Shown in pieces: positions 1 to 64,000 of a DNA stretch of 64,000 bases (position 1 is its first letter; each line of letters starts with the position of its first letter). The position numbers and the translations under genes are program-made. The stretch spans positions 29,140,001-29,204,000 of the forward strand of contig NW_027266272.1 of the NCBI RefSeq assembly GCF_022045235.1, in the 5' to 3' direction. The DNA comes from Haliotis cracherodii (lineage: Eukaryota). The notes below the pieces were generated by a model. That model saw only the letters and a program-made list of their open reading frames with translations. It was not told the DNA's origin and ran no database searches.

Positions 1-298
1 CCATGTTGCCTACTGCCACCTGCCCTTGCCAACGGTAATTTAAGGAAAGAAAAAGTTAAAGTGTAACCTATGCAAATCTTTCAAAATCGTTATATTACTC
101 ATGTTATATTTCTGTATAGCAGCAATTCTTGTAAGCAAGAACCCATACTTAACCTGAAACAAACAATTACATTAACACCAGGAACAATGACAATTGAGTT
201 TGTTTAACATAGATTACGACGGCACCTTATCATTATAAACGGAACATTTTCCCCAAGTAATTTGATTCATTAAAGCGCTAATAAAATCCTCTTTCAAG

Positions 299-540
299 AA
301 GGGTAACTCTATTTACCTATTAAACTCTACCAGAGTAGTTTCCCTTAGAATGATCTTCGCATTTCATAACTTTTAAGATCCAATCTAAACAGGCGACGTA
401 CCCAATGTTGATGTGTATATTTCACAATGTAAAGGCAGACGGAAGTGCCAAGTGATTCATAAAGTCGACGCATGCGTGGACTTGCCTTCAGTCATGGCGT
501 CATGGCAACTATTAGGCCTTCCTGTGTGTCAGCCATTTTG
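299..540 (+). promoter_or_regulatory. Putative TATA-less promoter, copy 1
   Basis: CGGAAGTG (ETS) at 440-447, palindrome ACGCATGCGT (NRF1-like) at 468-477, CTTCCTG at ~518-524 and GCCATTTTG (YY1) at 532-540. Locally CpG-rich and conserved in all four units just upstream of a GTATGT donor. Confidence 0.65.
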
Positions 541-626
541 AGAGATATCACTGGAAGTTTTCGCAGTTTTATCGTGCAAAATACCTGCTTTAAAAGTGTG
601 TACAACTTGAAGAAGTGAAGAAAACT

Positions 627-1078
627 ATGAATCCTACTAGGACAGGTATGTGAAATTGGCCTTTTTACCAGTGTTACGGTTGGATGAAGCTGTTTTAACA
701 TGTTTACAATGCATAAAATAGACGCTGATCTTTCGATCTTTCTATACTCCAATTTCAATTTTCAATGTCTGCATGTGCCTATGTGGGTCTTAATATTATG
801 GAGTTGCACAATAACAGTAGGTTGTTGTTTCTAACCTGAACAGTTGTACTAAATGTACCCGGTGTGAAAACGTAACATGATACACCCCATAATCGACTGA
901 GGTAAAGGGACATTGTCGGATCCCTGCAGACTCGTTTTCAAGACACATAGAATTAATGAATTTTGTCCTTTATCAGAAAGAATAGCCTTGATCGTAACTT
1001 CATCCTTTATTGAATACTACTTTGAGCGACACATGTGTACGTTTTATAAATGTATACTGCTCTTCAGTACTATCATAA
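627..1078 (+). other. Putative leader exon end, intron 1 (646-1067) and spliced uORF MNPTRTVLS* whose TAA overlaps the main ATG
   Basis: ATG at 627, donor CAG|GTATGT at 646 and acceptor tcttcAG|T at 1066-1067. The joined frame stops at TAA 1076-1078 inside TAATG. Confidence 0.45.
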
Positions 1079-2346
1079 TGATGAATTGCTTGGTGGTAGT
1101 CCCTGTGACCCGCTTGCCGCCCGGGCTGCCAACAGTGGTGATGGGAGATGGGACCAGATGTCTGGTAGAGAACAACACTATCTGGATACCAGCTGGTAAT
1201 CCTGTTAACTTCTCCCTGGGTGCTGGTAACCTACAGCCAAGACTCCTGCAACCTGGAGTTCAGCCATCTGTGACTGGTATCCCCCTGCCTCCTGCAGTCC
1301 AGGCACCACCTTGCAGTAGACGTAGGGAGACGATGCCTGTCAGCCAGCCGCCTGTCAGCCTGCCCAGTTCAGAGATGGACCTACAGCTGATAAGACCAGA
1401 GGTATTATTATATTTATGCTAATACATGTACCAGAATGTAACACAAAAAGTATGATTTTGTTTTTTAATCAATAAAGAATCAAGATGAGACTTTGACTGT
1501 ATCACCCATCAGGCCTTCTCCTGTGTTCTGCCCCAACTTGACCAACCGAGTCCAGTTCCTCCTTCCCAGTCTGCTAATGTTGAACCTCGAGCCATATCTT
1601 CAACAAGGAATCCCAAACCCAATTCCAAGACCCCTATCCAACTAAAGCAAAAACCTGAGCTCAAGCCCTGCAAACGCAAGCCCCGCACCTTCAGGCCAAA
1701 ACCTCAGCCAAAGCTTCGCATTCCCAAGGAGAAAGTGGGCAAGCATCAACCTGAGAGCAAGCCTTACTTTGTACCTCAGCCTCTTGGAGCTCGGCACATG
1801 AAACCCCAGAGCAAACCCCTTGGGAACCGTATCACTAAGCCCTCTGGTAGTCATGGTATCATTAAGACCTCATCTAAGCTTAGTTTTGGTGAACAGTTGT
1901 TGTCTGCTGATTGTGCTTACATAAAATCAAAGTCTGTCTTGCCAAGTACAGGATGCAAGACCTTGCCTGTCCCTGTAAAGAATGTAAAGGATAAGGTTGT
2001 TTCAACATCGGAGAGTGCTAAGTCAGGTGGTTTCACTGCTGCAACAGTAAGTGTAAATCCTGACAAGTCAGTGGACAGAGCTGAGCCTAACTCTGATGAT
2101 GAATATGATGTGGAATATCTGTATCTTACTAAACTGATTTTAAGGAAAAAGAAGAAACCCACTGCTGAGCCCAGTAAGGAGTCCCTGCCCTCACGCAAGA
2201 GGAAGTGCCCAGATGACAACAGCGAGGTGCCCCAAGCTGTGAAGCAGGCAAGACTGGAGGAGCCCCAGGACACTCTGGAGGACCTGGAAGCTCTCCTGGC
2301 TGAGTACAGCTCCAGTCTCTCATCTGGCACCAGGGACTTCTTCTAA
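1078..2346 (+). CDS. Spliced CDS join(1078..1401,1513..2346): uncharacterised ~385-aa Pro/Lys/Ser-rich, probably disordered nuclear protein
   Basis: Exon 1078-1401 (MMNCLVVVP...LQLIRPE) ends at a phase-0 GAG|GTATTA donor. The downstream frame is open from 1489 to 2346 with a phase-0 acceptor ccatcAG|GCC at 1511-1512 and a TTTGAC branch-like motif. Several paralogue differences in this frame are synonymous (gcc/gct, cta/ctt, acc/act, caa/cag). Motifs: KRKPR, RKKKK, RKRK...KQARL and DTLEDLEALLAEY. Confidence 0.72.
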
Positions 2347-2369
2347 ACACTGTAAGGGGCAGGGAACAG

Positions 2370-2445
2370 GTAGGTATAGATTAGTGTGTAGTATATAGGT
2401 TAATAATCGTACATGTGATCTTTCTCTAATCCTTTCATTGTGCAG
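2370..2445 (+). other. Putative 76-nt 3' UTR intron
   Basis: CAG|GTAGGT donor 23 nt after the stop, CTAAT branch point at ~2426-2430, pyrimidine tract and TGCAG acceptor. Confidence 0.5.
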
Positions 2446-2559
2446 TTCAACTTCAACACAGTGAACTCGTGTTTTGACCATCAGCTACCGTTTCTGTTTT
2501 ATCTACGATCTACCGAATCTAGTGCTATTATCTGTATCTGGCCATTTCCACGTCTATGG

Positions 2560-5280
2560 TGCTCTACCCCTTGTATCTATATTCCTACTTTGCCTTTATG
2601 TCCTACAGTACCCTACTCTGTCTAATCTAAATGTTGTATGTTCTACTCTACTCTGCTGTGTACTATCACACTGTACCATACCCTGCATTGCCCAACTATA
2701 TTCTCTTCTGCACTGTCCTTCGTTACTTTCTTCTACGCTGTACCTTCACCAATCCTGCTTACAGAACTCTGTACTCTCCTAATAAGCCTCAACCGTACTG
2801 CCCTTCCCCCTGTAATGTCCTACCCTCCTCTGCACTGTCCTACTCTACCCTAGCCTGTACTGGTCTACTCTACCATACTCTGTACTGTTCTATTCTACCC
2901 TCCCCTTTATTGTCCTACTCTACCCTCCCCTGTACTTTCCTACTCTACCCTGCACTGTCCTACTCTACCCTCCCCTGTACTCTCCTACCCTACCCTACTA
3001 TCCTCCTATGTACTATGCTATCCTGTACTCTACTATTCTGTAGTGTTCTACTCTTTACTGTCCTACCCTGTACTGTCCTTTTCTACCCTACCCTGTACTG
3101 TCCTACTTTACCCTACTTTACCCTACTTTGTAGTATTGTACTGTCCTACTCTATTGTTCTATTCTGTACTATCCTACCCTACCCTACAATTTACTGTCCT
3201 ACCCTACCCTATTATGTTCTGTTCTACTTTACCCTACTTTGTACTATCCTACTCTAGCCTACTCTGTATTGGCCTATCCTGTCATGTCCACAAAGGGTTG
3301 CATACAGGTAAATGACTTGGACCTAAGAAATGTAATAAGTCAATGGCAAAAGTCAATAAGTCAAATAAACAAAGATGGCGGATGCAGTATAATTTCGAAG
3401 TTCGATCTGTACTTTAAAAAAAATCCGGCATAGTTTCTGCGCACCTGGCTATCCACTGGGTCTGGGAGCAAAAATGCCATAAACATCACTTCTCATGCTC
3501 CAGACACAAGGACAACTGTCACAAGCGTGCAATGTCTCTGACCCTTTCCCCATGTTAAAGCATATTGAAAAAAATTACCTTGTACATACTTACCTTTTGT
3601 TGAAATAAACAACTTAAGACATTAATACAACGTATATCCCTGTGTTATGGGTTTTCGAACGCTGTAGAAACATTCATAATTTTCTCGCTAATGCATGAAT
3701 AACTGTAAAACATCTCATTCACTTATAAAGGACATGTTCATCTTAAAAACTAACTCTGAACTGTCCTACCCTACTCTGCATTGTCCTTAGCCTACTCTAC
3801 TCTGTACTGTCCTACTCTACCCTACTCTGTACTGTCCTACTCTACCCTACTCTGTACTGTCCTATTCCAACCTACTCTGTACTGTCCTACTCTACCCTAC
3901 TCTGTACTGTCCTACTCTACCCTACTCTGTACTGTCCTACTCTACCCTACTCTGTACTGTCCTATTCCACCCTACTCTGTACTGTCCTACTCTACCCTAT
4001 TCTGTACTGTCCTACTCTACCCTGCACTGTCCTACTCTACCCTCCCCTGTACTCTCCTACCCTACCCTACTATCCTCCTATGTACTATGCTATCCTGTAC
4101 TCTACTATTCTGTAGTGTTCTACTCTTTACTGTCCTACCCTGTACTGTCCTTTTCTACCCTACCCTGTACTGTCCTACTTTACCCTACTTTACCCTACTT
4201 TGTAGTATTGTACTGTCCTACTCTATTGTTCTATTCTGTACTATCCTACCCTACCCTACAATTTACTGTCCTACCCTACCCTATTATGTTCTGTTCTACT
4301 TTACCCTACTTTGTACTGTCCTACTCTAGCCTACTCTGTATTGGCCTATCCTGTCATGTCCACAAAGGGTTGCATACAGGTAAATGACTTGGACCTAAGA
4401 AATGTAATAAGTCAATGGCAAAAGTCAATAAGTCAAATAAACAAAGATGGCGGATGCAGTATAATTTCGAAGTTCGATCTGTACTTTAAAAAAAATCCGG
4501 CATAGTTTCTGCGCACCTGGCTATCCACTGGGTCTGGGAGCAAAAATGCCATAAACATCACTTCTCATGCTCCAGACACAAGGACAACTGTCACAAGCGT
4601 GCAATGTCTCTGACCCTTTCCCCATGTTAAAGCATATTGAAAAAAATTACCTTGTACATACTTACCTTTTGTTGAAATAAACAACTTAAGACATTAATAC
4701 AACGTATATCCCTGTGTTATGGGTTTTCGAACGCTGTAGAAACATTCATAGTTTTCTCGCTAATGCATGAATAACTGTAAAACATCTCATTCACTTATAA
4801 AGGACATGTTCATCTTAAAAACTAACTCTGAACTGTCCTACCCTACTCTGCATTGTCCTTAGCCTACTCTACTCTGTACTGTCCTACTCTACCCTACTCT
4901 GTACTGTCCTACTCTACCCTACTCTGTACTGTCCTATTCCAACCTACTCTGTACTGTCCTACTCTACCCTACTCTGTACTGTCCTACTCTACCCTACTCT
5001 GTACTGTCCTACTCTACCCTACTCTGTACTGTCCTATTCCACCCTACTCTGTACTGTCCTACTCTACCCTATTCTGTACTGTCCTACTCTACCCCACTCT
5101 GTCTTGTCCTACCCTACCCTACTCTGCATTGTCCTTAGACTACCCTACTCTGTACTGTCCTACTCTACCCTACTCTGCACTGTCCTACTCTGTACTGTCC
5201 TACTCTACCATACTCTGTACTGTCCTACTCTATCCTACTCTACCTTATGTAGTGTCCTACCATCTACCCTTCTCTCAACT
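2560..5280 (+). repeat. Satellite A (25-bp CCTACTCTGTACTGTCCTACTCTAC, built of 5-mers), interrupted by a ~480-bp non-satellite segment at ~3280-3755 and ~4352-4828
   Basis: Direct 25-bp periodicity (e.g. 3790-4020). Degenerate at the 5' edge. Confidence 0.92.
2940..5090 (+). repeat. Recent 1072-bp tandem duplication, unit 1 only
   Basis: ORF pairs 3043/4115, 3239/4311 and 3781/4853 are all offset by 1072 and nearly identical. Confidence 0.95.
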
Positions 5281-5829
5281 ATTATACTATTATACTATTA
5301 TACTATTAATCTATTAAATCTGTTCATCTCATTAGCAACCTGACACTCCTGCATTGTCCTATCTGCTACTGTCCTGTTCCTTTCTCAACAGTCGGACTGG
5401 ATATCTTTCCTTTTTCTGTCTTCTACTATTAACCATATTTCTGTTCATCTCATTACTCTCCTACTCGCTTGCGATAACAGTTTAGACGGTAGTCAAGTGG
5501 TAGCTATTTTCGGGAATTTAACATAGAGATTATGTTGAATCGTTCACTCTTTATTCAAGTAATGTGTCACTGTACGTTTTTGTAAGTTCGCGTGAAGAGT
5601 GGAAAGGGACGGCTGTGAGGGGAGGTTGGAGGCCGTTTATTTAGTATGTACTGATATACGTGTATTTATATCAAAGTTATTAATGCGTTATTCTTAATAA
5701 AATATATTTTTTCCAGTGTAAGAAGTAGTTCTGTTGTATTTAAGAACTGAAGTTGAATTGTATGGTTAGATGATGTGAAGGAAGAATGTGAGTTAGCTAA
5801 TTGCATGGTGCTCATTGAGCATCAGCTGA

Positions 5830-7060
5830 CAGACGTCATGATATACGTCTTTGTTGTGTATTTTACTGTCGAATTACCCAACAAGGTTTTTAATGGTCAT
5901 TTCCTATCAACATCATAGCTCAGAAGATAGGACACACATAATTTCTTTGATTTCTATCATGAATGCCACACAAACAGTGCATGAAGAGAACAGTTTAGCA
6001 TGAAGTGGTCAGTCAGGTCACACATTCAAATATTATTCATATATGATCGTTCCTGACATTGTTTATACTTGTAGAAGTATCAAACTTTAATTACAATCTT
6101 ATATGTCAGATTATAAGAATCAGTTATTACGAAAATTCACAAAATATGTGAACATGTATTGTATCCAAGATGGAGTGTTCAATATTTACGTCACACATGG
6201 AATATTATGGCAAGATGAAGACACGAGACTGTGTTATGTACTCATACAAAGGAAGAGATATGCTTTAGTTTGAGTGTCAGCGTGAGAATGGATACCCCTG
6301 AGGGGAAACAAATGTGGAAAGCAAATTCACGAGTGAGTGAGGAAATGGGCAAATCAATAAGCATATGCAGTGGAATATTATATCTGTATTATGGCGGCAT
6401 GTGAGGTTATCCAGTCTGAACCAGTAAAACCACGAAGACACACAACCTATCAGGATTACTGATGACTCTCCATCATGCACTATTCATTGTCGTGAAACAT
6501 TCCAAAGAGTAGAATAGGTAAAATATGTCAACTCATTAAGGATTTACAGAAAGCTGCCATTCATGATATACGTCCAGGTGATGTCTTTCAGCATGTTCAG
6601 TGTATGTTATCTTAATGGCCATTACCTATCAATGTCATGGCTCAGAAGATAGAATTCCCATAATTTCTTTGATTTCAATCATGAATGCCACACAAACAAA
6701 GCATGACGAGAAACGTTCAACATGAAGTTATCAGTGACTATACATTAAACTCACACAAATATAGCTTTGACGTTTTTGTATATCACCATGCCAGACAATG
6801 TGTATTCTTGTGTTGTTGAATCTGAGATTGAGTGCATTAAATGTTTACGCCACACTGGCAAATATATCATCGGAAGACAAGAGATGACACATGATATGTC
6901 CATTGAGACGAGACGTGTTTGAATGTGAACGTGATAATGGACACCTCTGAGGGGAGCAAACCAAATGTGGAAAGCTAATTCACGAGTGATTCAGGAAATG
7001 GGCAAATCAATAGACATATGGAGCGGATATTCTATCCATGTAGGCAATATAACATGTATT
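5830..7060. repeat. Old diverged ~0.7-kb tandem duplication in the spacer (also in unit 2, partly in unit 3)
   Basis: catgatatacgtc...gctcagaagatag...cataatttctttgattt at ~5837 and ~6562. caaatgtggaaagc...ggaaatgggcaaatcaata at ~6310 and ~6962. Confidence 0.85.
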
Positions 7061-7154
7061 GCCTCGTGCAAGCACTTTTCAAACTCAGCAGCTGAAACCA
7101 TAAGCTGATAAAACGTGCCTCACAGCTAGTCATCCTTAAAGAACTATTCATGTA

Positions 7155-7555
7155 CAGCCATTGTCACCAAGACCATCTCCAGACAAACATGGGTGACTGG
7201 TAAACTATTCTGATCTTGACTCATAATGCGTGTCACTCAGATCAACACTGAACGTAAGTTGATGTAACACACGTCACAGCTGGCCCTCCATGAAACACTT
7301 TTAATACTCGGCAGCCATTGTCACCAACGTGGTTTCAAGACAAATATGAGTGACTGGTAACCTATTCTCATCAAGACTCATAATGTGTGTCAGTCAGATA
7401 ACACTGAACGTAAGTTGATGTAACACACGTCACAGCTGGCCCTCCATAAAGCAATTTTAATACTCAGCAGCCATTGTCACCAACGTAGTCTCAAGACAAA
7501 CATGGGTGACTGGTAAGCTTTTCTTACCTCGACACATTAGGTGGGTTACTCAGAC
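7155..7555. repeat. ~157-bp tandem repeat (2.5 copies plus a degenerate upstream part)
   Basis: cagccattgtcaccaa at 7155, 7312 and 7468. Confidence 0.9.
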
Positions 7556-8139
7556 TAGATCTGATCATACATGAATATGGTATAGCAATGATGCAAGGTT
7601 GATAGCATACACTTATTCGAAGCAATACATGTTTAGGAAACAGCTTTGCTTTTTGCATTGCAAAAGTTTAAGTTCGGTTCTTGTATTTGCCAAAGACTTA
7701 ATAGTAAGAAAATGTTACACACGGGCATATGACATACTGTTACTTTCTGATATATAATATCAGAAACGTAATTAGATAATGACAGTTTTATGGTGCCAAT
7801 ATGTTTTTCTTAGTCTGACGGATAAAAAAGTAAACTTTTCTAAACACACACAGGGGCCCACTTCATATAGAAGCACCGGAGTTCCTATATTGGTTCAGCA
7901 GGCCAACATAGGATGTAAGCGGGCTAACGCAGTTGTGCCAGGCCAATATCGCATTTGACTGTGATTGCATTCCTTACATTGCAATCCCAACAAGGCGATA
8001 GACTGCTGTTATGTAAGATCGTGGATCCTGTTTCTGATATAACTGTGACATTTTTTATCTTTTTTTCTTGATCTCTTTTACTGATACTATTTTGAAACAC
8101 ATAGTTTAGGTAGTCAATTATAAATATGTCATTAAATGA

Positions 8140-8310
8140 TATAGGTCCTCGGTCAGTCATATTGGCCTGAGGCAGGCTGGCCTGACTGGACCGACGCAAT
8201 GCTTCAGGGAAAATTTCACTCAGTAAGGACCTGTAACAAGGCCTCGGACAGTCATATTGGCCCAGAAGCGTTGCCTCAGTCCAATATAGCCCACCTAGGG
8301 CCTACAACAG
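8140..8310. mobile_element. Imperfect palindromic element, possibly a MITE or DNA-transposon remnant
   Basis: ctcgg(t/a)cagtcatattggcc occurs twice, and there is a hairpin ATATTGG...CCAATAT. Partial homologues at ~21400-21475 and ~33190-33265. Family not identified. Confidence 0.3.
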
Positions 8311-8634
8311 GGATATATAATAACATAATAATATTGCATCCGTGTAACATCATGTATTCCTCCTAGTAAACTCAATACTTCTGTATCCTAGCCTAGTGGC
8401 CATGTCACGGCAGGGAACACCCGTGTGCTACTTTAGTAGACTCATTGCAAGGGTCGACGATTTGGTCTGTGGCCGATTAGGATGTGCTACACAAAATGTC
8501 GACAGCAGATTGTCTTCATATGACTATAATTTGAATTTGGAATCTCAGGGAAATACATAGGTATTAATGCACGATTGCGTTCATGGCAATGCTTAACTAC
8601 CTCTGGTATAAAGGAAATTAGGACTTTATTGAAA

Positions 8635-11600
8635 TCTCATACCCGTATGTCAGTCCTTCCACTGCAGTCCCCTTCACCTCTCATACCTCCATGTCCCCCA
8701 TACGCGTATGTCTGTCCATTCACTACAGTCCCCTTCCCCTCTCATACCTCCATGTCCCCCATACCCCTATGTGAGTCCTTCCATTGCAGTCCCCTTCCCC
8801 TCTCACACCTCCATGTCCCCCATACCCGTATGTCCGTCCTCCGACTACAGTCCCCTTTCCCTCTCATACCTCCATGTCCCCCATACAGCTTTCTCCGTCC
8901 TCCCACTACAGCCCCCTTCCCCTCTCATACCACAATGTCCCCCATACCCGTATGTCCATCCTCCCACTACAGTCCCCTTTCCCTCTCATACCTCCACGTC
9001 CCCCATACCGGTATGTCAGTCTTCCCACTACTGTCCACTTTCCCTCTCATACCTCCATGTCCAACATACCCGTATGTCAGTCCTTCCCCAAAAGTACCCT
9101 TCCCCTCTCATACCTCAATGTCCCCCATAACCTTATGTCAGTCCTCCCACTACAACCCCCTTCCCCTCTCATACCTCCGTCACCTATAGTCGTAGGTACG
9201 TCCTTCCACTACAGTCCCCTTCCCCTCTCATACCTCCATGTCCCCCATACCCGTATGTCAGTCCTTCCACTACAGTCCCCTTCCTCTCTCACACCTCCAT
9301 GTCCCAATACCTGTATGTCAGTCCTCCTACTACAGCCCCCTTCCCCTCTCACACCTCCATGTCCCCCATACCGGTATCTCAGTCCTCCCACTACTGTCCA
9401 CTTTCCCTCATACCTCAATGTCCAACATACCCGTATGTCCGTCCTCCCACCACAGTCCCCTTCCCCTCTCATACCTTCATGTTCCCCATAGCCGTATGTC
9501 AGTCCTCCCATTACAGTCCCTTTCCCCTCTCATACCTCCATGTCCCCCATACCCGTATGTCGTCCTCCCACCACAGTCCCCTTCCCCTCTCATACCTCCA
9601 TGTCCCACATACCCGTATGTCAGTCCTTCCACTACAGTCCCCATCCCCTCTCATACTACCATGTCCCCATACCCAAATGTCCGTCCTCCAACCACAGTCC
9701 CCTTCCCCTATCAAACCTCAATGTCCCCCATCCCTGTATGTCCGTCCTTCCACTGCAGTCCCCTTCCCCTTTCACACCTTCATGTCCCAATACCGGTATG
9801 TCCGTCCATCCTCTGCAGTCCCCTTCCCCTTTCTTACCTCCATGTCCCCCATACCCGTATTTCCGTCCTCCCACTACAGCCCCCTTCCTCTCTCATACCT
9901 CCATTTTCCCCATACCCGTGTATCGGTCCTCCCACTACAGTCCCCTCCCCCTCTCAAACCTCAATGTCCCCCATAACCTTATGTCAGTCCTCCCACTACA
10001 ACCCCCTTCCCCTCTCATACCTCCATGTCGGCCATACCCGTATGTCAGTCCTCCTACTACTGTCCCTTTTCCCTCTCATACCTCCAGGTCCCACATACCC
10101 GTATGTCAGTTCTTCCAGTGCAGCCCCCTTCCCCTCTCACACCTCCATGTCCCCCATACCGGTATCTCAGTCCTCCCACTACTGTCCACTTTCCCTCATA
10201 CCTCAATGTCCAACATACCCGTATGTCCGTCCTCCCACCACAGTCCCCTTCCCCTCTCATACCTCCATGTTCCTCATAGCCGTATGTCAGTCCTTCCACT
10301 ACAGTCACTTTCCCCTCTCATACCACCATGTCCCCCATACCCGTATGTCGGTCCTCCCCCCACAGTCCCCTTCCCCTCTCTTACCTCCATGCCAGCCATA
10401 CCCGTATGCGAGTCCTCCCACTACAGTCCCCTTCCCGTCTCTTACCTCCATGTCCGCCATACCCGTATATCTGTCCTCCCACCACAGTCCCCTTCCCCTC
10501 TCTTACCTCCATGTCCGCCATACCCGTATGTGAGTCCTCCCACTACAGTCCCCTTCCCGTCTCTTACCTCCATGTCCGCCATACCCGTATGTCTGTCCTC
10601 CCACTACAGTCCCCTTCGCGTCTCATACCTCCAAGTTCCCCCCGCCCGTATGTCAGTCCTCCCACTACTGTTCCCTTCCCCTCTCATACGTCCATGTCCC
10701 CCATACCGCTATGTCAGTCCTCCGACTGCAGTCCCCCTTCCCTTTCATACCTCCATGTCCCCAATACCGGTATGTCAGTGCTCCCACTGCAGTCCTCTTT
10801 CCCTCTCATAACTCCATGTCCCCCATACAGCTATGTCCGTCCTCCCACTACAGCCCCCTTCCCGTCTCATACCACAATGTCCCTAAAACCGTATGTCAGT
10901 CCCTCTTCTGCAGTCCCCTTTCCCTCTGATACCTCCATTTCACCTATACCCGTATATCCGTCCTCCCACTACAGCCCGCTTCCTCTCTCATACATCTATG
11001 TCCCTCATAGCCGTATATCTGTCCTCCCACTACAGTCCCCTTCCTCTTTCATACCCCTATGTCCCCCGTACCCGTATGTCCGTCCTCCAACTACAGTCCC
11101 CTTCCCCACTCATACCTCCATGTCCCCTTTACCCGGATGTCCGCCCTCCCACTACAGTCCCCTCCCCCTCTCATACCTCCATGTCCCCCATACCCGTATG
11201 TCCGTCCTCCCACTACAGCCACCTTCCCCTCTCATACCTCCATGTCCCCCATATCCGTATATCCGTCATCCCACTAAGGTCCCCTTCCCCTCTTATACCT
11301 CCATGTCCCACATACCCGTATATCCGTCCTCCCACTACAGCCCGCTTCCTCTCTCATACATCTATGTCCCTCTTAGCCGTATATCTGTCCTCCCACTAGA
11401 GTCCCCTTCCTCATTGATACCTCCATGTCCCTCGTACCCGTATGTCCGTCCTCCAACTACAGTCCCCTTCCCCTCTTATACCTCCATGTCCCACATACCC
11501 GTATATCCGTCCTCCCACTACAGCCCGCATCCTCTCTCATACATCTATGTCCCTCTTAGCCGTATATCTGTCCTCCCACTAGAGTCCCCTTCCTCATTGA

Positions 11601-12112
11601 TACCTCCATGTCCCTCGTACCCGTATGTCCGTCCTCCAACTACAGTCCCCTTCCCCTCTTATACCTCCATGTCCCACATACCCGTATATCCGTCCTCCCA
11701 CTACAGCCCGCTTCCTCTCTCATACATCTATGTCCCTCTTAGCCGTATATCTGTCCTCCCACTAGAGTCCCCTTCCTCATTGATACCTCCATGTCTCCCA
11801 TACCCGTATGTCCGTCCTCCAACTACAGTCCCCTTCCCCACTCATACCTCCATGTCCCCTACACCCGTATGTCCGCCCTCCCACTACGGTCCCCTTCCCC
11901 ACTCATACCTCCATGTCCCCCATACCCGTATGTCCGTCCTCCCACTACAGCCCCCTTCCCCTCTCATACCTCCATGTCCCCCATACCAGTATATCCGTCC
12001 TCCCACTAAGGTCCCCTTTCCTTCTTATACCCCCATGTCCCCCATAACAATATGACCGTCCTTCAACTACAGTCCCCTTCCTTTTTCATACCTCCATGTC
12101 CCACATACCCGT
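8635..12112 (+). repeat. Satellite B (61-bp CCCATACCCGTATGTCCGTCCTCCCACTACAGTCCCCTTCCCCTCTCATACCTCCATGTCC), ~57 copies; 183-bp trimer HOR at ~11280-11830
   Basis: Monomer starts at 8641, 8702, 8763 and 8824. The TAGAG variant occurs at 11397, 11580 and 11763. Confidence 0.95.
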
Positions 12113-12593
12113 AAGTTTTTATTTTGACATGTGCAATATCGATACCAGATATTTAACTTTTCGGCATATATTCGTTATGGTGTCTTTATTTGTCGTATAT
12201 GACGTCACATTAGGTTAGCAGATAGAAATATTTTTCTGCTAATCTAATACAACACGACATATAGTAGTGGTATATGGCTACAAAAGACACAAAACTAATA
12301 ATATATCCCGTGCCGTTACTTCCGACCTCCACATATAGGTTCCATCCTCTGTCATACCCCTATGTTGCCTACTACCACCTGCCCTTGCCAACAGGAAAGA
12401 AAACATTGTTAAAGTGTAACCTATTACACATCTTTCAAAATCGTTATTAATATTACTCCTTTTAAACTTCTGTATAGCAAGCACCCATACTAAACCTGAA
12501 TAAACAAAATTATTACATTAACACCAGGAAAAATGACAATTGAGTTGATTTAACATAGATTACGACGGCACCTTATCATTATAAACGGAACAT

Positions 12594-12614
12594 CCCCCCC
12601 CCCCCCCCCCCCCC
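12594..12614. repeat. C21 homopolymer, unit 2 only
   Basis: Other units have ttttcccc-like sequence at this site. Confidence 0.9.
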
Positions 12615-12658
12615 AAGTCATTTGATGATTCAAGCGCTGATAAAATCCTCTTTCAAGA

Positions 12659-12900
12659 AGGGTAACTCTATTTACCTATCAAACTCTACCAGAGTAGTTT
12701 CCCTTAGAATGATCTTCGCATTTCATAACTTGTACAGCTCCAATCTAAACAGGTGACGTACCCAATGTTGATGTGTATATTTCACAATGTAAAGGCAGAC
12801 GGAAGTGCCAAGTGATGCATAAAGTCGACGCATGCGCGGACTTGCCTTCAGTAGCGGCGTCATGACAACTGTTCGGCCTTCCTGTGTGTCAGCCATTTTG
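12659..12900 (+). promoter_or_regulatory. Putative promoter, copy 2
   Basis: Same ETS, CGCATGCG and YY1 motifs as copy 1. Confidence 0.6.
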
Positions 12901-13433
12901 AGAGATATCACTGGAAGTTTTCGCAGTTTTATCGTGCAAAATACGGGCTTTAAAAGTGTGTACGACTTGAAGAGGTGCGGAAAACTATGAATCCTACTAG
13001 GAAAGGTATGTGAAATTGGCCTTTTTACCTGTGTTAAAGCTGGATGAAGCTGCTTTAATATGTTTAAACGCATAAAATAGACGCTGATCTTAAATACTCC
13101 AATTTTAATTTTCATTGTCTGTGTGTGGGTCTTAATATTATGGAGTTGCACAATAACTGTAGGTTTTTATTTCTAACCAGAACATTTGAGTTGTGCTAAA
13201 TGTACCCGGTGTGAAAACTTAACATGATACACACCCCATAATCGACTTAGGGTAAGGGAAATTGTAGGATCCCTGGAGACACGTTTTCAAGACACATATA
13301 GGCTAATTTATGAATTTTGTCTTTTATCCAAAAGAATAATGTCTTGATCAGAACTTCATCCTTTATTAAATACTACTTTGAGCGACACGTGTGTACGTTT
13401 TAAAAATTTATACTGCTGTTCAGTTCTATCATA

Positions 13434-14687
13434 ATGATGAATTGCTTGGTGGTAGTTCCTGTGACCCGCTTGCCCTCCGGGCTGCCAACAGTGGTGATGG
13501 GAGATGGGACCAGATGTCTGGTAGACAACAAGACTATCTGGATACCAGCTAGTAATCCTGTTAACCTCACCCTGAGTGCTGGTTACCTACAGCCAAGACT
13601 CCTGCAACCTGGGGCTCAGCCATCTGTGACTGGTACCCCCCCTGCCTCCTGCAGTCCAGGCACCATCTTGCAGTAGACGTAGGGAGATGATGCCTGTAAG
13701 CCTGCCCAGTTCAGAGATGGACCTACAGCTGATGAGACCAGAGGTATATTACATTGATGCTTATACATGTAGCAGAATATAACACACACAAAAAATGTTT
13801 TGTTTCTTAATCATAAAGAATCAAAATGAGACTTTGACTGTATCCCCCATCAGGCTTTCACCTGCATTCTGCCCCAACTTGACCAACCGAGTCCAGTTCC
13901 TGATTCAAAGTCTGCCCTTGTTGAAACTCCAGCCATACCATCAACAAGCAGCCCTAAACCCAATTCCAAGACCCTTATCCAGCTTAAGCAAAAACCTGAG
14001 CTCAAACCCTGCAAACGCAAGCCCCGCACTTTCAGGCCAAAACCTCAGCCAAAGCCTCGCATTCCCAAGGAGAAAGTGAGCAAGCATCAGCCTGAAAGCA
14101 AGCCCTACTTTGTGCCTCAGCCACTTGGAGCTCAGCATATCAAAACCAAGATCAAACCCTTGGGAAGCCGTATCACTAAAGCCTCGGGTGGTCATGGTAT
14201 CAATAAGTCTTCATCTAAGCTTACCTTTGGGGAACAGTTGTTGTCTGCTGATAATGCTTACATAAAGCCAAAGTCTGTCTTGCCCAGTACAGGTTGCAAG
14301 ACCTTCCCTATCCCTGTTAAGAATGTAAATCATGAGATTGTTTCAGCATCAGAGCGCGCTAAGTCAGGTGGTGTCACTGCTGCAACAGTAAGTGTAAGTC
14401 CTGACAAGGCAGTGGACAGAGCTGAACCTAACTCTGATGATGAATATGATGTGGAATATCTGTATCTTACTAAACTGATTTTAAGGAAAAAGAAGAAACC
14501 CACTGCTGAGCCCACCAAGGAGTCCCTGCCCTCACGCAAGAGGAAGTGCCCAGATGACAACAGCGAGGTGCCCCAAGCTGAGAAGCAGGCAAGACTGGAG
14601 GAGCCCCAGGACACTCTGGAGGACCTGGAAGCTCTCCTGGCTGAGTACAGCTCCAGTCTCTCATGTGGCACCAGGGACTTCTTCTAA
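13434..14687 (+). pseudogene. Gene copy 2 (type B), frameshifted; exons 13434-13743 and 13854-14687
   Basis: C7 at 13636-13642 replaces TC5 (+1 nt), giving a stop at 13676 after 80 aa. There is also a 15-nt deletion. The last coding exon is fully open. Confidence 0.7.
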
Positions 14688-14869
14688 ACACTGTAAGGGA
14701 CAGGGAACAGGTAGGTATAGATTAGTGTGTAGTATTTAGGTTAATGTTCGTAAAACTTCAAGACAGTCAACTCGTATTTTGACCATCAGCTACCGTTTCT
14801 GTTTTATCTACAATCTACTGAATCTAGTGCTATTATCTGTGTCTGGCCAATTCCACGTCCATGGTACTC

Positions 14870-16395
14870 TACCCCTTGTATCTATATTCTCACTTTGCCT
14901 TTATGTCCTACAGTACCTGCTCTGTTGGTATCTAATCTAAATGTTGTATGTCGTCTTCTACTCTAGTCTGCTGTGTACTGTCACACTGTACCATACCCAC
15001 TGCATTGTCCAACTTTACTTTCTTCTGTACTGCCCTACGTTACTTTCTTCTACACTGTACCCTTATCAATCCTGCTTACTGAACTCTGTACTATGCTAAT
15101 AAGCCTCATCTGTACTGTCCTACCCTGTAATGTCCTACCTTCCTCTGTACTGTCCTACTCTACCCTCTCTTGTACTGTCGTACTTTGTACTGTTCTATCG
15201 TACCTTACTCTGTACTATCCTAATCTACTGTCCTGTACTGTCCTTCTCTGTACTGTTCTACCCTACGCTCCCCGGTACTCCCCTTCCATACCCTACTGTA
15301 CTGTCCTTCTCTGAACTGCCCTACTCTACCCTCTTTACCCTCTTTACTAGCCTACTCTACTGTCCTAGTCTGTACTGCCCTACTCTACCCTTCCCTGTAC
15401 TGTGCTACTCTACCTTACTCTGCAGTATCCTACTCTACTGTCCAACTCTGTACTGCCCTACTCTACCCTTCCCTGTACTGTGCTATTCTACCTTACTCCT
15501 TATTATCCTACATTACTGTCCTAGGCTGTACTGCCCTACTCTACCCTACCTTATCCTGTGCTACTCTACCTTATTCTGCAGTATCCAACTCTGTACTGCC
15601 CTACTCTACCCTTCCCTGTACTGTGCTACTCTACCTTACCCCTTACTATCCTACTGTACTGTCCTAGGCTGTACTGCCCTACTCTACCCTACCTTATCCT
15701 GTGCTACTCTACCTTATTCTGCAGTATCCAACTCTGTACTGCCCTACTCTACCCTTCCCTGTACTGTGCTACTCTACCTTACCCCTTACTATCCTACTGT
15801 ACTGTCCTAGGCTGTACTGCCCTACTCTACCCTACCTTATCCTGTGCTACTCTACCTTATTCTGCAGTATCCAACTCTGTACTGCCCTACTCTACCCTTC
15901 CCTGTACTGTGCTACTCTACCTTACCCCTTACTATCCTACTGTACTGTCCTAGGCTGTACTGCCCTACTCTACCCTACCTTATCCTGTGCTACTCTACCT
16001 TATTCTGCAGTATCAAACTCTGTACTGCCCTACTCTACCCTTCCCTGTACTGTGCTACTCTACCTTACCCCTTACTATCCTACTCTACTGTCCTAGTCTG
16101 TACTGCCCTACTCTACCCTACCCTATCCTAGGCTACTCTGCCTTACTCCTTACTATCCTACTCTACCCTTCCCTACCCTGTGCTAATCTACCTTACTCTG
16201 CAGTATACTACTCTACTGTCCTACTCTGTACTGCCCTACTCTACCCTTCCCTGTACTTTGCTACTCTACCTTACTCCTTACTATCCTACTCTACTGTCCT
16301 AGTCTATACTGTCCTACTCTAGCCTACTCTGAACTGTCCTACTCTGGCCTACTTTGTACTGTCCTACTCTAGCCTACTCAGTACTGTCCTACCCT
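14870..16395 (+). repeat. Satellite A, unit 2 proximal block with a 143-bp higher-order repeat (~15470-16130)
   Basis: Near-identical ORFs start at 15558, 15701, 15844 and 15987. Confidence 0.92.
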
Positions 16396-16864
16396 GTCAT
16401 GTCCACAAAGGGTTGTATACAGGTAAATGACTTGGACGTAAAAAATGTAATAAGTCAATGGCAAAAGTCAATAAGTCAAAGAAACAAAGTTGGAGGATGC
16501 AGTTAAATTTCGAAGTTAAATCAGTACTTTTAAAAAATCAGGTATAGCTTCTGCGCACCTGGCTACCTGCCGGGCCTGGGAGGAATAATGCCATATGTTG
16601 AAGCATATTGAAAAAAACTTACCTCGTACATACTTACCTTTTGTTGAAAAAACACAACAACATAAGACATTAATACAACATATATCCACGTGTTATGGCT
16701 TTTCGGACGCTGAAAAACATTCATAGTTTTTGCGCTAATCACATGAACAAATGTAAAAAACATCTCATTCACTTATAAAGGACAAGTTTATCTTAAAAAC
16801 AAACCATCATCTGAATATTTACAATTTCTGTGTGGCGCCACACCCCTCGTTATAGTGCAAGTAT

Positions 16865-16925
16865 TCGTGATAGAAAATGTATAAAGTCCGAAAAGCGATG
16901 TTACACCCACTCACTCACTCTTTCA
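16865..16925 (+). mobile_element. Degenerate SINE-like tail with (CACT)n
   Basis: cgtgatag...aaaagcgatgttacacccactcactcactc. Confidence 0.4.
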
Positions 16926-18595
16926 CTCCTACTTTATCCTGCTCTGTCCTACCCTACCCTACTCTGTACTGCCCTACTCTACCCTACTCTGTACTGTCCT
17001 ACTCTACCCTACTCTGTACTGTCCCACCCTACCCTACTCTGTACTGTCCCACCCTACCCTACTCTGTACTGCCCTACTCTACCCTACTCTGTACTGTCCT
17101 ACTCTACCCTACTCTGTACTGTCCCACCCTACCCTACTCTGTACTGCCCTACTCTACTCTACTCTGTACTGTCCCATCCTACCCTACTCTGTACTGTCTT
17201 ACTCTACCCTACTCTGTACTGTCCCACCCTACCCTACTCTGTACTGTCCTACTCTACCCTACTCTGTACTGTCCTACTCTACCCTACTCTGTACTGTCCC
17301 ACCCTACCCTACTCTGTACTGCCCTACTCTACCCTACTATGTACTGTCCCACCCTACCCTACTCTGTACTGTCCTACTCTACCCTACTATGTACTGTCCC
17401 ACCATACCCTACTCTGTACTGCCCTACTCTACTCTACTCTGTACTGTCCTACTCTACCCTACTCTGTACTGTCTCACCCTACCCTACTCTGTACTTCCCT
17501 ACTCTACCCTACTCTGTACTGTCCTACCCTACCCTACTCTGTACTGTCCTACTCTACCCTACTATGTACTGTCCCACCTACCCTACTATGTACTGACGTA
17601 CTCTACCCCACTCTGCACTGTCCTACTCTGTACTGTCCCACCCTACCCTACTCTGTACTGCCCTACTCTACCCTACTCTGTACTGCCCTAATCTACCCTA
17701 CTCTGTACTGTCCTACTCTACCCTACTCTGTACTGCCCTACTCTACTCTACTCTACTCTGTACTGTCCTACTCTACCCTACTCTGTACTGTCTCACCCTA
17801 CCCTACTATGTACTGCCCTACTCTACCCTACTCTGTACTGCCCTACTCTACCCTACTCTGTACTGTCCTACTCTACCCTACTCTGTACTGCCCTACTCTA
17901 CTCTACTCTGTACTGTCCTACTCTACCCTACTCTGTACTGTCTCACTCTACCCTACTCTGTACTGCCCTACTCTACCCTACTCTGTACTGTCCTACCCTA
18001 CCCTACTCTGTACTGCCCTACTCTACTCTACTCTGTACTGTCCTACTCTACCCTACTCTGTACTGTCTCACCCTACCCTACTCTGTACTGCCCTATTCTA
18101 CCCTACTCTGTACTGTCTCACTCTACCCTACTCTGTACTGCCCTACTCTACCCTACTCTGTACTGTCCTACTCTACCCTACTCTGTACTGCCCTACTCTA
18201 CTCTACTCTGTACTGTCCTACTCTACCCTACTCTGTACTGCCCTACTCTACTCTACTATGTACTGCCCTACTCTACCCTACTCTGTACTGCCCTATTCTA
18301 GCCTACTCTGTACTGTCCTACTCTACCCTACTCTGTACTGTCTCACCCTACCCTACTCTGTACTGCCCTATTCTAGCCTACTCTGTACTGTCTCACCCTA
18401 CCCTACTATGTACTGCCCTACTCTACTCTACTATCTACTGCCCTACTCTACCCTACTCTGTACTGCCCTATTCTAGCCTACTCTGTACTGTCCTACTCTA
18501 CCCTACTCTGTACTGTTCCACCCTACCCTACTATGTACTGACGTACTCTACCCCACTCTGCACTGTCCTACTCTGTACTGTCCTACTCTACCTTA
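16925..18595 (+). repeat. Satellite A, unit 2 distal homogeneous 25-bp array
   Basis: About 65 near-identical monomers. Confidence 0.95.
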
Positions 18596-20389
18596 CCATA
18601 TTTCTGTTCATTTCGTTACTCTCCTACAAACTTGCGATAAGTTTAGACGGTAGTCAAGTGGTAGTTATTTTCGAGAATTTAACATTGAGATATGTTTAAT
18701 AGTTCACACTTTATTCAAGTAATGTAAGATATGCTAAGGAAATGTGTCACTGTACGTTTTTGTAAGTTCATGTGAAGAGTGGAAAGGGACGGCTGTGAGG
18801 GGAGGTTGGAGGCCGTTTATTTAGTATGTACTGATATACATGTATTTATTTCAAAGTTATTAATGCGTTATTCTTAATAAAAGGTATTTTTCCAGTGTAA
18901 GAAGTAGTTCTGTTGTATTTAAGAACTGAAGTTGAATTGTATGGTTAGATGATGTGAAGGAAGAATGTGAGTAGGCCATTGCATGGTGCTCATTGAGCAT
19001 CAGCTGACAGACCCCATTCATGATATACGTCTTTGTTGTGTATTTTACTGTCGAATTACTCAACAAGGTTTTTAATGGTCATTTCCTATCAACATCATAG
19101 CTCAGAAGATAGGACACACATAATTTCTTTGATTTCTATCATGAATGCCACACAAACAGTGCATGATGAGAACAGTTTAGCATGAAGTGGTCAGTCAGGT
19201 CACACATTCAAATATTATTCATATATAATCGTTCCTGACAATGTTTATACTTGAAGAAGTATCAAACTTTAATTACAATCTTATATGTCAGATTATAAGG
19301 ATCAGCTATTACGAAAATTCACAAAATATGTGAACATGTATTGTATCCAAGATGGAGTTTTCAATATTTACGTCACACATGGAATATTATGGCAAGGTAA
19401 AGACACAAGACTGTGTTATGTACTCATACAAAGGAAGAGATATGCTTTAGTTTGAGTGTCAGCGTGAGAATGGATACCCCTGAGGGGAAACAAATGTGGA
19501 AAGCAAATTCACGAGTGAGTGAGGAAATGGGCAAATCAATAAGCATATGCAGTGGAATATTATATCTGTATTATGGCGGCATATGAGGTTATCCAGTCTG
19601 AACCAGTAAAACCACGAAGACACACAACTTATCAGGATTACTGATGACTCTCCATCATGCACTATTCATTGTCGTGAAACATTCCAAAGAGAAGAATAGG
19701 TAAAATGTCAACTCATTAAGGATTTACAGAAAGCTGCCATTCATGATATACGTCCAGGTGATGTCTTTCAGCATGTTCAGTGTATGTTATCTTAATGGCC
19801 ATTACCTATCAATGTCATGGCTCAGAAGATAGAATTCCCATAATTTCTTTGATTTCAATCATAAATGCCACACAAACAAAGCATGACGAGAAACGTTCAA
19901 CATGAAGTTATCAGTGACTATACATTAAACTCACACAAATATAGCTTTGACGTTTTTGTATATCACCATGCCAGACAATGTGTATTCTTGTGTTGTTGAA
20001 TCCGAAATCGAGTGCATTAAATGTTTACGCCACACTGGCAAATATATCATCAGAAGACAAGAGATGACATATGATATGTCCATTGAGACGAGACGTGTTT
20101 GAATGTGAACGTGAGAATGGACACCTCTGAGGGGAGCAAACCAAATGTGGAAAGCCAATTCACGAGTGATTCAGGAAATGGGCAAATCAATAGACATATC
20201 GAGCGGATATTCTATCCATGTAGGCAATATAACATGTATTGCCTCGTACCAAAAGAAATGTTGGCCATCTACTGGTAAAGAAACAAATATTACAGCTGGA
20301 TCAGTGGTGGGATGAAAGAAAATCTAGTCTGAACCAGACAAACCACGATGCCACAAGTAGCCAATCACACTTTGTCCTCCATAAATCAC

Positions 20390-20740
20390 TGAATATTGTC
20401 ACGAAGCATTTCTGAGACAGAATGTGTGACTGGTAAACTATCCTGAACTGTACACAAAAGATGGGTCACTCTGATAAAGCACTGACCATAAGCTGATAAA
20501 ACGTGCCTCACAGCTAGTCCTCCTTAAAGAACTATTCATATACAGCCATTGTCACCAAGACCATCTCAAGACAAACATGGGTGACTTGTAAACTATTCTC
20601 ATCTAGAGTCATAATGTGTGTCACTCAGATCACTCAGCACTTTTCAAACTCAGCAGCCATTGTCACCAACGTGGTCTCAAGACAAACATGGGTGACTGGT
20701 AAGCTTTTCTGACCTGGACACATTTGGTGGGTTACTCAGA
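20390..20740. repeat. ~157-bp repeat, unit 2 (partly deleted)
   Basis: Same anchor at ~20543 and ~20654, with a degenerate copy at ~20392. Confidence 0.8.
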
Positions 20741-21639
20741 CGAGATCTGATCATACATGAATATGGTATAGCATGCATTGATTCAATGGTTGATATCATA
20801 CACTTATTCCAAGCAGTACACGGTAAGGAAACAGCTTTGCTTTTTGCATTGCAAAAGTTTAAGTTTCGTTCTTGTATTTGCCAAAGACTTCATATCAAGA
20901 AAATGTTCCACACGAGCATTTGAAATCTATGAAACGCTGTGACTTTATGATATATAATATCAGAAACTTATTAGATAATGACAAAGTTATGTTGCAAATA
21001 CGTTTTCCTGAGTCTAACGGATAAAAAAGTGAAAAATTCTAAACGCAATGACCGTATCTACTTTTAGTAATCAACGGGTTGTAATATGCTCAAATAGGCC
21101 CGCTTCCTGTAGAAGCACCGGAGTGTCAATATGGGTTCAGCAGGCCAACACTGGACGTAAGTGGGCTAACACAGTTGTGCCTGGCCAATATGGCTTTTGC
21201 GTGTGATTGCATTGCTTACATTGCAATCCCCAAAAGGCGATAGACTGCTGTTATGTAAGATCCTGGGTCCTGTTTTTGTTATAACTGTGACATTTTTTTA
21301 TATATTTTTCTTGATCTCTTTTACTGATACTCTTTTGAAACACATAGTTTAGGTAGTAAATTATAAATGTCATAAAATGTGTGTTTTCAAATTGGCCTTG
21401 TAACAGGTCCTCGGACAGTCATATTGGCCCAGTATCATTGCCTCGGTCCAATATAGCCCACCCAGGGCCATATGACTGACTTTGCTTTTTCCTTGTATTT
21501 TATGCCATCGTCGTCCTCCCACTATACAGACTTCTGCACAAGTATATTGTCCATCCTCCTCATCTTCCTCTCCTCTGTCCCTACTTCCCTCTCCATCCTC
21601 CCTAATAACATCTCCACCCTCCCTTGTTCACCAATCCTC

Positions 21640-24432
21640 CTCACTCATACCTCAATGTCCCACATACCCGTATGTCTGTCCTCCCACTACACTCCCCTTC
21701 CCCTCTCACACCTTGATGTCTCACATACCAGTACGTCCGTTCTCCCACTCAATTCCCCTTCCCCTCTTATACCTCAATGCCACCCATGCCCGTATGTCCG
21801 TCCTCCCACTACAGCCCCCTTCCCCTCTCAAACCATAGTGCCCCCATACGCGTATGTCTGTCCTCACACTACAACCCCCTTCCCTTCTCAAACCATAGTG
21901 CCCCCATACCCGTATGTCCGTCCTGCCTCTACATTTCCTTCCCCCTCTCATACCTCCATGTCCCCCATACCCGTATATCCGTCCTCCCACTGCAGTCCCC
22001 TTCCCCTCTCATACCTCCATGTCCCCCATACCCATATGTCCGTCCTCTCACTACAGCCCCTTCCCCTCTCATACCTCCATGTCCCACATACCCGTATGTC
22101 CGCCCTCCCACTACGGCCCGCTTCATCTCTTACACCTCCATGTCCCCCATACCCGTATGTCCGTCCTCCCAATACTGCCCCCTTTACATCTCACACACCA
22201 TGTCCCTCATACCCGCATGTCAGTCCTCCCACAACAGTCCCCTTCCCCTCTCATACCTTCATGTCCCCAAACCCGTATGTCCGTCCTCCCATTATAGTCC
22301 CCTTCATCTCTCACACACCATGTCCCTCATACCCGCATGTCAGTCCTCCCACAACAGTCCCCTTCCCCTCTCATACCTTCATGTCCCCAAACCCGTATGT
22401 CCGTCCTCCCATTATAGTCCCCTTCATCTCTCACACCTCCATGTCCACCAACCCGTATGTCCGTCCTCTCACTACAGCCCCCTTCCCCGCTCATGGTTCC
22501 GTATACCCGTTCTCCCACTACAGTGTTCTTCCGATCTCATACCTCCATGACCCCCATACCCGTATGTCCGTCCTCCTACTATAACCCGCCTCATCTCTTA
22601 CACCTCGATGTCCCCCATACCCGTGAGGAAAGACATACCTGTGTGGGGACATGGAGGTATGAGAGGGGAAGGGGACTGTTGTGGAGGACTGACATAAGGG
22701 AATGGGGGACATCAAGGTATGAGGTATCAAGGTCCTCCCACTACAGTCCCCTTCCCCTCTCATACCTCCATGTCCCCACACAGTATTTGTCCCACATTCC
22801 CGTATGTCCGTCCTCTCACTGCAGCCCGCTTCCCCTCTCATACCTCCATGTCCCCCATAGCCGTATGTCAGTCCTCCCACTTGTCCCCTTCCTCTCTCAT
22901 ACCTCCATGTCCCCAGTAGCCGTATGTCAGTCCTCCACTACATCACTTCCACCATCACACAGTATTTGTCCCACATTCCCGTATGTCCGTCCTCCCACTA
23001 CAGCCCGCTTCCCCTCTCATACCTCCATGTCTCCCATAGCCGTATGTCAGTCCTCCCACTACAGTCCCCTTCCTCTCTCATACCTTGATGTCCCCCATAC
23101 CCGTATGTCACTTCTCCCACTACAGTCCCCTTCGCCTCTCATACCTCCATGTCCCCAGTAGCCGTATGTTAGTCCTCCACTACATCACTTCCACCATCAC
23201 ACAGTATTTGTCCAACATTCCCGTATGTCACTTCTCCCACTACAGTCCCCTTCCCCTCTCATACCTCCATGTCCCCCGTAGACGTATGTCAGTCCTCCCA
23301 CTTCAGTCCCCTTCCCCTCTCATACCTCCGTGTCCCCCGTAGCCGTATGTCAGGCCTCCCACTTCAGTCCCCTTCCCCCCTCATACCTCCAAGTCCCCCG
23401 TAGCCGTATGTCAGTCCTCCACTACATCACCTCCCCTCTCATACCTCCATGTCCCCCGTAGCCGTATGTCAGTCCTCCCACTACAGTCCCTTTCCCTCTC
23501 ATACCTCCATGTCCCCTATACCCGTATGTCAAACCTCCACTGCAGTCCCCTTCACCTCTCATACCTCCATGTCCCTAATACCCGTATGTCAGTCCTCCCA
23601 CTACAGTCCCCTTCCCCTCTCATACCTCCAAGTCCCCCTTAGCCGTATGTCAGTCCTCCACTACATCACTTCCCCTCTCATACCTCCATGTCCCCCGAAG
23701 CCATATGTCAGTCCTCCCACTACAGTCCCTTTCCCTCTCATACCTCCATATCCCCCATACCCGTATGTCCGTCCTCCTATTACTGTCCCCTTTACCTCTC
23801 CTACCTCCATGTCCTCCAACCCGTATGTCAGTCTTCCCCCTACTTTCCCCTTTACCTCTCATACCTCAATGTCCCTCATATCCGTATGTCCGTCCTCCCA
23901 CTACAATCCCCTTCCCCTCTCACACCTTGATGTCCCCCATATTCGTATGTCCGTCCTCCCACTACAGTCCCCTTTCCCTCACATACCTCCATGTTCCCCC
24001 ACACCCGTGTGTTAGTCTTGCCACTACTGTCCCCTTTACATCTTACACTCCATGTCCCCCACGCCCGTATGTCAGTCCTCCCACTACAGTCCCCTTCCCC
24101 TCTCATACCTCCATGCCCCATACCCGTATGTCAAACCTCCACTACAGTCTCCTTCACCTCTCATACCTCCATGTGCCCCATACCCGTATGTCAGTCCTCC
24201 CACTACAGCCCCCTTCCCCTCTCATAGCTCCTTGTCCCACATACCCGTATCTCTGACCTCCCACTACAGCCCCCTTCCACTCTCATACCTCCTTGTCCAA
24301 CATACCCGTATCTCTGACCTCCCACTACAGCCCCCTTCCCCTCTCATACCTCCATGTCCCCTATACCCGTATTTCAAACCTCCACTACAGCCCCCTTCCC
24401 CTTTCATACCTCCATGTCCCACATACCCGTAA
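21640..24432 (+). repeat. Satellite B, unit 2 (~45 copies, includes a short inversion)
   Basis: 59-61-bp periodicity. Confidence 0.95.
22623..22725 (-). repeat. Inverted ~1.7 monomers of satellite B
   Basis: ggggacatggaggtatgagaggggaaggggactg is the reverse complement of the monomer. Confidence 0.95.
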
Positions 24433-24914
24433 GTTTTCACATGTGCAATATGGATACCAGATAGTGTTAACTTTTCGGCATAATAAATGTGTTATGGTGT
24501 CTTTATTTGCCGTATATGGTGTCACATTAGGTTAACAGAAAGAAATAGCGTAATCTACTAAAGACACAAAACTAATAATATATCCCGTGCCGTTGCCCCC
24601 GACCTCCCTATGTTACCTACTGCCACCTGCCCTTGCCAGCGGTAATTTAAGGAAAGAAAACATTGTTAAAGTGTAACCTATCCCCATCTATCAAAATCGT
24701 TAATATTACTCATTTTATATTTCTCTAAAGCAGCAATTCTTGTAAGCACGATCCCATACTAAACCTGAAACAAACAATTACAAACATCAGAAACAATGAC
24801 AATGGAGTTTATTTAACACAGAATACGGCGGCACCTTATCATTATAAACGGAACATTTCCCCCAAAAAAGTCTTTTGATGGGTCATTCAAGCGCTAATAA
24901 AATCCTCTTTCAAG

Positions 24915-25157
24915 AAGGGTAACTCTATTTACCTATTAAACTCTTCCAGAGTAGTTTCCCTTAGAATGATCCTCGCATTTCATAACTTGTACAGCTCCAA
25001 TCTAAACAGGTGACGTACCCAATGTTGATGTGTATATTTCACAATGTAAAGGCAGACGGAAGTGCCAAGTGATGCATAAAGTCGACGCATGCGTGGACTT
25101 GCTTTAAGTAGCGGCGCCATGACAACTGTTAGGCCTTCCTGTGTGTCAGCCATTTTG
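24915..25157 (+). promoter_or_regulatory. Putative promoter, copy 3
   Basis: Same motifs as copy 1. Confidence 0.6.
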
Positions 25158-25371
25158 AGAGATATCACTGGAGGTGTTCGCAGTTTTATCGTGCAAAATA
25201 CGACTCTAAAAGTGTGTACGACTTGAAGAGGTAGAGAAAACAATGAATCCTACTAGAACAGGTATGTGAAATTGGCCTTTTTACCAGTGATAAGGCTGGA
25301 TGAAGCTGTTTTAACATGTTTAAAACGCATAAAATAGACGCTGATCTTTCTATACTCCAATTTTAATTTTC

Positions 25372-25373
<2 letters not shown>

Positions 25374-25402
<29 letters not shown>
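25374..25402. repeat. (TG)14 microsatellite, unit 3 only
   Basis: Direct observation. Unit 2 has tgtctgtgtgtggg at the same site. Confidence 0.95.
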
Positions 25403-25660
25403 CTTAATATTATGGAGTTTTTTCTAACCAGAACATTTGAGTTGTGCTAAATGTACCCGGTGTGAAAACTTAACATGATACACACCCCATAATCGACTTA
25501 GGGTAAGGGAAATTGTAGGATCCTTACAGACACGTTTTCAAGACATATGATTAATGAATTTTGTCTTTTATCCAAAAGAATATCGTCTTGATCAGAACTT
25601 CATCCTTTATTAAATACTACTTTGAACGACACATGTGTACGTTTTATAAATGTATACTGC

Positions 25661-25778
25661 CCTACTCTTCCTTACCCTGTACTGTGCTACTCTACCTTAC
25701 TCTTTACTATCCTACTCTACTGTCCTAGTCAGTACTGCCCTACTCTACCCTACCCTATCCCCTGCTACTCTGTACTGC
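25661..25778 (+). repeat. 118-bp satellite A insertion in intron 1 of gene copy 3
   Basis: Absent from copies 1, 2 and 4. TACTGC occurs at both junctions. Confidence 0.9.
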
Positions 25779-25786
25779 TGTTCATT

Positions 25787-27040
25787 ATGATGAATTGCTT
25801 GGTGGTAGTTCCTGTGACCCGCTTGCCCTCCGGGCTACCAACAGTGGTGATGGGAGATGGGACCAGATGTCTGGTAGGCAACAAGACTATCTGGATACCA
25901 GCTGGTAATCCGGTTAACCCCACCCTGAGTGCTGGTTACCCACAGCCAAGACTCCTGCAACCTGGAGCTCAGCCATCTGTGACTGGTACCCCCCCTGCCT
26001 CCTGCAGTCCAGGCACCATCTTGCAGTAGACGTAGGGAGATGATGCCTGTCAGCCTGCCCAGTTCAGAGATGGACCTACAGCTGATGAGACCAGAGGTAT
26101 ATTACATTGATGCTTATACATGTAGCCGAATGTAACACACACACAAAAAATAAAGTTTCTTAATCATAAAGAATCAAAATGAGACTTTGACTGTATCCCC
26201 CATCAGGCTTTCACCTGCATTCTGCCCCAACTTGACCAACCGAGTCCAGTTCCTGATTCAAAGTCTGCCCTTGTTGAAACTCCAGCCATACCATCAACAA
26301 GCAGCCCCAAACCCAATTCCAAGACCCCTATCCAGCTTAAGCAAAAACCTGAGCTCAAGCCCTGCAAACGCAAGCCCCGCACTTTCAGGCCAAAACCTCA
26401 GCCAAAGCCTCGCATTCCCAAGGAGAAAGTGAGCAAGCATCAGCCTGAAAGCAAGCCCTACTTTGTGCCTCAGCCACTTGGAGCTCAGCATATCAAAACC
26501 AAGATCAAACCCTTGGGAAGCCGTATCACTAAAGCCTCGGGTGGTCATGGTATCAATAAGTCTTCATCTAAGCTTACCTTTGGGGAACAGTTGTTGTCTG
26601 CTGATAATGCTTACATAAAGCCAAAGTCTGTCTTGCCCAGTACAGGTTGCAAGACCTTCCCTATCCCTGTTAAGAATGTAAATCATGAGATTGTTTCAGC
26701 ATCAGAGCGCGCTAAGTCAGGTGGTGTCACTGCTGCAACAGTAAGTGTAAGTCCTGACAAGGCAGTGGACAGAGCTGAACCTAACTCTGATGATGAATAT
26801 GATGTGGAATATCTGTATCTTACTAAACTGATTTTAAGGAAAAAGAAGAAACCCACTGCTGAGCCCAGTAAGGAGTCCCTGCCCTCACGCAAGAGGAAGT
26901 GCCCAGATGACAACAGCGAGGTGCCCCATGCTGTGAAGCAGGCAAGACTGGAGGAGCCCCAGGACACTCTGGAGGACCTGGAAGCTCTCCTGGCTGAGTA
27001 CAGCTCCAGTCTCTCATGTGGCACCAGGGACTTCTTCTAA
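25787..27040 (+). pseudogene. Gene copy 3 (type B), frameshifted; exons 25787-26096 and 26207-27040
   Basis: Same C7 frameshift (25989-25995), stop at 26029. The intron-1 acceptor is lost next to a satellite insertion. Confidence 0.72.
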
Positions 27041-27159
27041 ACACTGTAAGGGGCAGGGGACAGGTAGGTATAGATTAGTGTGTAGTATTTAGGTTAATGT
27101 TCGTACAGCTTCAAGACAGTCAACTCGTATTTTGACCATCAGCTACCGTCCATGGTACT

Positions 27160-29655
27160 CTATCCCTTGTATCTATATTCTCACTTTGCCTTTATGTCCT
27201 ACAGTACCCTACTTTGTTGTTAACTAATCTAAATGTTGTATGTCGTCTTCTACTCTAGTCTGCTGTGTACTGTCATACTGTACCATACCCATTGCATTGT
27301 CCAACTTTACTTTCTTCTGTACTACCCTACGTTACTTTCTTCTACACTGTACCCTTATCAATCCTGCTTACTGAACTCTGTACTATGCTAATAAGCCTCA
27401 TCTGTACTGTCCTACCCTGTAATGTCCTACCTTCCTCTGTACTGTCCTACTCTACCCTCCCTTGTACTGTCGTACTTTGTACTGTTCTATCGTACCTTAC
27501 TCTGTACTATCCTACTCTACTGTCCTGTACTGTCCTTCTCTGTACTGTTCTACTCTACGCTCCCCTGTACTCCCCTTCCATACCCTACTGTACTGCCCTT
27601 CTCTGAACTGTCCTACTCTACCCTCCCCTGTACTGTCCTATTCTACCCTAGTCTACAGTCCTACTTTGTACAATTCTATTGTACCTTACACTTACTCTTA
27701 CTATCCTACTCTACTGCCCTGTCCTGGACTGTCCTTCTCTGTACTGTTCTACCCTACTCTCCCCTGTATTCCCCTTCCATACCCTACTGTACTATCCCTC
27801 TCTGAACTGTCCTACTCTTCCCTCCCCTGTACTCTCCTACTCTACCCCCCCCCCCCCCCCCCCCCTCTTGTACTGCCCTACATTGTACAAATCTATTGTA
27901 CCTTACTCTTACTCTTACTATCCTACTCTATGGCCCTGTCCTGTACTGTCCTTCTCTGTAATTTCCTGCTCCACCCTACTGTGTTCAGTCCTTCTGTACC
28001 CTACTCTGTACTGTCCTACTGTACCCTCCCCTCTACTCTCCTATCCTAACCTACTCTACGATCCTACTCTAAACTTTCCTTCTCTGTACTGTCCTACATT
28101 ACCTTACCCTGTACTATCCTACTCTGTACTATCTCGCTGTGATATAACTAGAAAACTGTTAAAAGCAGCGTTAAACCCAACTCCCTCCCTCATTTACTCC
28201 AACTTTATCCTACTCTATCCTACTCTACCATCCTACCCTACTCTTCCCTGTACTGTCCTACCATACCCTACTCTGTACTGCCCTACTCTACACTGTTTTA
28301 CTCTTCCTTATTCTGTACGGCCCTACTCTACGATCCTACTCTGCACACTGTACTATCCTACTCTATACTACCTTACTCTGCACTATTCTACTCTGCCTTT
28401 CTCTGTACTGTACTACCCTGTACTGTCCTACTCTGTACTATCCTATTTTACTGTCCTACTGTGTACTGTTCTTCTCTACCTTACCCTGCACTATCCTACT
28501 TTACCCTACAGTGTACTGTCATACTCTTCCCTACTTTGTACTCACCTGCTCTACTCTACTCATATCCTGCACTGTCCTACTCTGTACTATCTTACCCTGC
28601 ACTATCCTACTTAACCCTACAGTGTACTGTCACACTCTACCCTACTGTACTCTCCTGCTCTACTCAACTCATATCCTGCACTGTACTTTGTACTTTTACT
28701 CTGTACTACCCTATTTTATTGTCCTACTGTTGACTGTTCTACAGCACCTTACCCTGTACTATCCTACTCTACCCTACAGTGTACTGTTCTACTGCACTCT
28801 CTCCGGTACTCTCCTACCCTACCTTGTACTGTCCTGCTGTACCCTACTATGTGCTGTCCTATTCTATCCTACTTTGTACTGTCCTACTCTACTGTCCTAC
28901 TCTGTACTGCCCTACTCTACCTTACCCTGCCCTGTGCAACTCTACCTTACTCTTTACTATCCTACTCTACTGTCCTAGTCTGTACTGCCCTACTCTACCC
29001 TACCCTATCCTGTGCTACTCTGTACTGCCCTACTCTACCCTAACCTGTCCTGTGCTACTCTCCCTTACTCTTTACTATCCTACTCAACTGTCCTAGTCTG
29101 TACTGCCCTAGTCTACCCTACCCTATCCTGTGCTACTCTACCTTACTCCTTACTATCCTACTCTACCCTTCCCTATCCTGTGCTACTCTACCTTACTCTG
29201 CAGTATACATCTCTGTACTGCCCTACTCTACCCTTTCCTGTACTGTGATACTCTACCTTATTCCTTACTAGCCTACTCTACTGTCCTAGTCTGTACTGCC
29301 CTACTCTACCCTACCCTATCCTGTGCTACTCTACCTTACGCCTTACTATCCTACTCTACCCTTCCCTAACCTGTGCTACTCTAGCTTACTCTGCAGTATC
29401 CAACTCTGTACTGCCCTACTCTACACTTCCCTGTACTGTGCTACTCTACCTCACTCCTTACTATCCTACTCTACCTTTCCCTATCCTGTGCTACTCTACC
29501 TTACGCAGCAGTATCCTACTCTACTGTCCTACTCTGTTCTGCCCTACTCTACCCTTCCCTGTACTGTGCTACTCTACCTTACTCCTTACTATCCTACTCT
29601 ACTGTCCTAGTCTATACTGTCCTATTCTAGCCTACTCTGTACTGTCCTACCCTGT
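27160..29655 (+). repeat. Satellite A, unit 3 proximal block (degenerate; poly-C at ~27846-27865)
   Basis: 5-mer and 25-mer periodicity. Confidence 0.9.
28130..28195 (+). mobile_element. Probable SINE 3' tail fragment
   Basis: atctcgctgtgatataactagaaaactgttaaaagcagcgttaaacccaactccctccctc resembles mollusc SINE ends (...AAAAGCGGCGTTAAAC followed by a tetranucleotide tail). Recognised from memory, not by search. Confidence 0.5.
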
Positions 29656-30074
29656 CATGTCCACAAAGGGCTGTATATAGGTAAATGACTTAGACGTAAG
29701 AAATGTAATAAGTCATTGGCAAAAGTCAATAAGTCAAATCATTACTTTTAAAAAATCAGGTATAGTTTCTGCGCACCTGGCTACCTGCCGGGCCTGGGAG
29801 GAATAATGCCATATGTTGAAGCATATTGAAAAAAACTTACCTCATACATACTTACCTTTTGTTGAAAAAACAAAACAACATAAGACATTAATACAACATA
29901 TATCCATGTGTTATGGCTTTTCGGACACTGAAGAAACATTCATAGTTTTTGCGCTAATCACAAATGTAAAAAACATCTCATTCACTTATAAAGGACAAGT
30001 TTATCTTAAAAACAAACCATCATCTGAGTATTTACAATTTCTGTGTGACGCCACACCCCTCGTTATAGTGCAAG

Positions 30075-30135
30075 TATTCGTGATAGAAACTGTATAAAGT
30101 CCGAAAAGCGACGTTACACCCACTCACTCACTCTT
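30075..30135 (+). mobile_element. Degenerate SINE-like tail with (CACT)n, unit 3 paralogue
   Basis: aaaagcgacgttacacccactcactcactc. Confidence 0.4.
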
Positions 30136-30149
30136 TCACTCCTACTTTA

Positions 30150-30560
30150 TCCTGCTCTTCACTGTCCTATTCTAGCCTACTCTGTACTGTCCTACCCTAA
30201 CCTACTCTGTACTGACCTACCCTACCCTACTCTGTACTGTCCTACTCTATCCTACTCTGTACTGTCCAACCCTTCCCTAGTCTGTACTGTCCTACTCTAC
30301 CCTACTCTGTACTGTCCTACTCTACCCTACTCTGTACTGTCCAATTCTAGCCTTCTCTGTACTGTCCTACCCTACCCTACTATGGACTGTCCTAGTCTGT
30401 ACTGTTCTACTCTAACTCAATCTGAACCGTCCAACCCTACCCTTCTCTGCCTTGCCCTTAGCCTACCCTACTCTGTACTGTCTTATTCTACCCTACTCTG
30501 TACTGTCCTACTCTACCCCACTCTGCACTTTCCTACTTTGTACTGTTCTACTCTACCTTA
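30150..30560 (+). repeat. Satellite A, unit 3 distal block
   Basis: 25-bp monomers. Confidence 0.9.
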
Positions 30561-32002
30561 CAATATTTCTGTTCATTTCGCTACTCTCCTACAAACTTGC
30601 GATAACAGTTCAGACGGTAGTCAAGTGGTAGTTATTTTCGAGAATTTAACATTTGAGATTATGTTTAATAGTTCGCACTTTATTCAAGTAATGTAAGATA
30701 TGCGAAGGAAATGTGTCACTGTACGTTTTTGTAAGTTCGCGTGAAGAGTGGAAAGGGACGGCTGTGAGGGGAGGCTGGAGGCCGTATTTTTAGTATGTAA
30801 CTCATATGCGTATATTAATATAAGTTTTTAATACGTTTTTTCTTAATAAAATATCTTTTTCCAGTGTAAGAAGTAGTTCTGTTGTATTTAAGAACTGAAG
30901 TTGATTTGTATGGTTAGATGATGTGAAGGAAGAATGTGAGTTAGCCAATTGCATGGTGCTCATTGAGCATCAGCTGACAGACCCCATTCATGATATACGT
31001 CTTTGTTGTGTATTTTACTGTCGAATTACTCAACAAGGTTTTTAATGGCCATATCCTATCAACATCATAGTTCAGAAGATTGGACACACATAATTTCTTT
31101 GATTTCTATCATGAATGCCACACAAACAGTGCATGATGAGAACAGTTTAGCATGAAGTGGTCAGTCAGGTCACACATTCAAATATTATTCATATATGATC
31201 GTTCCTGACATTGTTTATACTTGTAGAAGTATCAAACTTTAATTACAATCTTATATGTCAGATTATAAGAATCAGTTATTACGAAAATTCACGAAATATG
31301 TGAACATGTATTGTATCCAAGATGGAGTGTTCAATATTTACGTCACACATGGAATATTACGGCAAGATATAATGTACTCGTACAAAGGAAGAGATATGCT
31401 TTAGTTTGAGTGTCAGCGTGAGAATGGATACCCCTGAGGGGAAACAAATGTGGAAAGCAAATTCACGAGTGAGTGAGGAAATGGGCAAATCAATAAGCAT
31501 ATGCAGTGGAATATTATATCTGTATTATGGCGGCATGTGAGGTTATCCAGTCTGAACCAGTAAAACCACGAAGACACACAACCTATCAGGATTACTGATG
31601 ACTCTCCATCATGCACTCTTTATTGTTGTGAAACATTCCAAAGAGTAGAATAGGTAAAATATGTCAACTCATTAAGGATTTACAGAAAGCTGCCATTCAT
31701 GATATACGTCCAGGTGATGTCTTTCAGCATGTTCAGTGTATGTTATCTTAATGGCCATTACCCATCGATAGGAAATGTGCAAATCAACAGACATATGGAG
31801 CGGATATTCTATCCATGTAGGAAATATAATATGTATTGCCTCGTATTTTTCTAAGTGTACCAAAAGAAATGTTTGTCATCTACTGGTAAAGAAACAAATA
31901 TTACAGCTGGATCAGTGGCGGGATGAAAGAAAATCTAGTCTGAACCAGACAAACCACGATGCCACAAGTAACCAATCACACTTGGTCCTCCATAAATCAC
32001 TG

Positions 32003-32550
32003 AGTATTGTCACGAAACATTTCTGAGACAGAATGAGTGCCTGGTAAACTGAACTGTACACAAAAGATGGGTCACTCTGATAACGCACTGACAATAAGCT
32101 GATAAAACGTGCCTCACAGCTAGTCCTCCTTAAAGAACTATTCATGTACAGCCATTGTCACCAAGACCATCTCCAGACAAACATGGGTGAATTGTAAACT
32201 ATTCTCATCTAGACTCATAATGCGTGTCACTCAGATAAACACAGAACGTAAGTTGATGTAACACACGTCACAGCTGGTCCTCCATGAAACACTTTTAATA
32301 CTCAGCAGCCATTGTCACCAACGTGGTCTCAAGACAAACATGGGTGACTTGTAAACTATTCTCATCAAGACTCATAATGCGTGTCATTCAGATAACACAG
32401 AACGTAAGTTGATGTAACACACGTCACAGCTGGCCCTCCATAAAGCAATTTTAATACTCAGCAGCCATTGTCACCAACGTGGTCACAAGACAAATATGGG
32501 TGACTGGTAAGCTTTTCTGACCTGGACACATTAGGTGGGTTACTCAGACG
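32003..32550. repeat. ~157-bp repeat, unit 3
   Basis: Same anchor at ~32149, ~32306 and ~32462, with a degenerate copy at ~32003. Confidence 0.85.
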
Positions 32551-33320
32551 AGATCTGATCATACATGAATATGGTATAGCATGCATTGATGCAATGGTTG
32601 ATATCATACACGCATTCCAAGCAATACACGGTTAGGAAACAGCTTTGCTTTTTGCAATGCAAAAGTTTAAGTTCGGTTCTTGTATTTGCCAAAGAAAATT
32701 TTCCACACGAGCATCTGAAACCTATGAAATGCTGTAATTTATGATATATAATATCAGAAACGTATTAGATAATGACACATTTATGGTGCAAATATGTTTT
32801 TCTTAGTCTGACGGATAAAAAAGTGAAAATTTCTAAATGCAATGGCCATATCTTCTTTTATAAATCAACTGTCTGTAATACGCTAAAATAGGCCCGCTTC
32901 ATGTAGAAGCACCGGAGTGTCAATATGGGTTTAGTAGGCCAACATGGGATGTAAGCAGCCTAACACAGTTGTGCCAGGCCAATATGGCTTTTGCGTGTGA
33001 TTGCATTCCTTACATTGCAATCCCCAAAAGGTGATAAACTGCTGTCATGTAAGATCGTGGATCCTGTCCTATAACTGTGACATTTTTTATCTTTTTTATT
33101 CTTGATCTCTTTTACAGATTCTCTTTTGAAACACAAAGTTTAGGTAGTCAATTATAAATGTCATAAAATGTGTGTTTTCAAATTGGCCTTGTAACAGGTC
33201 TTCGGACAGTCAATTTGGCCCAGTATCATTGCCTCGGTCCAATATAGCCCAGCCAGGGCCATATGACTAACTTTGCTTTTTCCTTGTATTTTTTGTCATG
33301 GTCGTCCTCCCACTATACAT

Positions 33321-33570
33321 ACTTGTGCACACGTACATTGCCCTGGTGGAACAGCACACGTTTTGAAAGTTGCCAATGATATTTAGCCTTGACGCTGTTA
33401 ATTCCCTGAGCAGATAAGCATAATGTTGGCCTTTAAGGATCAAACCTTTCGGGAGGTAGTCCATCACAAAACCGAAGCCGTCACGTTTCCTTGGAACATA
33501 CTTGGCCTCTTACAGAGGAGATGTTACAGGTTTACACTGCAAGTTTATACTGATGGCTTTCCGAGGACCC
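33321..33570 (-). mobile_element. Degenerate Tc1/mariner (DD34D mariner) transposase fragment
   Basis: With frameshifts, the minus strand reads LQCKPVTSPL*EAKYVP / GNVTASVL / MDYLPKGLILKGQHYAYLLREL / VKAKYHWQLSKRVLFHQGNVRVHK. These match, in order, the mariner motifs QW...SP.PKKAK..PSAGKVMASVFWD, DYL.KG.TI.G.YY..LL..L and K..VLFHQDNA..H. Confidence 0.82.
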
Positions 33571-33747
33571 CCCCAAAGGTTCATCCTCCCCACTCCCCTC
33601 TGCGTCCTCATCTCCCTCCTTATCCCTACTTTCCACTTATTCGGTACTACCAGTTCCATCCTCCTCGTCTTCCTCTCCACCGTCCCTACTTCCCTCTCCA
33701 TCCTCCCTAATTTCCTCTCCTCCCTCCCTTGCTCACGCCAATCCTCC

Positions 33748-34655
33748 TCCCTCATACTTCCATGTCCCCCATACCCGTATGTCCGTCCTGCCTCTACATT
33801 TCCTTCCCCCTCTCATACCTCCATGTCCCCCATACCCGTATGTCCGTTCTCCCACTGCAGTCCCCTTCCCCTCTCATACCTCCATGTCCCCCATACCCGT
33901 ATGTCAGTCCTCCCACGACAGCCCCATTCCCCTCTTATACCTTCATGTCCCCCTTACCCGTATGTCCGTCCCCCCACTACAGTCCCCTTCCCCTCTCATA
34001 CCTCCATGCCCCCCATACCCGTATGTCCGTCCCCCCACTACAGTCCCCTTCCCCACTCATACCTCCATGCCCCCCATACCCGTATGTCCGTCCTCCCACT
34101 ACAGTCCCCTTCCCCTCTCATACCTTCATGTCCCCACACAGGTATGTCTGTTCTCCCACTACAGCCCCCTTCCCCTCTCATACGTTGATGTCCAACTTAC
34201 CCGTATGTCCGTCCTCCCAATACAGTCCCCTTCCCCTCTCATACATTAATGTCCCCACCCAGGTATGTCTGTCCTCCCACTGCAGCCCCTTTCCCCTCTC
34301 ATACCTTGATGTCCAACTTACCCGTATGTCAGTCCTCCACTACAGCCCTTCCCCTCTCATACCTCCATGTTCCCCATACCAGTATGTCCGTCCTCCCGAT
34401 GCAGCCCCCTTCCCCTCTCACACCTCCATGTCCCCCATACCCGTATGTCAGTCCTCCCACTACAGTCCCCTTCCCCTTTCATACCTCCATGTCCCCCATA
34501 CCCGTATGTCAGTCCTCCCACTACAGTCCCCTTCCCCTTTCATACCTCCATGTCCCCCATACCCGTATGTCAGCCCTCCCACTACAGTCTACTTCCCCTC
34601 TCATAACTCCATGTCCCTATACCCGTATGTCTGTCCTCCCACTGTCTGTCCTCCC
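33748..34655 (+). repeat. Satellite B, unit 3 (~15 copies)
   Basis: 61-bp periodicity. Confidence 0.95.
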
Positions 34656-35083
34656 ATTTTTCTGCTAATCTAATTCGACACAACATATAGAAAGTGGTAT
34701 ATGGCTACTAAGGACACAAAACTAATAATATATCCGGTGCCGTTGCCTCCGACCTCCACATATAGCTTCCATCCTCTGTCATACCCCTATGTTGTCTACT
34801 GCCACCTGCCCTTGCCAACGGTAATTTAAGGAAAGAAAAAGTGTAACCTATGCAAATCTTTCAAAATCGTTATCAATAGTACTCCTTTTATATTTCTGAG
34901 AGCAGCAATTCTTGTAACCAAGAACCCACACTAAACCTGAAATAAACAATTACATTAACACCAGGAAAAATGACAATGGAGTTTATTTAACATAGAATAC
35001 GACGGCACCTTTTCATTATTAATGAAACATTTTCCCAAGTTATTTGATGATCCATTCAAGCGCTAATATAATCCTCTTTCAAG

Positions 35084-35325
35084 AAGGGTAACTCTATTTA
35101 CCTATTAAACTCTTCCAGAGTAGTTTCCCTTAGAATGATCTTCGCATTTCATAACTTTTAAGATCCAATCTAAACAGGCGACGTACCCAATGTTGATGTG
35201 TATATTTCAAAATGTAAAGGCAGACGGAAGTGCCAAGTGATTCATAAAGTCGACGCATGCGTGGACTTGCTTTAAGTAGCGGCGTCATGACAACTGTTCG
35301 GCCTTCCTGTGTGTCAGCCATTTTG
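35084..35325 (+). promoter_or_regulatory. Putative promoter, copy 4
   Basis: Same motifs as copy 1. Confidence 0.6.
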
Positions 35326-35847
35326 AGAGATATCACTGGAAGTTTTCACAGTTTTATCGTGCAAAATACGGGCTTTAAAAGTGTGTACAACTTGATGAGG
35401 TGGAGAAAACTATGAATCCTACCAGGACAGGTATGTGTCATTATCCTTTTTACCAGTGATAAAGCTGGATGAAGCTGTTTAAATATGTTTAAAAAGCATA
35501 AATAGACGCTGATCTTTCTATACTTCAATTTTAATTTTCATTGTCTGTATATGGGTGTTAATATTATGGAGTTGCACAATAACAGTAGGTTGTTGTTTCT
35601 AACCTGAACAGTTGTACTAAATGTACCCAGTGTTAAAACGTAACATGATACACACCCCATAATCGACTCAGGAACAGAGAAATTGTAGGATCCCTGCAGA
35701 CATGTTTTCAAGACACCTAGAATTAATGACTTTTGTCTTTTATCTAAAAGAATGGTCTTGATCAGAACTTCATCCTTTATTAAATACTTCTTTGAGCCTC
35801 ACGTGTTTGCGTTTTATAAATGTATACTGCTCTTCAGTACTATCATA

Positions 35848-37113
35848 ATGATGAATTGCTTGGTGGTAGTTCCTGTGACCCTCTTGCCGCCCGGGCTGCC
35901 AACAGTGGTGATGGGAGATGGGACCAGATGTCTGGTAGACAACAGCACTATCTGGATACCAGCTGGTGACGCTATTAACCTCTCCCTGGGTGCTTGTTAC
36001 CCACAGCCAATCCTCCTGCAACCTGGAGTTCAGCCATTTGTGACTGGTATCCTCCTGCCTCCTGCAGTCCAGGCACCACCTTGCAGTAGACGTAGGGAGA
36101 TGATGCCTGTCTGCCAACTGCCTGTCAGCCTGCCCAGTTCAGAGATGGACCTACAGCTGATGAGACCAGAGGTATATTATATTTATGCTAATACATGTAC
36201 CAGAATGTAACACAAAAAGTATGTTTTTCTTTCTTAATCATAAAGAATCAAAATGAGACTTTGACTGTATCACCCATCATGCCTTCTCTTGTGTTTTGCC
36301 CCGACTTGACCAACCGAGTCCAGTTCCTCCTTCCCAGTCTGCTAATGTTGAAACTCAAGCCATACCATCAACAAGCAGCCCCAAACCCATTCCAAGACCC
36401 CTATCCAGCTGAAGCCAAAACCTGAGCTCAAGCCCTGCAAACGCAGACCCTGCACTTTCAAGCCAAAACCTCAGCCAAAGCCTCGCATTCCCAAGGAGAA
36501 AGCGAGCAAGCATCAGCCTGAGTGCAAGCCCTACTTTGTGCCTCAGCCTCTTGGAACTCAGCATATGAAACCCCAGAGCAAAACCCTGGTGAACCGTATC
36601 ACTAAGCCCTCTGGTAGTCATGGTATCATTAAGACCTCATCTAAGCTTAGTTTTTGTAAACAGTTGTTGTCTGCTGATTGTGCTTACATAAAGTCAAAGT
36701 CTGTCTTGCCCAGTACAGGTTGCAAGACCTTGCCTGTCCCTGCTAAGAATGTAAATGATGAGGTTGTTTCGGCATCAGAGAGTCCTAAGTCAGGTGGTGT
36801 CATTGCTGCAACAGTAAGTGTAAGTCCTGATAAGGCAGTGGACAGGGCTGAGCCCAACTCTGAGGATGAATATGATGTGGAATATCTGTATCATACTAAA
36901 CTAATTTTAAGGAAAAAGAAGAAACCCACTACTGAGCCCAGTAAGGAGTCCCTTCCCTCACGCAAGAGGAAGTGCCCAGATGACAAAAGCGAGGTGCCCC
37001 AAGCTGTGAAGCAGGCAAGACTGGAGGATCCCCAGGACACTCTGGAGGACCTGGAAGCTCTCCTGGCTGAGTATAGCTCCAGTCTCTCGTCTGGCACCAG
37101 GGACTTCTTCTAA
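35848..37113 (+). pseudogene. Gene copy 4 (type A), disabled
   Basis: Exon 35848-36171 is intact. The acceptor is changed CAG>CAT at 36278-36280, and a 1-nt deletion near 36389 (aaacccattcc vs aaacccaattcc) makes the last exon 833 instead of 834 nt. Confidence 0.72.
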
Positions 37114-37162
37114 ACACTGTAAGGGGCAGGGGACAGGTAGGTAAAGATTAGTGTGATCTTTC

Positions 37163-40100
37163 CATGACACACCTCCTCCATTCTTCCCCCTCCATCATCC
37201 CTACTTTTGCCTCCAACCCCGCTTCTTCCCCGTCCATCATCCCTACTTCCTCTCATCCTCACTACTTCCCCTCCATCCTCCCCTTATTCCCCCACTATCA
37301 TCGCAACTTCCACGTCTGTCATCCCTACTTACCCTCCATCCTCCCTACTTACCCTCTATCCTCCCTGGTTCCCCTCTCACCTCCATACTTCCCCTCTCTC
37401 ACCCTACTTCCCCTTCATCATCATCCCTCTCCATCCCCAACTTCACCATCCACACTCCCTACTTTCCCCTCCATCCTCCCTACTTCCCCGTCAATCCTCC
37501 CCTACTTCCCCCTTCATCCTACCTACTTCCACCCCATTCTCCCTACTTCCTCTCTATCCCCCGCCCCCCCCCCCCCCGCCCCCCCCCCCCCCCCGCCCCC
37601 CCCCCCCCCCCCTTACACAAACCCCGCCCCATCCTCCCCTACTACCCCCTCAATCATCCCTACTTCCCCATCCATCCTCCATATTTCTCCTGCATCAGCT
37701 GTACCTCCCTCTCCATGATCTCAAGTTCCCCTCCATTTATCCATCCCTACTTCCCTACCATCCTTACTTCTCCAATCCAACCTCGTCTACTACCCCTTCC
37801 ATCCCCGTCAGTTCCCCCCTATCACCCCTACTTCGTCCACCACCCTCCTACTTCCTCCTCTATCCTCCCTACTTCCCTCTCCATCCCCCAAATTCCAACT
37901 CCATCATCCCTACTTCCCCTTCATCCTAACTACTTCCCCTCCATCATCCCTACTTCCCCCTCCATCCTCCCTACTTAGCCTCCCTCCTTCCTATTTCCCC
38001 TCCATCCTGCCTACTTCCCCCTCCATCGTCCTACTTCACCTTCCATGACCCCTGCTTCCCCCTTCAACATAACTTCCTCTCCCATCCATACTCCGTACTT
38101 TCCCTCCATGCTCTCCTACTTTCCCTCCCATGATCTCTACTTCCCCTCATCCTCCCATACTTCCCCTCCAACCTCCCCATCATCCATGCTTCCTCCTCTT
38201 TCTTCCTAACTTCAGCTCCATTCTCCCTACTTCCCCCTCCATCATCCCTACTTCCCCTCCATTCTCACTTCCTTACCCTCCATCATCCCTACTTCTCCCT
38301 CCAACCTGCCTAATTCCCCTCCATCCTCCTATACTTCCCCTCCAACCTCCCCATCATCCATGCTTCATCCTCTTTCTTCCTAACTTCAGCTCCATACTCC
38401 CTACTACCCCTTCATCATCTCTTCTTCCTCTCCATCCTCCCAAATTCTCCCTCCATCCTCCCTACTTCACCCTTCGTCAACTCCATCCTCCCAACTTTCC
38501 CTCCATCCTCCCTACTTCCCCTTGATACTCCCCTACTTCCCCCTCCATCATCCCTACTTCCTCTCTATCCTCCCATATTTCTGTCAACATCACCACTACT
38601 TCCCCTCGATCCACCCTACTTACTCTTGTTCCTCCATCGTTCCCCCTACAGCCTCCCTACCTCAGCCTCCATCCTCCCCGACTTAACCCTCCATCATCCT
38701 TACTTCCCCTCTATCCTCCCCTACTTCCCCCTCCATCCTCCCTTCTTCCCTCTCCATCCTCCCTACCTCAGCCTCCATCCTCCCCCGTTTAACCCACCAT
38801 CATCCCTACTTCCACGCCATCATCCCTAGTTCCCCTCTGTCCTCCCCTACTTCCCCCTCCATCCTCCCTTCTTCCCCTTCATCCTCAGTACTTCCACCTC
38901 CATCCTCCCTACTTCCCCTTGATACTCCCCTACTTCCCCCTCCATCATCCCTACTTCCTCTCTATCCTCCCATATTTCTGCCAACATCACCACTACTTCC
39001 CCTCCATCCTCCCTACTTCCTGCTACATCATCACTAATTCTCATCTACCATTCTTACTTCTCCTCCATCGTACCTACTTCATTGTCCAACCTCTCTACTT
39101 CCCCTCGATCCCCCCTACTTACCCTCCATCCTCCCTTGTTTCCCCTACATCCTCCCTACCTCAGCCTCCATCCTCCCCCACTTAACCCTCCATCATCCCT
39201 ACTTCCCATTCATCCTAGCTACTTCCCCTCCATCCTCCTTACTTACCTCTCCATCCTCCCTACTTCACCCTACTGGCCGCTCCATCATCACTACTTCCCC
39301 TTCATCAACTCTCCTGCCCAACTATTCTTACTACTTCCCCTTCATCCTCCCTACTTCTCCTCTATCATCCCTACTTCCCCTCCATCATCCCTACTTCCCA
39401 TCCATCATACATGCTTCCACCTCCATCCTGCCTACTTCCCCCTCCATCCTCCCTACTTAACCTCCTTCCTTCCTATTTTCCCTCCATCCTCCCTACTTCC
39501 CTTCAATCCTCCCTACTTCCCCTCCATCCTCCCTACTTCCCCCTCCATCCTACCTACTTAGCCTCCCTCCTTTCTATTTCCTCTCCATCCTCCCTACTTT
39601 CCACTCCATCATCCTGCTTCACCTTCCATGCCCCCTGCTTCCCCCTTCATCATAACTCCCATCCATCCTCCGTACTTCACCTCCATCCTCCCCTACTTTC
39701 CCTTCCATGATCCCTACTTCCCCTCCGTCCTCCCTACTTCACCTCCATCCTCCCAACTTCCCCCTCCATCCTCCCTACTTCCCCTCCATCCTCCTCACCT
39801 CCCCTCCATCCTCCCTACTTCCCCTCAATCATCCCTACTTCCCCCTACATCCTCCCTACTTTCCCCTCTATCCTCCCTTAATTACCCTTCCATGATCACT
39901 ACTTCTCCACCCTCCCTACTTCCCCTCCATCCTCCCCACTTCCCCTCCATCTTCCCTACTTCCCCTCAATCATCCCTACTTCCCCTCCATCGTACCTGCT
40001 TCCCCCTCCATCCTACTACTTAACCTTGGAATTCCTTCCAATTTCCCATCCATCCTCCCTACTTCCCCCCAATCTTCACTACTTCACCTTCCATGCTCCC

Positions 40101-43100
40101 TACTTTCCCCTCGATCCTCCCAACTTCCCTCTCCACCATCCCTTCTTCCCCTCCATCCTCCGTAATTCCCCTCCATCGTCCCTACTTCCCCCTCCGTCCT
40201 CACTGCTTTCCCATCCAGTCTCCGTACTTCCCCTCCATCCTCCACTACTTACTCTTCCATGATCCCTACTTCCCCTCAATCCTCCCTATTTACCCCCCAT
40301 ACTCCCTACTTCCCCCTCCATCCTACCTGCTTAGCCTATCTCCTTCCTATTTCCCCTCCATCCTCACTACTTCCCCCTCCATCATCCTACTTCACCTTCC
40401 ATGTCCCCTGCTTCTCCCTTCATCAAAACGTCCTCTCCCATCCATCCTCCGTACTTCCCCTCCATCCTCCCCTACTTTCCCTTCCATGATCCCTACTTCC
40501 CTTCACTCCTCCCTACTTCCCCCTCCATCCTCCCAACTTCCCCTTCCATCCTCCCAAATTCCCCTCCATCACTCCTAATTCCCCTCCACCCTCCCTACTT
40601 CCACTCCATCAACCCTACTTCTCCTCCATACTCCCTACCTCTGCCTCCATCCTTCCCTCTTTCCCCTCCATCCTCCTTACTTCCCCCTCCATCATCCTAC
40701 TTCACCTTCCATGTCCCCTGCTTCTCCCTTCATCATAACTTCCTCTCCCATCCATCCTCCGTACTTCCCCTCCATCCTCCCCTACTTTCCCTTCCATGAT
40801 TCCTACATCCCATCCATCCTCCCTACTTCCCCCTACATCCTCCCAACTTCCACTTCCATCCTCCCAAATTCCAACTCCATCACTCCAACTTCCCCTCCAT
40901 CCTCCCTACTTCGACTCCATCAACCCTACTTCCCCTCCATCCTCCCTACTTCCCATCCATCCTCCCAACTTCCACTTCCATCCTCCCAAATTCCCCTCTA
41001 TCACTCCTACTTCCCCTCCATCCTCCCTACTTCGAATCCATCAACCCTACTTCCCCTCCATCCTCCCTACCTCTGCCTCCATCCTTCTCTGTTTCCCCCT
41101 CCATCATCCCTACTTCCCCTCCATCATCCCTACTTCCACTCCATCATCCCAACTTCCCCTCCATCATACCTACTTCCCCTCCATCATCCCTACTTCCCCT
41201 CCATGCTAATATGCTTGACCTCCATCCTCCCATACTTCCCCTCCAACCTCCCAACTTCCCCTCAATCCTCACTACTTCCGTACTTCTCCTCCATCATCCC
41301 TACTCCCCCTCCATCGTACCTGCTTACCCCTCCATCCTGCCGAATTTCCTTCCATCCTCCCTACCTAACCTCCTTCCTTCCTACTTTCCCGCAATCCTTC
41401 CTACTTCCCTTCAATCCTCCCTACTTCCCCTCCATCCTCCCTACTTCCTCCTCCATCCTCCCTATTTCCCTCTCCACCATCCCTTCTTCCCCTCAATCCT
41501 CCCTACCTCTGCCTCCATTATCCCCTGTTTCTCCCTCCATCCTCCCCACTTCCTCTCAATCCTCCCTACTTCCCCTCAATCATCCCTACTTCCCCCTATA
41601 TCCTCCCTACTTCCCCTCCATCCTCCCCTACTTTCCCTTCCATGATCCCTACTTCCCCTCTATCCTCCATACTTCCCCTCCATGCTCCCAACTCCCCCCT
41701 CCATCCTCCACACTTCCCCTCCATCCTCACTACTTCCCCTCAATCCTCCCTTTTTCCACACAATCCTCCCTACTTTCCCTCCATCCTCACTACCTCTGCC
41801 TCCATCCTCCCCTGTTTCCCCCTCAATCATCCCCACTTCTCCATCCTCCCTACTTCCCCTCAATCATCCTTACTTCCCCTCCATCACCCCTACTTCCCCT
41901 CCATCCTCACTACTTCCCTATTTCCCCCTACTTCCACACGATCCTCCCTTCTTCCCCTCCATCCTCCCCTGTTCCCCCTCCATCATCCCCACTTCTCCTC
42001 CATCCTCCCTACTTCCCCTCAATCATCCCTACTTCCCCCTATTTCCTCCCTACTTTCCCTCCATCATCCCTACTTCCACTCCATCATCCCTACTTCCCCC
42101 TATTTCCTCCCTACTTTCCCTCCATCCTCCCTACTTTCCATCCATCATCCCTACTTCCTTCTATTTCCTCCCTACTTTCCCTCCATCATCCCACTTCTCC
42201 TCCATCCTCCCCTACTTACCCTTCCATGATCCCTACTTCCCCTCCATCCTCCCTACTTCAACACCATCCGCCCCACTTCACCTCCATCATCTTTACCTCT
42301 GCTTCCATCCTCCCCTGTTTCCCCCTCCATCCTCCCTACTTCTCCTCCATCATCCCTACTTCCACTCCATCATGCCTACTTCCACTCCAACCTCCCTACT
42401 TCCCCTCCATCCTCCCTACTTCCCTACTTCTCCTCTGTCATCCCTACTTCCCCTCCATCATCCCTACTTCCCCTCCGTCGTACCTGTTTCCACCTCCATC
42501 CTGCCTACTTCCCCTTCCATCCACCCTACTTAACCTCCTTCCTTCCTATTTTCCCTCCATCCTCCCTACTTCCCATCAATCCTCCCTACTCTCCCCTCCA
42601 TCCTCCCTACTTAGCCTCCCTCCTTCCTATTTCCCATCCATCCTCACTACTTCCCACTCCATCATCCTGCTTCACCTTCCAGGCCCCCTGCTTCCCCCTT
42701 CATCATAACTTCCTCTCCCATCCATCCTCCCTACTTCGACGCCATCATCCCTACTTCCCCTCAATCTTCACTACTTCCACTCCATCCTTCCATATTACCC
42801 TTCCTTCGTCCCTTCACCCCATTCATCCCCTCCAGCATCTCTACTTATCCTCTATCATCCCAACTTTACCTTCATCATCCAAACATCACCTCCATTTTAC
42901 CAACTTCCACCTCCATCCTCCCTACTTAGCCTCCCTCCTTCCCATTCCCCCTCCATCATCCTACTTCACCTTCCATGCCCCCTGCTTCCCCTTTCATCAT
43001 AACTTCCTCTCCCATCCATCCTCCGTACTTCCCCTCCATCTTCCGCTACTTTGCCTTCCATGATCCCTTCTTCCCCTCCATCCTCCCTACTTCTCCTCCA

Positions 43101-46100
43101 TCCTCCCAACTTACCCTCCATCCTCCCTACTACCCCTCCATTCTCCCTACTTCCGTCTCCATCCTCACTACTTCCCCTCCATCCTCCCTACTTTCCCTTC
43201 CATGATCCTTACTTCCCCTCCATCCTCCCTACTTCCCCTCCATCCTCCCAAATTCCCCTCCATCACTCCTACTTCCCCTCCATCCTCCCCACTTCGACTC
43301 CATCAACCCTACTTCCCCTCAATCCTCCCCTGTTTCCCCCTCCATCATCCCTACTTCCCCTCCATCCTCCCTACTTCCCTACTTCTCCTCTGTCATCCCT
43401 ACTTCCCCTCCATCATCCCTACTTCCCCTACATCGTACCTGCTTCCACCTCAATCCTGCCTACTTCCCCCTCCATCCTCCCTACTTTCCCATCCATCTTC
43501 TCCTACTTACCCTTCATTCTCCCTACTTTCCCCTCCATCTTCCCCTACTTACCCTTCCATGATCCCTGCTTCCCCTTCATCATAACTTCCTCTCCTATAC
43601 ATCCTTCGTACTTCGACTCCATTCTCCCCTACTTTCCCTTCCATGATCCCTACTTCCCCTCCATCCTCCCTACTTCCCCTCCATCCTCACTACTTCCCCC
43701 TACATCCTCCCCCCTTCTCCTCCATCCTCCCTACTTCCCCTCAATCATCCCTACTTCACCTTCATCCTCCCTACTTCACCTACATCCTCACTACTTCCCT
43801 CCATCCTCCCTACTTTCCCCTCCATCCTCCCTGCTTAGCTTCCCTCCTTCCTATTTCCCCTCCATCCTCCCTACTTCTCCATCCATCGTCCTACTTCACC
43901 TTCCATAACCTCTGCTTCCCCCTTCATCATAACTTCCTCTCCCATCCATCCTCCGTACTTCCCCTCCATCCTTCCCTACTTTCCCTTTCATCATCCCTAC
44001 TTTCCCTCCATCCTCCCTACTTCCCCTCCATCCTCCCAACTTCCCCCTCCATCCTTCCTACTTCCCCTCCATCCTCACTACTTCCTCTCCATCCTCCGTA
44101 CTTCCACAACATCCTCCCCAGTTCACCTCCATCCTCTTTACCTCTGACTCCATCCTACCCTGTTTCCCCATCCATCCTTCCTACTTCCCCTCCATCCTCC
44201 CTACCTCTGCCTCCATCCTCCCTTCTTCCACACCATCCTCCCTACTTCCACTCTATCGTCCCTACTGACTTCTCCATCCTCCACTATTTAACCATCCATC
44301 CTCACTACTTACCCCTCCATCACTCCTACTTCCCCTCCATCCTCCCTACTTCCCTCTCCACCATCCCTTGTTCCCCTCAATCCTCCCTACCTCTGCCTCC
44401 ATCCTTTACTGTTTCCCCCTCCATCCTTACAACTTCCCCTCCATCCTCCCTATTTCCCCTCAATTAACCCTACTTCCCCCTACATCCTCCCTACTTTCCC
44501 CTCCATCCTCCCTACTTCCACACCATTGTCCCTACTTCTCCTCCATCATCCCTACTTCCACTACATCCTCCCTACTTCCTCTCCATCATCCCTACTTCCA
44601 CTACATCCTCCCTACTTCCCCTCCATCATCCCTCCTTCCCTTCCATCCTAATAGCTGGACCTCCATTCTCCCATACTTCCCCTCCAACCTCCCTACTTCC
44701 CCTCCATCGCACCTGATTCCCCCTCCATGCCTCCCTACTTCCCCCTCCCTCCTCCCTACTTAACCTTCGTCCTTCCTATTTTCACTCCATCCTTCCTATT
44801 TTCCCTCCATCCTCCCTACATCCCCTCCATCCTTCATGCTTCCCTACTTCTTCTCTATCATCCCTACTTCCCTTCCATCCTCCCTACTTCCCCCTCCCTC
44901 CTCCCTACTTAACCTCCTTCCTTCCTGTTTTCCCTCCATCCTCCCTTCTTCCCTTCAATCCTCCCTAGTTCCCCTCCATCCTCCCTACTTCCCCCTCCAT
45001 CCTCCCAACTTACCCTCAATCATCACTAATTTCCCCTCAATCCTCCCCTACTTTCCCTTCCATGATCCATACTTCCCTCTCCACCATCCCTTCTTCCCCT
45101 CAATCGTCCCTACCTCTGCCTCCATCCTCCCCTTTTCCCCCTCCATCCTCCCAACTTCCCCTCAATCATAACTAATTCCCCCTCCATCTTCCCTACTTCC
45201 CTCTCCACCATCCCTTCTTCCCCTCAATCCTCCCTACCTCTGCCTCCATCCTCCCCTGTTTCCCGCTCCATCCTCCCTACTTCCCCTCCATCCTCCCTAC
45301 TTCCCCTCAATCATCACTAATTCCCCCTCCATCCTCCCTACTTTCTCCTCCATCCTCCACTTTTTAACCCTCCATCCTCGCTACTTCCCCTCCATCCTCC
45401 CCTACTTTCCCTTCCATGATCCCTACTTCCCCTCCATCCTCCCTACTTCCCCTCAATCATCCTTACTTCCCCCTCCATCCTCCCTACGTTCCCCTCCATC
45501 CTCCCTTCTTCCCCTCCATCACCCCTACTTCCCTCCATCCTCATTACTTCCCTATTTCTCCTTACTTCCACACGATCCTCCCTTCTTCCCCTCCATCCTC
45601 CGCTGTTCCCCCTCCATCATCCCCACTTCTCCTCCATCCTCCCTCCTTCCCCTCAATCATCCCTACTTCCCCCTTCATCCTCCCTACTTCCCCTCCATCC
45701 CTACTTCCCCTCCATCATCCCTACTTCCCCCTCCATCATCCTACTTCACCTTCCATGCCCTCTGCTTCCCCTTTCACCATAACTTCCTCTCCCAACCATC
45801 CTTCGCACTTCCCCTCCATCCTCCCCTACTTTTCCTTCCATAATCCGTACTTCCCCTCCATCCTCTCTACTTCCCCTCCATCCTCTCTACTTCCCTCCAT
45901 CCTCCCCTACTTTTCCTTCCATGATCCCTTCTTCCCCTCCATCCTCCCCTGTTTCTCCCTCCATCCTCCCAACATACCCTCCATCCTCCCTACTTCCCCT
46001 CAATCATCCCTACTTCCCCCTATATCCTCCCTAATTTCTCCTCAATCCTCCACTACTTACCCTTCTATCCTCCCTACTTCCACACCACCATCCTCCCAAC

Positions 46101-49100
46101 TTCCCCTCCATCCTCCCTAACTCTGCCTCTATCCTCCCCTGTTTCCCCCTCCATCCTCACTACTTAACCTCCATCCTCCCTACTTGCACACCATCCTCCC
46201 CACTTCCCCTCCATCGTCCTTACCTCTGCCTCCATCCTCCCCTGTTTCCCCCTCTATCGTCCCTACTTCCCCTCCATCCTCCCTACTTCCACTCCATCCT
46301 CCCTACTTCCCCTCCATCCTCCCAACTTCCTCCTCCATCCTCCCTACTTCCCCTATATCCTCCCTATTTTCTCCTCCATCCTCCACTACTTACCCTTCCA
46401 TCCTCCCTACTTCCACACCACCATCCTCCCCAATTCCCCTCCATCCTCCCTACATCATCCCTACTTCCACTCCATCATCCCTACTTCCCCTCCATAATCC
46501 CTACTTCCCTTCCATCCTAATAGCTTGAACTCCATCCTCCCATACTTCCCCTCCATCCTCCCTACTTCCCCTCCATCCTCCCTACTTTCCCCTCCATCCT
46601 CCCTACTTCCCCTCCATCACCCCTACTTCCCCTCCATCCTCACTACTTCCCTATTTCTCCCTACTTCCACACGATCCTCCCTTCTTCTCCTCCATCCTCC
46701 CCTGTTCCCTTTCCATCATCCCCACTTCTCCATCCTCCCTACTTCCCCTCAATCATCCCTACTTCCCCATTCATCATCCCTACTTCCCCTACATCCCTAC
46801 TTCCCCTCCATCATCCCTACTTCCCCCTCCATCATCCTACTTCACCTTCGATGACCCCTGCTTCCCCCTTCATCATAACTCTCCCAACCATCCTCCGAAC
46901 TTCCCCTCCATCCTCGCCTACTTTTCCTTCCATGATCCCTACTTCCCCTCCATCCTCCCTACTTCCCCTCCATCCTCCCCTACTTTTCCTTCCATGATCC
47001 CTTCTTCCCCTCCATCCTCCCCTGTTTCCCCTCCCATCCTCCCAACATCCCCTCCATCCTCCCTACTTCCCCTCAATAAACCCTACTTCCCCTTATATCC
47101 TCCCTATTTTCTCCTCCATCCTCCACAACTTATCCTTCCATCCTCCCTACTTCCACACCACCATCCTCCCCACTTCCCCTCCATCCTCCCTAACTCTGCC
47201 TCCATCCTCACCTGTTTCCCCCTCCATCCTCCCTTCTTCCCCTCCATCATCCCTGCTTCCACTCCATCATCCCTACTTCCCCTCCATAATCTCTACTTCC
47301 CTTCAATCCTAATAGCTTGAAGTCCATTCTCCCATACTTCCCCTTCTTCCTCCCTACTTCCCCTCCATCATCACTACTTCCCCTCCATCCTCACTATTTC
47401 CCCGTCCACCCTCCCGACTTCTCCTCCATCGTCCCTACTTCCCCTCAATCATCCCTACTCCCCCCTTCATCCTCCCTACTTTCTCCTCCATACTCCCCAA
47501 CTTACCCTTCTATGATCCCTGCTTCCTCTCCATCCTCACTACTTCCCCTCCATCCTCCCTACTTCACCCTCCATTCTCCCTGCTTAGCCTCACTCCTCCC
47601 TATTGCTCCTCCATCCTCCCTACTTTCCCCTCCATCGTCCTACTTCACCTTCCATGACCCCTGCTTCCCCCTTCATCATAACTTCCTCTCCCATCCATCC
47701 TCCGTACTTCCCCTCCATCCTCCCCTACTTTCCCTTCCATGATCCCTACTTCCCCTCCATCCTCCCTACTTCCCCTCCATCCTCCCAACTTTCCCCTCCA
47801 TCCTCCCTACTTTCCCTGCATCCTCACTACTTAACCTCCATCCTCCCTACTTGCAAACCATCCTCCCCACTTCCCCTCCATCGTCTTTACCTCTGCCTCC
47901 ATCCTCCCCTGTTTCCCCCTCTATCGTCCCTACTTCCCCTCCATCCTCCCTACTTCACTCCATCCTCCCTACTTCCCCTCCATCCTCCCAACTTCCTCCT
48001 CCATCCCCCCTACTTCCCCTTTCATCCTCACTATTTCCTCTTCCATCCTCCCTACTTTCCCCTCCATCATCCCTACTTCCCCTCCAACATCCTTACTTCC
48101 CGTCCATCCTCCCTACTTCCCCTTCATTCTCACAACTTCCTCCTCCATCCTCCCTACTTCCCCTCCATCCTCCCTACTTCCCCTCAATCATCACTAATTC
48201 CCCCTCCATCCTCCCTACTTTCTCCTCCATCCTCCACTTTTTAACCCTCCATCCTCACTACTTCCCCTCCATCCTCCCCTACTTTCCCTTCCATGATCCC
48301 TACTTCCCCTCCATCCTCCCTACTTCCCCTCAATCATCCTTACTTCCCCCTCCATCCTCCCTACGTTCCCCTCCATCCTCCCTTCTTCCCCTCCATCACC
48401 CCTACTTCCCTCCATCCTCATTACTTCCCAATTTCTCCTTACTTCCACACGATCCTCCCTTCTTCCCCTCCATCCTCCGCTGTTCCCCCTCCATCATCCC
48501 CACTTCTCCTCCATCCTCCCTCCTTCCCCTCAATCCTCCCTACTTCCCCCTTCATCCTCCCTACTTCCCCTCCATCCCTACTTCCCCTCCATCATCCCTA
48601 CTTCCCCCTCCATCATCCTACTTCACCTCCCATGCCCTCTGCTTCCCCTTTCACCATAACTTCCTCTCCCAACCATCCTTCGCACTTCCCCTCCATCCTC
48701 CCCTACTTTTCCTTCCATAATCCGTACTTCCCCTCCATCCTCTCTACTTCCCCTCCATCCTCTCTACTTCCCTCCATCCTCCCCTACTTTTCCTTCCATG
48801 ATCCCTTCTTCCCCTCCATCCTCCCCTGTTTCTCCCTCCATCCTCCCAACATACCCTCCATCCTCCCTACTTCCCCTCAATCATCCCTACTTCCCCCTAT
48901 ATCCTCCCTAATTTCTCCTCAATCCTCCACTACTTACCCTTCTATACTCCCTACTTCCACACCACCATCCTCCCAACTTCCCCTCCATCCTCCCTAACTC
49001 TGCCTCTATCCTCCCCTGTTTCCCCCTCCATCCTCACTACTTAACCTCCATCCTCCCTACTTGCACACCATCCTCCCCACTTCCCCTCCATCGTCCTTAC

Positions 49101-52100
49101 CTCTGCCTCCATCCTCCCCTGTTTCCCCCTCTATCGTCCCTACTTCCCCTCCATCCTCCCTACTTCCACTCCATCCTCCCTACTTCCCCTCCATCCTCCC
49201 AACTTCCTCCTCCATCCTCCCTACTTCCCCTATATCCTCCCTATTTTCTCCTCCATCCTACACTACTTACCCTTCCATCCTCCCTACTTCCACACCACCA
49301 TCCTCCCCAATTCCCCTCCATCCTCCCTACATCATCCCTACTTCCACTCCATCATCCCTACTTCCCCTCCATAATCCCTACTTCCCTTCCATCCTAATAG
49401 CTTGAACTCCATTCTCCCATACTTCCCCTCCATCCTCCCTACTTCCCCTCCATCCTCACTACTTTCCCCTCCATCCTCCCTACTTCCCCTCCATCACCCC
49501 TACTTCCCCTCCATCCTAACTACTTCCCTATTTCTCCCTACTTCCACACGATCCTCCCTTCTTCTCTTCCATCCTCCCCTGTTCCCCTTCCATCATCCCC
49601 ACTTCTCCATCCTCCCTACTTCCCCTCAATCATCCCTACTTCCCCCTTCATCATCCCTACTTCCCCTACATCCCTACTTCCCCTCCATCATCCCTACTTC
49701 CCCCTCCATCATCCTACTTCACCTTCGATGACCCCTGCTTCCCCCTTCATCATAACTCTCCCAACCATCCTCCGAACTTCCCCTCCATCCTCGCCTACTT
49801 TTCCTTCCATGATCCCTACTTCCCCTCCATCCTCCCTACTTCCCCTCCATCCTCCCCTACTTTTCCTTCCATGATCCCTTCTTCCCCTCCATCCTCCCCT
49901 GTTTCCCCTCCATCCTCCCTACTTCCCCTCAATAAACCCTACTTCCCCTTATATCCTCCCTATTTTCTCCTCCATCCTCCACAACTTATCCTTCCATCCT
50001 CCCTACTTCCACACCACCATCCTCCCCACTTCCCCTCCATCCTCCCTAACTCTGCCTCCATCCTCCCCTGTTTCCCCCTCCATCCTCCCTTCTTCCCCTC
50101 CATCATCCCTGCTTCCACTCCATCATCCCTACTTCCCCTCCATAATCTCTACTTCCCTTCAATCCTAATAGCTTGAAGTCCATTCTCCCATACTTCCCCT
50201 TCTTCCTCCCTACTTCCCCTCCATCATCACTACTTCCCCTCCATCCTCACTATTTCCCCGTCCACCCTCCCGACTTCTCCTCCATCGTCCCTACTTCCCC
50301 TCAATCATCCCTACTCCCCCCTTCATCCTCCCTACTTTCTCCTCCATACTCCCCAACTTACCCTTCTATGATCCTTGCTTCCTCTCCATCCTCACTACTT
50401 CCCCTCCATCCTCCCTACTTCACCCTCCATTCTCCGCTTAGCCTCACTCCTCCCTATTGCTCCTCCATCCTCCCTACTTTCCCCTCCATCGTCCTACTTC
50501 ACCTTCCATGACCCCTGCTTCCCCCTTCATCATAACTTCCTCTCCCATCCATCCTCCGTACTTCCCCTCCATCCTCCCCTACTTTCCCTTCCATGATCCC
50601 TACTTCCCCTCCATCCTCCCTACTTCCCCTCCATCCTCCCAACTTTCCCCTCCATCCTCCCTACTTTCCCTGCATCCTCACTACTTAACCTCCATCCTCC
50701 CTACTTGCAAACCATCCTCCCCACTTCCCCTCCATCGTCTTTACCTCTGCCTCCATCCTCCCCTGTTTCCCCCTCTATCGTCCCTACTTCCCCTCCATCC
50801 TCCCTACTTCCACTCCATCCTCCCTACTTCCCCTCCATCCTCCCAACTTCCTCCTCCATCCTCCCTACTTCCCCTTTCATCCTCACTATTTCCTCTTCCA
50901 TCCTCCCTACTCTCCCCTCCATCATCCCTACTTCCCCTCCAACATCCTTACTTCCCGTTCATCCTCCCTACTTCCCCTCCATTCTCACAACTTCCTCCTC
51001 CATCCTCCCTACTTCCCATCCATCCTCACTACTTCACCTCTATCCTCCCTACTTCCACATCATCCTCCCCACTTCCCCTCCATCCTCTTCACCTCTGCCT
51101 CCATCCTCCCCTGTTTCCCCCTCCATCCTCCCTACTTTCCCTCCATCATCCCTACTTCCACTCCGTCATCCCTACTTCCCCTCCATAATCCCTACTTCCC
51201 TTCCATCCTAATAGCTTGAACTCATTCTCCCATACTTCCCTCCATCATCCCTACTTCCCCTCCATCCTCCAAACTTTCTCTATCCTTCCTACTTCCCCTC
51301 CATCATCACTACTTCCCCTCCATCCTCCCTACTTCCACACCATCCTCCCCACTTCCCCTCAATCCTCTTTACCTCTGCCTCCATCCTCCCCTGTTTCCCC
51401 CTCTATCCTCCCTACTTCCCCTCCATCATCCCTACTTCCCCTAAATCATCCCTACTTCCCCTCCATCCTAATAGTTTGACTTCCATCCCCCTACTTCCCT
51501 ACTTCTTCTCTATCATCCGTACTTCCCCTCCATCATCCCTACTTTCCCTCCATCGTACCTGCTTCCCCCTCCACCCTGCCTACTTTCCCCTCCATCCTCC
51601 CTACCTAACCTCCTTCCTTCCTATTTTCCCTCCATCCTCCCTACTTTCCTTCAATCCTCCCTACTTCCCAGTTCACCCTCCCTACTTTAGCCTCCTTCCT
51701 TCCTTTTTCACCTCCATCCTCCCTACTTCCCCCTCCATCATCTTGCTTCACCTTCCATGCCCCCTGCTTCCCCCTTCATCATAACTTCCTCTCCCATCCA
51801 TCCTCCGTCCTTCACCTCCATCCTCCCCTACTTTCCCTTCCATGATCCCTACTTCCCCTCCATTATCCCTACTTCCACTCCATCATCCCTACTTCCCCTC
51901 CATTATCCCTACTTCCCTTCCATCCTAATAGCTTGAACTCCATTTTCCCATACTTCCCCTCCATCCTCCCTACTTCCACTCCTTCCTCCCTACTTCCACA
52001 CAATCCTCCCTACTTCCCCTCCTTCCTCATTACCTCAGCCTCCATACACCCCTGTTTCCCCTCAATCATCCCCACTTCTCCTCCATCCTCCCTACTTCCC

Positions 52101-55100
52101 CTCAATCATCCTTACTTCCCCCTCCATCCTCCCTACGTTCCCCTCCATCCTCCCTACTTCCCCTCCATCACCCCTACTTCCCTCCATCCTCACTACTTCC
52201 CCTCAATCATCCCTACTTCCCCCTTCATCCTCCCTACTTCCCCTCCATCATCCCTACTTCCCCCTCCATCATCCTACTTCACCTTCCATGCCCTCTGCTT
52301 CCCCCTTCATCCTCCCCTACTTTTCCTTCCATGATCCCTTCTTCCCCTCCATCCTCCCCTGTTTCCCCCTCCATCCTCCCAACATCCCCTCCATCCTCCC
52401 TACTTCCCCTCAATCAACCCTACTTCCCCCTATATCCTCCCTATTTTCTCCTCAATCCTCCACTACTTGACCTTCCATTTTCCCTACTTCCACACCACCA
52501 TCCTCCCAACTTCCCCTCCATCCTCCCTAACTCTGCCTCTATCCTCCCCTATTTCCCCCTCCATCCTCCCTACTTCCCCTCCATCATCCCTACTTCCACT
52601 CCGTCATCCCTACTTCCCCTCAATTATCCCTACTTCCCTTCCATCCTAATAGCTTGAAGTCCATTCTCCCATACTTCCCCTCCATCCTCCCTACTTCCAC
52701 TCCTTCCTCAAAAACTTCCCCCTTCTTCCTCCCTACTTCCCCTCCATCATCACTACTTCCCCCTCCATCCCCACTATTTCCCTGTCCACCCTCCCCACTT
52801 CTCTTCCATCCTCCCTACTTCCCCTCAATCATCCCTACTCCCCCCTTCATCCTCCCTACTTTCTCCCCCAACTTACCCTTCTATGATCCCTACTTCCTCT
52901 CCATCCTCACTACTTCCCTTCCATCCTCCCTACTTCCCCCTCCACCCCCCCTGCTTAGCCTCACTCCTCCCTATTTCTCCTCCATCCTCCCTACTTCTCC
53001 CTCCATCGTCCTTCTTCACCTTCCATGACCCTTGCTTCCCCTTCATCATAATATCCTCTCCCTTCCATCATCCCTACTTCCCCTCCATCCTCCCTACTTC
53101 CCCTCCATCCTCCAAACTTTCCCCTCCATCCTCCCTACTTCCACTCCATCCTCACTACTTCCCCTCCATCCTCCCTATTTCCACACCATCCTCCCCATTT
53201 CCCCTGCATCGTCTTTACCTCTGCCTCTATCCTCCTCTGCTTCCTCTCTATCCCCCCTACTTCCCCTCCATCCTCCCTACTTCCACTCCATCCTCCCTAC
53301 TTCCCATCCATCCTTCCAACTTCCTCCTCCATCCTCCCTACTTCCCCTCCATCCTCCCTAATTTCCCCTCCGTCATCCCTACTTCCCCTCCAGCATCCTT
53401 ACTTCCCGTCCATCCTCCCTACTTCTCCTCCATCCTCCCAACTTCCTCCTCCATCCTCCCTACTTCCCATCCATCCTCACTACTTCCCCTCCATCCTCCC
53501 TACTTCCACATCATCCTCCCACTTCCCCTCCATCCTCCCTACTTCCACTCCTTCCTCAAAAACTTCCCCCTTCTTCCTCCCTACTTCCCCTCCATCATCA
53601 CTACTTCCCCCTCCATCCCCACTATTTCCCCGTCCACCCTCCCCACTTCTCTTCCATCCTCCCTACTTCCCCTCAATCATCCCTACTCCCCCCTTCATCC
53701 TCCCTACTTTCTCCCCCAACTTACCCTTCTATGATCCCTACTTCCTCTCCATCCTCACTACTTCCCTTCCATCCTCCCTACTTCCCCCTCCACCCCCCCC
53801 TGCTTAGCCTCACTCCTCCCTATTTCTCCTCCATCCTCCCTACTTCTCCCTCCATCGTCCTTCTTCACCTTCCATGACCCTTGCTTCCCCTTCATCATAA
53901 TATCCTCTCCCTTCCATCATCCCTACTTCCCCTCCATCCTCCCTACTTCCCCTCCATCCTCCCAACTTTCCCCTCCATCCTCCCTACTTCCACTCCATCC
54001 TCACTACTTCCCCTCCATCCTCCCTATTTCTACACCATCCTCCCCATTTCCCCTCCATCGTATTTACCTCTGCCTCTATCCTCCTCTGTTTCCTCTCTAT
54101 CCCCCCTACTTTCCCCTCCATCCTCCCTACTTCCACTCCATCCTCCCTACTTCCCATCCATCCTTCCAACTTCCTCCTCCATCCTCCCTACTTCCAGTCC
54201 ATCCTCCCTAATTTCCCCTCCATCATCCCTACTTCCCCTCCAGCGTCCTTACTTCCCGTCCATCCTCCCTACTTCTCCTCCATCCTCCCAACTTCCTCCT
54301 CCATCCTCCCTACTTCCCATCCATCCTCACTACTTCCCCTCCATCCTCCCTACTTCCACATCATCCTCCCACTTCCCCTCCATCCTCTTTACCTCTGCCT
54401 CCATCCTCCCCTGTTTCCCCCTCCATCCTCCCTACTTCCCCTCCATCATCCCTACGTCCACTCCATCATCCCTACTTCCCCTCCATAATCCCTACTTCCA
54501 CCTCCATCATCCCTGCTTAGCTTCAATCCTCCCTACTTCCCCTCCATCCTCCCAACTTCCTCCTCCATCGTTCCTACTTCCCCTCCAACATCCCTACTTC
54601 CCCTCCATCCTACCTACTTCCCCTCCATCCTCCATACGTCCCCTCCATCCTCACTACTTCCCTTCAATCCTCACTACCTCAGCCTCCATCCTCCCCTGTT
54701 TCCCCCTCAATCATCCCCACTTCTCCTCCATCCTCCCTACTTCCCCTCAATCATCCCTACTTCCCCCTATTTCCTCCCTACTTTCCCTCCATCCTCCCTA
54801 CTTCCCCTCAATCATCCTTACTTCCCCCTCTATCCTCCCTACTTTCCCCTCCATCCTCCTTACTTCCCCTCAATCATCCTTACTTCCCCCTCAATCCTCC
54901 CTACTTTCCCTCCATCCTCCCTACTTTCCCTCCATCCTCCCAACTTCCCCTTCATCCTCCCCTGTTTCCCCTCCATCATCCCCACTTCTCCATCCTCCCT
55001 ACTTCCCCTCAATCATCCCTACTTCCCCCTTCATCCTCCCTACTTCCCCTCCATCCCTACTTCCCCTCCATCATCCCTACTTCCCCCTCCATCATCCTAC

Positions 55101-58100
55101 TTCACCTTCGATGCCCCCTGCTTCCCCCTTTATCACAACTTCCTCTCCCAACCATCCTTCGCAGTTCCCTTCCATCCTCCCCTGCTTTTCCTTCATGATC
55201 CCTACTTCCCCTCCATCCTCCCTACTTCCCCTCCATCCTCCCCTACTTTTCCTTCCATGATCCCTTCTTCCCCTCCAACCTCCCCTGTTTCCCCCTCCAT
55301 CCTCCCAACATCCCCTCCATCCTCCCTACTTCCCCTCAATCAACCCTACTTCCCCCTATATCCTCCGTATTTTCTCCTCCATCCTTCTCTACTTACCCTT
55401 CCATCCTCCATACTTCCACACCGCCATCCTCCCCACTTCCCCTCCATCCTCCCTAACTCTGCCTCTATCCTCCCCTGTTTCCCCCTCCATCCTCCCTACT
55501 TCCACTCCATCATCCCTACTTCCCCTCCATAATCCCTACTTCCCTTCCATCCAAATAGCTTGAACTCCATTCTCCCATACTTCCCCTTCTTCCTCCCTAC
55601 TTCCCCTCCATCATCACTACTTCCCATCCATCCTCACTATTTCCCCGTCCACCCTCCCGACTTCCCCTCAATCATCCCTACTCCCCCCTTCATCCTCCCT
55701 ACTTTGTCCTCCATACTCCCCAACTTACCCTTCTATGATCCCTGCTTCCCCTCCATCCTCCCTACCTAACCTCCTTCCTTCCTATTTTCCCTCCATCCTC
55801 CCTACTTTCCTTCAATCCTCCCTACTTCCCAGTTCACCCTCCCTACTTTAGCCTCCTTCCTTCCTTTTTCACCTCCATCCTCCCTACTTCCCCCTCCATC
55901 ATCTTGCTTCACCTTCCATGCCCCCTGCTTCCCCCTTCATCATAACTTCCTCTCCCATCCATCCTCCGTCCTTCACCTCCATCCTCCCCTACTTTCCCTT
56001 CCATGATCCCTACTTCCCCTCCATTATCCCTACTTCCACTCCATCATCCCTACTTCCCCTCCATTATCCCTACTTCCCTTCCATCCTAATAGCTTGAACT
56101 CCATTTTCCCATACTTCCCCTCCATCCTCCCTACTTCCACTCCTTCCTCCCTACTTCCACACAATCCTCCCTACTTCCCCTCCTTCCTCATTACCTCAGC
56201 CTCCATACACCCCTGTTTCCCCTCAATCATCCCCACTTCTCCTCCATCCTCCCTACTTCCCCTCAATCATCCTTACTTCCCCCTCCATCCTCCCTACGTT
56301 CCCCTCCATCCTCCCTACTTCCCCTCCATCACCCCTACTTCCCTCCATCCTCACTACTTCCCCTCAATCATCCCTACTTCCCCCTTCATCCTCCCTACTT
56401 CCCCTCCATCATCCCTACTTCCCCCTCCATCATCCTACTTCACCTTCCATGCCCTCTGCTTCCCCCTTCATCCTCCCCTACTTTTCCTTCCATGATCCCT
56501 TCTTCCCCTCCATCCTCCCCTGTTTCCCCCTCCATCCTCCCAACATCCCCTCCATCCTCCCTACTTCCCCTCAATCAACCCTACTTCCCCCTATATCCTC
56601 CCTATTTTCTCCTCAATCCTCCACTACTTGACCTTCCATTTTCCCTACTTCCACACCACCATCCTCCCAACTTCCCCTCCATCCTCCCTAACTCTGCCTC
56701 TATCCTCCCCTATTTCCCCCTCCATCCTCCCTACTTCCCCTCCATCATCCCTACTTCCACTCCGTCATCCCTACTTCCCCTCAATTATCCCTACTTCCCT
56801 TCCATCCTAATAGCTTGAAGTCCATTCTCCCATACTTCCCCTCCATCCTCCCTACTTCCACTCCTTCCTCAAAAACTTCCCCCTTCTTCCTCCCTACTTC
56901 CCCTCCATCATCACTACTTCCCCCTCCATCCCCACTATTTCCCTGTCCACCCTCCCCACTTCTCTTCCATCCTCCCTACTTCCCCTCAATCATCCCTACT
57001 CCCCCCTTCATCCTCCCTACTTTCTCCCCCAACTTACCCTTCTATGATCCCTACTTCCTCTCCATCCTCACTACTTCCCTTCCATCCTCCCTACTTCCCC
57101 CTCCACCCCCCCTGCTTAGCCTCACTCCTCCCTATTTCTCCTCCATCCTCCCTACTTCTCCCTCCATCGTCCTTCTTCACCTTCCATGACCCTTGCTTCC
57201 CCTTCATCATAATATCCTCTCCCTTCCATCATCCCTACTTCCCCTCCATCCTCCCTACTTCCCCTCCATCCTCCAAACTTTCCCCTCCATCCTCCCTACT
57301 TCCACTCCATCCTCACTACTTCCCCTCCATCCTCCCTATTTCCACACCATCCTCCCCATTTCCCCTGCATCGTCTTTACCTCTGCCTCTATCCTCCTCTG
57401 CTTCCTCTCTATCCCCCCTACTTCCCCTCCATCCTCCCTACTTCCACTCCATCCTCCCTACTTCCCATCCATCCTTCCAACTTCCTCCTCCATCCTCCCT
57501 ACTTCCCCTCCATCCTCCCTAATTTCCCCTCCGTCATCCCTACTTCCCCTCCAGCATCCTTACTTCCCGTCCATCCTCCCTACTTCTCCTCCATCCTCCC
57601 AACTTCCTCCTCCATCCTCCCTACTTCCCATCCATCCTCACTACTTCCCCTCCATCCTCCCTACTTCCACATCATCCTCCCACTTCCCCTCCATCCTCCC
57701 TACTTCCACTCCTTCCTCAAAAACTTCCTCCTTCTTCCTCCCTACTTCCCCTCCATCATCACTACTTCCCCCTCCATCCCCACTATTTCCCCGTCCACCC
57801 TCCCCACTTCTCTTCCATCCTCCCTACTTCCCCTCAATCATCCCTACTCCCCCCTTCATCCTCCCTACTTTCTCCCCCAACTTACCCTTCTATGATCCCT
57901 ACTTCCTCTCCATCCTCACTACTTCCCTTCCATCCTCCCTACTTCCCCCTCCACCCCCCCCTGCTTAGCCTCACTCCTCCCTATTTCTCCTCCATCCTCC
58001 CTACTTCTCCCTCCATCTTCCTTCTTCACCTTCCATGACCCTTGCTTCCCCTTCATCATAATATCCTCTCCCTTCCATCATCCCTACTTCCCCTCCATCC

Positions 58101-61100
58101 TCCCTACTTCCCCTCCATCCTCCCAACTTTCCCCTCCATCCTCCCTACTTCCACTCCATCCTCACTACTTCCCCTCCATCCTCCCTATTTCTACACCATC
58201 CTCCCCATTTCCCCTCCATCGTATTTACCTCTGCCTCTATCCTCCTCTGTTTCCTCTCTATCCCCCCTACTTTCCCCTCCATCCTCCCTACTTCCACTCC
58301 ATCCTCCCTACTTCCCATCCATCCTTCCAACTTCCTCCTCCATCCTCCCTACTTCCAGTCCATCCTCCCTAATTTCCCCTCCATCATCCCTACTTCCCCT
58401 CCAGCGTCCTTACTTCCCGTCCATCCTCCCTACTTCTCCTCCATCCTCCCAACTTCCTCCTCCATCCTCCCTACTTCCCATCCATCCTCACTACTTCCCC
58501 TCCATCCTCCCTACTTCCACATCATCCTCCCACTTCCCCTCCATCCTCTTTACCTCTGCCTCCATCCTCCCCTGTTTCCCCCTCCATCCTCCCTACTTCC
58601 CCTCCATCATCCCTACGTCCACTCCATCATCCCTACTTCCCCTCCATAATCCCTACTTCCACCTCCATCATCCCTGCTTAGCTTCAATCCTCCCTACTTC
58701 CCCTCCATCCTCCCAACTTCCTCCTCCATCGTTCCTACTTCCCCTCCAACATCCCTACTTCCCCTCCATCCTACCTACTTCCCCTCCATCCTCCATACGT
58801 CCCCTCCATCCTCACTACTTCCCTTCAATCCTCACTACCTCAGCCTCCATCCTCCCCTGTTTCCCCCTCAATCATCCCCACTTCTCCTCCATCCTCCCTA
58901 CTTCCCCTCAATCATCCCTACTTCCCCCTTCATCCTCCCTACTTCCCCTCCATCCCTACTTCCCCTCCATCATCCCTACTTCCCCCTCCATCATCCTACT
59001 TCACCTTCGATGCCCCCTGCTTCCCCCTTTATCACAACTTCCTCTCCCAACCATCCTTCGCAGTTCCCTTCCATCCTCCCCTGCTTTTCCTTCATGATCC
59101 CTACTTCCCCTCCATCCTCCCTACTTCCCCTCCATCCTCCCCTACTTTTCCTTCCATGATCCCTTCTTCCCCTCCAACCTCCCCTGTTTCCCCCTCCATC
59201 CTCCCAACATCCCCTCCATCCTCCCTACTTCCCCTCAATCAACCCTACTTCCCCCTATATCCTCCGTATTTTCTCCTCCATCCTTCTCTACTTACCCTTC
59301 CATCCTCCATACTTCCACACCGCCATCCTCCCCACTTCCCCTCCATCCTCCCTAACTCTGCCTCTATCCTCCCCTGTTTCCCCCTCCATCCTCCCTACTT
59401 CCACTCCATCATCCCTACTTCCCCTCCATAATCCCTACTTCCCTTCCATCCAAATAGCTTGAACTCCATTCTCCCATACTTCCCCTTCTTCCTCCCTACT
59501 TCCCCTCCATCATCACTACTTCCCATCCATCCTCACTATTTCCCCGTCCACCCTCCCGACTTCCCCTCAATCATCCCTACTCCCCCCTTCATCCTCCCTA
59601 CTTTGTCCTCCATACTCCCCAACTTACCCTTCTATGATCCCTGCTTCCTCTCCATCCTCACTACTTCCCCTCCATCCTCCCTACTTCACCCTCCATTCTC
59701 CCTGCTTAGCCTCACTCCTCCCTATTTCTCCTCCATCCTCCCTACTTTCCCCTCCATCGTCCTACTTCACCTTCCATGACCCCTGCTTCCCCCTTCATCA
59801 TAACTTCCTCTCCCATCCATCCTCCCTACTTCCCCTCCATCCTCCCCTACTTTCCCTTCCATGATCCCTACTTCCCCTCCACCCTCCCTACTTCCCCTCC
59901 ATCCTCCCAACTCTCCCCTCCATCCTCACTACTTCCCCTCCATCCTCACTACTTCCCCTCCATCCTCCCTACTTCCACACCATCCTCCCCACTTCCCCTC
60001 CATCGTCCTTACCTCTGCCTCCATCCTCCCCTGTTTCCCCCTCTATCGTCCCTACTTCCCCTCCATCCTCCCTACTTCCACTCCATCCTCCCTACTTCCC
60101 CTCCATCCTCCCAACTTCCTCCTCCATCCTCCCTTCTTCCCCTATATCCTCCCTATTTTCTCCTCCATCCTCCACTACTTTCCCTTCCATCCTCCCTACT
60201 TCCACACCACCATCCTCCCCAATTCCCCTCCATCCTCCCTACATCATCCCTACTTCCACTCCATCATCCCTACTTCCCCTGCATAATCCCTACTTCCCTT
60301 CCATCCTAATAGCTTGAACTCCATTCTCCCTTACTTCCCCTCCATCCTCCCTACTTCCCCTCCATCCTCCCTACTTTCCCCTCCATCCTCCCTACTTCCC
60401 CTCCATCACCCCTACTTCCCCTCCATCCTCACTACTTCTCTATTTCTCCCTACTTCCACACGATCCTCCCTTCTTCCCCTCCATCCTCCCCTGTTCCCCT
60501 TCCATCATCCCCACTTCTCCATCCTCCCTACTTCCCCTCAATCATCCCTACTTCCCCCTTCATCATCCCTACTTCCCCTCCATCCCTACTTCCCCTCCAT
60601 CATCCCTACTTCCCCCTCCATCATCCTACTTCACCTTCGATGACCCCTGCTTCCCCCTTCATTATAACTTCCTCTTCCAACCATCCTTCGAACTTCCCCT
60701 CCATCCTCGCCTACTTTTCCTTCCATGATCCCTACTTCCCCTCCATCCTCCCTACTTCCCCTCCATCCTCCCCTACTTTTCCTTCCATGATCCCTTCTTC
60801 CCCTCCATCCTCCCCTGTTTCCCCCTCCATCCTCCCAACATCCCCTCCATCCTCACTACTTCCCCTCAATAAACCCTACTTCCCCTTATATCCTCCCTAT
60901 TTTCTCCTCCATCCTCCACAACTTATCCTTCCATCCTCCCTACTTCCACACCACCATCCTCCCCACTTCCCCTCCATCCTCCCTAACTCTGCCTCCATCC
61001 TCCCCTGTTTCCCCCTCCATCCTCCCTTCTTCCCCTCCATCATCCCTGCTTCCACTCCATCACTACTTCCCTTCCATAATCTCTACTTCCCTTCAATCCT

Positions 61101-64000
61101 AATTGCTTGAAGTCCATTCTCCCATACTTCCCCTTCTTCCTCCCTACTTCCCCTCCATCATCACTACTTCCCCTCCATCCTCACTATTTCCCCGTCCACC
61201 CTCCCGACTTCTCCTCCATCGTCCCTACTTCCCCTCAATCATCCCTACTACCCCCCTTCATCCTCCCTACTTTCTCCTCCATACTCCCCAACTTACCCTT
61301 CTATGATCCCTACTTCCTCTCCATCCTCACTACTTCCCCTCCATCCTCCCTACTTCCCCCTCCATCCTCCCTGCTTAGCCTCAATCCTCCCTATTTCTCC
61401 TCCATCCTCCCTACTTTCCCCTCCATCGTCCTACTTCACCTTCCATGACCCCTGCTTCCCCCTTCATCATAACTTCCTCTCCCATCCATCCTCCGTACTT
61501 CCCCTCCAACCTCGCCTACTTCTCCTTCCATGATCCCTACTTACCCTGCATCCTGCCTACTTCCCCTCCATCCTCCCAACTTTCCCATCCATCCTCCCTA
61601 CTTTCCCTGCATCCTCACTACTTAACCTCCATCCTCCCTACTTGCACACCATCCTCCCCACTTCCCCTCCATCGTCTTTACCTCTGCCTCCATCCTCCCC
61701 TGTTTCCCCCTCTATCGTCCCTACTTCCCCTCCATCCTCCGTACTTCCCCTTTCATCCTCACTATTTCCTCTTCCATCCTCCCTACTTTCCCCTCCATCA
61801 TCCCTACTTCCCCTCCAACATCCTTACTTCCCGTCCATCCTCCCTACTTCCCCTCCATCCTCACAACTTCCTCCTCCATCCTCCCTACTTCCCATCCATC
61901 CTCACTACTTCACCTCTATCCTCCCTACTTCCACATCATCCTCCCCACTTCCCCTCCATCCTCTTCACCTCTGCCTCCATACTCCCCTGTTTCCCAATCC
62001 ATCCTCCCTACTTTCCCTCCATCATCCCTACTTCCACTCCGTCATCCCTACTTCCCCTCCATAATCCCTACTTCCCTTCCATCCTAATAGCTTGAACTCC
62101 ATTCTCCCATACATCCCTCCATCATCCCTACTTCCCCTCCATCCTCCAAACTTTCTCTATCCTTCCTACTTCCCCTCCATCCTCACTACTTCCCCTCCAT
62201 CCTCCCTACTTCCACACCATCCTCCCCACTTCCCCTCCATCCTATTTACCTCTGTCTCCATCCTCCCCTGTTTCCCCCTCTATCCTCCCTACTTCCCCTC
62301 CATCATCCCTACTTCCCTAGTTTGACTTCCATCCCCCTACTTCCCTACTTCTTCTCTATCATCCGTACTTCCCCTCCATCATCCCTACTTTCCCTCCATC
62401 GTACCTGCTTCCCCCTCCACCCTGCCTACTTTCCCCTCCATCCTCCCTACCTAACCTCCTTCCTTCCTATTTTCCCTCCATCCTCCCTACTTTCCTTCAA
62501 TCCTCCCTACTTCCCAGTTCACCCTCCCTACTTTAGCCTCCTTCCTTCCTTTTTCACCTCCATCCTCCCTACTTCCCCCTCCATCATCTTGCTTCACCTT
62601 CCATGCCCCCTGCTTCCCCCTTCATCATAACTTCCTCTCCCATCCATCCTCCGTCCTTCACCTCCATCCTCCCCTACTTTCCCTTCCATGATCCCTACTT
62701 CCCCTCCATCCTCCCTACTTCCACTCCATCATCCCTACTTCCCCTCCATTATCCCTACTTCCCTTCCAGCCTAATAGCTTGAACTCCATTCTCCCATACT
62801 TCCCCTCCATCCTCCCTACTTCCACTCCTTCCTCCCTACTTCCACACAATCCTCCCTACTTCCCCTCCATCCTTATTACCTCAGCCTCCATACACCCCTA
62901 TTTCCCCCTCAATCATCCCCACTTCTCCTCCATCCTCCCAACTTCCCCTCAATCATCCTTACTTCCCCCTCCATCCTCCCTACGTTCCCCTCCATCCTCC
63001 CTACTTCCCCTCCATCACCCCTACTTCCCTCCATCCTCACTACTTCCCTATTTCTCCCTACTTCCACACGATCCCCCCTTCTTCCCCTCCATCCTCCCCT
63101 GTTCCCCCTCCATCATCCCCACTTCTCCTCCATCCTCCCTACTTCCCCTCAATCATCCCTACTTCCCCCTCCATCATCAGACTTCACCTTCCATGCCCTC
63201 TGCTTCCCCCTTCATCATAACTTCCTCTCCCAACCATCCTTCGCACTTCCCCTCCATCCTCCCCTACTTTTCCTTCCATGATCCCTACTTCCCCTCCATC
63301 CTCTCTACTTCCCCTCCATCCTCCCCTACTTTTCTTTCCGTGATCCCTTCTTCCCCTCCATCCTCCCCTGTTTCCCCCTCCATCCTTCCGACATCCCCTC
63401 CATCCTCCCTACTTCCCCTCAATCAACCCTACTTCACCTATATCCTCCCTATTTTCTCCTCAATCCTCCACTACTTGACCTTCCATTTTCCCTACTTCCA
63501 TACCACCATCCTCCCCACTTCCCCTCCATCCTCCCTAACACTGCCTCTATCCTCCCCTGTTTCCCCCTCCATCCTCCCTACTTCCCCTCCATCATCCCTA
63601 CTTCCACTCCTTCATCCCTACTTCCCTTCAATCCTAAAAGCTTGAACTCCATTTTCCCATACTTCACCTCCATCCTCCCTACTTCCACTCCTTCCTCCAA
63701 ACTTCCCCCTTCTTCCTCCCTACTTTCCCCTCCATCATCACTACTTCCCCCTCCATCCCCACTATTTCCCCGTCCACCCTCCCCACTTCTCCTCCATCCT
63801 CCCTACTTCCCCTCAATCATCCCTACTCTCCCCTTCATCCTCCCTACTTTCTCCCCCAACTTACCCTTTTATGATCCCTACTTCCTCTCCATCCTCACTA
63901 CTTCCCTTCCATCTTCCCTACTTCCCCCTCCACCACCCCTGCTTAGCCTCACTCCTCCCTAATTCTCCTCCATCCTCCCTACTTCTCCCTCCATCGTCCT
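37163..64000 (+). repeat. Satellite C: 20/21-bp CCATCCTCCCTACTTCCCCT array, >26 kb, with nested higher-order repeats
   Basis: Direct periodicity (e.g. 50601-50640). Near-identical ORF blocks at offsets 849, 2877, 4161 and ~10900. The array runs off the window end. Confidence 0.97.

What the first reader, a model, noticed from the sequence alone, without database searches (positions are those of the whole stretch)
1..37162. Gene-bearing macrosatellite: tandem 10-12 kb units, each carrying an orphan nuclear-protein gene flanked by satellites, abutting a large satellite block
Seen: at least four head-to-tail copies of a promoter plus spliced gene, separated by two satellite families and ending at a >26 kb satellite array. 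I recognise no transposase, RT or known domain in the protein. Established: ORF-bearing macrosatellites and ampliconic arrays beside heterochromatin (D4Z4/DUX4, TSPY, Drosophila Stellate) are often germline or early-embryo genes controlled by repeat silencing or genetic conflict. Inference: this may be an undescribed lineage-specific analogue. No homology to those genes is claimed.
Basis: partly seen in the sequence, partly recalled or inferred. Interest (0 to 1): 0.85.

Follow-up and report, generated by a model that had tools for sequence, protein, structure and literature searches.

The report
Abalone-only gene in satellite-flanked tandem arrays
The repeat is real: a black-abalone gene found only in abalones sits in 10-12 kb head-to-tail units between satellites. 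It is one of about 29 copies of a transcribed family coding for a disordered, basic protein that is probably nuclear; only one of the four copies in this window is intact, and nothing yet shows a germline or conflict role.

Summary
The window is Haliotis cracherodii contig C9:29,140,001-29,204,000. It holds four head-to-tail units of 12.4, 12.2 and 10.2 kb plus a truncated fourth, 87-91% identical.

Each unit runs: gene, 25-bp CT-rich satellite, conserved spacer, 61-bp C-rich satellite. The array has seven copies and ends at a 46.5-kb 20-bp satellite.

The gene has three coding exons, not two. In copy 1 these are 627-645, 1100-1401 and 1513-2346, giving 384 aa. The same exon structure reproduces two RefSeq proteins exactly at two paralogous copies.

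Contigs from four sequencing runs splice intron 1. Loose ends support the 1401|1513 junction and an alternative 1401|2145 junction that predicts a 114-aa isoform.

Only copy 1 is intact here. Copies 2-4 carry frameshifts or a lost splice acceptor.

Genome-wide there are 29 copies in five arrays, 23 of them intact. All share a conserved roughly 150-bp promoter. The C-terminal 80 residues are under strong constraint and the linkers evolve neutrally.

No homologue was found outside Haliotis, and there is no Pfam domain, PDB match or confident fold.

The analogy with germline or conflict genes remains untested. The scan has noted other gene-bearing arrays in this genome.

The parts
1..12361 (+). 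Unit 1 of the tandem array: gene, 25-bp satellite, spacer, 61-bp satellite
   Evidence: Self-BLAST; piece map
440..626 (+). Core promoter and 5' UTR of copy 1. The block is >=90% conserved in all 29 genomic copies and holds ACGGAAGTG (ETS-like), CGCATGCG (NRF1-like), GCGTCATGAC (CRE-like) and GCCATTTTG (YY1-like) motifs
   Evidence: Alignment of 29 upstream regions. RNA contig depth rises at about 468-551. Motif names come from my own knowledge and were not tested
627..645 (+). Copy 1 coding exon 1 (ATG AAT CCT ...
   Evidence: GT..AG joint 645|1100 in contigs of 4 of 4 runs. N-terminus MNP.T. shared with RefSeq proteins. Model check
1100..1401 (+). Copy 1 coding exon 2 (N-terminal conserved module GLPTVVMGDGTRCL.DNNTIWIP)
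1513..2346 (+). Copy 1 coding exon 3 (basic Pro/Lys-rich middle, conserved C-terminal 80 aa, stop TAA)
   Evidence: Loose end at 1511 in run X1 fits a 1401|1513 splice
2143..2144 (+). Alternative 3' splice acceptor inside exon 3. Junction 1401|2145 shifts the frame to ...RPE-EKEETHC-stop, a 114-aa isoform
   Evidence: Loose ends at 1402 (X4, X5) and at 2143 (clear in X2, X4 and X5; ambiguous in X1). The H. rubra RefSeq protein P0013 ends in the same ...RPEEKEETHC
2820..5241 (+). 25-bp CT-rich satellite blocks downstream of copy 1 (three blocks at an 847/1072-bp higher-order spacing)
5422..8637 (+). Non-satellite spacer conserved between units (pieces B, C, D). Includes a 156-bp x2.6 repeat at 7155-7554 and has no ORF with a family match
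   Evidence: Short parts of B and C are also kept in the C21 and C56 arrays
8638..12113 (+). 61-bp C-rich satellite (57 copies) upstream of copy 2
12987..14687 (+). Copy 2 (exons 12987-13005, 13456-13743, 13854-14687). Broken by a +1 C in a C7 run at 13636-13642; also carries an in-frame 15-nt deletion
15351..18574 (+). 25-bp satellite and its 78/143-bp variants downstream of copy 2
21638..24431 (+). 61-bp satellite upstream of copy 3
25243..27040 (+). Copy 3 (exons 25243-25261, 25809-26096, 26207-27040). Carries the same +1 C frameshift, at 25989-25995, and an insert of about 120 nt in intron 1
27427..30537 (+). 25-bp satellite family downstream of copy 3
33745..34643 (+). 61-bp satellite upstream of copy 4
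35412..37113 (+). Copy 4 (exons 35412-35430, 35870-36171, 36281-37113). Intron 2 acceptor is AT instead of AG, and exon 3 has a 1-nt deletion near 36388. Unit homology stops at 37155
37174..64000 (+). 20/41-bp C-rich satellite (GC skew -0.92). Continues 19.6 kb past the window, 46.5 kb in all

Best explanation
This is the distal part of a seven-copy tandem array of a Haliotis-restricted protein-coding gene. The family has about 29 copies in five arrays on three contigs of the black abalone genome. Each 7-13 kb unit is a self-contained transcription unit. It has a conserved TATA-less promoter and three coding exons, and it encodes a 384-aa basic (pI 9.7), Pro/Ser/Lys-rich, mostly disordered protein. 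That protein has three constrained modules: an N-terminal beta-hairpin-like block, a basic K/R/P block, and a C-terminal 80 residues with an acidic-aromatic motif, a KRK-type nuclear-localisation-like signal and an amphipathic helix. An internal acceptor gives a second transcript that would encode only the N-terminal module (114 aa). SHOWN: the array structure, the gene model, transcription and splicing of the family, motif-level purifying selection, genus restriction, and three broken copies next to the satellite. INFERRED: the arrays grew by unequal crossing-over, helped by the satellites on both sides of every gene, because each array is its own clade. INFERRED: the protein works in the nucleus as a disordered adaptor or cofactor that acts through short linear motifs; I give this functional reading about 0.4. 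INFERRED: the copies nearest the satellite block are decaying.
For: Array. Genome copies: one search found 31 exon-3 matches and one search found 33 exon-2 matches. These make up 29 loci in clusters C9a, C9b, C21a, C21b and C56. Gene model: 23 of 29 copies have ATG, GT/AG at both introns and an open frame of 376-384 aa. In all 23 intact copies exon-3 lengths differ only by multiples of 3. My models of L007 and L004 are letter-identical to RefSeq XP_071102220.1 and XP_071102205.1. RNA: the 645|1100 GT..AG joint appears in contigs of 4 of 4 runs from 4 studies. Exon bins are several-fold deeper than intron bins. Loose ends fit 1401|1513 and 1401|2145. Selection: overall dN/dS is 0.5-0.7. In sliding windows pN/pS is 0.11-0.20 over the C-terminal 80 aa at normal pS (about 0.15), 0.23 over residues 166-195, and about 1 or more in the linkers. 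Promoter: a block of about 150 bp is >=90% conserved in all 29 copies, while the introns and spacers of other arrays barely align. Unit layout is the same in the C21 and C56 arrays: gene, CT-rich minisatellite, pieces B and C, 70-bp C-rich minisatellite. Each array forms a clade, with H. rufescens orthologues nested inside. Disorder: AlphaFold2 mean pLDDT is 42, with only three short strands and three helices. Not an assembly artefact: copies differ by 4-13%, and the HiFi assembly has an indel QV of 48.7 (PMC9709981).
Against: No tissue, stage or protein-level evidence exists. The runs are Logan contigs whose RNA status is a guess, supported only by the spliced joints. Contigs at 85-99% identity cannot say which paralogue is expressed, so expression of the window's own copy 1 is not shown. 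The canonical 1401|1513 splice rests on one 15-nt loose end plus RefSeq models. Nuclear localisation and motif function are read from sequence only. Overall dN/dS of 0.5-0.7 is high. Three of the four window copies are broken. The shared +1 C could in principle be a homopolymer error, though about 0.5 such errors are expected in all 29 CDS together.
Confidence: 0.72

Rival explanations
1. One reading: a lineage-specific analogue of D4Z4/DUX4, TSPY or Stellate. On this view it is a germline or early-embryo gene whose dose and expression are governed by repeat-induced silencing, or which takes part in genetic conflict.
For: The multi-copy tandem layout next to satellites. A genus-restricted, fast-evolving protein whose linker windows have pN/pS of 1.0-1.8. 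Exon CpG o/e of 0.20-0.24 against 0.81 in the promoter, which fits germline gene-body methylation but could also reflect amino-acid composition.
Against: Nothing here gives tissue, stage, small RNAs or chromatin state. Units are old (dS 0.03-0.10 within the array), not homogenised. An ordinary gene lies 16 kb beyond the satellite. The promoter motifs look like those of broadly expressed genes; that is a reading from memory, not a test.
Confidence: 0.12
2. A dying array: the units are relics of a once-functional gene, and the open frames persist only because the duplications are recent.
For: Three of the four copies in the window and 6 of 29 genome-wide are broken. Overall dN/dS is 0.5-0.7.
Against: 23 intact copies persist at between-array dS of 0.13-0.20. 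In those 23 intact copies all exon-3 length changes are multiples of 3. pN/pS is 0.11-0.2 in the C-terminal block. The promoter is conserved. Orthologues keep the same exon structure in H. rufescens, H. rubra and H. asinina. The family is transcribed and spliced.
Confidence: 0.08
3. Cargo or a gene of a large transposable element or virus that inserts in tandem, for example a Helitron-like element carrying satellites.
For: Satellites flank the gene in every unit. Tc1/mariner remnants lie in neighbouring spacers. One H. rubra model, P0013, fuses the N-terminal module to what I take, from memory and without a test, to be the tail of a pogo-like DDE transposase.
Against: No RT, transposase, integrase or viral domain lies inside the unit. 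Copies occur only in five tandem clusters and are never dispersed. The mariner pieces are secondary insertions that lengthen single units. There were no Rfam hits.
Confidence: 0.03
4. An assembly artefact: a smaller locus falsely expanded.
For: Satellite-rich regions are hard to assemble.
Against: Copies differ by 4-13%, with unit-specific indels and TE insertions. The window has no gaps. The assembly is 37x HiFi. An H. rufescens protein (P0001) groups inside this array's clade, and H. rufescens has several near-identical paralogues on one contig in the C56-type clade.
Confidence: 0.02

Closest known systems
Gene-bearing macrosatellites of vertebrates (D4Z4/DUX4, RS447/USP17, CT47, TSPY arrays)
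   Same: Head-to-tail kb-scale units, each with its own promoter and complete ORF. The gene is lineage-restricted, the arrays lie next to other tandem repeats, and some units are defective.
   Different: Units here are longer (7-13 kb) and mostly satellite. They are much more diverged (87-96%). There are few copies per array (2-9). The genes are spliced. There is no homology to any of those genes, and no evidence of copy-number polymorphism or repeat-dependent silencing.
Ordinary tandemly arrayed gene families that grow by unequal crossing-over
   Same: Each array forms its own clade with recent local duplicates; the C21a copies are identical or nearly so. Orthologous arrays exist in a sister species. 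Intact and broken members are mixed.
   Different: Every unit keeps the same two minisatellite families at the same positions. Every cluster is followed by the same 20-bp satellite in the same orientation. That is not a usual feature of tandem gene clusters.
Disordered nuclear cofactors such as LRIF1, NPAT and ARID2 tails (nearest language-model look-alikes)
   Same: Basic, Pro/Ser/Lys-rich and low in complexity, with short conserved motifs and KRK-type signals.
   Different: Atlas scores of 0.75-0.81 are at the level that shuffled sequences reach. No Pfam hit at all came at E <= 1 for the window's own exons, and at E <= 10 the eight family proteins gave only two single-member hits to unrelated families. 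This is a resemblance of composition, not a family membership.
Other gene-bearing tandem arrays noted by this scan in the same genome (PRD-class homeobox arrays, a 2.3-kb orphan gene array)
   Same: Same genome, same head-to-tail architecture with intact orphan or lineage-specific genes.
   Different: A different protein with no homeobox. Units are several times longer because of the internal satellites.

Membership tests
Macrosatellite (D4Z4-type, gene-bearing) | Head-to-tail tandem units of kb size | tested here: met
   Units of 12.36, 12.25 and 10.18 kb, all on the + strand
Macrosatellite (D4Z4-type, gene-bearing) | High inter-unit identity maintained by concerted evolution | tested here: inconclusive
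   Identity is 87-91% between window units and 96% between the upstream units, with within-array dS of 0.03-0.10. Array C21a has identical copies. Each array forms a clade, but that can come from local duplication alone.
Macrosatellite (D4Z4-type, gene-bearing) | Copy-number polymorphism among individuals | not testable with these tools
   Needs population long-read or depth data
Macrosatellite (D4Z4-type, gene-bearing) | Repeat-dependent chromatin silencing of the embedded gene | not testable with these tools
   No methylation, small-RNA or chromatin data. CpG o/e is only a hint.
Tandemly arrayed protein-coding gene family | Each unit holds a complete gene with promoter, splice sites and ORF, and most copies are intact | tested here: met
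   23 of 29 copies are intact. The promoter is conserved in all 29.
Tandemly arrayed protein-coding gene family | Transcribed and spliced | tested here: met
   Intron 1 joint in 4 of 4 runs; exon depth exceeds intron depth. This holds at family level, not per copy.
Tandemly arrayed protein-coding gene family | Purifying selection on the product | tested here: met
   pN/pS is 0.11-0.23 in the conserved modules at normal pS. In the 23 intact copies, exon-3 length changes are in multiples of 3.
Transposable element or viral gene | RT, transposase, integrase or capsid domain, terminal repeats, dispersed copies | tested here: not met
   No such domain in the unit. Copies lie only in five clusters.
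Any described protein family (Pfam, PDB) | Significant sequence or profile match | tested here: not met
   Pfam gave no hit at E <= 1 for the window's exons; at E <= 10 only two single-member hits to unrelated families, best E 0.23, among the eight family proteins. A PDB profile search gave no hits at E <= 10. A profile search of 1.84 billion representatives found only Haliotis proteins. The C-terminal module alone at E <= 10 found only Haliotis proteins.

The most novel reading that the evidence does not exclude
The gene and its satellites form one co-amplified module. The same 20-bp C-rich satellite follows all five clusters of the family in the genes' orientation, and the same two minisatellite families sit at fixed places in every unit. 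The basic, disordered protein might therefore act on these very repeats, as a satellite-binding or heterochromatin-organising factor that co-evolves with them. The broken copies next to the satellite blocks would then reflect a position effect.
Probability: 0.07. Interest if true: 0.8.

Novelty: new member of a known kind. Interest (0 to 1): 0.4.

Why it matters
This gives abalone genomics a cleanly defined orphan family found only in the genus. The exon structure is corrected, and there is a copy-by-copy catalogue of 23 intact and 6 broken copies. The current RefSeq names ('titin-like', 'TonB-like', 'IgA1 protease-like') are artefacts of composition. The family is a tractable case for asking how new genes are amplified together with satellites. 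The fixed association of every cluster with one satellite family is unusual and can be tested. As it stands, this is one more tandemly amplified lineage-specific gene in a genome where the scan has noted several.

Tried and rejected
- Pfam scans of the exons and of eight family members gave nothing believable.
- A PDB profile search gave no hits.
- The HMMER profile search of 1.84 billion representatives, a word-indexed search of the whole exon 3, and a search of the C-terminal module alone all returned only Haliotis proteins.
- The AlphaFold2 model has pLDDT 42, so I ran no fold search; it would be meaningless.
- ESM Atlas look-alikes (NPAT, ARID2, LRIF1, PWWP2A) score 0.75-0.81, which is chance level. 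I rejected them as family assignments.
- My own recollection that the N-terminus resembles LRIF1 and that the C-terminal ...TRDFF resembles a PIP box was not borne out by any test and is dropped.
- Rfam found nothing in 1-38000.
- Literature searches for the RefSeq accessions, the LOC names and Haliotis satellites found nothing on this family.
- The quadruplex/i-motif pattern density in the satellites is low, 1.4 per kb in the 20-bp satellite and none elsewhere, so I did not pursue it.
- The findings index by sequence was blank.
- No protein-complex job was run, because no binding claim is made.
- I sent no joined spliced model to any search, fold or look-up tool. Exons were searched separately by reference, and whole-protein work used RefSeq proteins returned by the searches. 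Exons were joined only inside local scripts for frame checks, dN/dS and trees.
Full report
**What the window is.** The genome search places the window at G000:C9:29,140,001-29,204,000 of a 1.18-Gb genome with 80 contigs. Contig lengths of 30,868,143 and 4,716,365 equal those recorded for two Haliotis cracherodii RefSeq proteins. Two of my gene models are letter-identical to H. cracherodii proteins XP_071102220.1 and XP_071102205.1. The genome is therefore the black abalone HiFi/Omni-C assembly, which has 37x coverage and an indel QV of 48.7 (PMC9709981).

**The observation.**
- Self-BLAST shows that 3-2411 recurs at 12362-14752, at 24610-27107 (with an insert of about 120 nt) and at 34789-37155. 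Identity is 87-91%.
- The spacer pieces 5422-7067 and 7097-7844 recur in register.
- TRF finds a 25-bp CT-rich satellite after each gene segment and a 61-bp C-rich satellite before the next.
- From 37174 a 20/41-bp C-rich satellite runs to the window end, with GC skew about -0.92.
- With 60 kb fetched on each side, the array has three more copies upstream, seven in all. One unit is doubled in length by an insertion of about 10 kb that holds a Tc1/mariner remnant.
- The terminal satellite is 46.5 kb long. A chondroitin GalNAc-transferase exon lies 16 kb beyond it.

**The gene model.**
- RefSeq proteins of four Haliotis species, found with exon 3 alone, begin MNP.T..PV.RL.
- The copy 1 model is 627-645, 1100-1401 and 1513-2346, which gives 384 aa.
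- I laid the contigs of four runs from four studies on 300-2800. These runs are only guessed to be RNA. All four give the GT..AG joint 645|1100, and their exon bins are several-fold deeper than their intron bins. The runs therefore contain spliced RNA of this family.
One loose end in run X1 carries the last 15 letters of exon 2 before position 1511. The RefSeq models that my three-exon structure reproduces exactly add support.
- Loose ends at 1402 (runs X4 and X5) and at 2143 (clear in X2, X4 and X5; the X1 consensus is ambiguous) show a second junction, 1401|2145. It uses an AG inside exon 3, shifts the frame and stops after EKEETHC. The H. rubra protein P0013 ends in exactly ...RPEEKEETHC. 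A 114-aa isoform holding only the N-terminal module is therefore likely.
- The lower contig depth over 1513-2144 in all four runs hints that this isoform may be abundant. The tool warns that contig depth cannot rank parts of a gene, so I treat this only as a hint.

**State of the four copies.**
- Copy 1 is intact.
- Copies 2 and 3 share a +1 C in a C7 run of exon 2, at 13636-13642 and 25989-25995. They also share an in-frame 15-nt deletion.
- Copy 4 has AT in place of the intron 2 acceptor and a 1-nt deletion near 36388.
- At the assembly's indel QV, about 0.5 false frameshifts are expected over all 29 coding sequences, so most of these lesions are real (inference).

**The family in the genome.**
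- Exon 3 finds 31 matches and exon 2 finds 33. Together they make up 29 loci in five clusters:
  - C9a, this array, 7 copies;
  - C9b, 2 copies;
  - C21a, 9 copies;
  - C21b, 6 copies, two of them inverted;
  - C56, 6 copies.
- Twenty-three loci have a start codon, canonical splice sites and an open frame of 376-384 aa. In all of those intact copies exon-3 lengths differ only by multiples of three.
- All six broken copies are the members nearest the satellite in C9a and C21b.
- Units in C21a and C56 are 7-8 kb but keep the same order: gene, CT-rich 50-bp minisatellite, short remnants of spacer pieces B and C, and a 70-bp C-rich minisatellite.
- Each array forms a clade, with H. rufescens proteins nested in two of them. 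The arrays therefore predate that speciation and have grown locally.

**Selection.**
- Nei-Gojobori dN/dS is 0.5-0.7 overall.
- It is strongly uneven along the protein. pN/pS is 0.11-0.20 over the last 80 residues at pS of about 0.15. It is 0.23 over the basic block at 166-195 and 0.43-0.45 over the N-terminal block. In the linkers it is 0.9-1.8.
- Because pS is normal where pN is low, the constraint acts on the long reading frame, not on the RNA.
- A block of about 150 bp upstream is >=90% conserved in all 29 copies, although the introns and spacers of other arrays hardly align.
- From memory, that block contains ETS-, NRF1-, CRE- and YY1-like motifs. I did not test this.
- Exon CpG o/e is 0.20-0.24 against 0.81 in the promoter. 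This fits germline gene-body methylation, but amino-acid composition confounds it.

**What the protein is.**
- There is no Pfam family, no PDB relative and no homologue outside Haliotis by word-indexed or exhaustive profile search.
- AlphaFold2 with the family alignment gives pLDDT 42. It shows only a small N-terminal three-stranded element and three short helices.
- The protein is basic (pI 9.7) and rich in Pro, Ser and Lys. It carries KRK-type clusters.
- From these features I infer a nuclear, disordered adaptor that acts through short motifs. This is an inference, and I rate it at about 0.4.
- Language-model look-alikes are disordered nuclear proteins, but their scores are at chance level.

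**The satellites.** The 20-bp satellite recurs at 72-82% identity only next to the five clusters. In each case it lies downstream of the genes and in their orientation. It also occurs, inverted, at the very end of contig C9. Weaker relatives, at 65-70% identity, are scattered on other contigs. One reading is that the clusters arose by duplication of blocks that included the satellite. Another is that the satellite keeps arising from array spacers. I could not decide between the two.

**Comparison and verdict.**
- In structure this is a gene-bearing tandem array, and in that sense it is like D4Z4, TSPY or CT47.
- It fails or leaves open the features that make those systems special. Homogenisation is only partial. 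Copy-number polymorphism and repeat silencing could not be tested.
- It is best filed as a tandemly arrayed, genus-restricted gene family with unusually constant satellite partners.
- Members are already auto-annotated in RefSeq but are not described in the searched literature.
- The scan's own notes list several other gene-bearing arrays in this genome, so the architecture is not rare here. One of them, s1-829589 (six copies over about 39.8 kb), may be the C56 array of this same family. I did not test that.

Noticed in passing
window 37174-64000, and G000 C21:4636737-4645241, C21:4688034-4691259, C21:4297622-4298981, C56:35752040-35754494, C9:29801616-29802838, C9:30862915-30868101: The 20-bp C-rich satellite recurs at 72-82% identity only beside the five clusters of this gene family, always downstream and in the genes' orientation. 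It also occurs, inverted, at the very end of contig C9. Weaker relatives are scattered elsewhere.
   Followed up: partly
window 12987-37113 and C21:4673858-4693944: All six broken copies of the 29 are the satellite-proximal members of arrays C9a and C21b. The same +1 C in the same C-run arose separately in C9a (copies 2 and 3) and in C21b (L016).
   Followed up: partly
L035:8182-9060 (-) and L032:7230-7628 (+), upstream of the window: Tc1/mariner transposase remnants (HTH_Tnp_Tc3_2 and DDE_3; a paired-box-like HTH) lie inside spacers of upstream units. One sits in an insertion of about 10 kb that doubles a unit's length.
   Followed up: partly
L040:6101-7252 (+) and L042:9207-9998 (-), downstream of the window: A chondroitin N-acetylgalactosaminyltransferase exon (Pfam CHGN, E 4e-100) lies 16 kb beyond the satellite block. 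An ORF with a MULE transposase domain lies further on.
   Followed up: no
window 7155-7554 and 32149-32518: A 156-bp repeat of 2.4-2.6 copies lies inside the conserved spacer piece C of units 1 and 3.
   Followed up: no
window 1917-2330 (-): A 137-aa antisense ORF overlaps exon 3 and recurs in the other copies. It is probably a by-product of the sense frame's composition.
   Followed up: no
window 25660-25782: Copy 3 has an insert of about 120 nt in intron 1. An ORF across it reads like the 25-bp satellite.
   Followed up: no
P0013 (H. rubra XP_046563378.1): This RefSeq model fuses what looks, from memory and without a test, like the tail of a pogo-type DDE transposase to the family's N-terminal module, and it uses the alternative 1401|2145-type junction.
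   Followed up: no

What the first reader, a model, noticed from the sequence alone, without database searches (positions are those of the whole stretch)
1078..2346. The 169-aa and 203-aa ORFs are one spliced 385-aa protein built like a disordered transcription cofactor
A phase-0 GT-AG intron (1402-1512) joins them and adds 74 codons upstream of the called 203-aa ORF. The layout is a small hydrophobic, beta-prone N-terminal module (CLVVVPV...TVVMGDGTRCLVENNTIWIP), a long Pro/Lys/Ser linker, an acidic-aromatic patch (SDDEYDVEYLY), RKKKK, a bipartite NLS-like RKRK-x13-KQARL, and a terminal acidic amphipathic helix DTLEDLEALLAEY containing LxxLL. That last motif class is typical of activation domains and coactivator docking. 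PVNFS/PVNLT/AINLS loosely resembles the CtBP PxDLS/PxNLS motif (weak).
Basis: partly seen in the sequence, partly recalled or inferred. Interest (0 to 1): 0.75.

Follow-up and report, generated by a model that had tools for sequence, protein, structure and literature searches.

The report
Abalone-only disordered nuclear-type gene, amplified
The two ORFs are indeed parts of one spliced gene, but it has a third small upstream exon, makes a long and a short product, and is one of about 29 tandem copies of an abalone-only gene for a mostly unfolded, probably nuclear protein whose function is untested.

Summary
It is kept in 28 of 29 genomic copies. It matches the RPE|AFSC junction of public Haliotis protein models, and one RNA-like contig crosses it. 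The gene starts in a 19-nt coding mini-exon (627-645), spliced 645|1100 in two RNA-like runs, which gives 384 aa (MNPTRT-VPVTRL...). 'MMNCLVV' is intron.

A second acceptor inside exon 3 (AG 2143-2144) gives a 114-aa short form ending EKEETHC. RefSeq models of two other abalones have this form, and contig ends in three RNA-like runs show it.

The gene is one of at least 29 copies (23 intact) in satellite-embedded tandem arrays on three contigs. Only 1 of the 4 copies in this window is intact. No relative outside Haliotis was found among 1.84 billion proteins, Pfam, PDB or viral contigs.

AlphaFold gives disorder plus two confident isolated helices. Purifying selection is concentrated on a basic block and on the last ~75 residues: the acidic-aromatic helix, KKKK-x12-RKRK and the LxxLL helix.

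A nuclear location is plausible. 'Transcription cofactor' is untested, and the CtBP-like motif fails in this copy. An earlier report in this scan already described the family.

The parts
502..618 (+). Conserved upstream block with an ATG-started 38-codon upstream ORF, out of frame with the main ORF. It is either 5' leader or core promoter; the transcription start is not mapped.
   Evidence: An ATG lies 124-125 nt before the main ATG in 29 of 29 copies. The first 84 nt are 93% identical among 8 array representatives, with no frame-specific constraint. Homology between arrays begins near window 264.
627..645 (+). Coding part of exon 1 (MNPTRT plus the first base of the next codon), followed by donor GT at 646-647.
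   Evidence: ATG plus 19 nt plus GT is present in 29 of 29 copies. Public models start MNP(S/T)T. The joint 643->1098, 'GT..AG (cut +2)', was seen in X1 and X3.
646..1099 (+). Intron 1 (454 nt).
   Evidence: the joint is in two RNA-like runs and depth is zero in X3 over 701-1035; the intron is barely alignable between arrays.
1100..1401 (+). Exon 2 (302 nt, entered in phase 1). It encodes the N-terminal module GLPTVVMGDGTRCLVENNTIWIP (1123-1191) and a variable Pro-rich stretch.
   Evidence: Three short low-confidence strands are predicted. The pN/pS ratio is 0.24-0.8 in the module and above 1 in codons 56-80.
1402..1512 (+).
   Evidence: GT is kept in 28 of 29 copies and AG in 28 of 29. A contig end in X1 at 1511 carries 15 letters equal to a sister copy's exon-2 end. 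Public models show RPE|AFSC.
1513..2346 (+). Exon 3 coding part (277 codons plus TAA at 2344-2346).
   Evidence: The frame is open in 26 of 29 copies.
1645..1782 (+). Constrained basic Pro/Lys block (KPELKPCKRKPRTFRPKPQPK...PESKPYFVPQPLGA).
   Evidence: pN/pS is 0.12-0.30 in sliding windows. Many columns are invariant in A1.
2092..2148 (+). Acidic-aromatic patch running into a predicted helix (SDDEYDVEYLYLTKLILRK).
   Evidence: pN is 0.000 over DDEYDVEYLYLTKLI. The motif is present in 23 of 23 intact copies. The helix has pLDDT about 89.
2143..2205 (+). Two basic clusters 12 residues apart (RKKKK 2143-2157, RKRK 2194-2205). The spacing is that of a classical bipartite NLS.
   Evidence: The pattern is present in 23 of 23 intact copies and 9 of 9 public proteins. 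pN/pS is 0.07-0.32. The NLS consensus itself is recalled, not tested.
2143..2168 (+). Internal alternative acceptor (AG 2143-2144) and the 7-codon out-of-frame tail EKEETHC plus TGA (2145-2168) of the 114-aa short form.
   Evidence: One search gives the translation. P0015 (114 aa) and P0013 end RPE|EKEETHC. Contig ends at 2143 in X1, X2 and X3 carry exon-2 end letters. The acceptor is kept in 29 of 29 copies.
2275..2322 (+). C-terminal acidic amphipathic helix (LEDLEALLAEYSSSLS) with LxxLL.
   Evidence: The helix has pLDDT 81-83. L76, L79, L82 and L83 are invariant in 21 of 21 rows of A2. pN/pS is 0.07.
12987..14687 (+). Second copy in the window. It is broken: exon 2 is 288 nt instead of 302, which shifts the frame and gives 2 stops. 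Exon 3 is still open.
   Evidence: this copy is L006.
25243..27040 (+). Third copy in the window, with the same 14-nt shortfall in exon 2 as the second copy. Exon 3 is open.
   Evidence: this copy is L005.
35412..37113 (+). Fourth copy in the window. It is broken: the intron-2 acceptor reads AT instead of AG, and exon 3 is one base short, giving 10 stops in frame.
   Evidence: this copy is W36k.

Best explanation
Window 627-2346 holds one intact copy of a three-exon gene that is known only from abalones (Haliotis). The gene is amplified to at least 29 copies in head-to-tail arrays embedded in satellite DNA.

Shown here:
- The exon structure is 627-645 | 1100-1401 | 1513-2346, giving 384 aa.
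- A second splice form runs from 1401 to an acceptor inside exon 3 (first exonic base 2145). It gives a 114-aa product with only the N-terminal part.
- Protein-level constraint is concentrated in a few short blocks.
- Most of the chain is predicted disordered, with two isolated helices near the C-terminus.

Inferred:
- The long form is a nuclear, intrinsically disordered adaptor. It is probably imported through the invariant KKKK-x12-RKRK pair.
- It works through short docking elements: the small N-terminal beta-prone module, the basic PxK block, the acidic-aromatic helix and the terminal LxxLL helix.
- The short form lacks the basic clusters and both helices. It would therefore act apart from the long form or compete with it for partners of the N-terminal module.

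Whether the target process is transcription is not known.
For: Gene model:
- Joint 643->1098 with GT..AG ends (cut +2) was seen in X1 (depth 182.5) and X3 (depth 5.74). Further X3 joints into 1098 carry sister copies' exon-1 letters. A contig end in X1 at 1511 joins a sister copy's exon-2 end to exon 3. X3 has zero depth over 701-1035 and depth 5-9 over 1371-1504 (all).
- Public 384-aa models read MNP..V and RPE|AFSC.
- Splice signals and the ATG are kept in 28-29 of 29 copies.

Short form.

Family:
- 31 matches on 3 contigs.
- 23 of 29 copies are intact.
- Each array forms its own clade, and H. rufescens proteins nest inside two of these clades with support 99/92 and 98/97.

Restriction to Haliotis: 5 of 5 hits in 1.84 billion representatives are Haliotis or unnamed fragments of the same family. 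All hits are Haliotis.

Selection: median dN/dS is 0.58 over 240 pairs. It is 0.00-0.3 in exon-3 codons 46-90 and 191-265.

Structure: mean pLDDT is 43, with helices at 307-320 and 362-378. The C-terminal 98 aa give two helices of pLDDT 81-89 and pTM 0.23.

Motifs: the bipartite basic pattern is in 23 of 23 copies, and the LxxLL leucines are invariant in 21 of 21 rows. pI is 9.3-9.8.
Against: - One search lists no joint row for 1401->1513. Only one 15-letter contig end supports that junction directly.
- The runs are labelled 'RNA? (a guess)' and are short Logan contigs from coded organisms. They may be other abalone species.
- With 29 similar copies, nothing shows that this particular copy is transcribed.
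- Nuclear location rests on motif patterns that I recalled, not on a predictor or an experiment.
- The overall dN/dS of 0.58 is high.
- 6 of 29 copies are broken, including 3 of the 4 in this window, so the family is partly decaying.
- The AlphaFold alignments are shallow (8 and 21 close relatives), so low pLDDT is weak proof of disorder.
- No partner, tissue or developmental stage is known.
Confidence: 0.6

Rival explanations
1. One reading: the long form is a transcription cofactor. The terminal acidic LxxLL helix would be an activation or coactivator-docking element, and PVNxS would be a CtBP-type corepressor site.
For: - The terminal helix is confident (pLDDT 81-83), amphipathic, acidic and nearly invariant.
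- The protein is basic and disordered, with conserved NLS-like clusters.
- The nearest language-model neighbours are long disordered nuclear proteins, but at a score of 0.78, which is chance level.
Against: - No homology to any cofactor family was found.
- LxxLL plus acidic residues is a short, common pattern. The spacing of the leucines also fits leucine-rich export signals (recalled).
- The CtBP-like pattern fails in this copy (PVNFS). It is absent from 4 of 23 intact copies and from 4 of 9 public orthologues, including all three from H. asinina.
Confidence: 0.15
2. The array is a germline or early-embryo 'ampliconic' gene. Copy number would be amplified to give a burst of a nuclear or chromatin protein, as with genes embedded in macrosatellites, possibly driven by genetic conflict.
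For: - There are at least 29 copies, in arrays with units of about 7-13 kb made of gene plus satellite.
- The gene is small with short introns.
- The variable segments evolve fast, with pN/pS up to 1.7-2.7.
- Each array forms its own clade, and H. rufescens proteins nest inside two of these clades (C9a 99/92, C56 98/97), so those subfamilies predate the split from H. rufescens.
- Earlier notes on this genome report other tandem arrays of candidate early-embryo regulators. I did not check those notes.
Against: No tissue or stage information could be obtained, because the runs are coded and held as contigs only. Windows with pN/pS above 1 also have low pS and few sites, so positive selection is not shown.
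Confidence: 0.2
3. The ORF is a passenger of a satellite or higher-order repeat and has no protein function. Its apparent conservation would come from recent amplification and gene conversion.
For: - The gene is embedded in satellites.
- Copies within an array are nearly identical, with dS 0.03-0.07.
- 6 of 29 copies are broken.
- Synonymous divergence is low in the last 50 codons.
Against: - Constraint is strongly uneven along the protein. pN is 0.000-0.04 in the C-terminal blocks against 0.19-0.25 at the start of exon 3, with comparable or higher pS.
- Introns diverge far faster than exons between arrays.
- The frame and the motifs are kept in H. asinina proteins that are only 63-78% identical overall.
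- Spliced contigs exist.
Confidence: 0.05

Closest known systems
RefSeq models of the same family in Haliotis: P0014 and P0002 (H. cracherodii), P0001, P0004 and P0015 (H. rufescens), P0003, P0005 and P0013 (H. rubra), P0006, P0008 and P0009 (H. asinina). They carry names such as 'titin-like', 'nucleolar protein dao-5-like', 'TonB-like' and 'uncharacterized'.
   Same: - The three-exon layout, the 384-aa length, the RPE|AFSC junction and the conserved blocks are the same.
- P0014 and P0002 are letter-identical over exon 3 to copies L004 and L007 of this genome.
- The 114-aa short form is annotated as P0015.
   Different: - The window's own copy is 91% (exon 3) and 88% (exon 2) identical to P0014.
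- No protein identical to the window's product was flagged among the hits.
- The names given by the sources are low-complexity artefacts. No Pfam family supports them.
Genes embedded in macrosatellites, such as DUX4 in D4Z4 (recalled from general knowledge)
   Same: Each multi-kb repeat unit carries a complete small gene for a nuclear-type protein. The arrays are head to tail, partly near contig ends, and surrounded by satellite DNA.
   Different: There is no homeodomain or any other known domain. The units differ in length (about 7-13 kb) and are filled with 20-, 25- and 61-nt satellites rather than being one uniform unit. Expression timing is unknown.
Taxonomically restricted, intrinsically disordered proteins that work through short linear motifs (a general class, recalled)
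   Same: There is no detectable relative outside one genus. The chain is mostly disordered, with a few short, strongly constrained segments.
   Different: This is a class, not a family, so it predicts no specific function.
Earlier report of this scan, s1-829589 (a six-copy array on another contig of this genome)
   Same: It almost certainly describes the same family. It reports an abalone-only, spliced, mostly unfolded, probably nuclear protein with about 29 copies in 4-5 arrays. This matches the six copies I found on contig C56.
   Different: That report concerns another array.

Membership tests
Haliotis 384-aa family (RefSeq 'titin-like'/'uncharacterized' models P0001, P0014 and others) | Full-length sequence similarity over exons 2 and 3 | tested here: met
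   Exon 3 is 90% identical to P0001 at E=4.8e-151. It is 91% identical to P0014 over 277 aa. Exon 2 is 88% identical to P0014.
Haliotis 384-aa family | Same exon junctions (MNPxxx|V... and ...RPE|AFSC...) | tested here: met
   (joint 643->1098 with cut +2; contig end at 1511).
LxxLL / acidic activation-domain cofactors | LxxLL in a predicted amphipathic helix | tested here: met
   LEALL lies in a helix of pLDDT 81-83. The leucines are invariant in 21 of 21 rows.
LxxLL / acidic activation-domain cofactors | Homology to a known coactivator family or domain | tested here: not met
   The window's exon translations and P0001 match no Pfam family at E<=10; across the 8 members of A1 only two single-member chance matches appear (E 0.23 and 0.48). 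There are 0 PDB chains at E<=10. Only Haliotis proteins appear among 1.84 billion representatives.
LxxLL / acidic activation-domain cofactors | Transactivation or receptor binding | not testable with these tools
   This needs a tethering or binding assay.
CtBP-binding PxDLS-type motif proteins | Match to P-[LVIPME]-[DENS]-[LM]-[VASTRG] (pattern recalled from memory) in this copy | tested here: not met
   The window copy has PVNFS. The pattern is present in 19 of 23 intact copies.
CtBP-binding PxDLS-type motif proteins | Motif conserved across the genus | tested here: not met
   It is absent from 4 of 9 public proteins (P0005, P0006, P0008, P0009), and P0006 lacks the segment altogether.
Proteins with a classical bipartite NLS | Two basic clusters separated by 10-12 residues (consensus recalled) | tested here: met
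   RKK[KR]K-x12-[RHC]KRK is present in 23 of 23 intact copies and 9 of 9 public proteins. Function is not tested.
Macrosatellite-embedded gene arrays | Head-to-tail multi-kb units, each with a whole gene | tested here: met
   Copies recur every 7-13 kb on the same strand within sub-arrays. Homology between arrays covers window 264-814 and 1098-2415 plus satellite pieces.
Copia-type Pol beta-barrel domain (PF22936; a language-model lead for the N-terminal module) | Profile match to the Pfam family | tested here: not met
   The Atlas score is 0.76 with 54 shared features, which is chance level. Pfam finds nothing at E<=10 for the region.

The most novel reading that the evidence does not exclude
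The arrays may be an abalone-specific counterpart of macrosatellite-embedded early regulators. On this reading, a burst-expressed nuclear disordered protein acts in the germline or cleavage-stage embryo. Its activity would be set by the ratio of the long form (NLS plus two docking helices) to a built-in competitor, the 114-aa form that carries only the N-terminal module. Both forms arise from the same pre-mRNA by choice between the acceptors at 1512 and 2144.
Probability: 0.12. Interest if true: 0.6.

Novelty: new member of a known kind. Interest (0 to 1): 0.3.

Why it matters
This is a clear case of a gene confined to one genus that is kept in dozens of copies. Its function seems to sit in a handful of short conserved segments of an otherwise unfolded chain, and it has a conserved splice switch that removes all the C-terminal segments.

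It also shows that the source names 'titin-like', 'dao-5-like' and 'TonB-like' are artefacts.

For biology, it offers testable elements: two basic clusters, two helices and one N-terminal module. No function is known, the family is already in RefSeq as uncharacterised models, and an earlier report of this scan described it. The result is therefore of moderate interest only.

Tried and rejected
Searches that found nothing outside the family:
- Pfam on the exon translations and on 8 family members gave no real match. The only entries were zf-C3HC at E=0.23 and a cytomegalovirus family at E=0.48, each in 1 of 8 members, which I read as chance.
- A profile search of PDB sequences gave 0 hits at E<=10.
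- The profile against 1.84 billion representatives gave only 5 hits, all from this family.
- Word-based searches with exon 3, with exon 2 and with the C-terminal 95 aa of P0001 gave only Haliotis proteins.
- Viral contigs gave 133 pattern matches, none confirmed.
- Rfam on window 1-38000 gave nothing.
- The bacterial-type promoter and terminator scan does not apply to an animal gene and gave nothing above shuffles.

Weak leads rejected:
- Atlas neighbours scored 0.78 (NPAT and other long disordered nuclear proteins) and 0.76 (Pol_BBD). Both are below the level that shuffled proteins reach, and I treat them as chance.
- I did not run a fold search. Both models lack a compact fold (pTM 0.19 and 0.23), so any matches would be meaningless.
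Contig ends at 1494 also occur in the DNA-like run X15, so they are genomic intron variants.
- The upstream ORF as a conserved peptide is rejected for now. pN/pS is 0.65 in its own frame against 0.38 and 0.68 in the other two frames, so the conservation is at nucleotide level.

Depth as a measure of isoform ratio:
- By my arithmetic on table 2, mean depth over exon 2 divided by mean depth over 1572-2107 is 9.7 (X1), 6.8 (X2) and 5.3 (X3), against 2.4 in the DNA-like X15.
- This fits an abundant short form. However, the tool states that contig depth cannot rank parts of a gene, so I give it no weight.

Literature: three full-text searches found no paper on this family. I saw listings and abstract starts only and opened no paper. 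Supplementary tables are closed and could list these LOC ids.

Rows dropped or changed:
- A1 leaves out the partial models P0007 and P0010.
- The dN/dS and motif counts use the 23 intact copies of the 29 examined. The broken copies L005, L006, L020, L021, L022 and W36k are left out.
- For L016 and L017, exon 2 was cut to 302 nt, because my alignment had pulled 10 intron letters into it.
- The sliding windows use 9 representative copies.
- The tree uses 23 copies plus 9 public proteins cut at the start of exon 3.
- The copy count is a lower bound, as the tool says.
Full report
**What is in the sequence.**
GT lies at 1402-1403 and AG at 1511-1512. Translating 1078-1401 gives 108 open codons, and 1513-2346 gives 277 codons plus TAA.

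All the named motifs are present. One detail differs: the spacer between RKRK and KQARL is 12 residues, not 13 (my count).

**The organism and the family.**
The window is G000:C9:29140001-29204000 of a 1.18-Gb assembly. Exon 3 finds 10 proteins in 5.8 billion clusters. All are from Haliotis, and the best is a 384-aa H. rufescens model at 90% identity.

Within the window's own genome, exon 3 matches 31 places on three contigs:
- C9 at 29.09-29.18 Mb and 29.77-29.78 Mb;
- C21 at 4.32-4.69 Mb;
- C56 at 35.80-35.84 Mb.

Four of these copies lie in this window. P0014 and P0002, named H. cracherodii by their source, are letter-identical over exon 3 to copies L004 and L007. Earlier notes of this scan call the genome black abalone.

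**The gene model needs a third exon.**
The public models begin MNP(S/T)T..V, not MMNCLVV. In the window, ATG 627 opens a 19-nt coding stretch (MNPTRT plus one base) followed by GT at 646. AG at 1098-1099 precedes exon 2, which begins at 1100. The total is 19 + 302 + 831 coding bases, or 384 codons, the length of P0001, P0002 and P0014.

I laid contigs of three RNA-like runs (X1-X3) and one DNA-like run (X15) on 500-2500:
- A joint 643->1098 with ends 'GT..AG (cut +2)', that is 645|1100, is in X1 (depth 182.5) and X3 (depth 5.74).
- Further X3 joints into 1098 carry letters of sister copies' exon 1.
- X15 has no such joint and instead carries intron letters at 1098.
- X3 has zero depth across 701-1035.

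In all 29 copies I examined, the ATG, the 19 nt and the GT are kept. In the C21 and C56 copies, the sequence before the acceptor differs from that of the window copy.

- The donor GAG|GT is kept in 28 of 29 copies. The exception is L022, which is rearranged.
- The acceptor CCAT(C/T/A)AG|GCC is kept in 28 of 29 copies. The exception is the window's fourth copy, which reads AT.
- Between arrays, intron 2 is unalignable or only 28-47 nt align, while exons 2 and 3 stay 86-94% identical.
- Public models read ...RPE|AFSC....

One search lists no joint row for 1401->1513, and this must be said plainly. The only direct trace is one X1 contig that starts its match at 1511 and carries 15 preceding letters equal to the exon-2 end of sister copies. 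Depth falls to 4-10 in X2 and X3 over 1371-1504.

The contigs are short unitigs (about 150 nt) that break where the copies differ, so the missing row is weak evidence against the junction.

**A second product.**
Contig ends at 2143 in X1, X2 and X3 carry up to 27 letters of exon-2 end sequence. This means exon 2 is also joined to an acceptor inside exon 3 (AG 2143-2144, in the context TTTTAAG|G). The frame shifts, and 2145-2168 reads EKEETHC followed by a stop. The result is a 114-aa product.

Two public models end in exactly this way: a 114-aa H. rufescens model (P0015, a cluster of 4 sequences) and an H. rubra model (P0013). Both end RPE|EKEETHC. The acceptor and a 7-codon tail are kept in 29 of 29 copies, although that stretch is also under strong constraint in the main frame.

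Exon 2 and the 3' end are deeper than the skipped part in the RNA-like runs, more so than in the DNA-like run (my arithmetic). The tool warns that contig depth cannot rank parts of a gene, so I give this no weight.

**State of the copies.**
Of the 29 copies, 23 are intact in exons 1-3. The broken ones are:
- the window's second and third copies, which share a 14-nt shortfall in exon 2;
- the window's fourth copy, which has lost the acceptor and is one base short in exon 3;
- L020, L021 and L022 on C21.

The copy under review is therefore the only intact one of the four in this window.

In the exon-3 protein tree, each array is a well-supported clade. H. rufescens P0001 nests inside the C9 clade next to L004 (support 99/92), and P0004 nests with the C56 array (98/97). 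H. asinina proteins lie outside. These two subfamilies are therefore older than the split between the window's species and H. rufescens, and the family occurs in all four Haliotis species found.

**Selection.**
Nei-Gojobori estimates over the 23 intact copies used counts summed per exon, and the exons were never joined. Median dN is 0.091, median dS is 0.149 and the median ratio is 0.58 over 240 pairs with dS above 0.02 (5th-95th percentile 0.44-0.88).

Along the protein the ratio is very uneven (9 representative copies):
- 0.12-0.30 over exon-3 codons 46-90 (KPELKPCKRKPRTFRPKPQPK...PESKPYFVPQPLGA);
- 0.00-0.32 over codons 191-235 (DDEYDVEYLYLTKLILRKKKK...SRKRKCPDDNSEV);
- 0.40-0.44 in the two windows at codons 236-255 (...KQARLEEPQDT);
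- 0.07-0.13 over codons 246-270 (...DTLEDLEALLAEY);
- 0.24-0.84 over the N-terminal GLPTVVMGDGTRC...WIP module;
- about 1 or above in exon-2 codons 56-80 and exon-3 codons 166-185, where pS is low and sites are few.

**Structure.**
AlphaFold2 on P0001 with 8 family members gives mean pLDDT 43, with 299 of 384 residues under 50. It predicts three short strands at 18-35 (pLDDT 53-59) and helices at 232-243, 307-320 (pLDDT about 77) and 362-378 (pLDDT about 79).

The window's last 98 residues, with 21 rows in the alignment, give two isolated helices: VEYLYLTKLILRK (pLDDT about 89) and LEDLEALLAEYSSSLS (pLDDT 81-83). pTM is 0.23, so there is no compact fold. The alignments are shallow, so low confidence is only weak proof of disorder.

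The proteins are basic, with pI 9.3-9.8 and 13-14% proline.

**Motifs.**
- The two basic clusters RKK(K/R)K and (R/H/C)KRK are exactly 12 residues apart in 23 of 23 intact copies and 9 of 9 public proteins. This is the spacing of a classical bipartite NLS (recalled consensus).
- The LxxLL leucines are invariant in 21 of 21 rows.
- The CtBP-like pentapeptide matches my recalled pattern in 19 of 23 intact copies. It does not match in this copy (PVNFS). It is missing from 4 of 9 public proteins, including all three from H. asinina. I therefore reject it as a defining feature.
- Both leucine-rich helices also fit export-signal spacings that I recall. The 'activation domain' reading is thus not the only one.

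**Homology.**
Nothing was found outside Haliotis:
- a profile of 8 members against 1.84 billion representatives gives 5 hits, all from the family;
- Pfam has no real match;
- PDB sequences give none;
- viral contigs give none;
- Atlas neighbours are at chance level.

Three full-text literature searches found no description. I saw listings only, and supplements are closed.

**Surroundings.**
Homology between the arrays covers window 264-814 (upstream region, exon 1 and the start of intron 1; 75-77% identity) and 1098-2415 (85%), plus pieces of satellite. Each gene copy in the window is followed by a 25-nt satellite. Arrays of a 61-nt unit lie further on, and 37.2-64.0 kb is one C-rich satellite based on a 20-nt unit. 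No other gene-like ORF or Rfam family lies between the copies.

**Verdict.**
The model needs correcting: three exons, 384 aa, a different N-terminus and a second isoform.

'Disordered with a conserved NLS-like pair and a terminal amphipathic helix' holds. 'Transcription cofactor' remains a guess, and the CtBP motif fails.

The most likely account is a nuclear, disordered adaptor specific to the genus and encoded by an amplified gene, with a short form that lacks all the C-terminal elements.

An earlier report of this scan (s1-829589) reached the same general view from the six-copy array on another contig. My counts (about 29 copies, abalone-only, spliced, mostly unfolded) agree with it, but that report is not independent evidence.

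Noticed in passing
window 502-618 (and the same place in all copies): An ATG 124-125 nt before the main start opens a 35-42 codon upstream ORF (MxTxxPSCVSAILRDITGS...). The ATG is present in 29 of 29 copies, and 26 of 29 share the same peptide. The stretch is 93% identical between arrays, which is more than the coding exons, but it shows no frame-specific constraint. Two public models (P0003, P0016) read it as an N-terminal extension. In this copy, a TAA at 591-593 closes the main frame upstream. It may be a regulatory upstream ORF or a core-promoter block.
   Followed up: partly
window 12987-14687, 25243-27040 and 35412-37113: The three other copies of the gene in this window are broken. Two share a 14-nt shortfall in exon 2. 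One has lost the intron-2 acceptor AG and is one base short in exon 3. The two frameshifted copies keep the 277-codon exon-3 frame open.
   Followed up: yes
window 37174-63999; also 8638-12113, 21644-24431 and 33751-34643: There is a 26.8-kb C-rich satellite (units of 20, 41 and 61 nt, GC skew about -0.92) and three arrays of a different 61-nt unit. The C-rich strand is always the gene's strand. The long ORFs listed there (up to 665 aa) are artefacts of stop-poor repeats.
   Followed up: partly
window 2820-5191, 15351-18574 and 27427-30537: A 25-nt satellite (consensus unit given) begins about 450 nt after the stop codon of the gene copies at 1, 13 and 26 kb. It is shared at lower identity with the arrays on C21 and C56. 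RNA-like contigs run at least to 2500, so the 3' UTR may reach towards it.
   Followed up: no
window 7155-7554 and 32149-32518: A 156-nt tandem repeat (2.4-2.6 copies) recurs between gene copies. It also matches the C21 and C56 units at 68-71% identity.
   Followed up: no
window 2218-2346 (last ~43 codons of exon 3): Synonymous divergence between arrays drops to 0.06-0.10 here, against 0.13-0.32 earlier in the exon. This could reflect gene conversion or constraint at nucleotide level.
   Followed up: no
P0013 (H. rubra model, 206 aa): The model fuses about 100 unrelated N-terminal residues to the short form of this gene. From memory, the added part looks like the end of a transposase-type protein. 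It is probably a chimeric prediction.
   Followed up: no
window 2368-2375: A strong donor-like CAG|GTAGGT lies 22 nt after the stop codon. Contig ends pile up at 2392 in all four runs, and X3 shows a replaced stretch at 2389-2448. These could be variation between copies in the 3' UTR or a 3' UTR intron.
   Followed up: no
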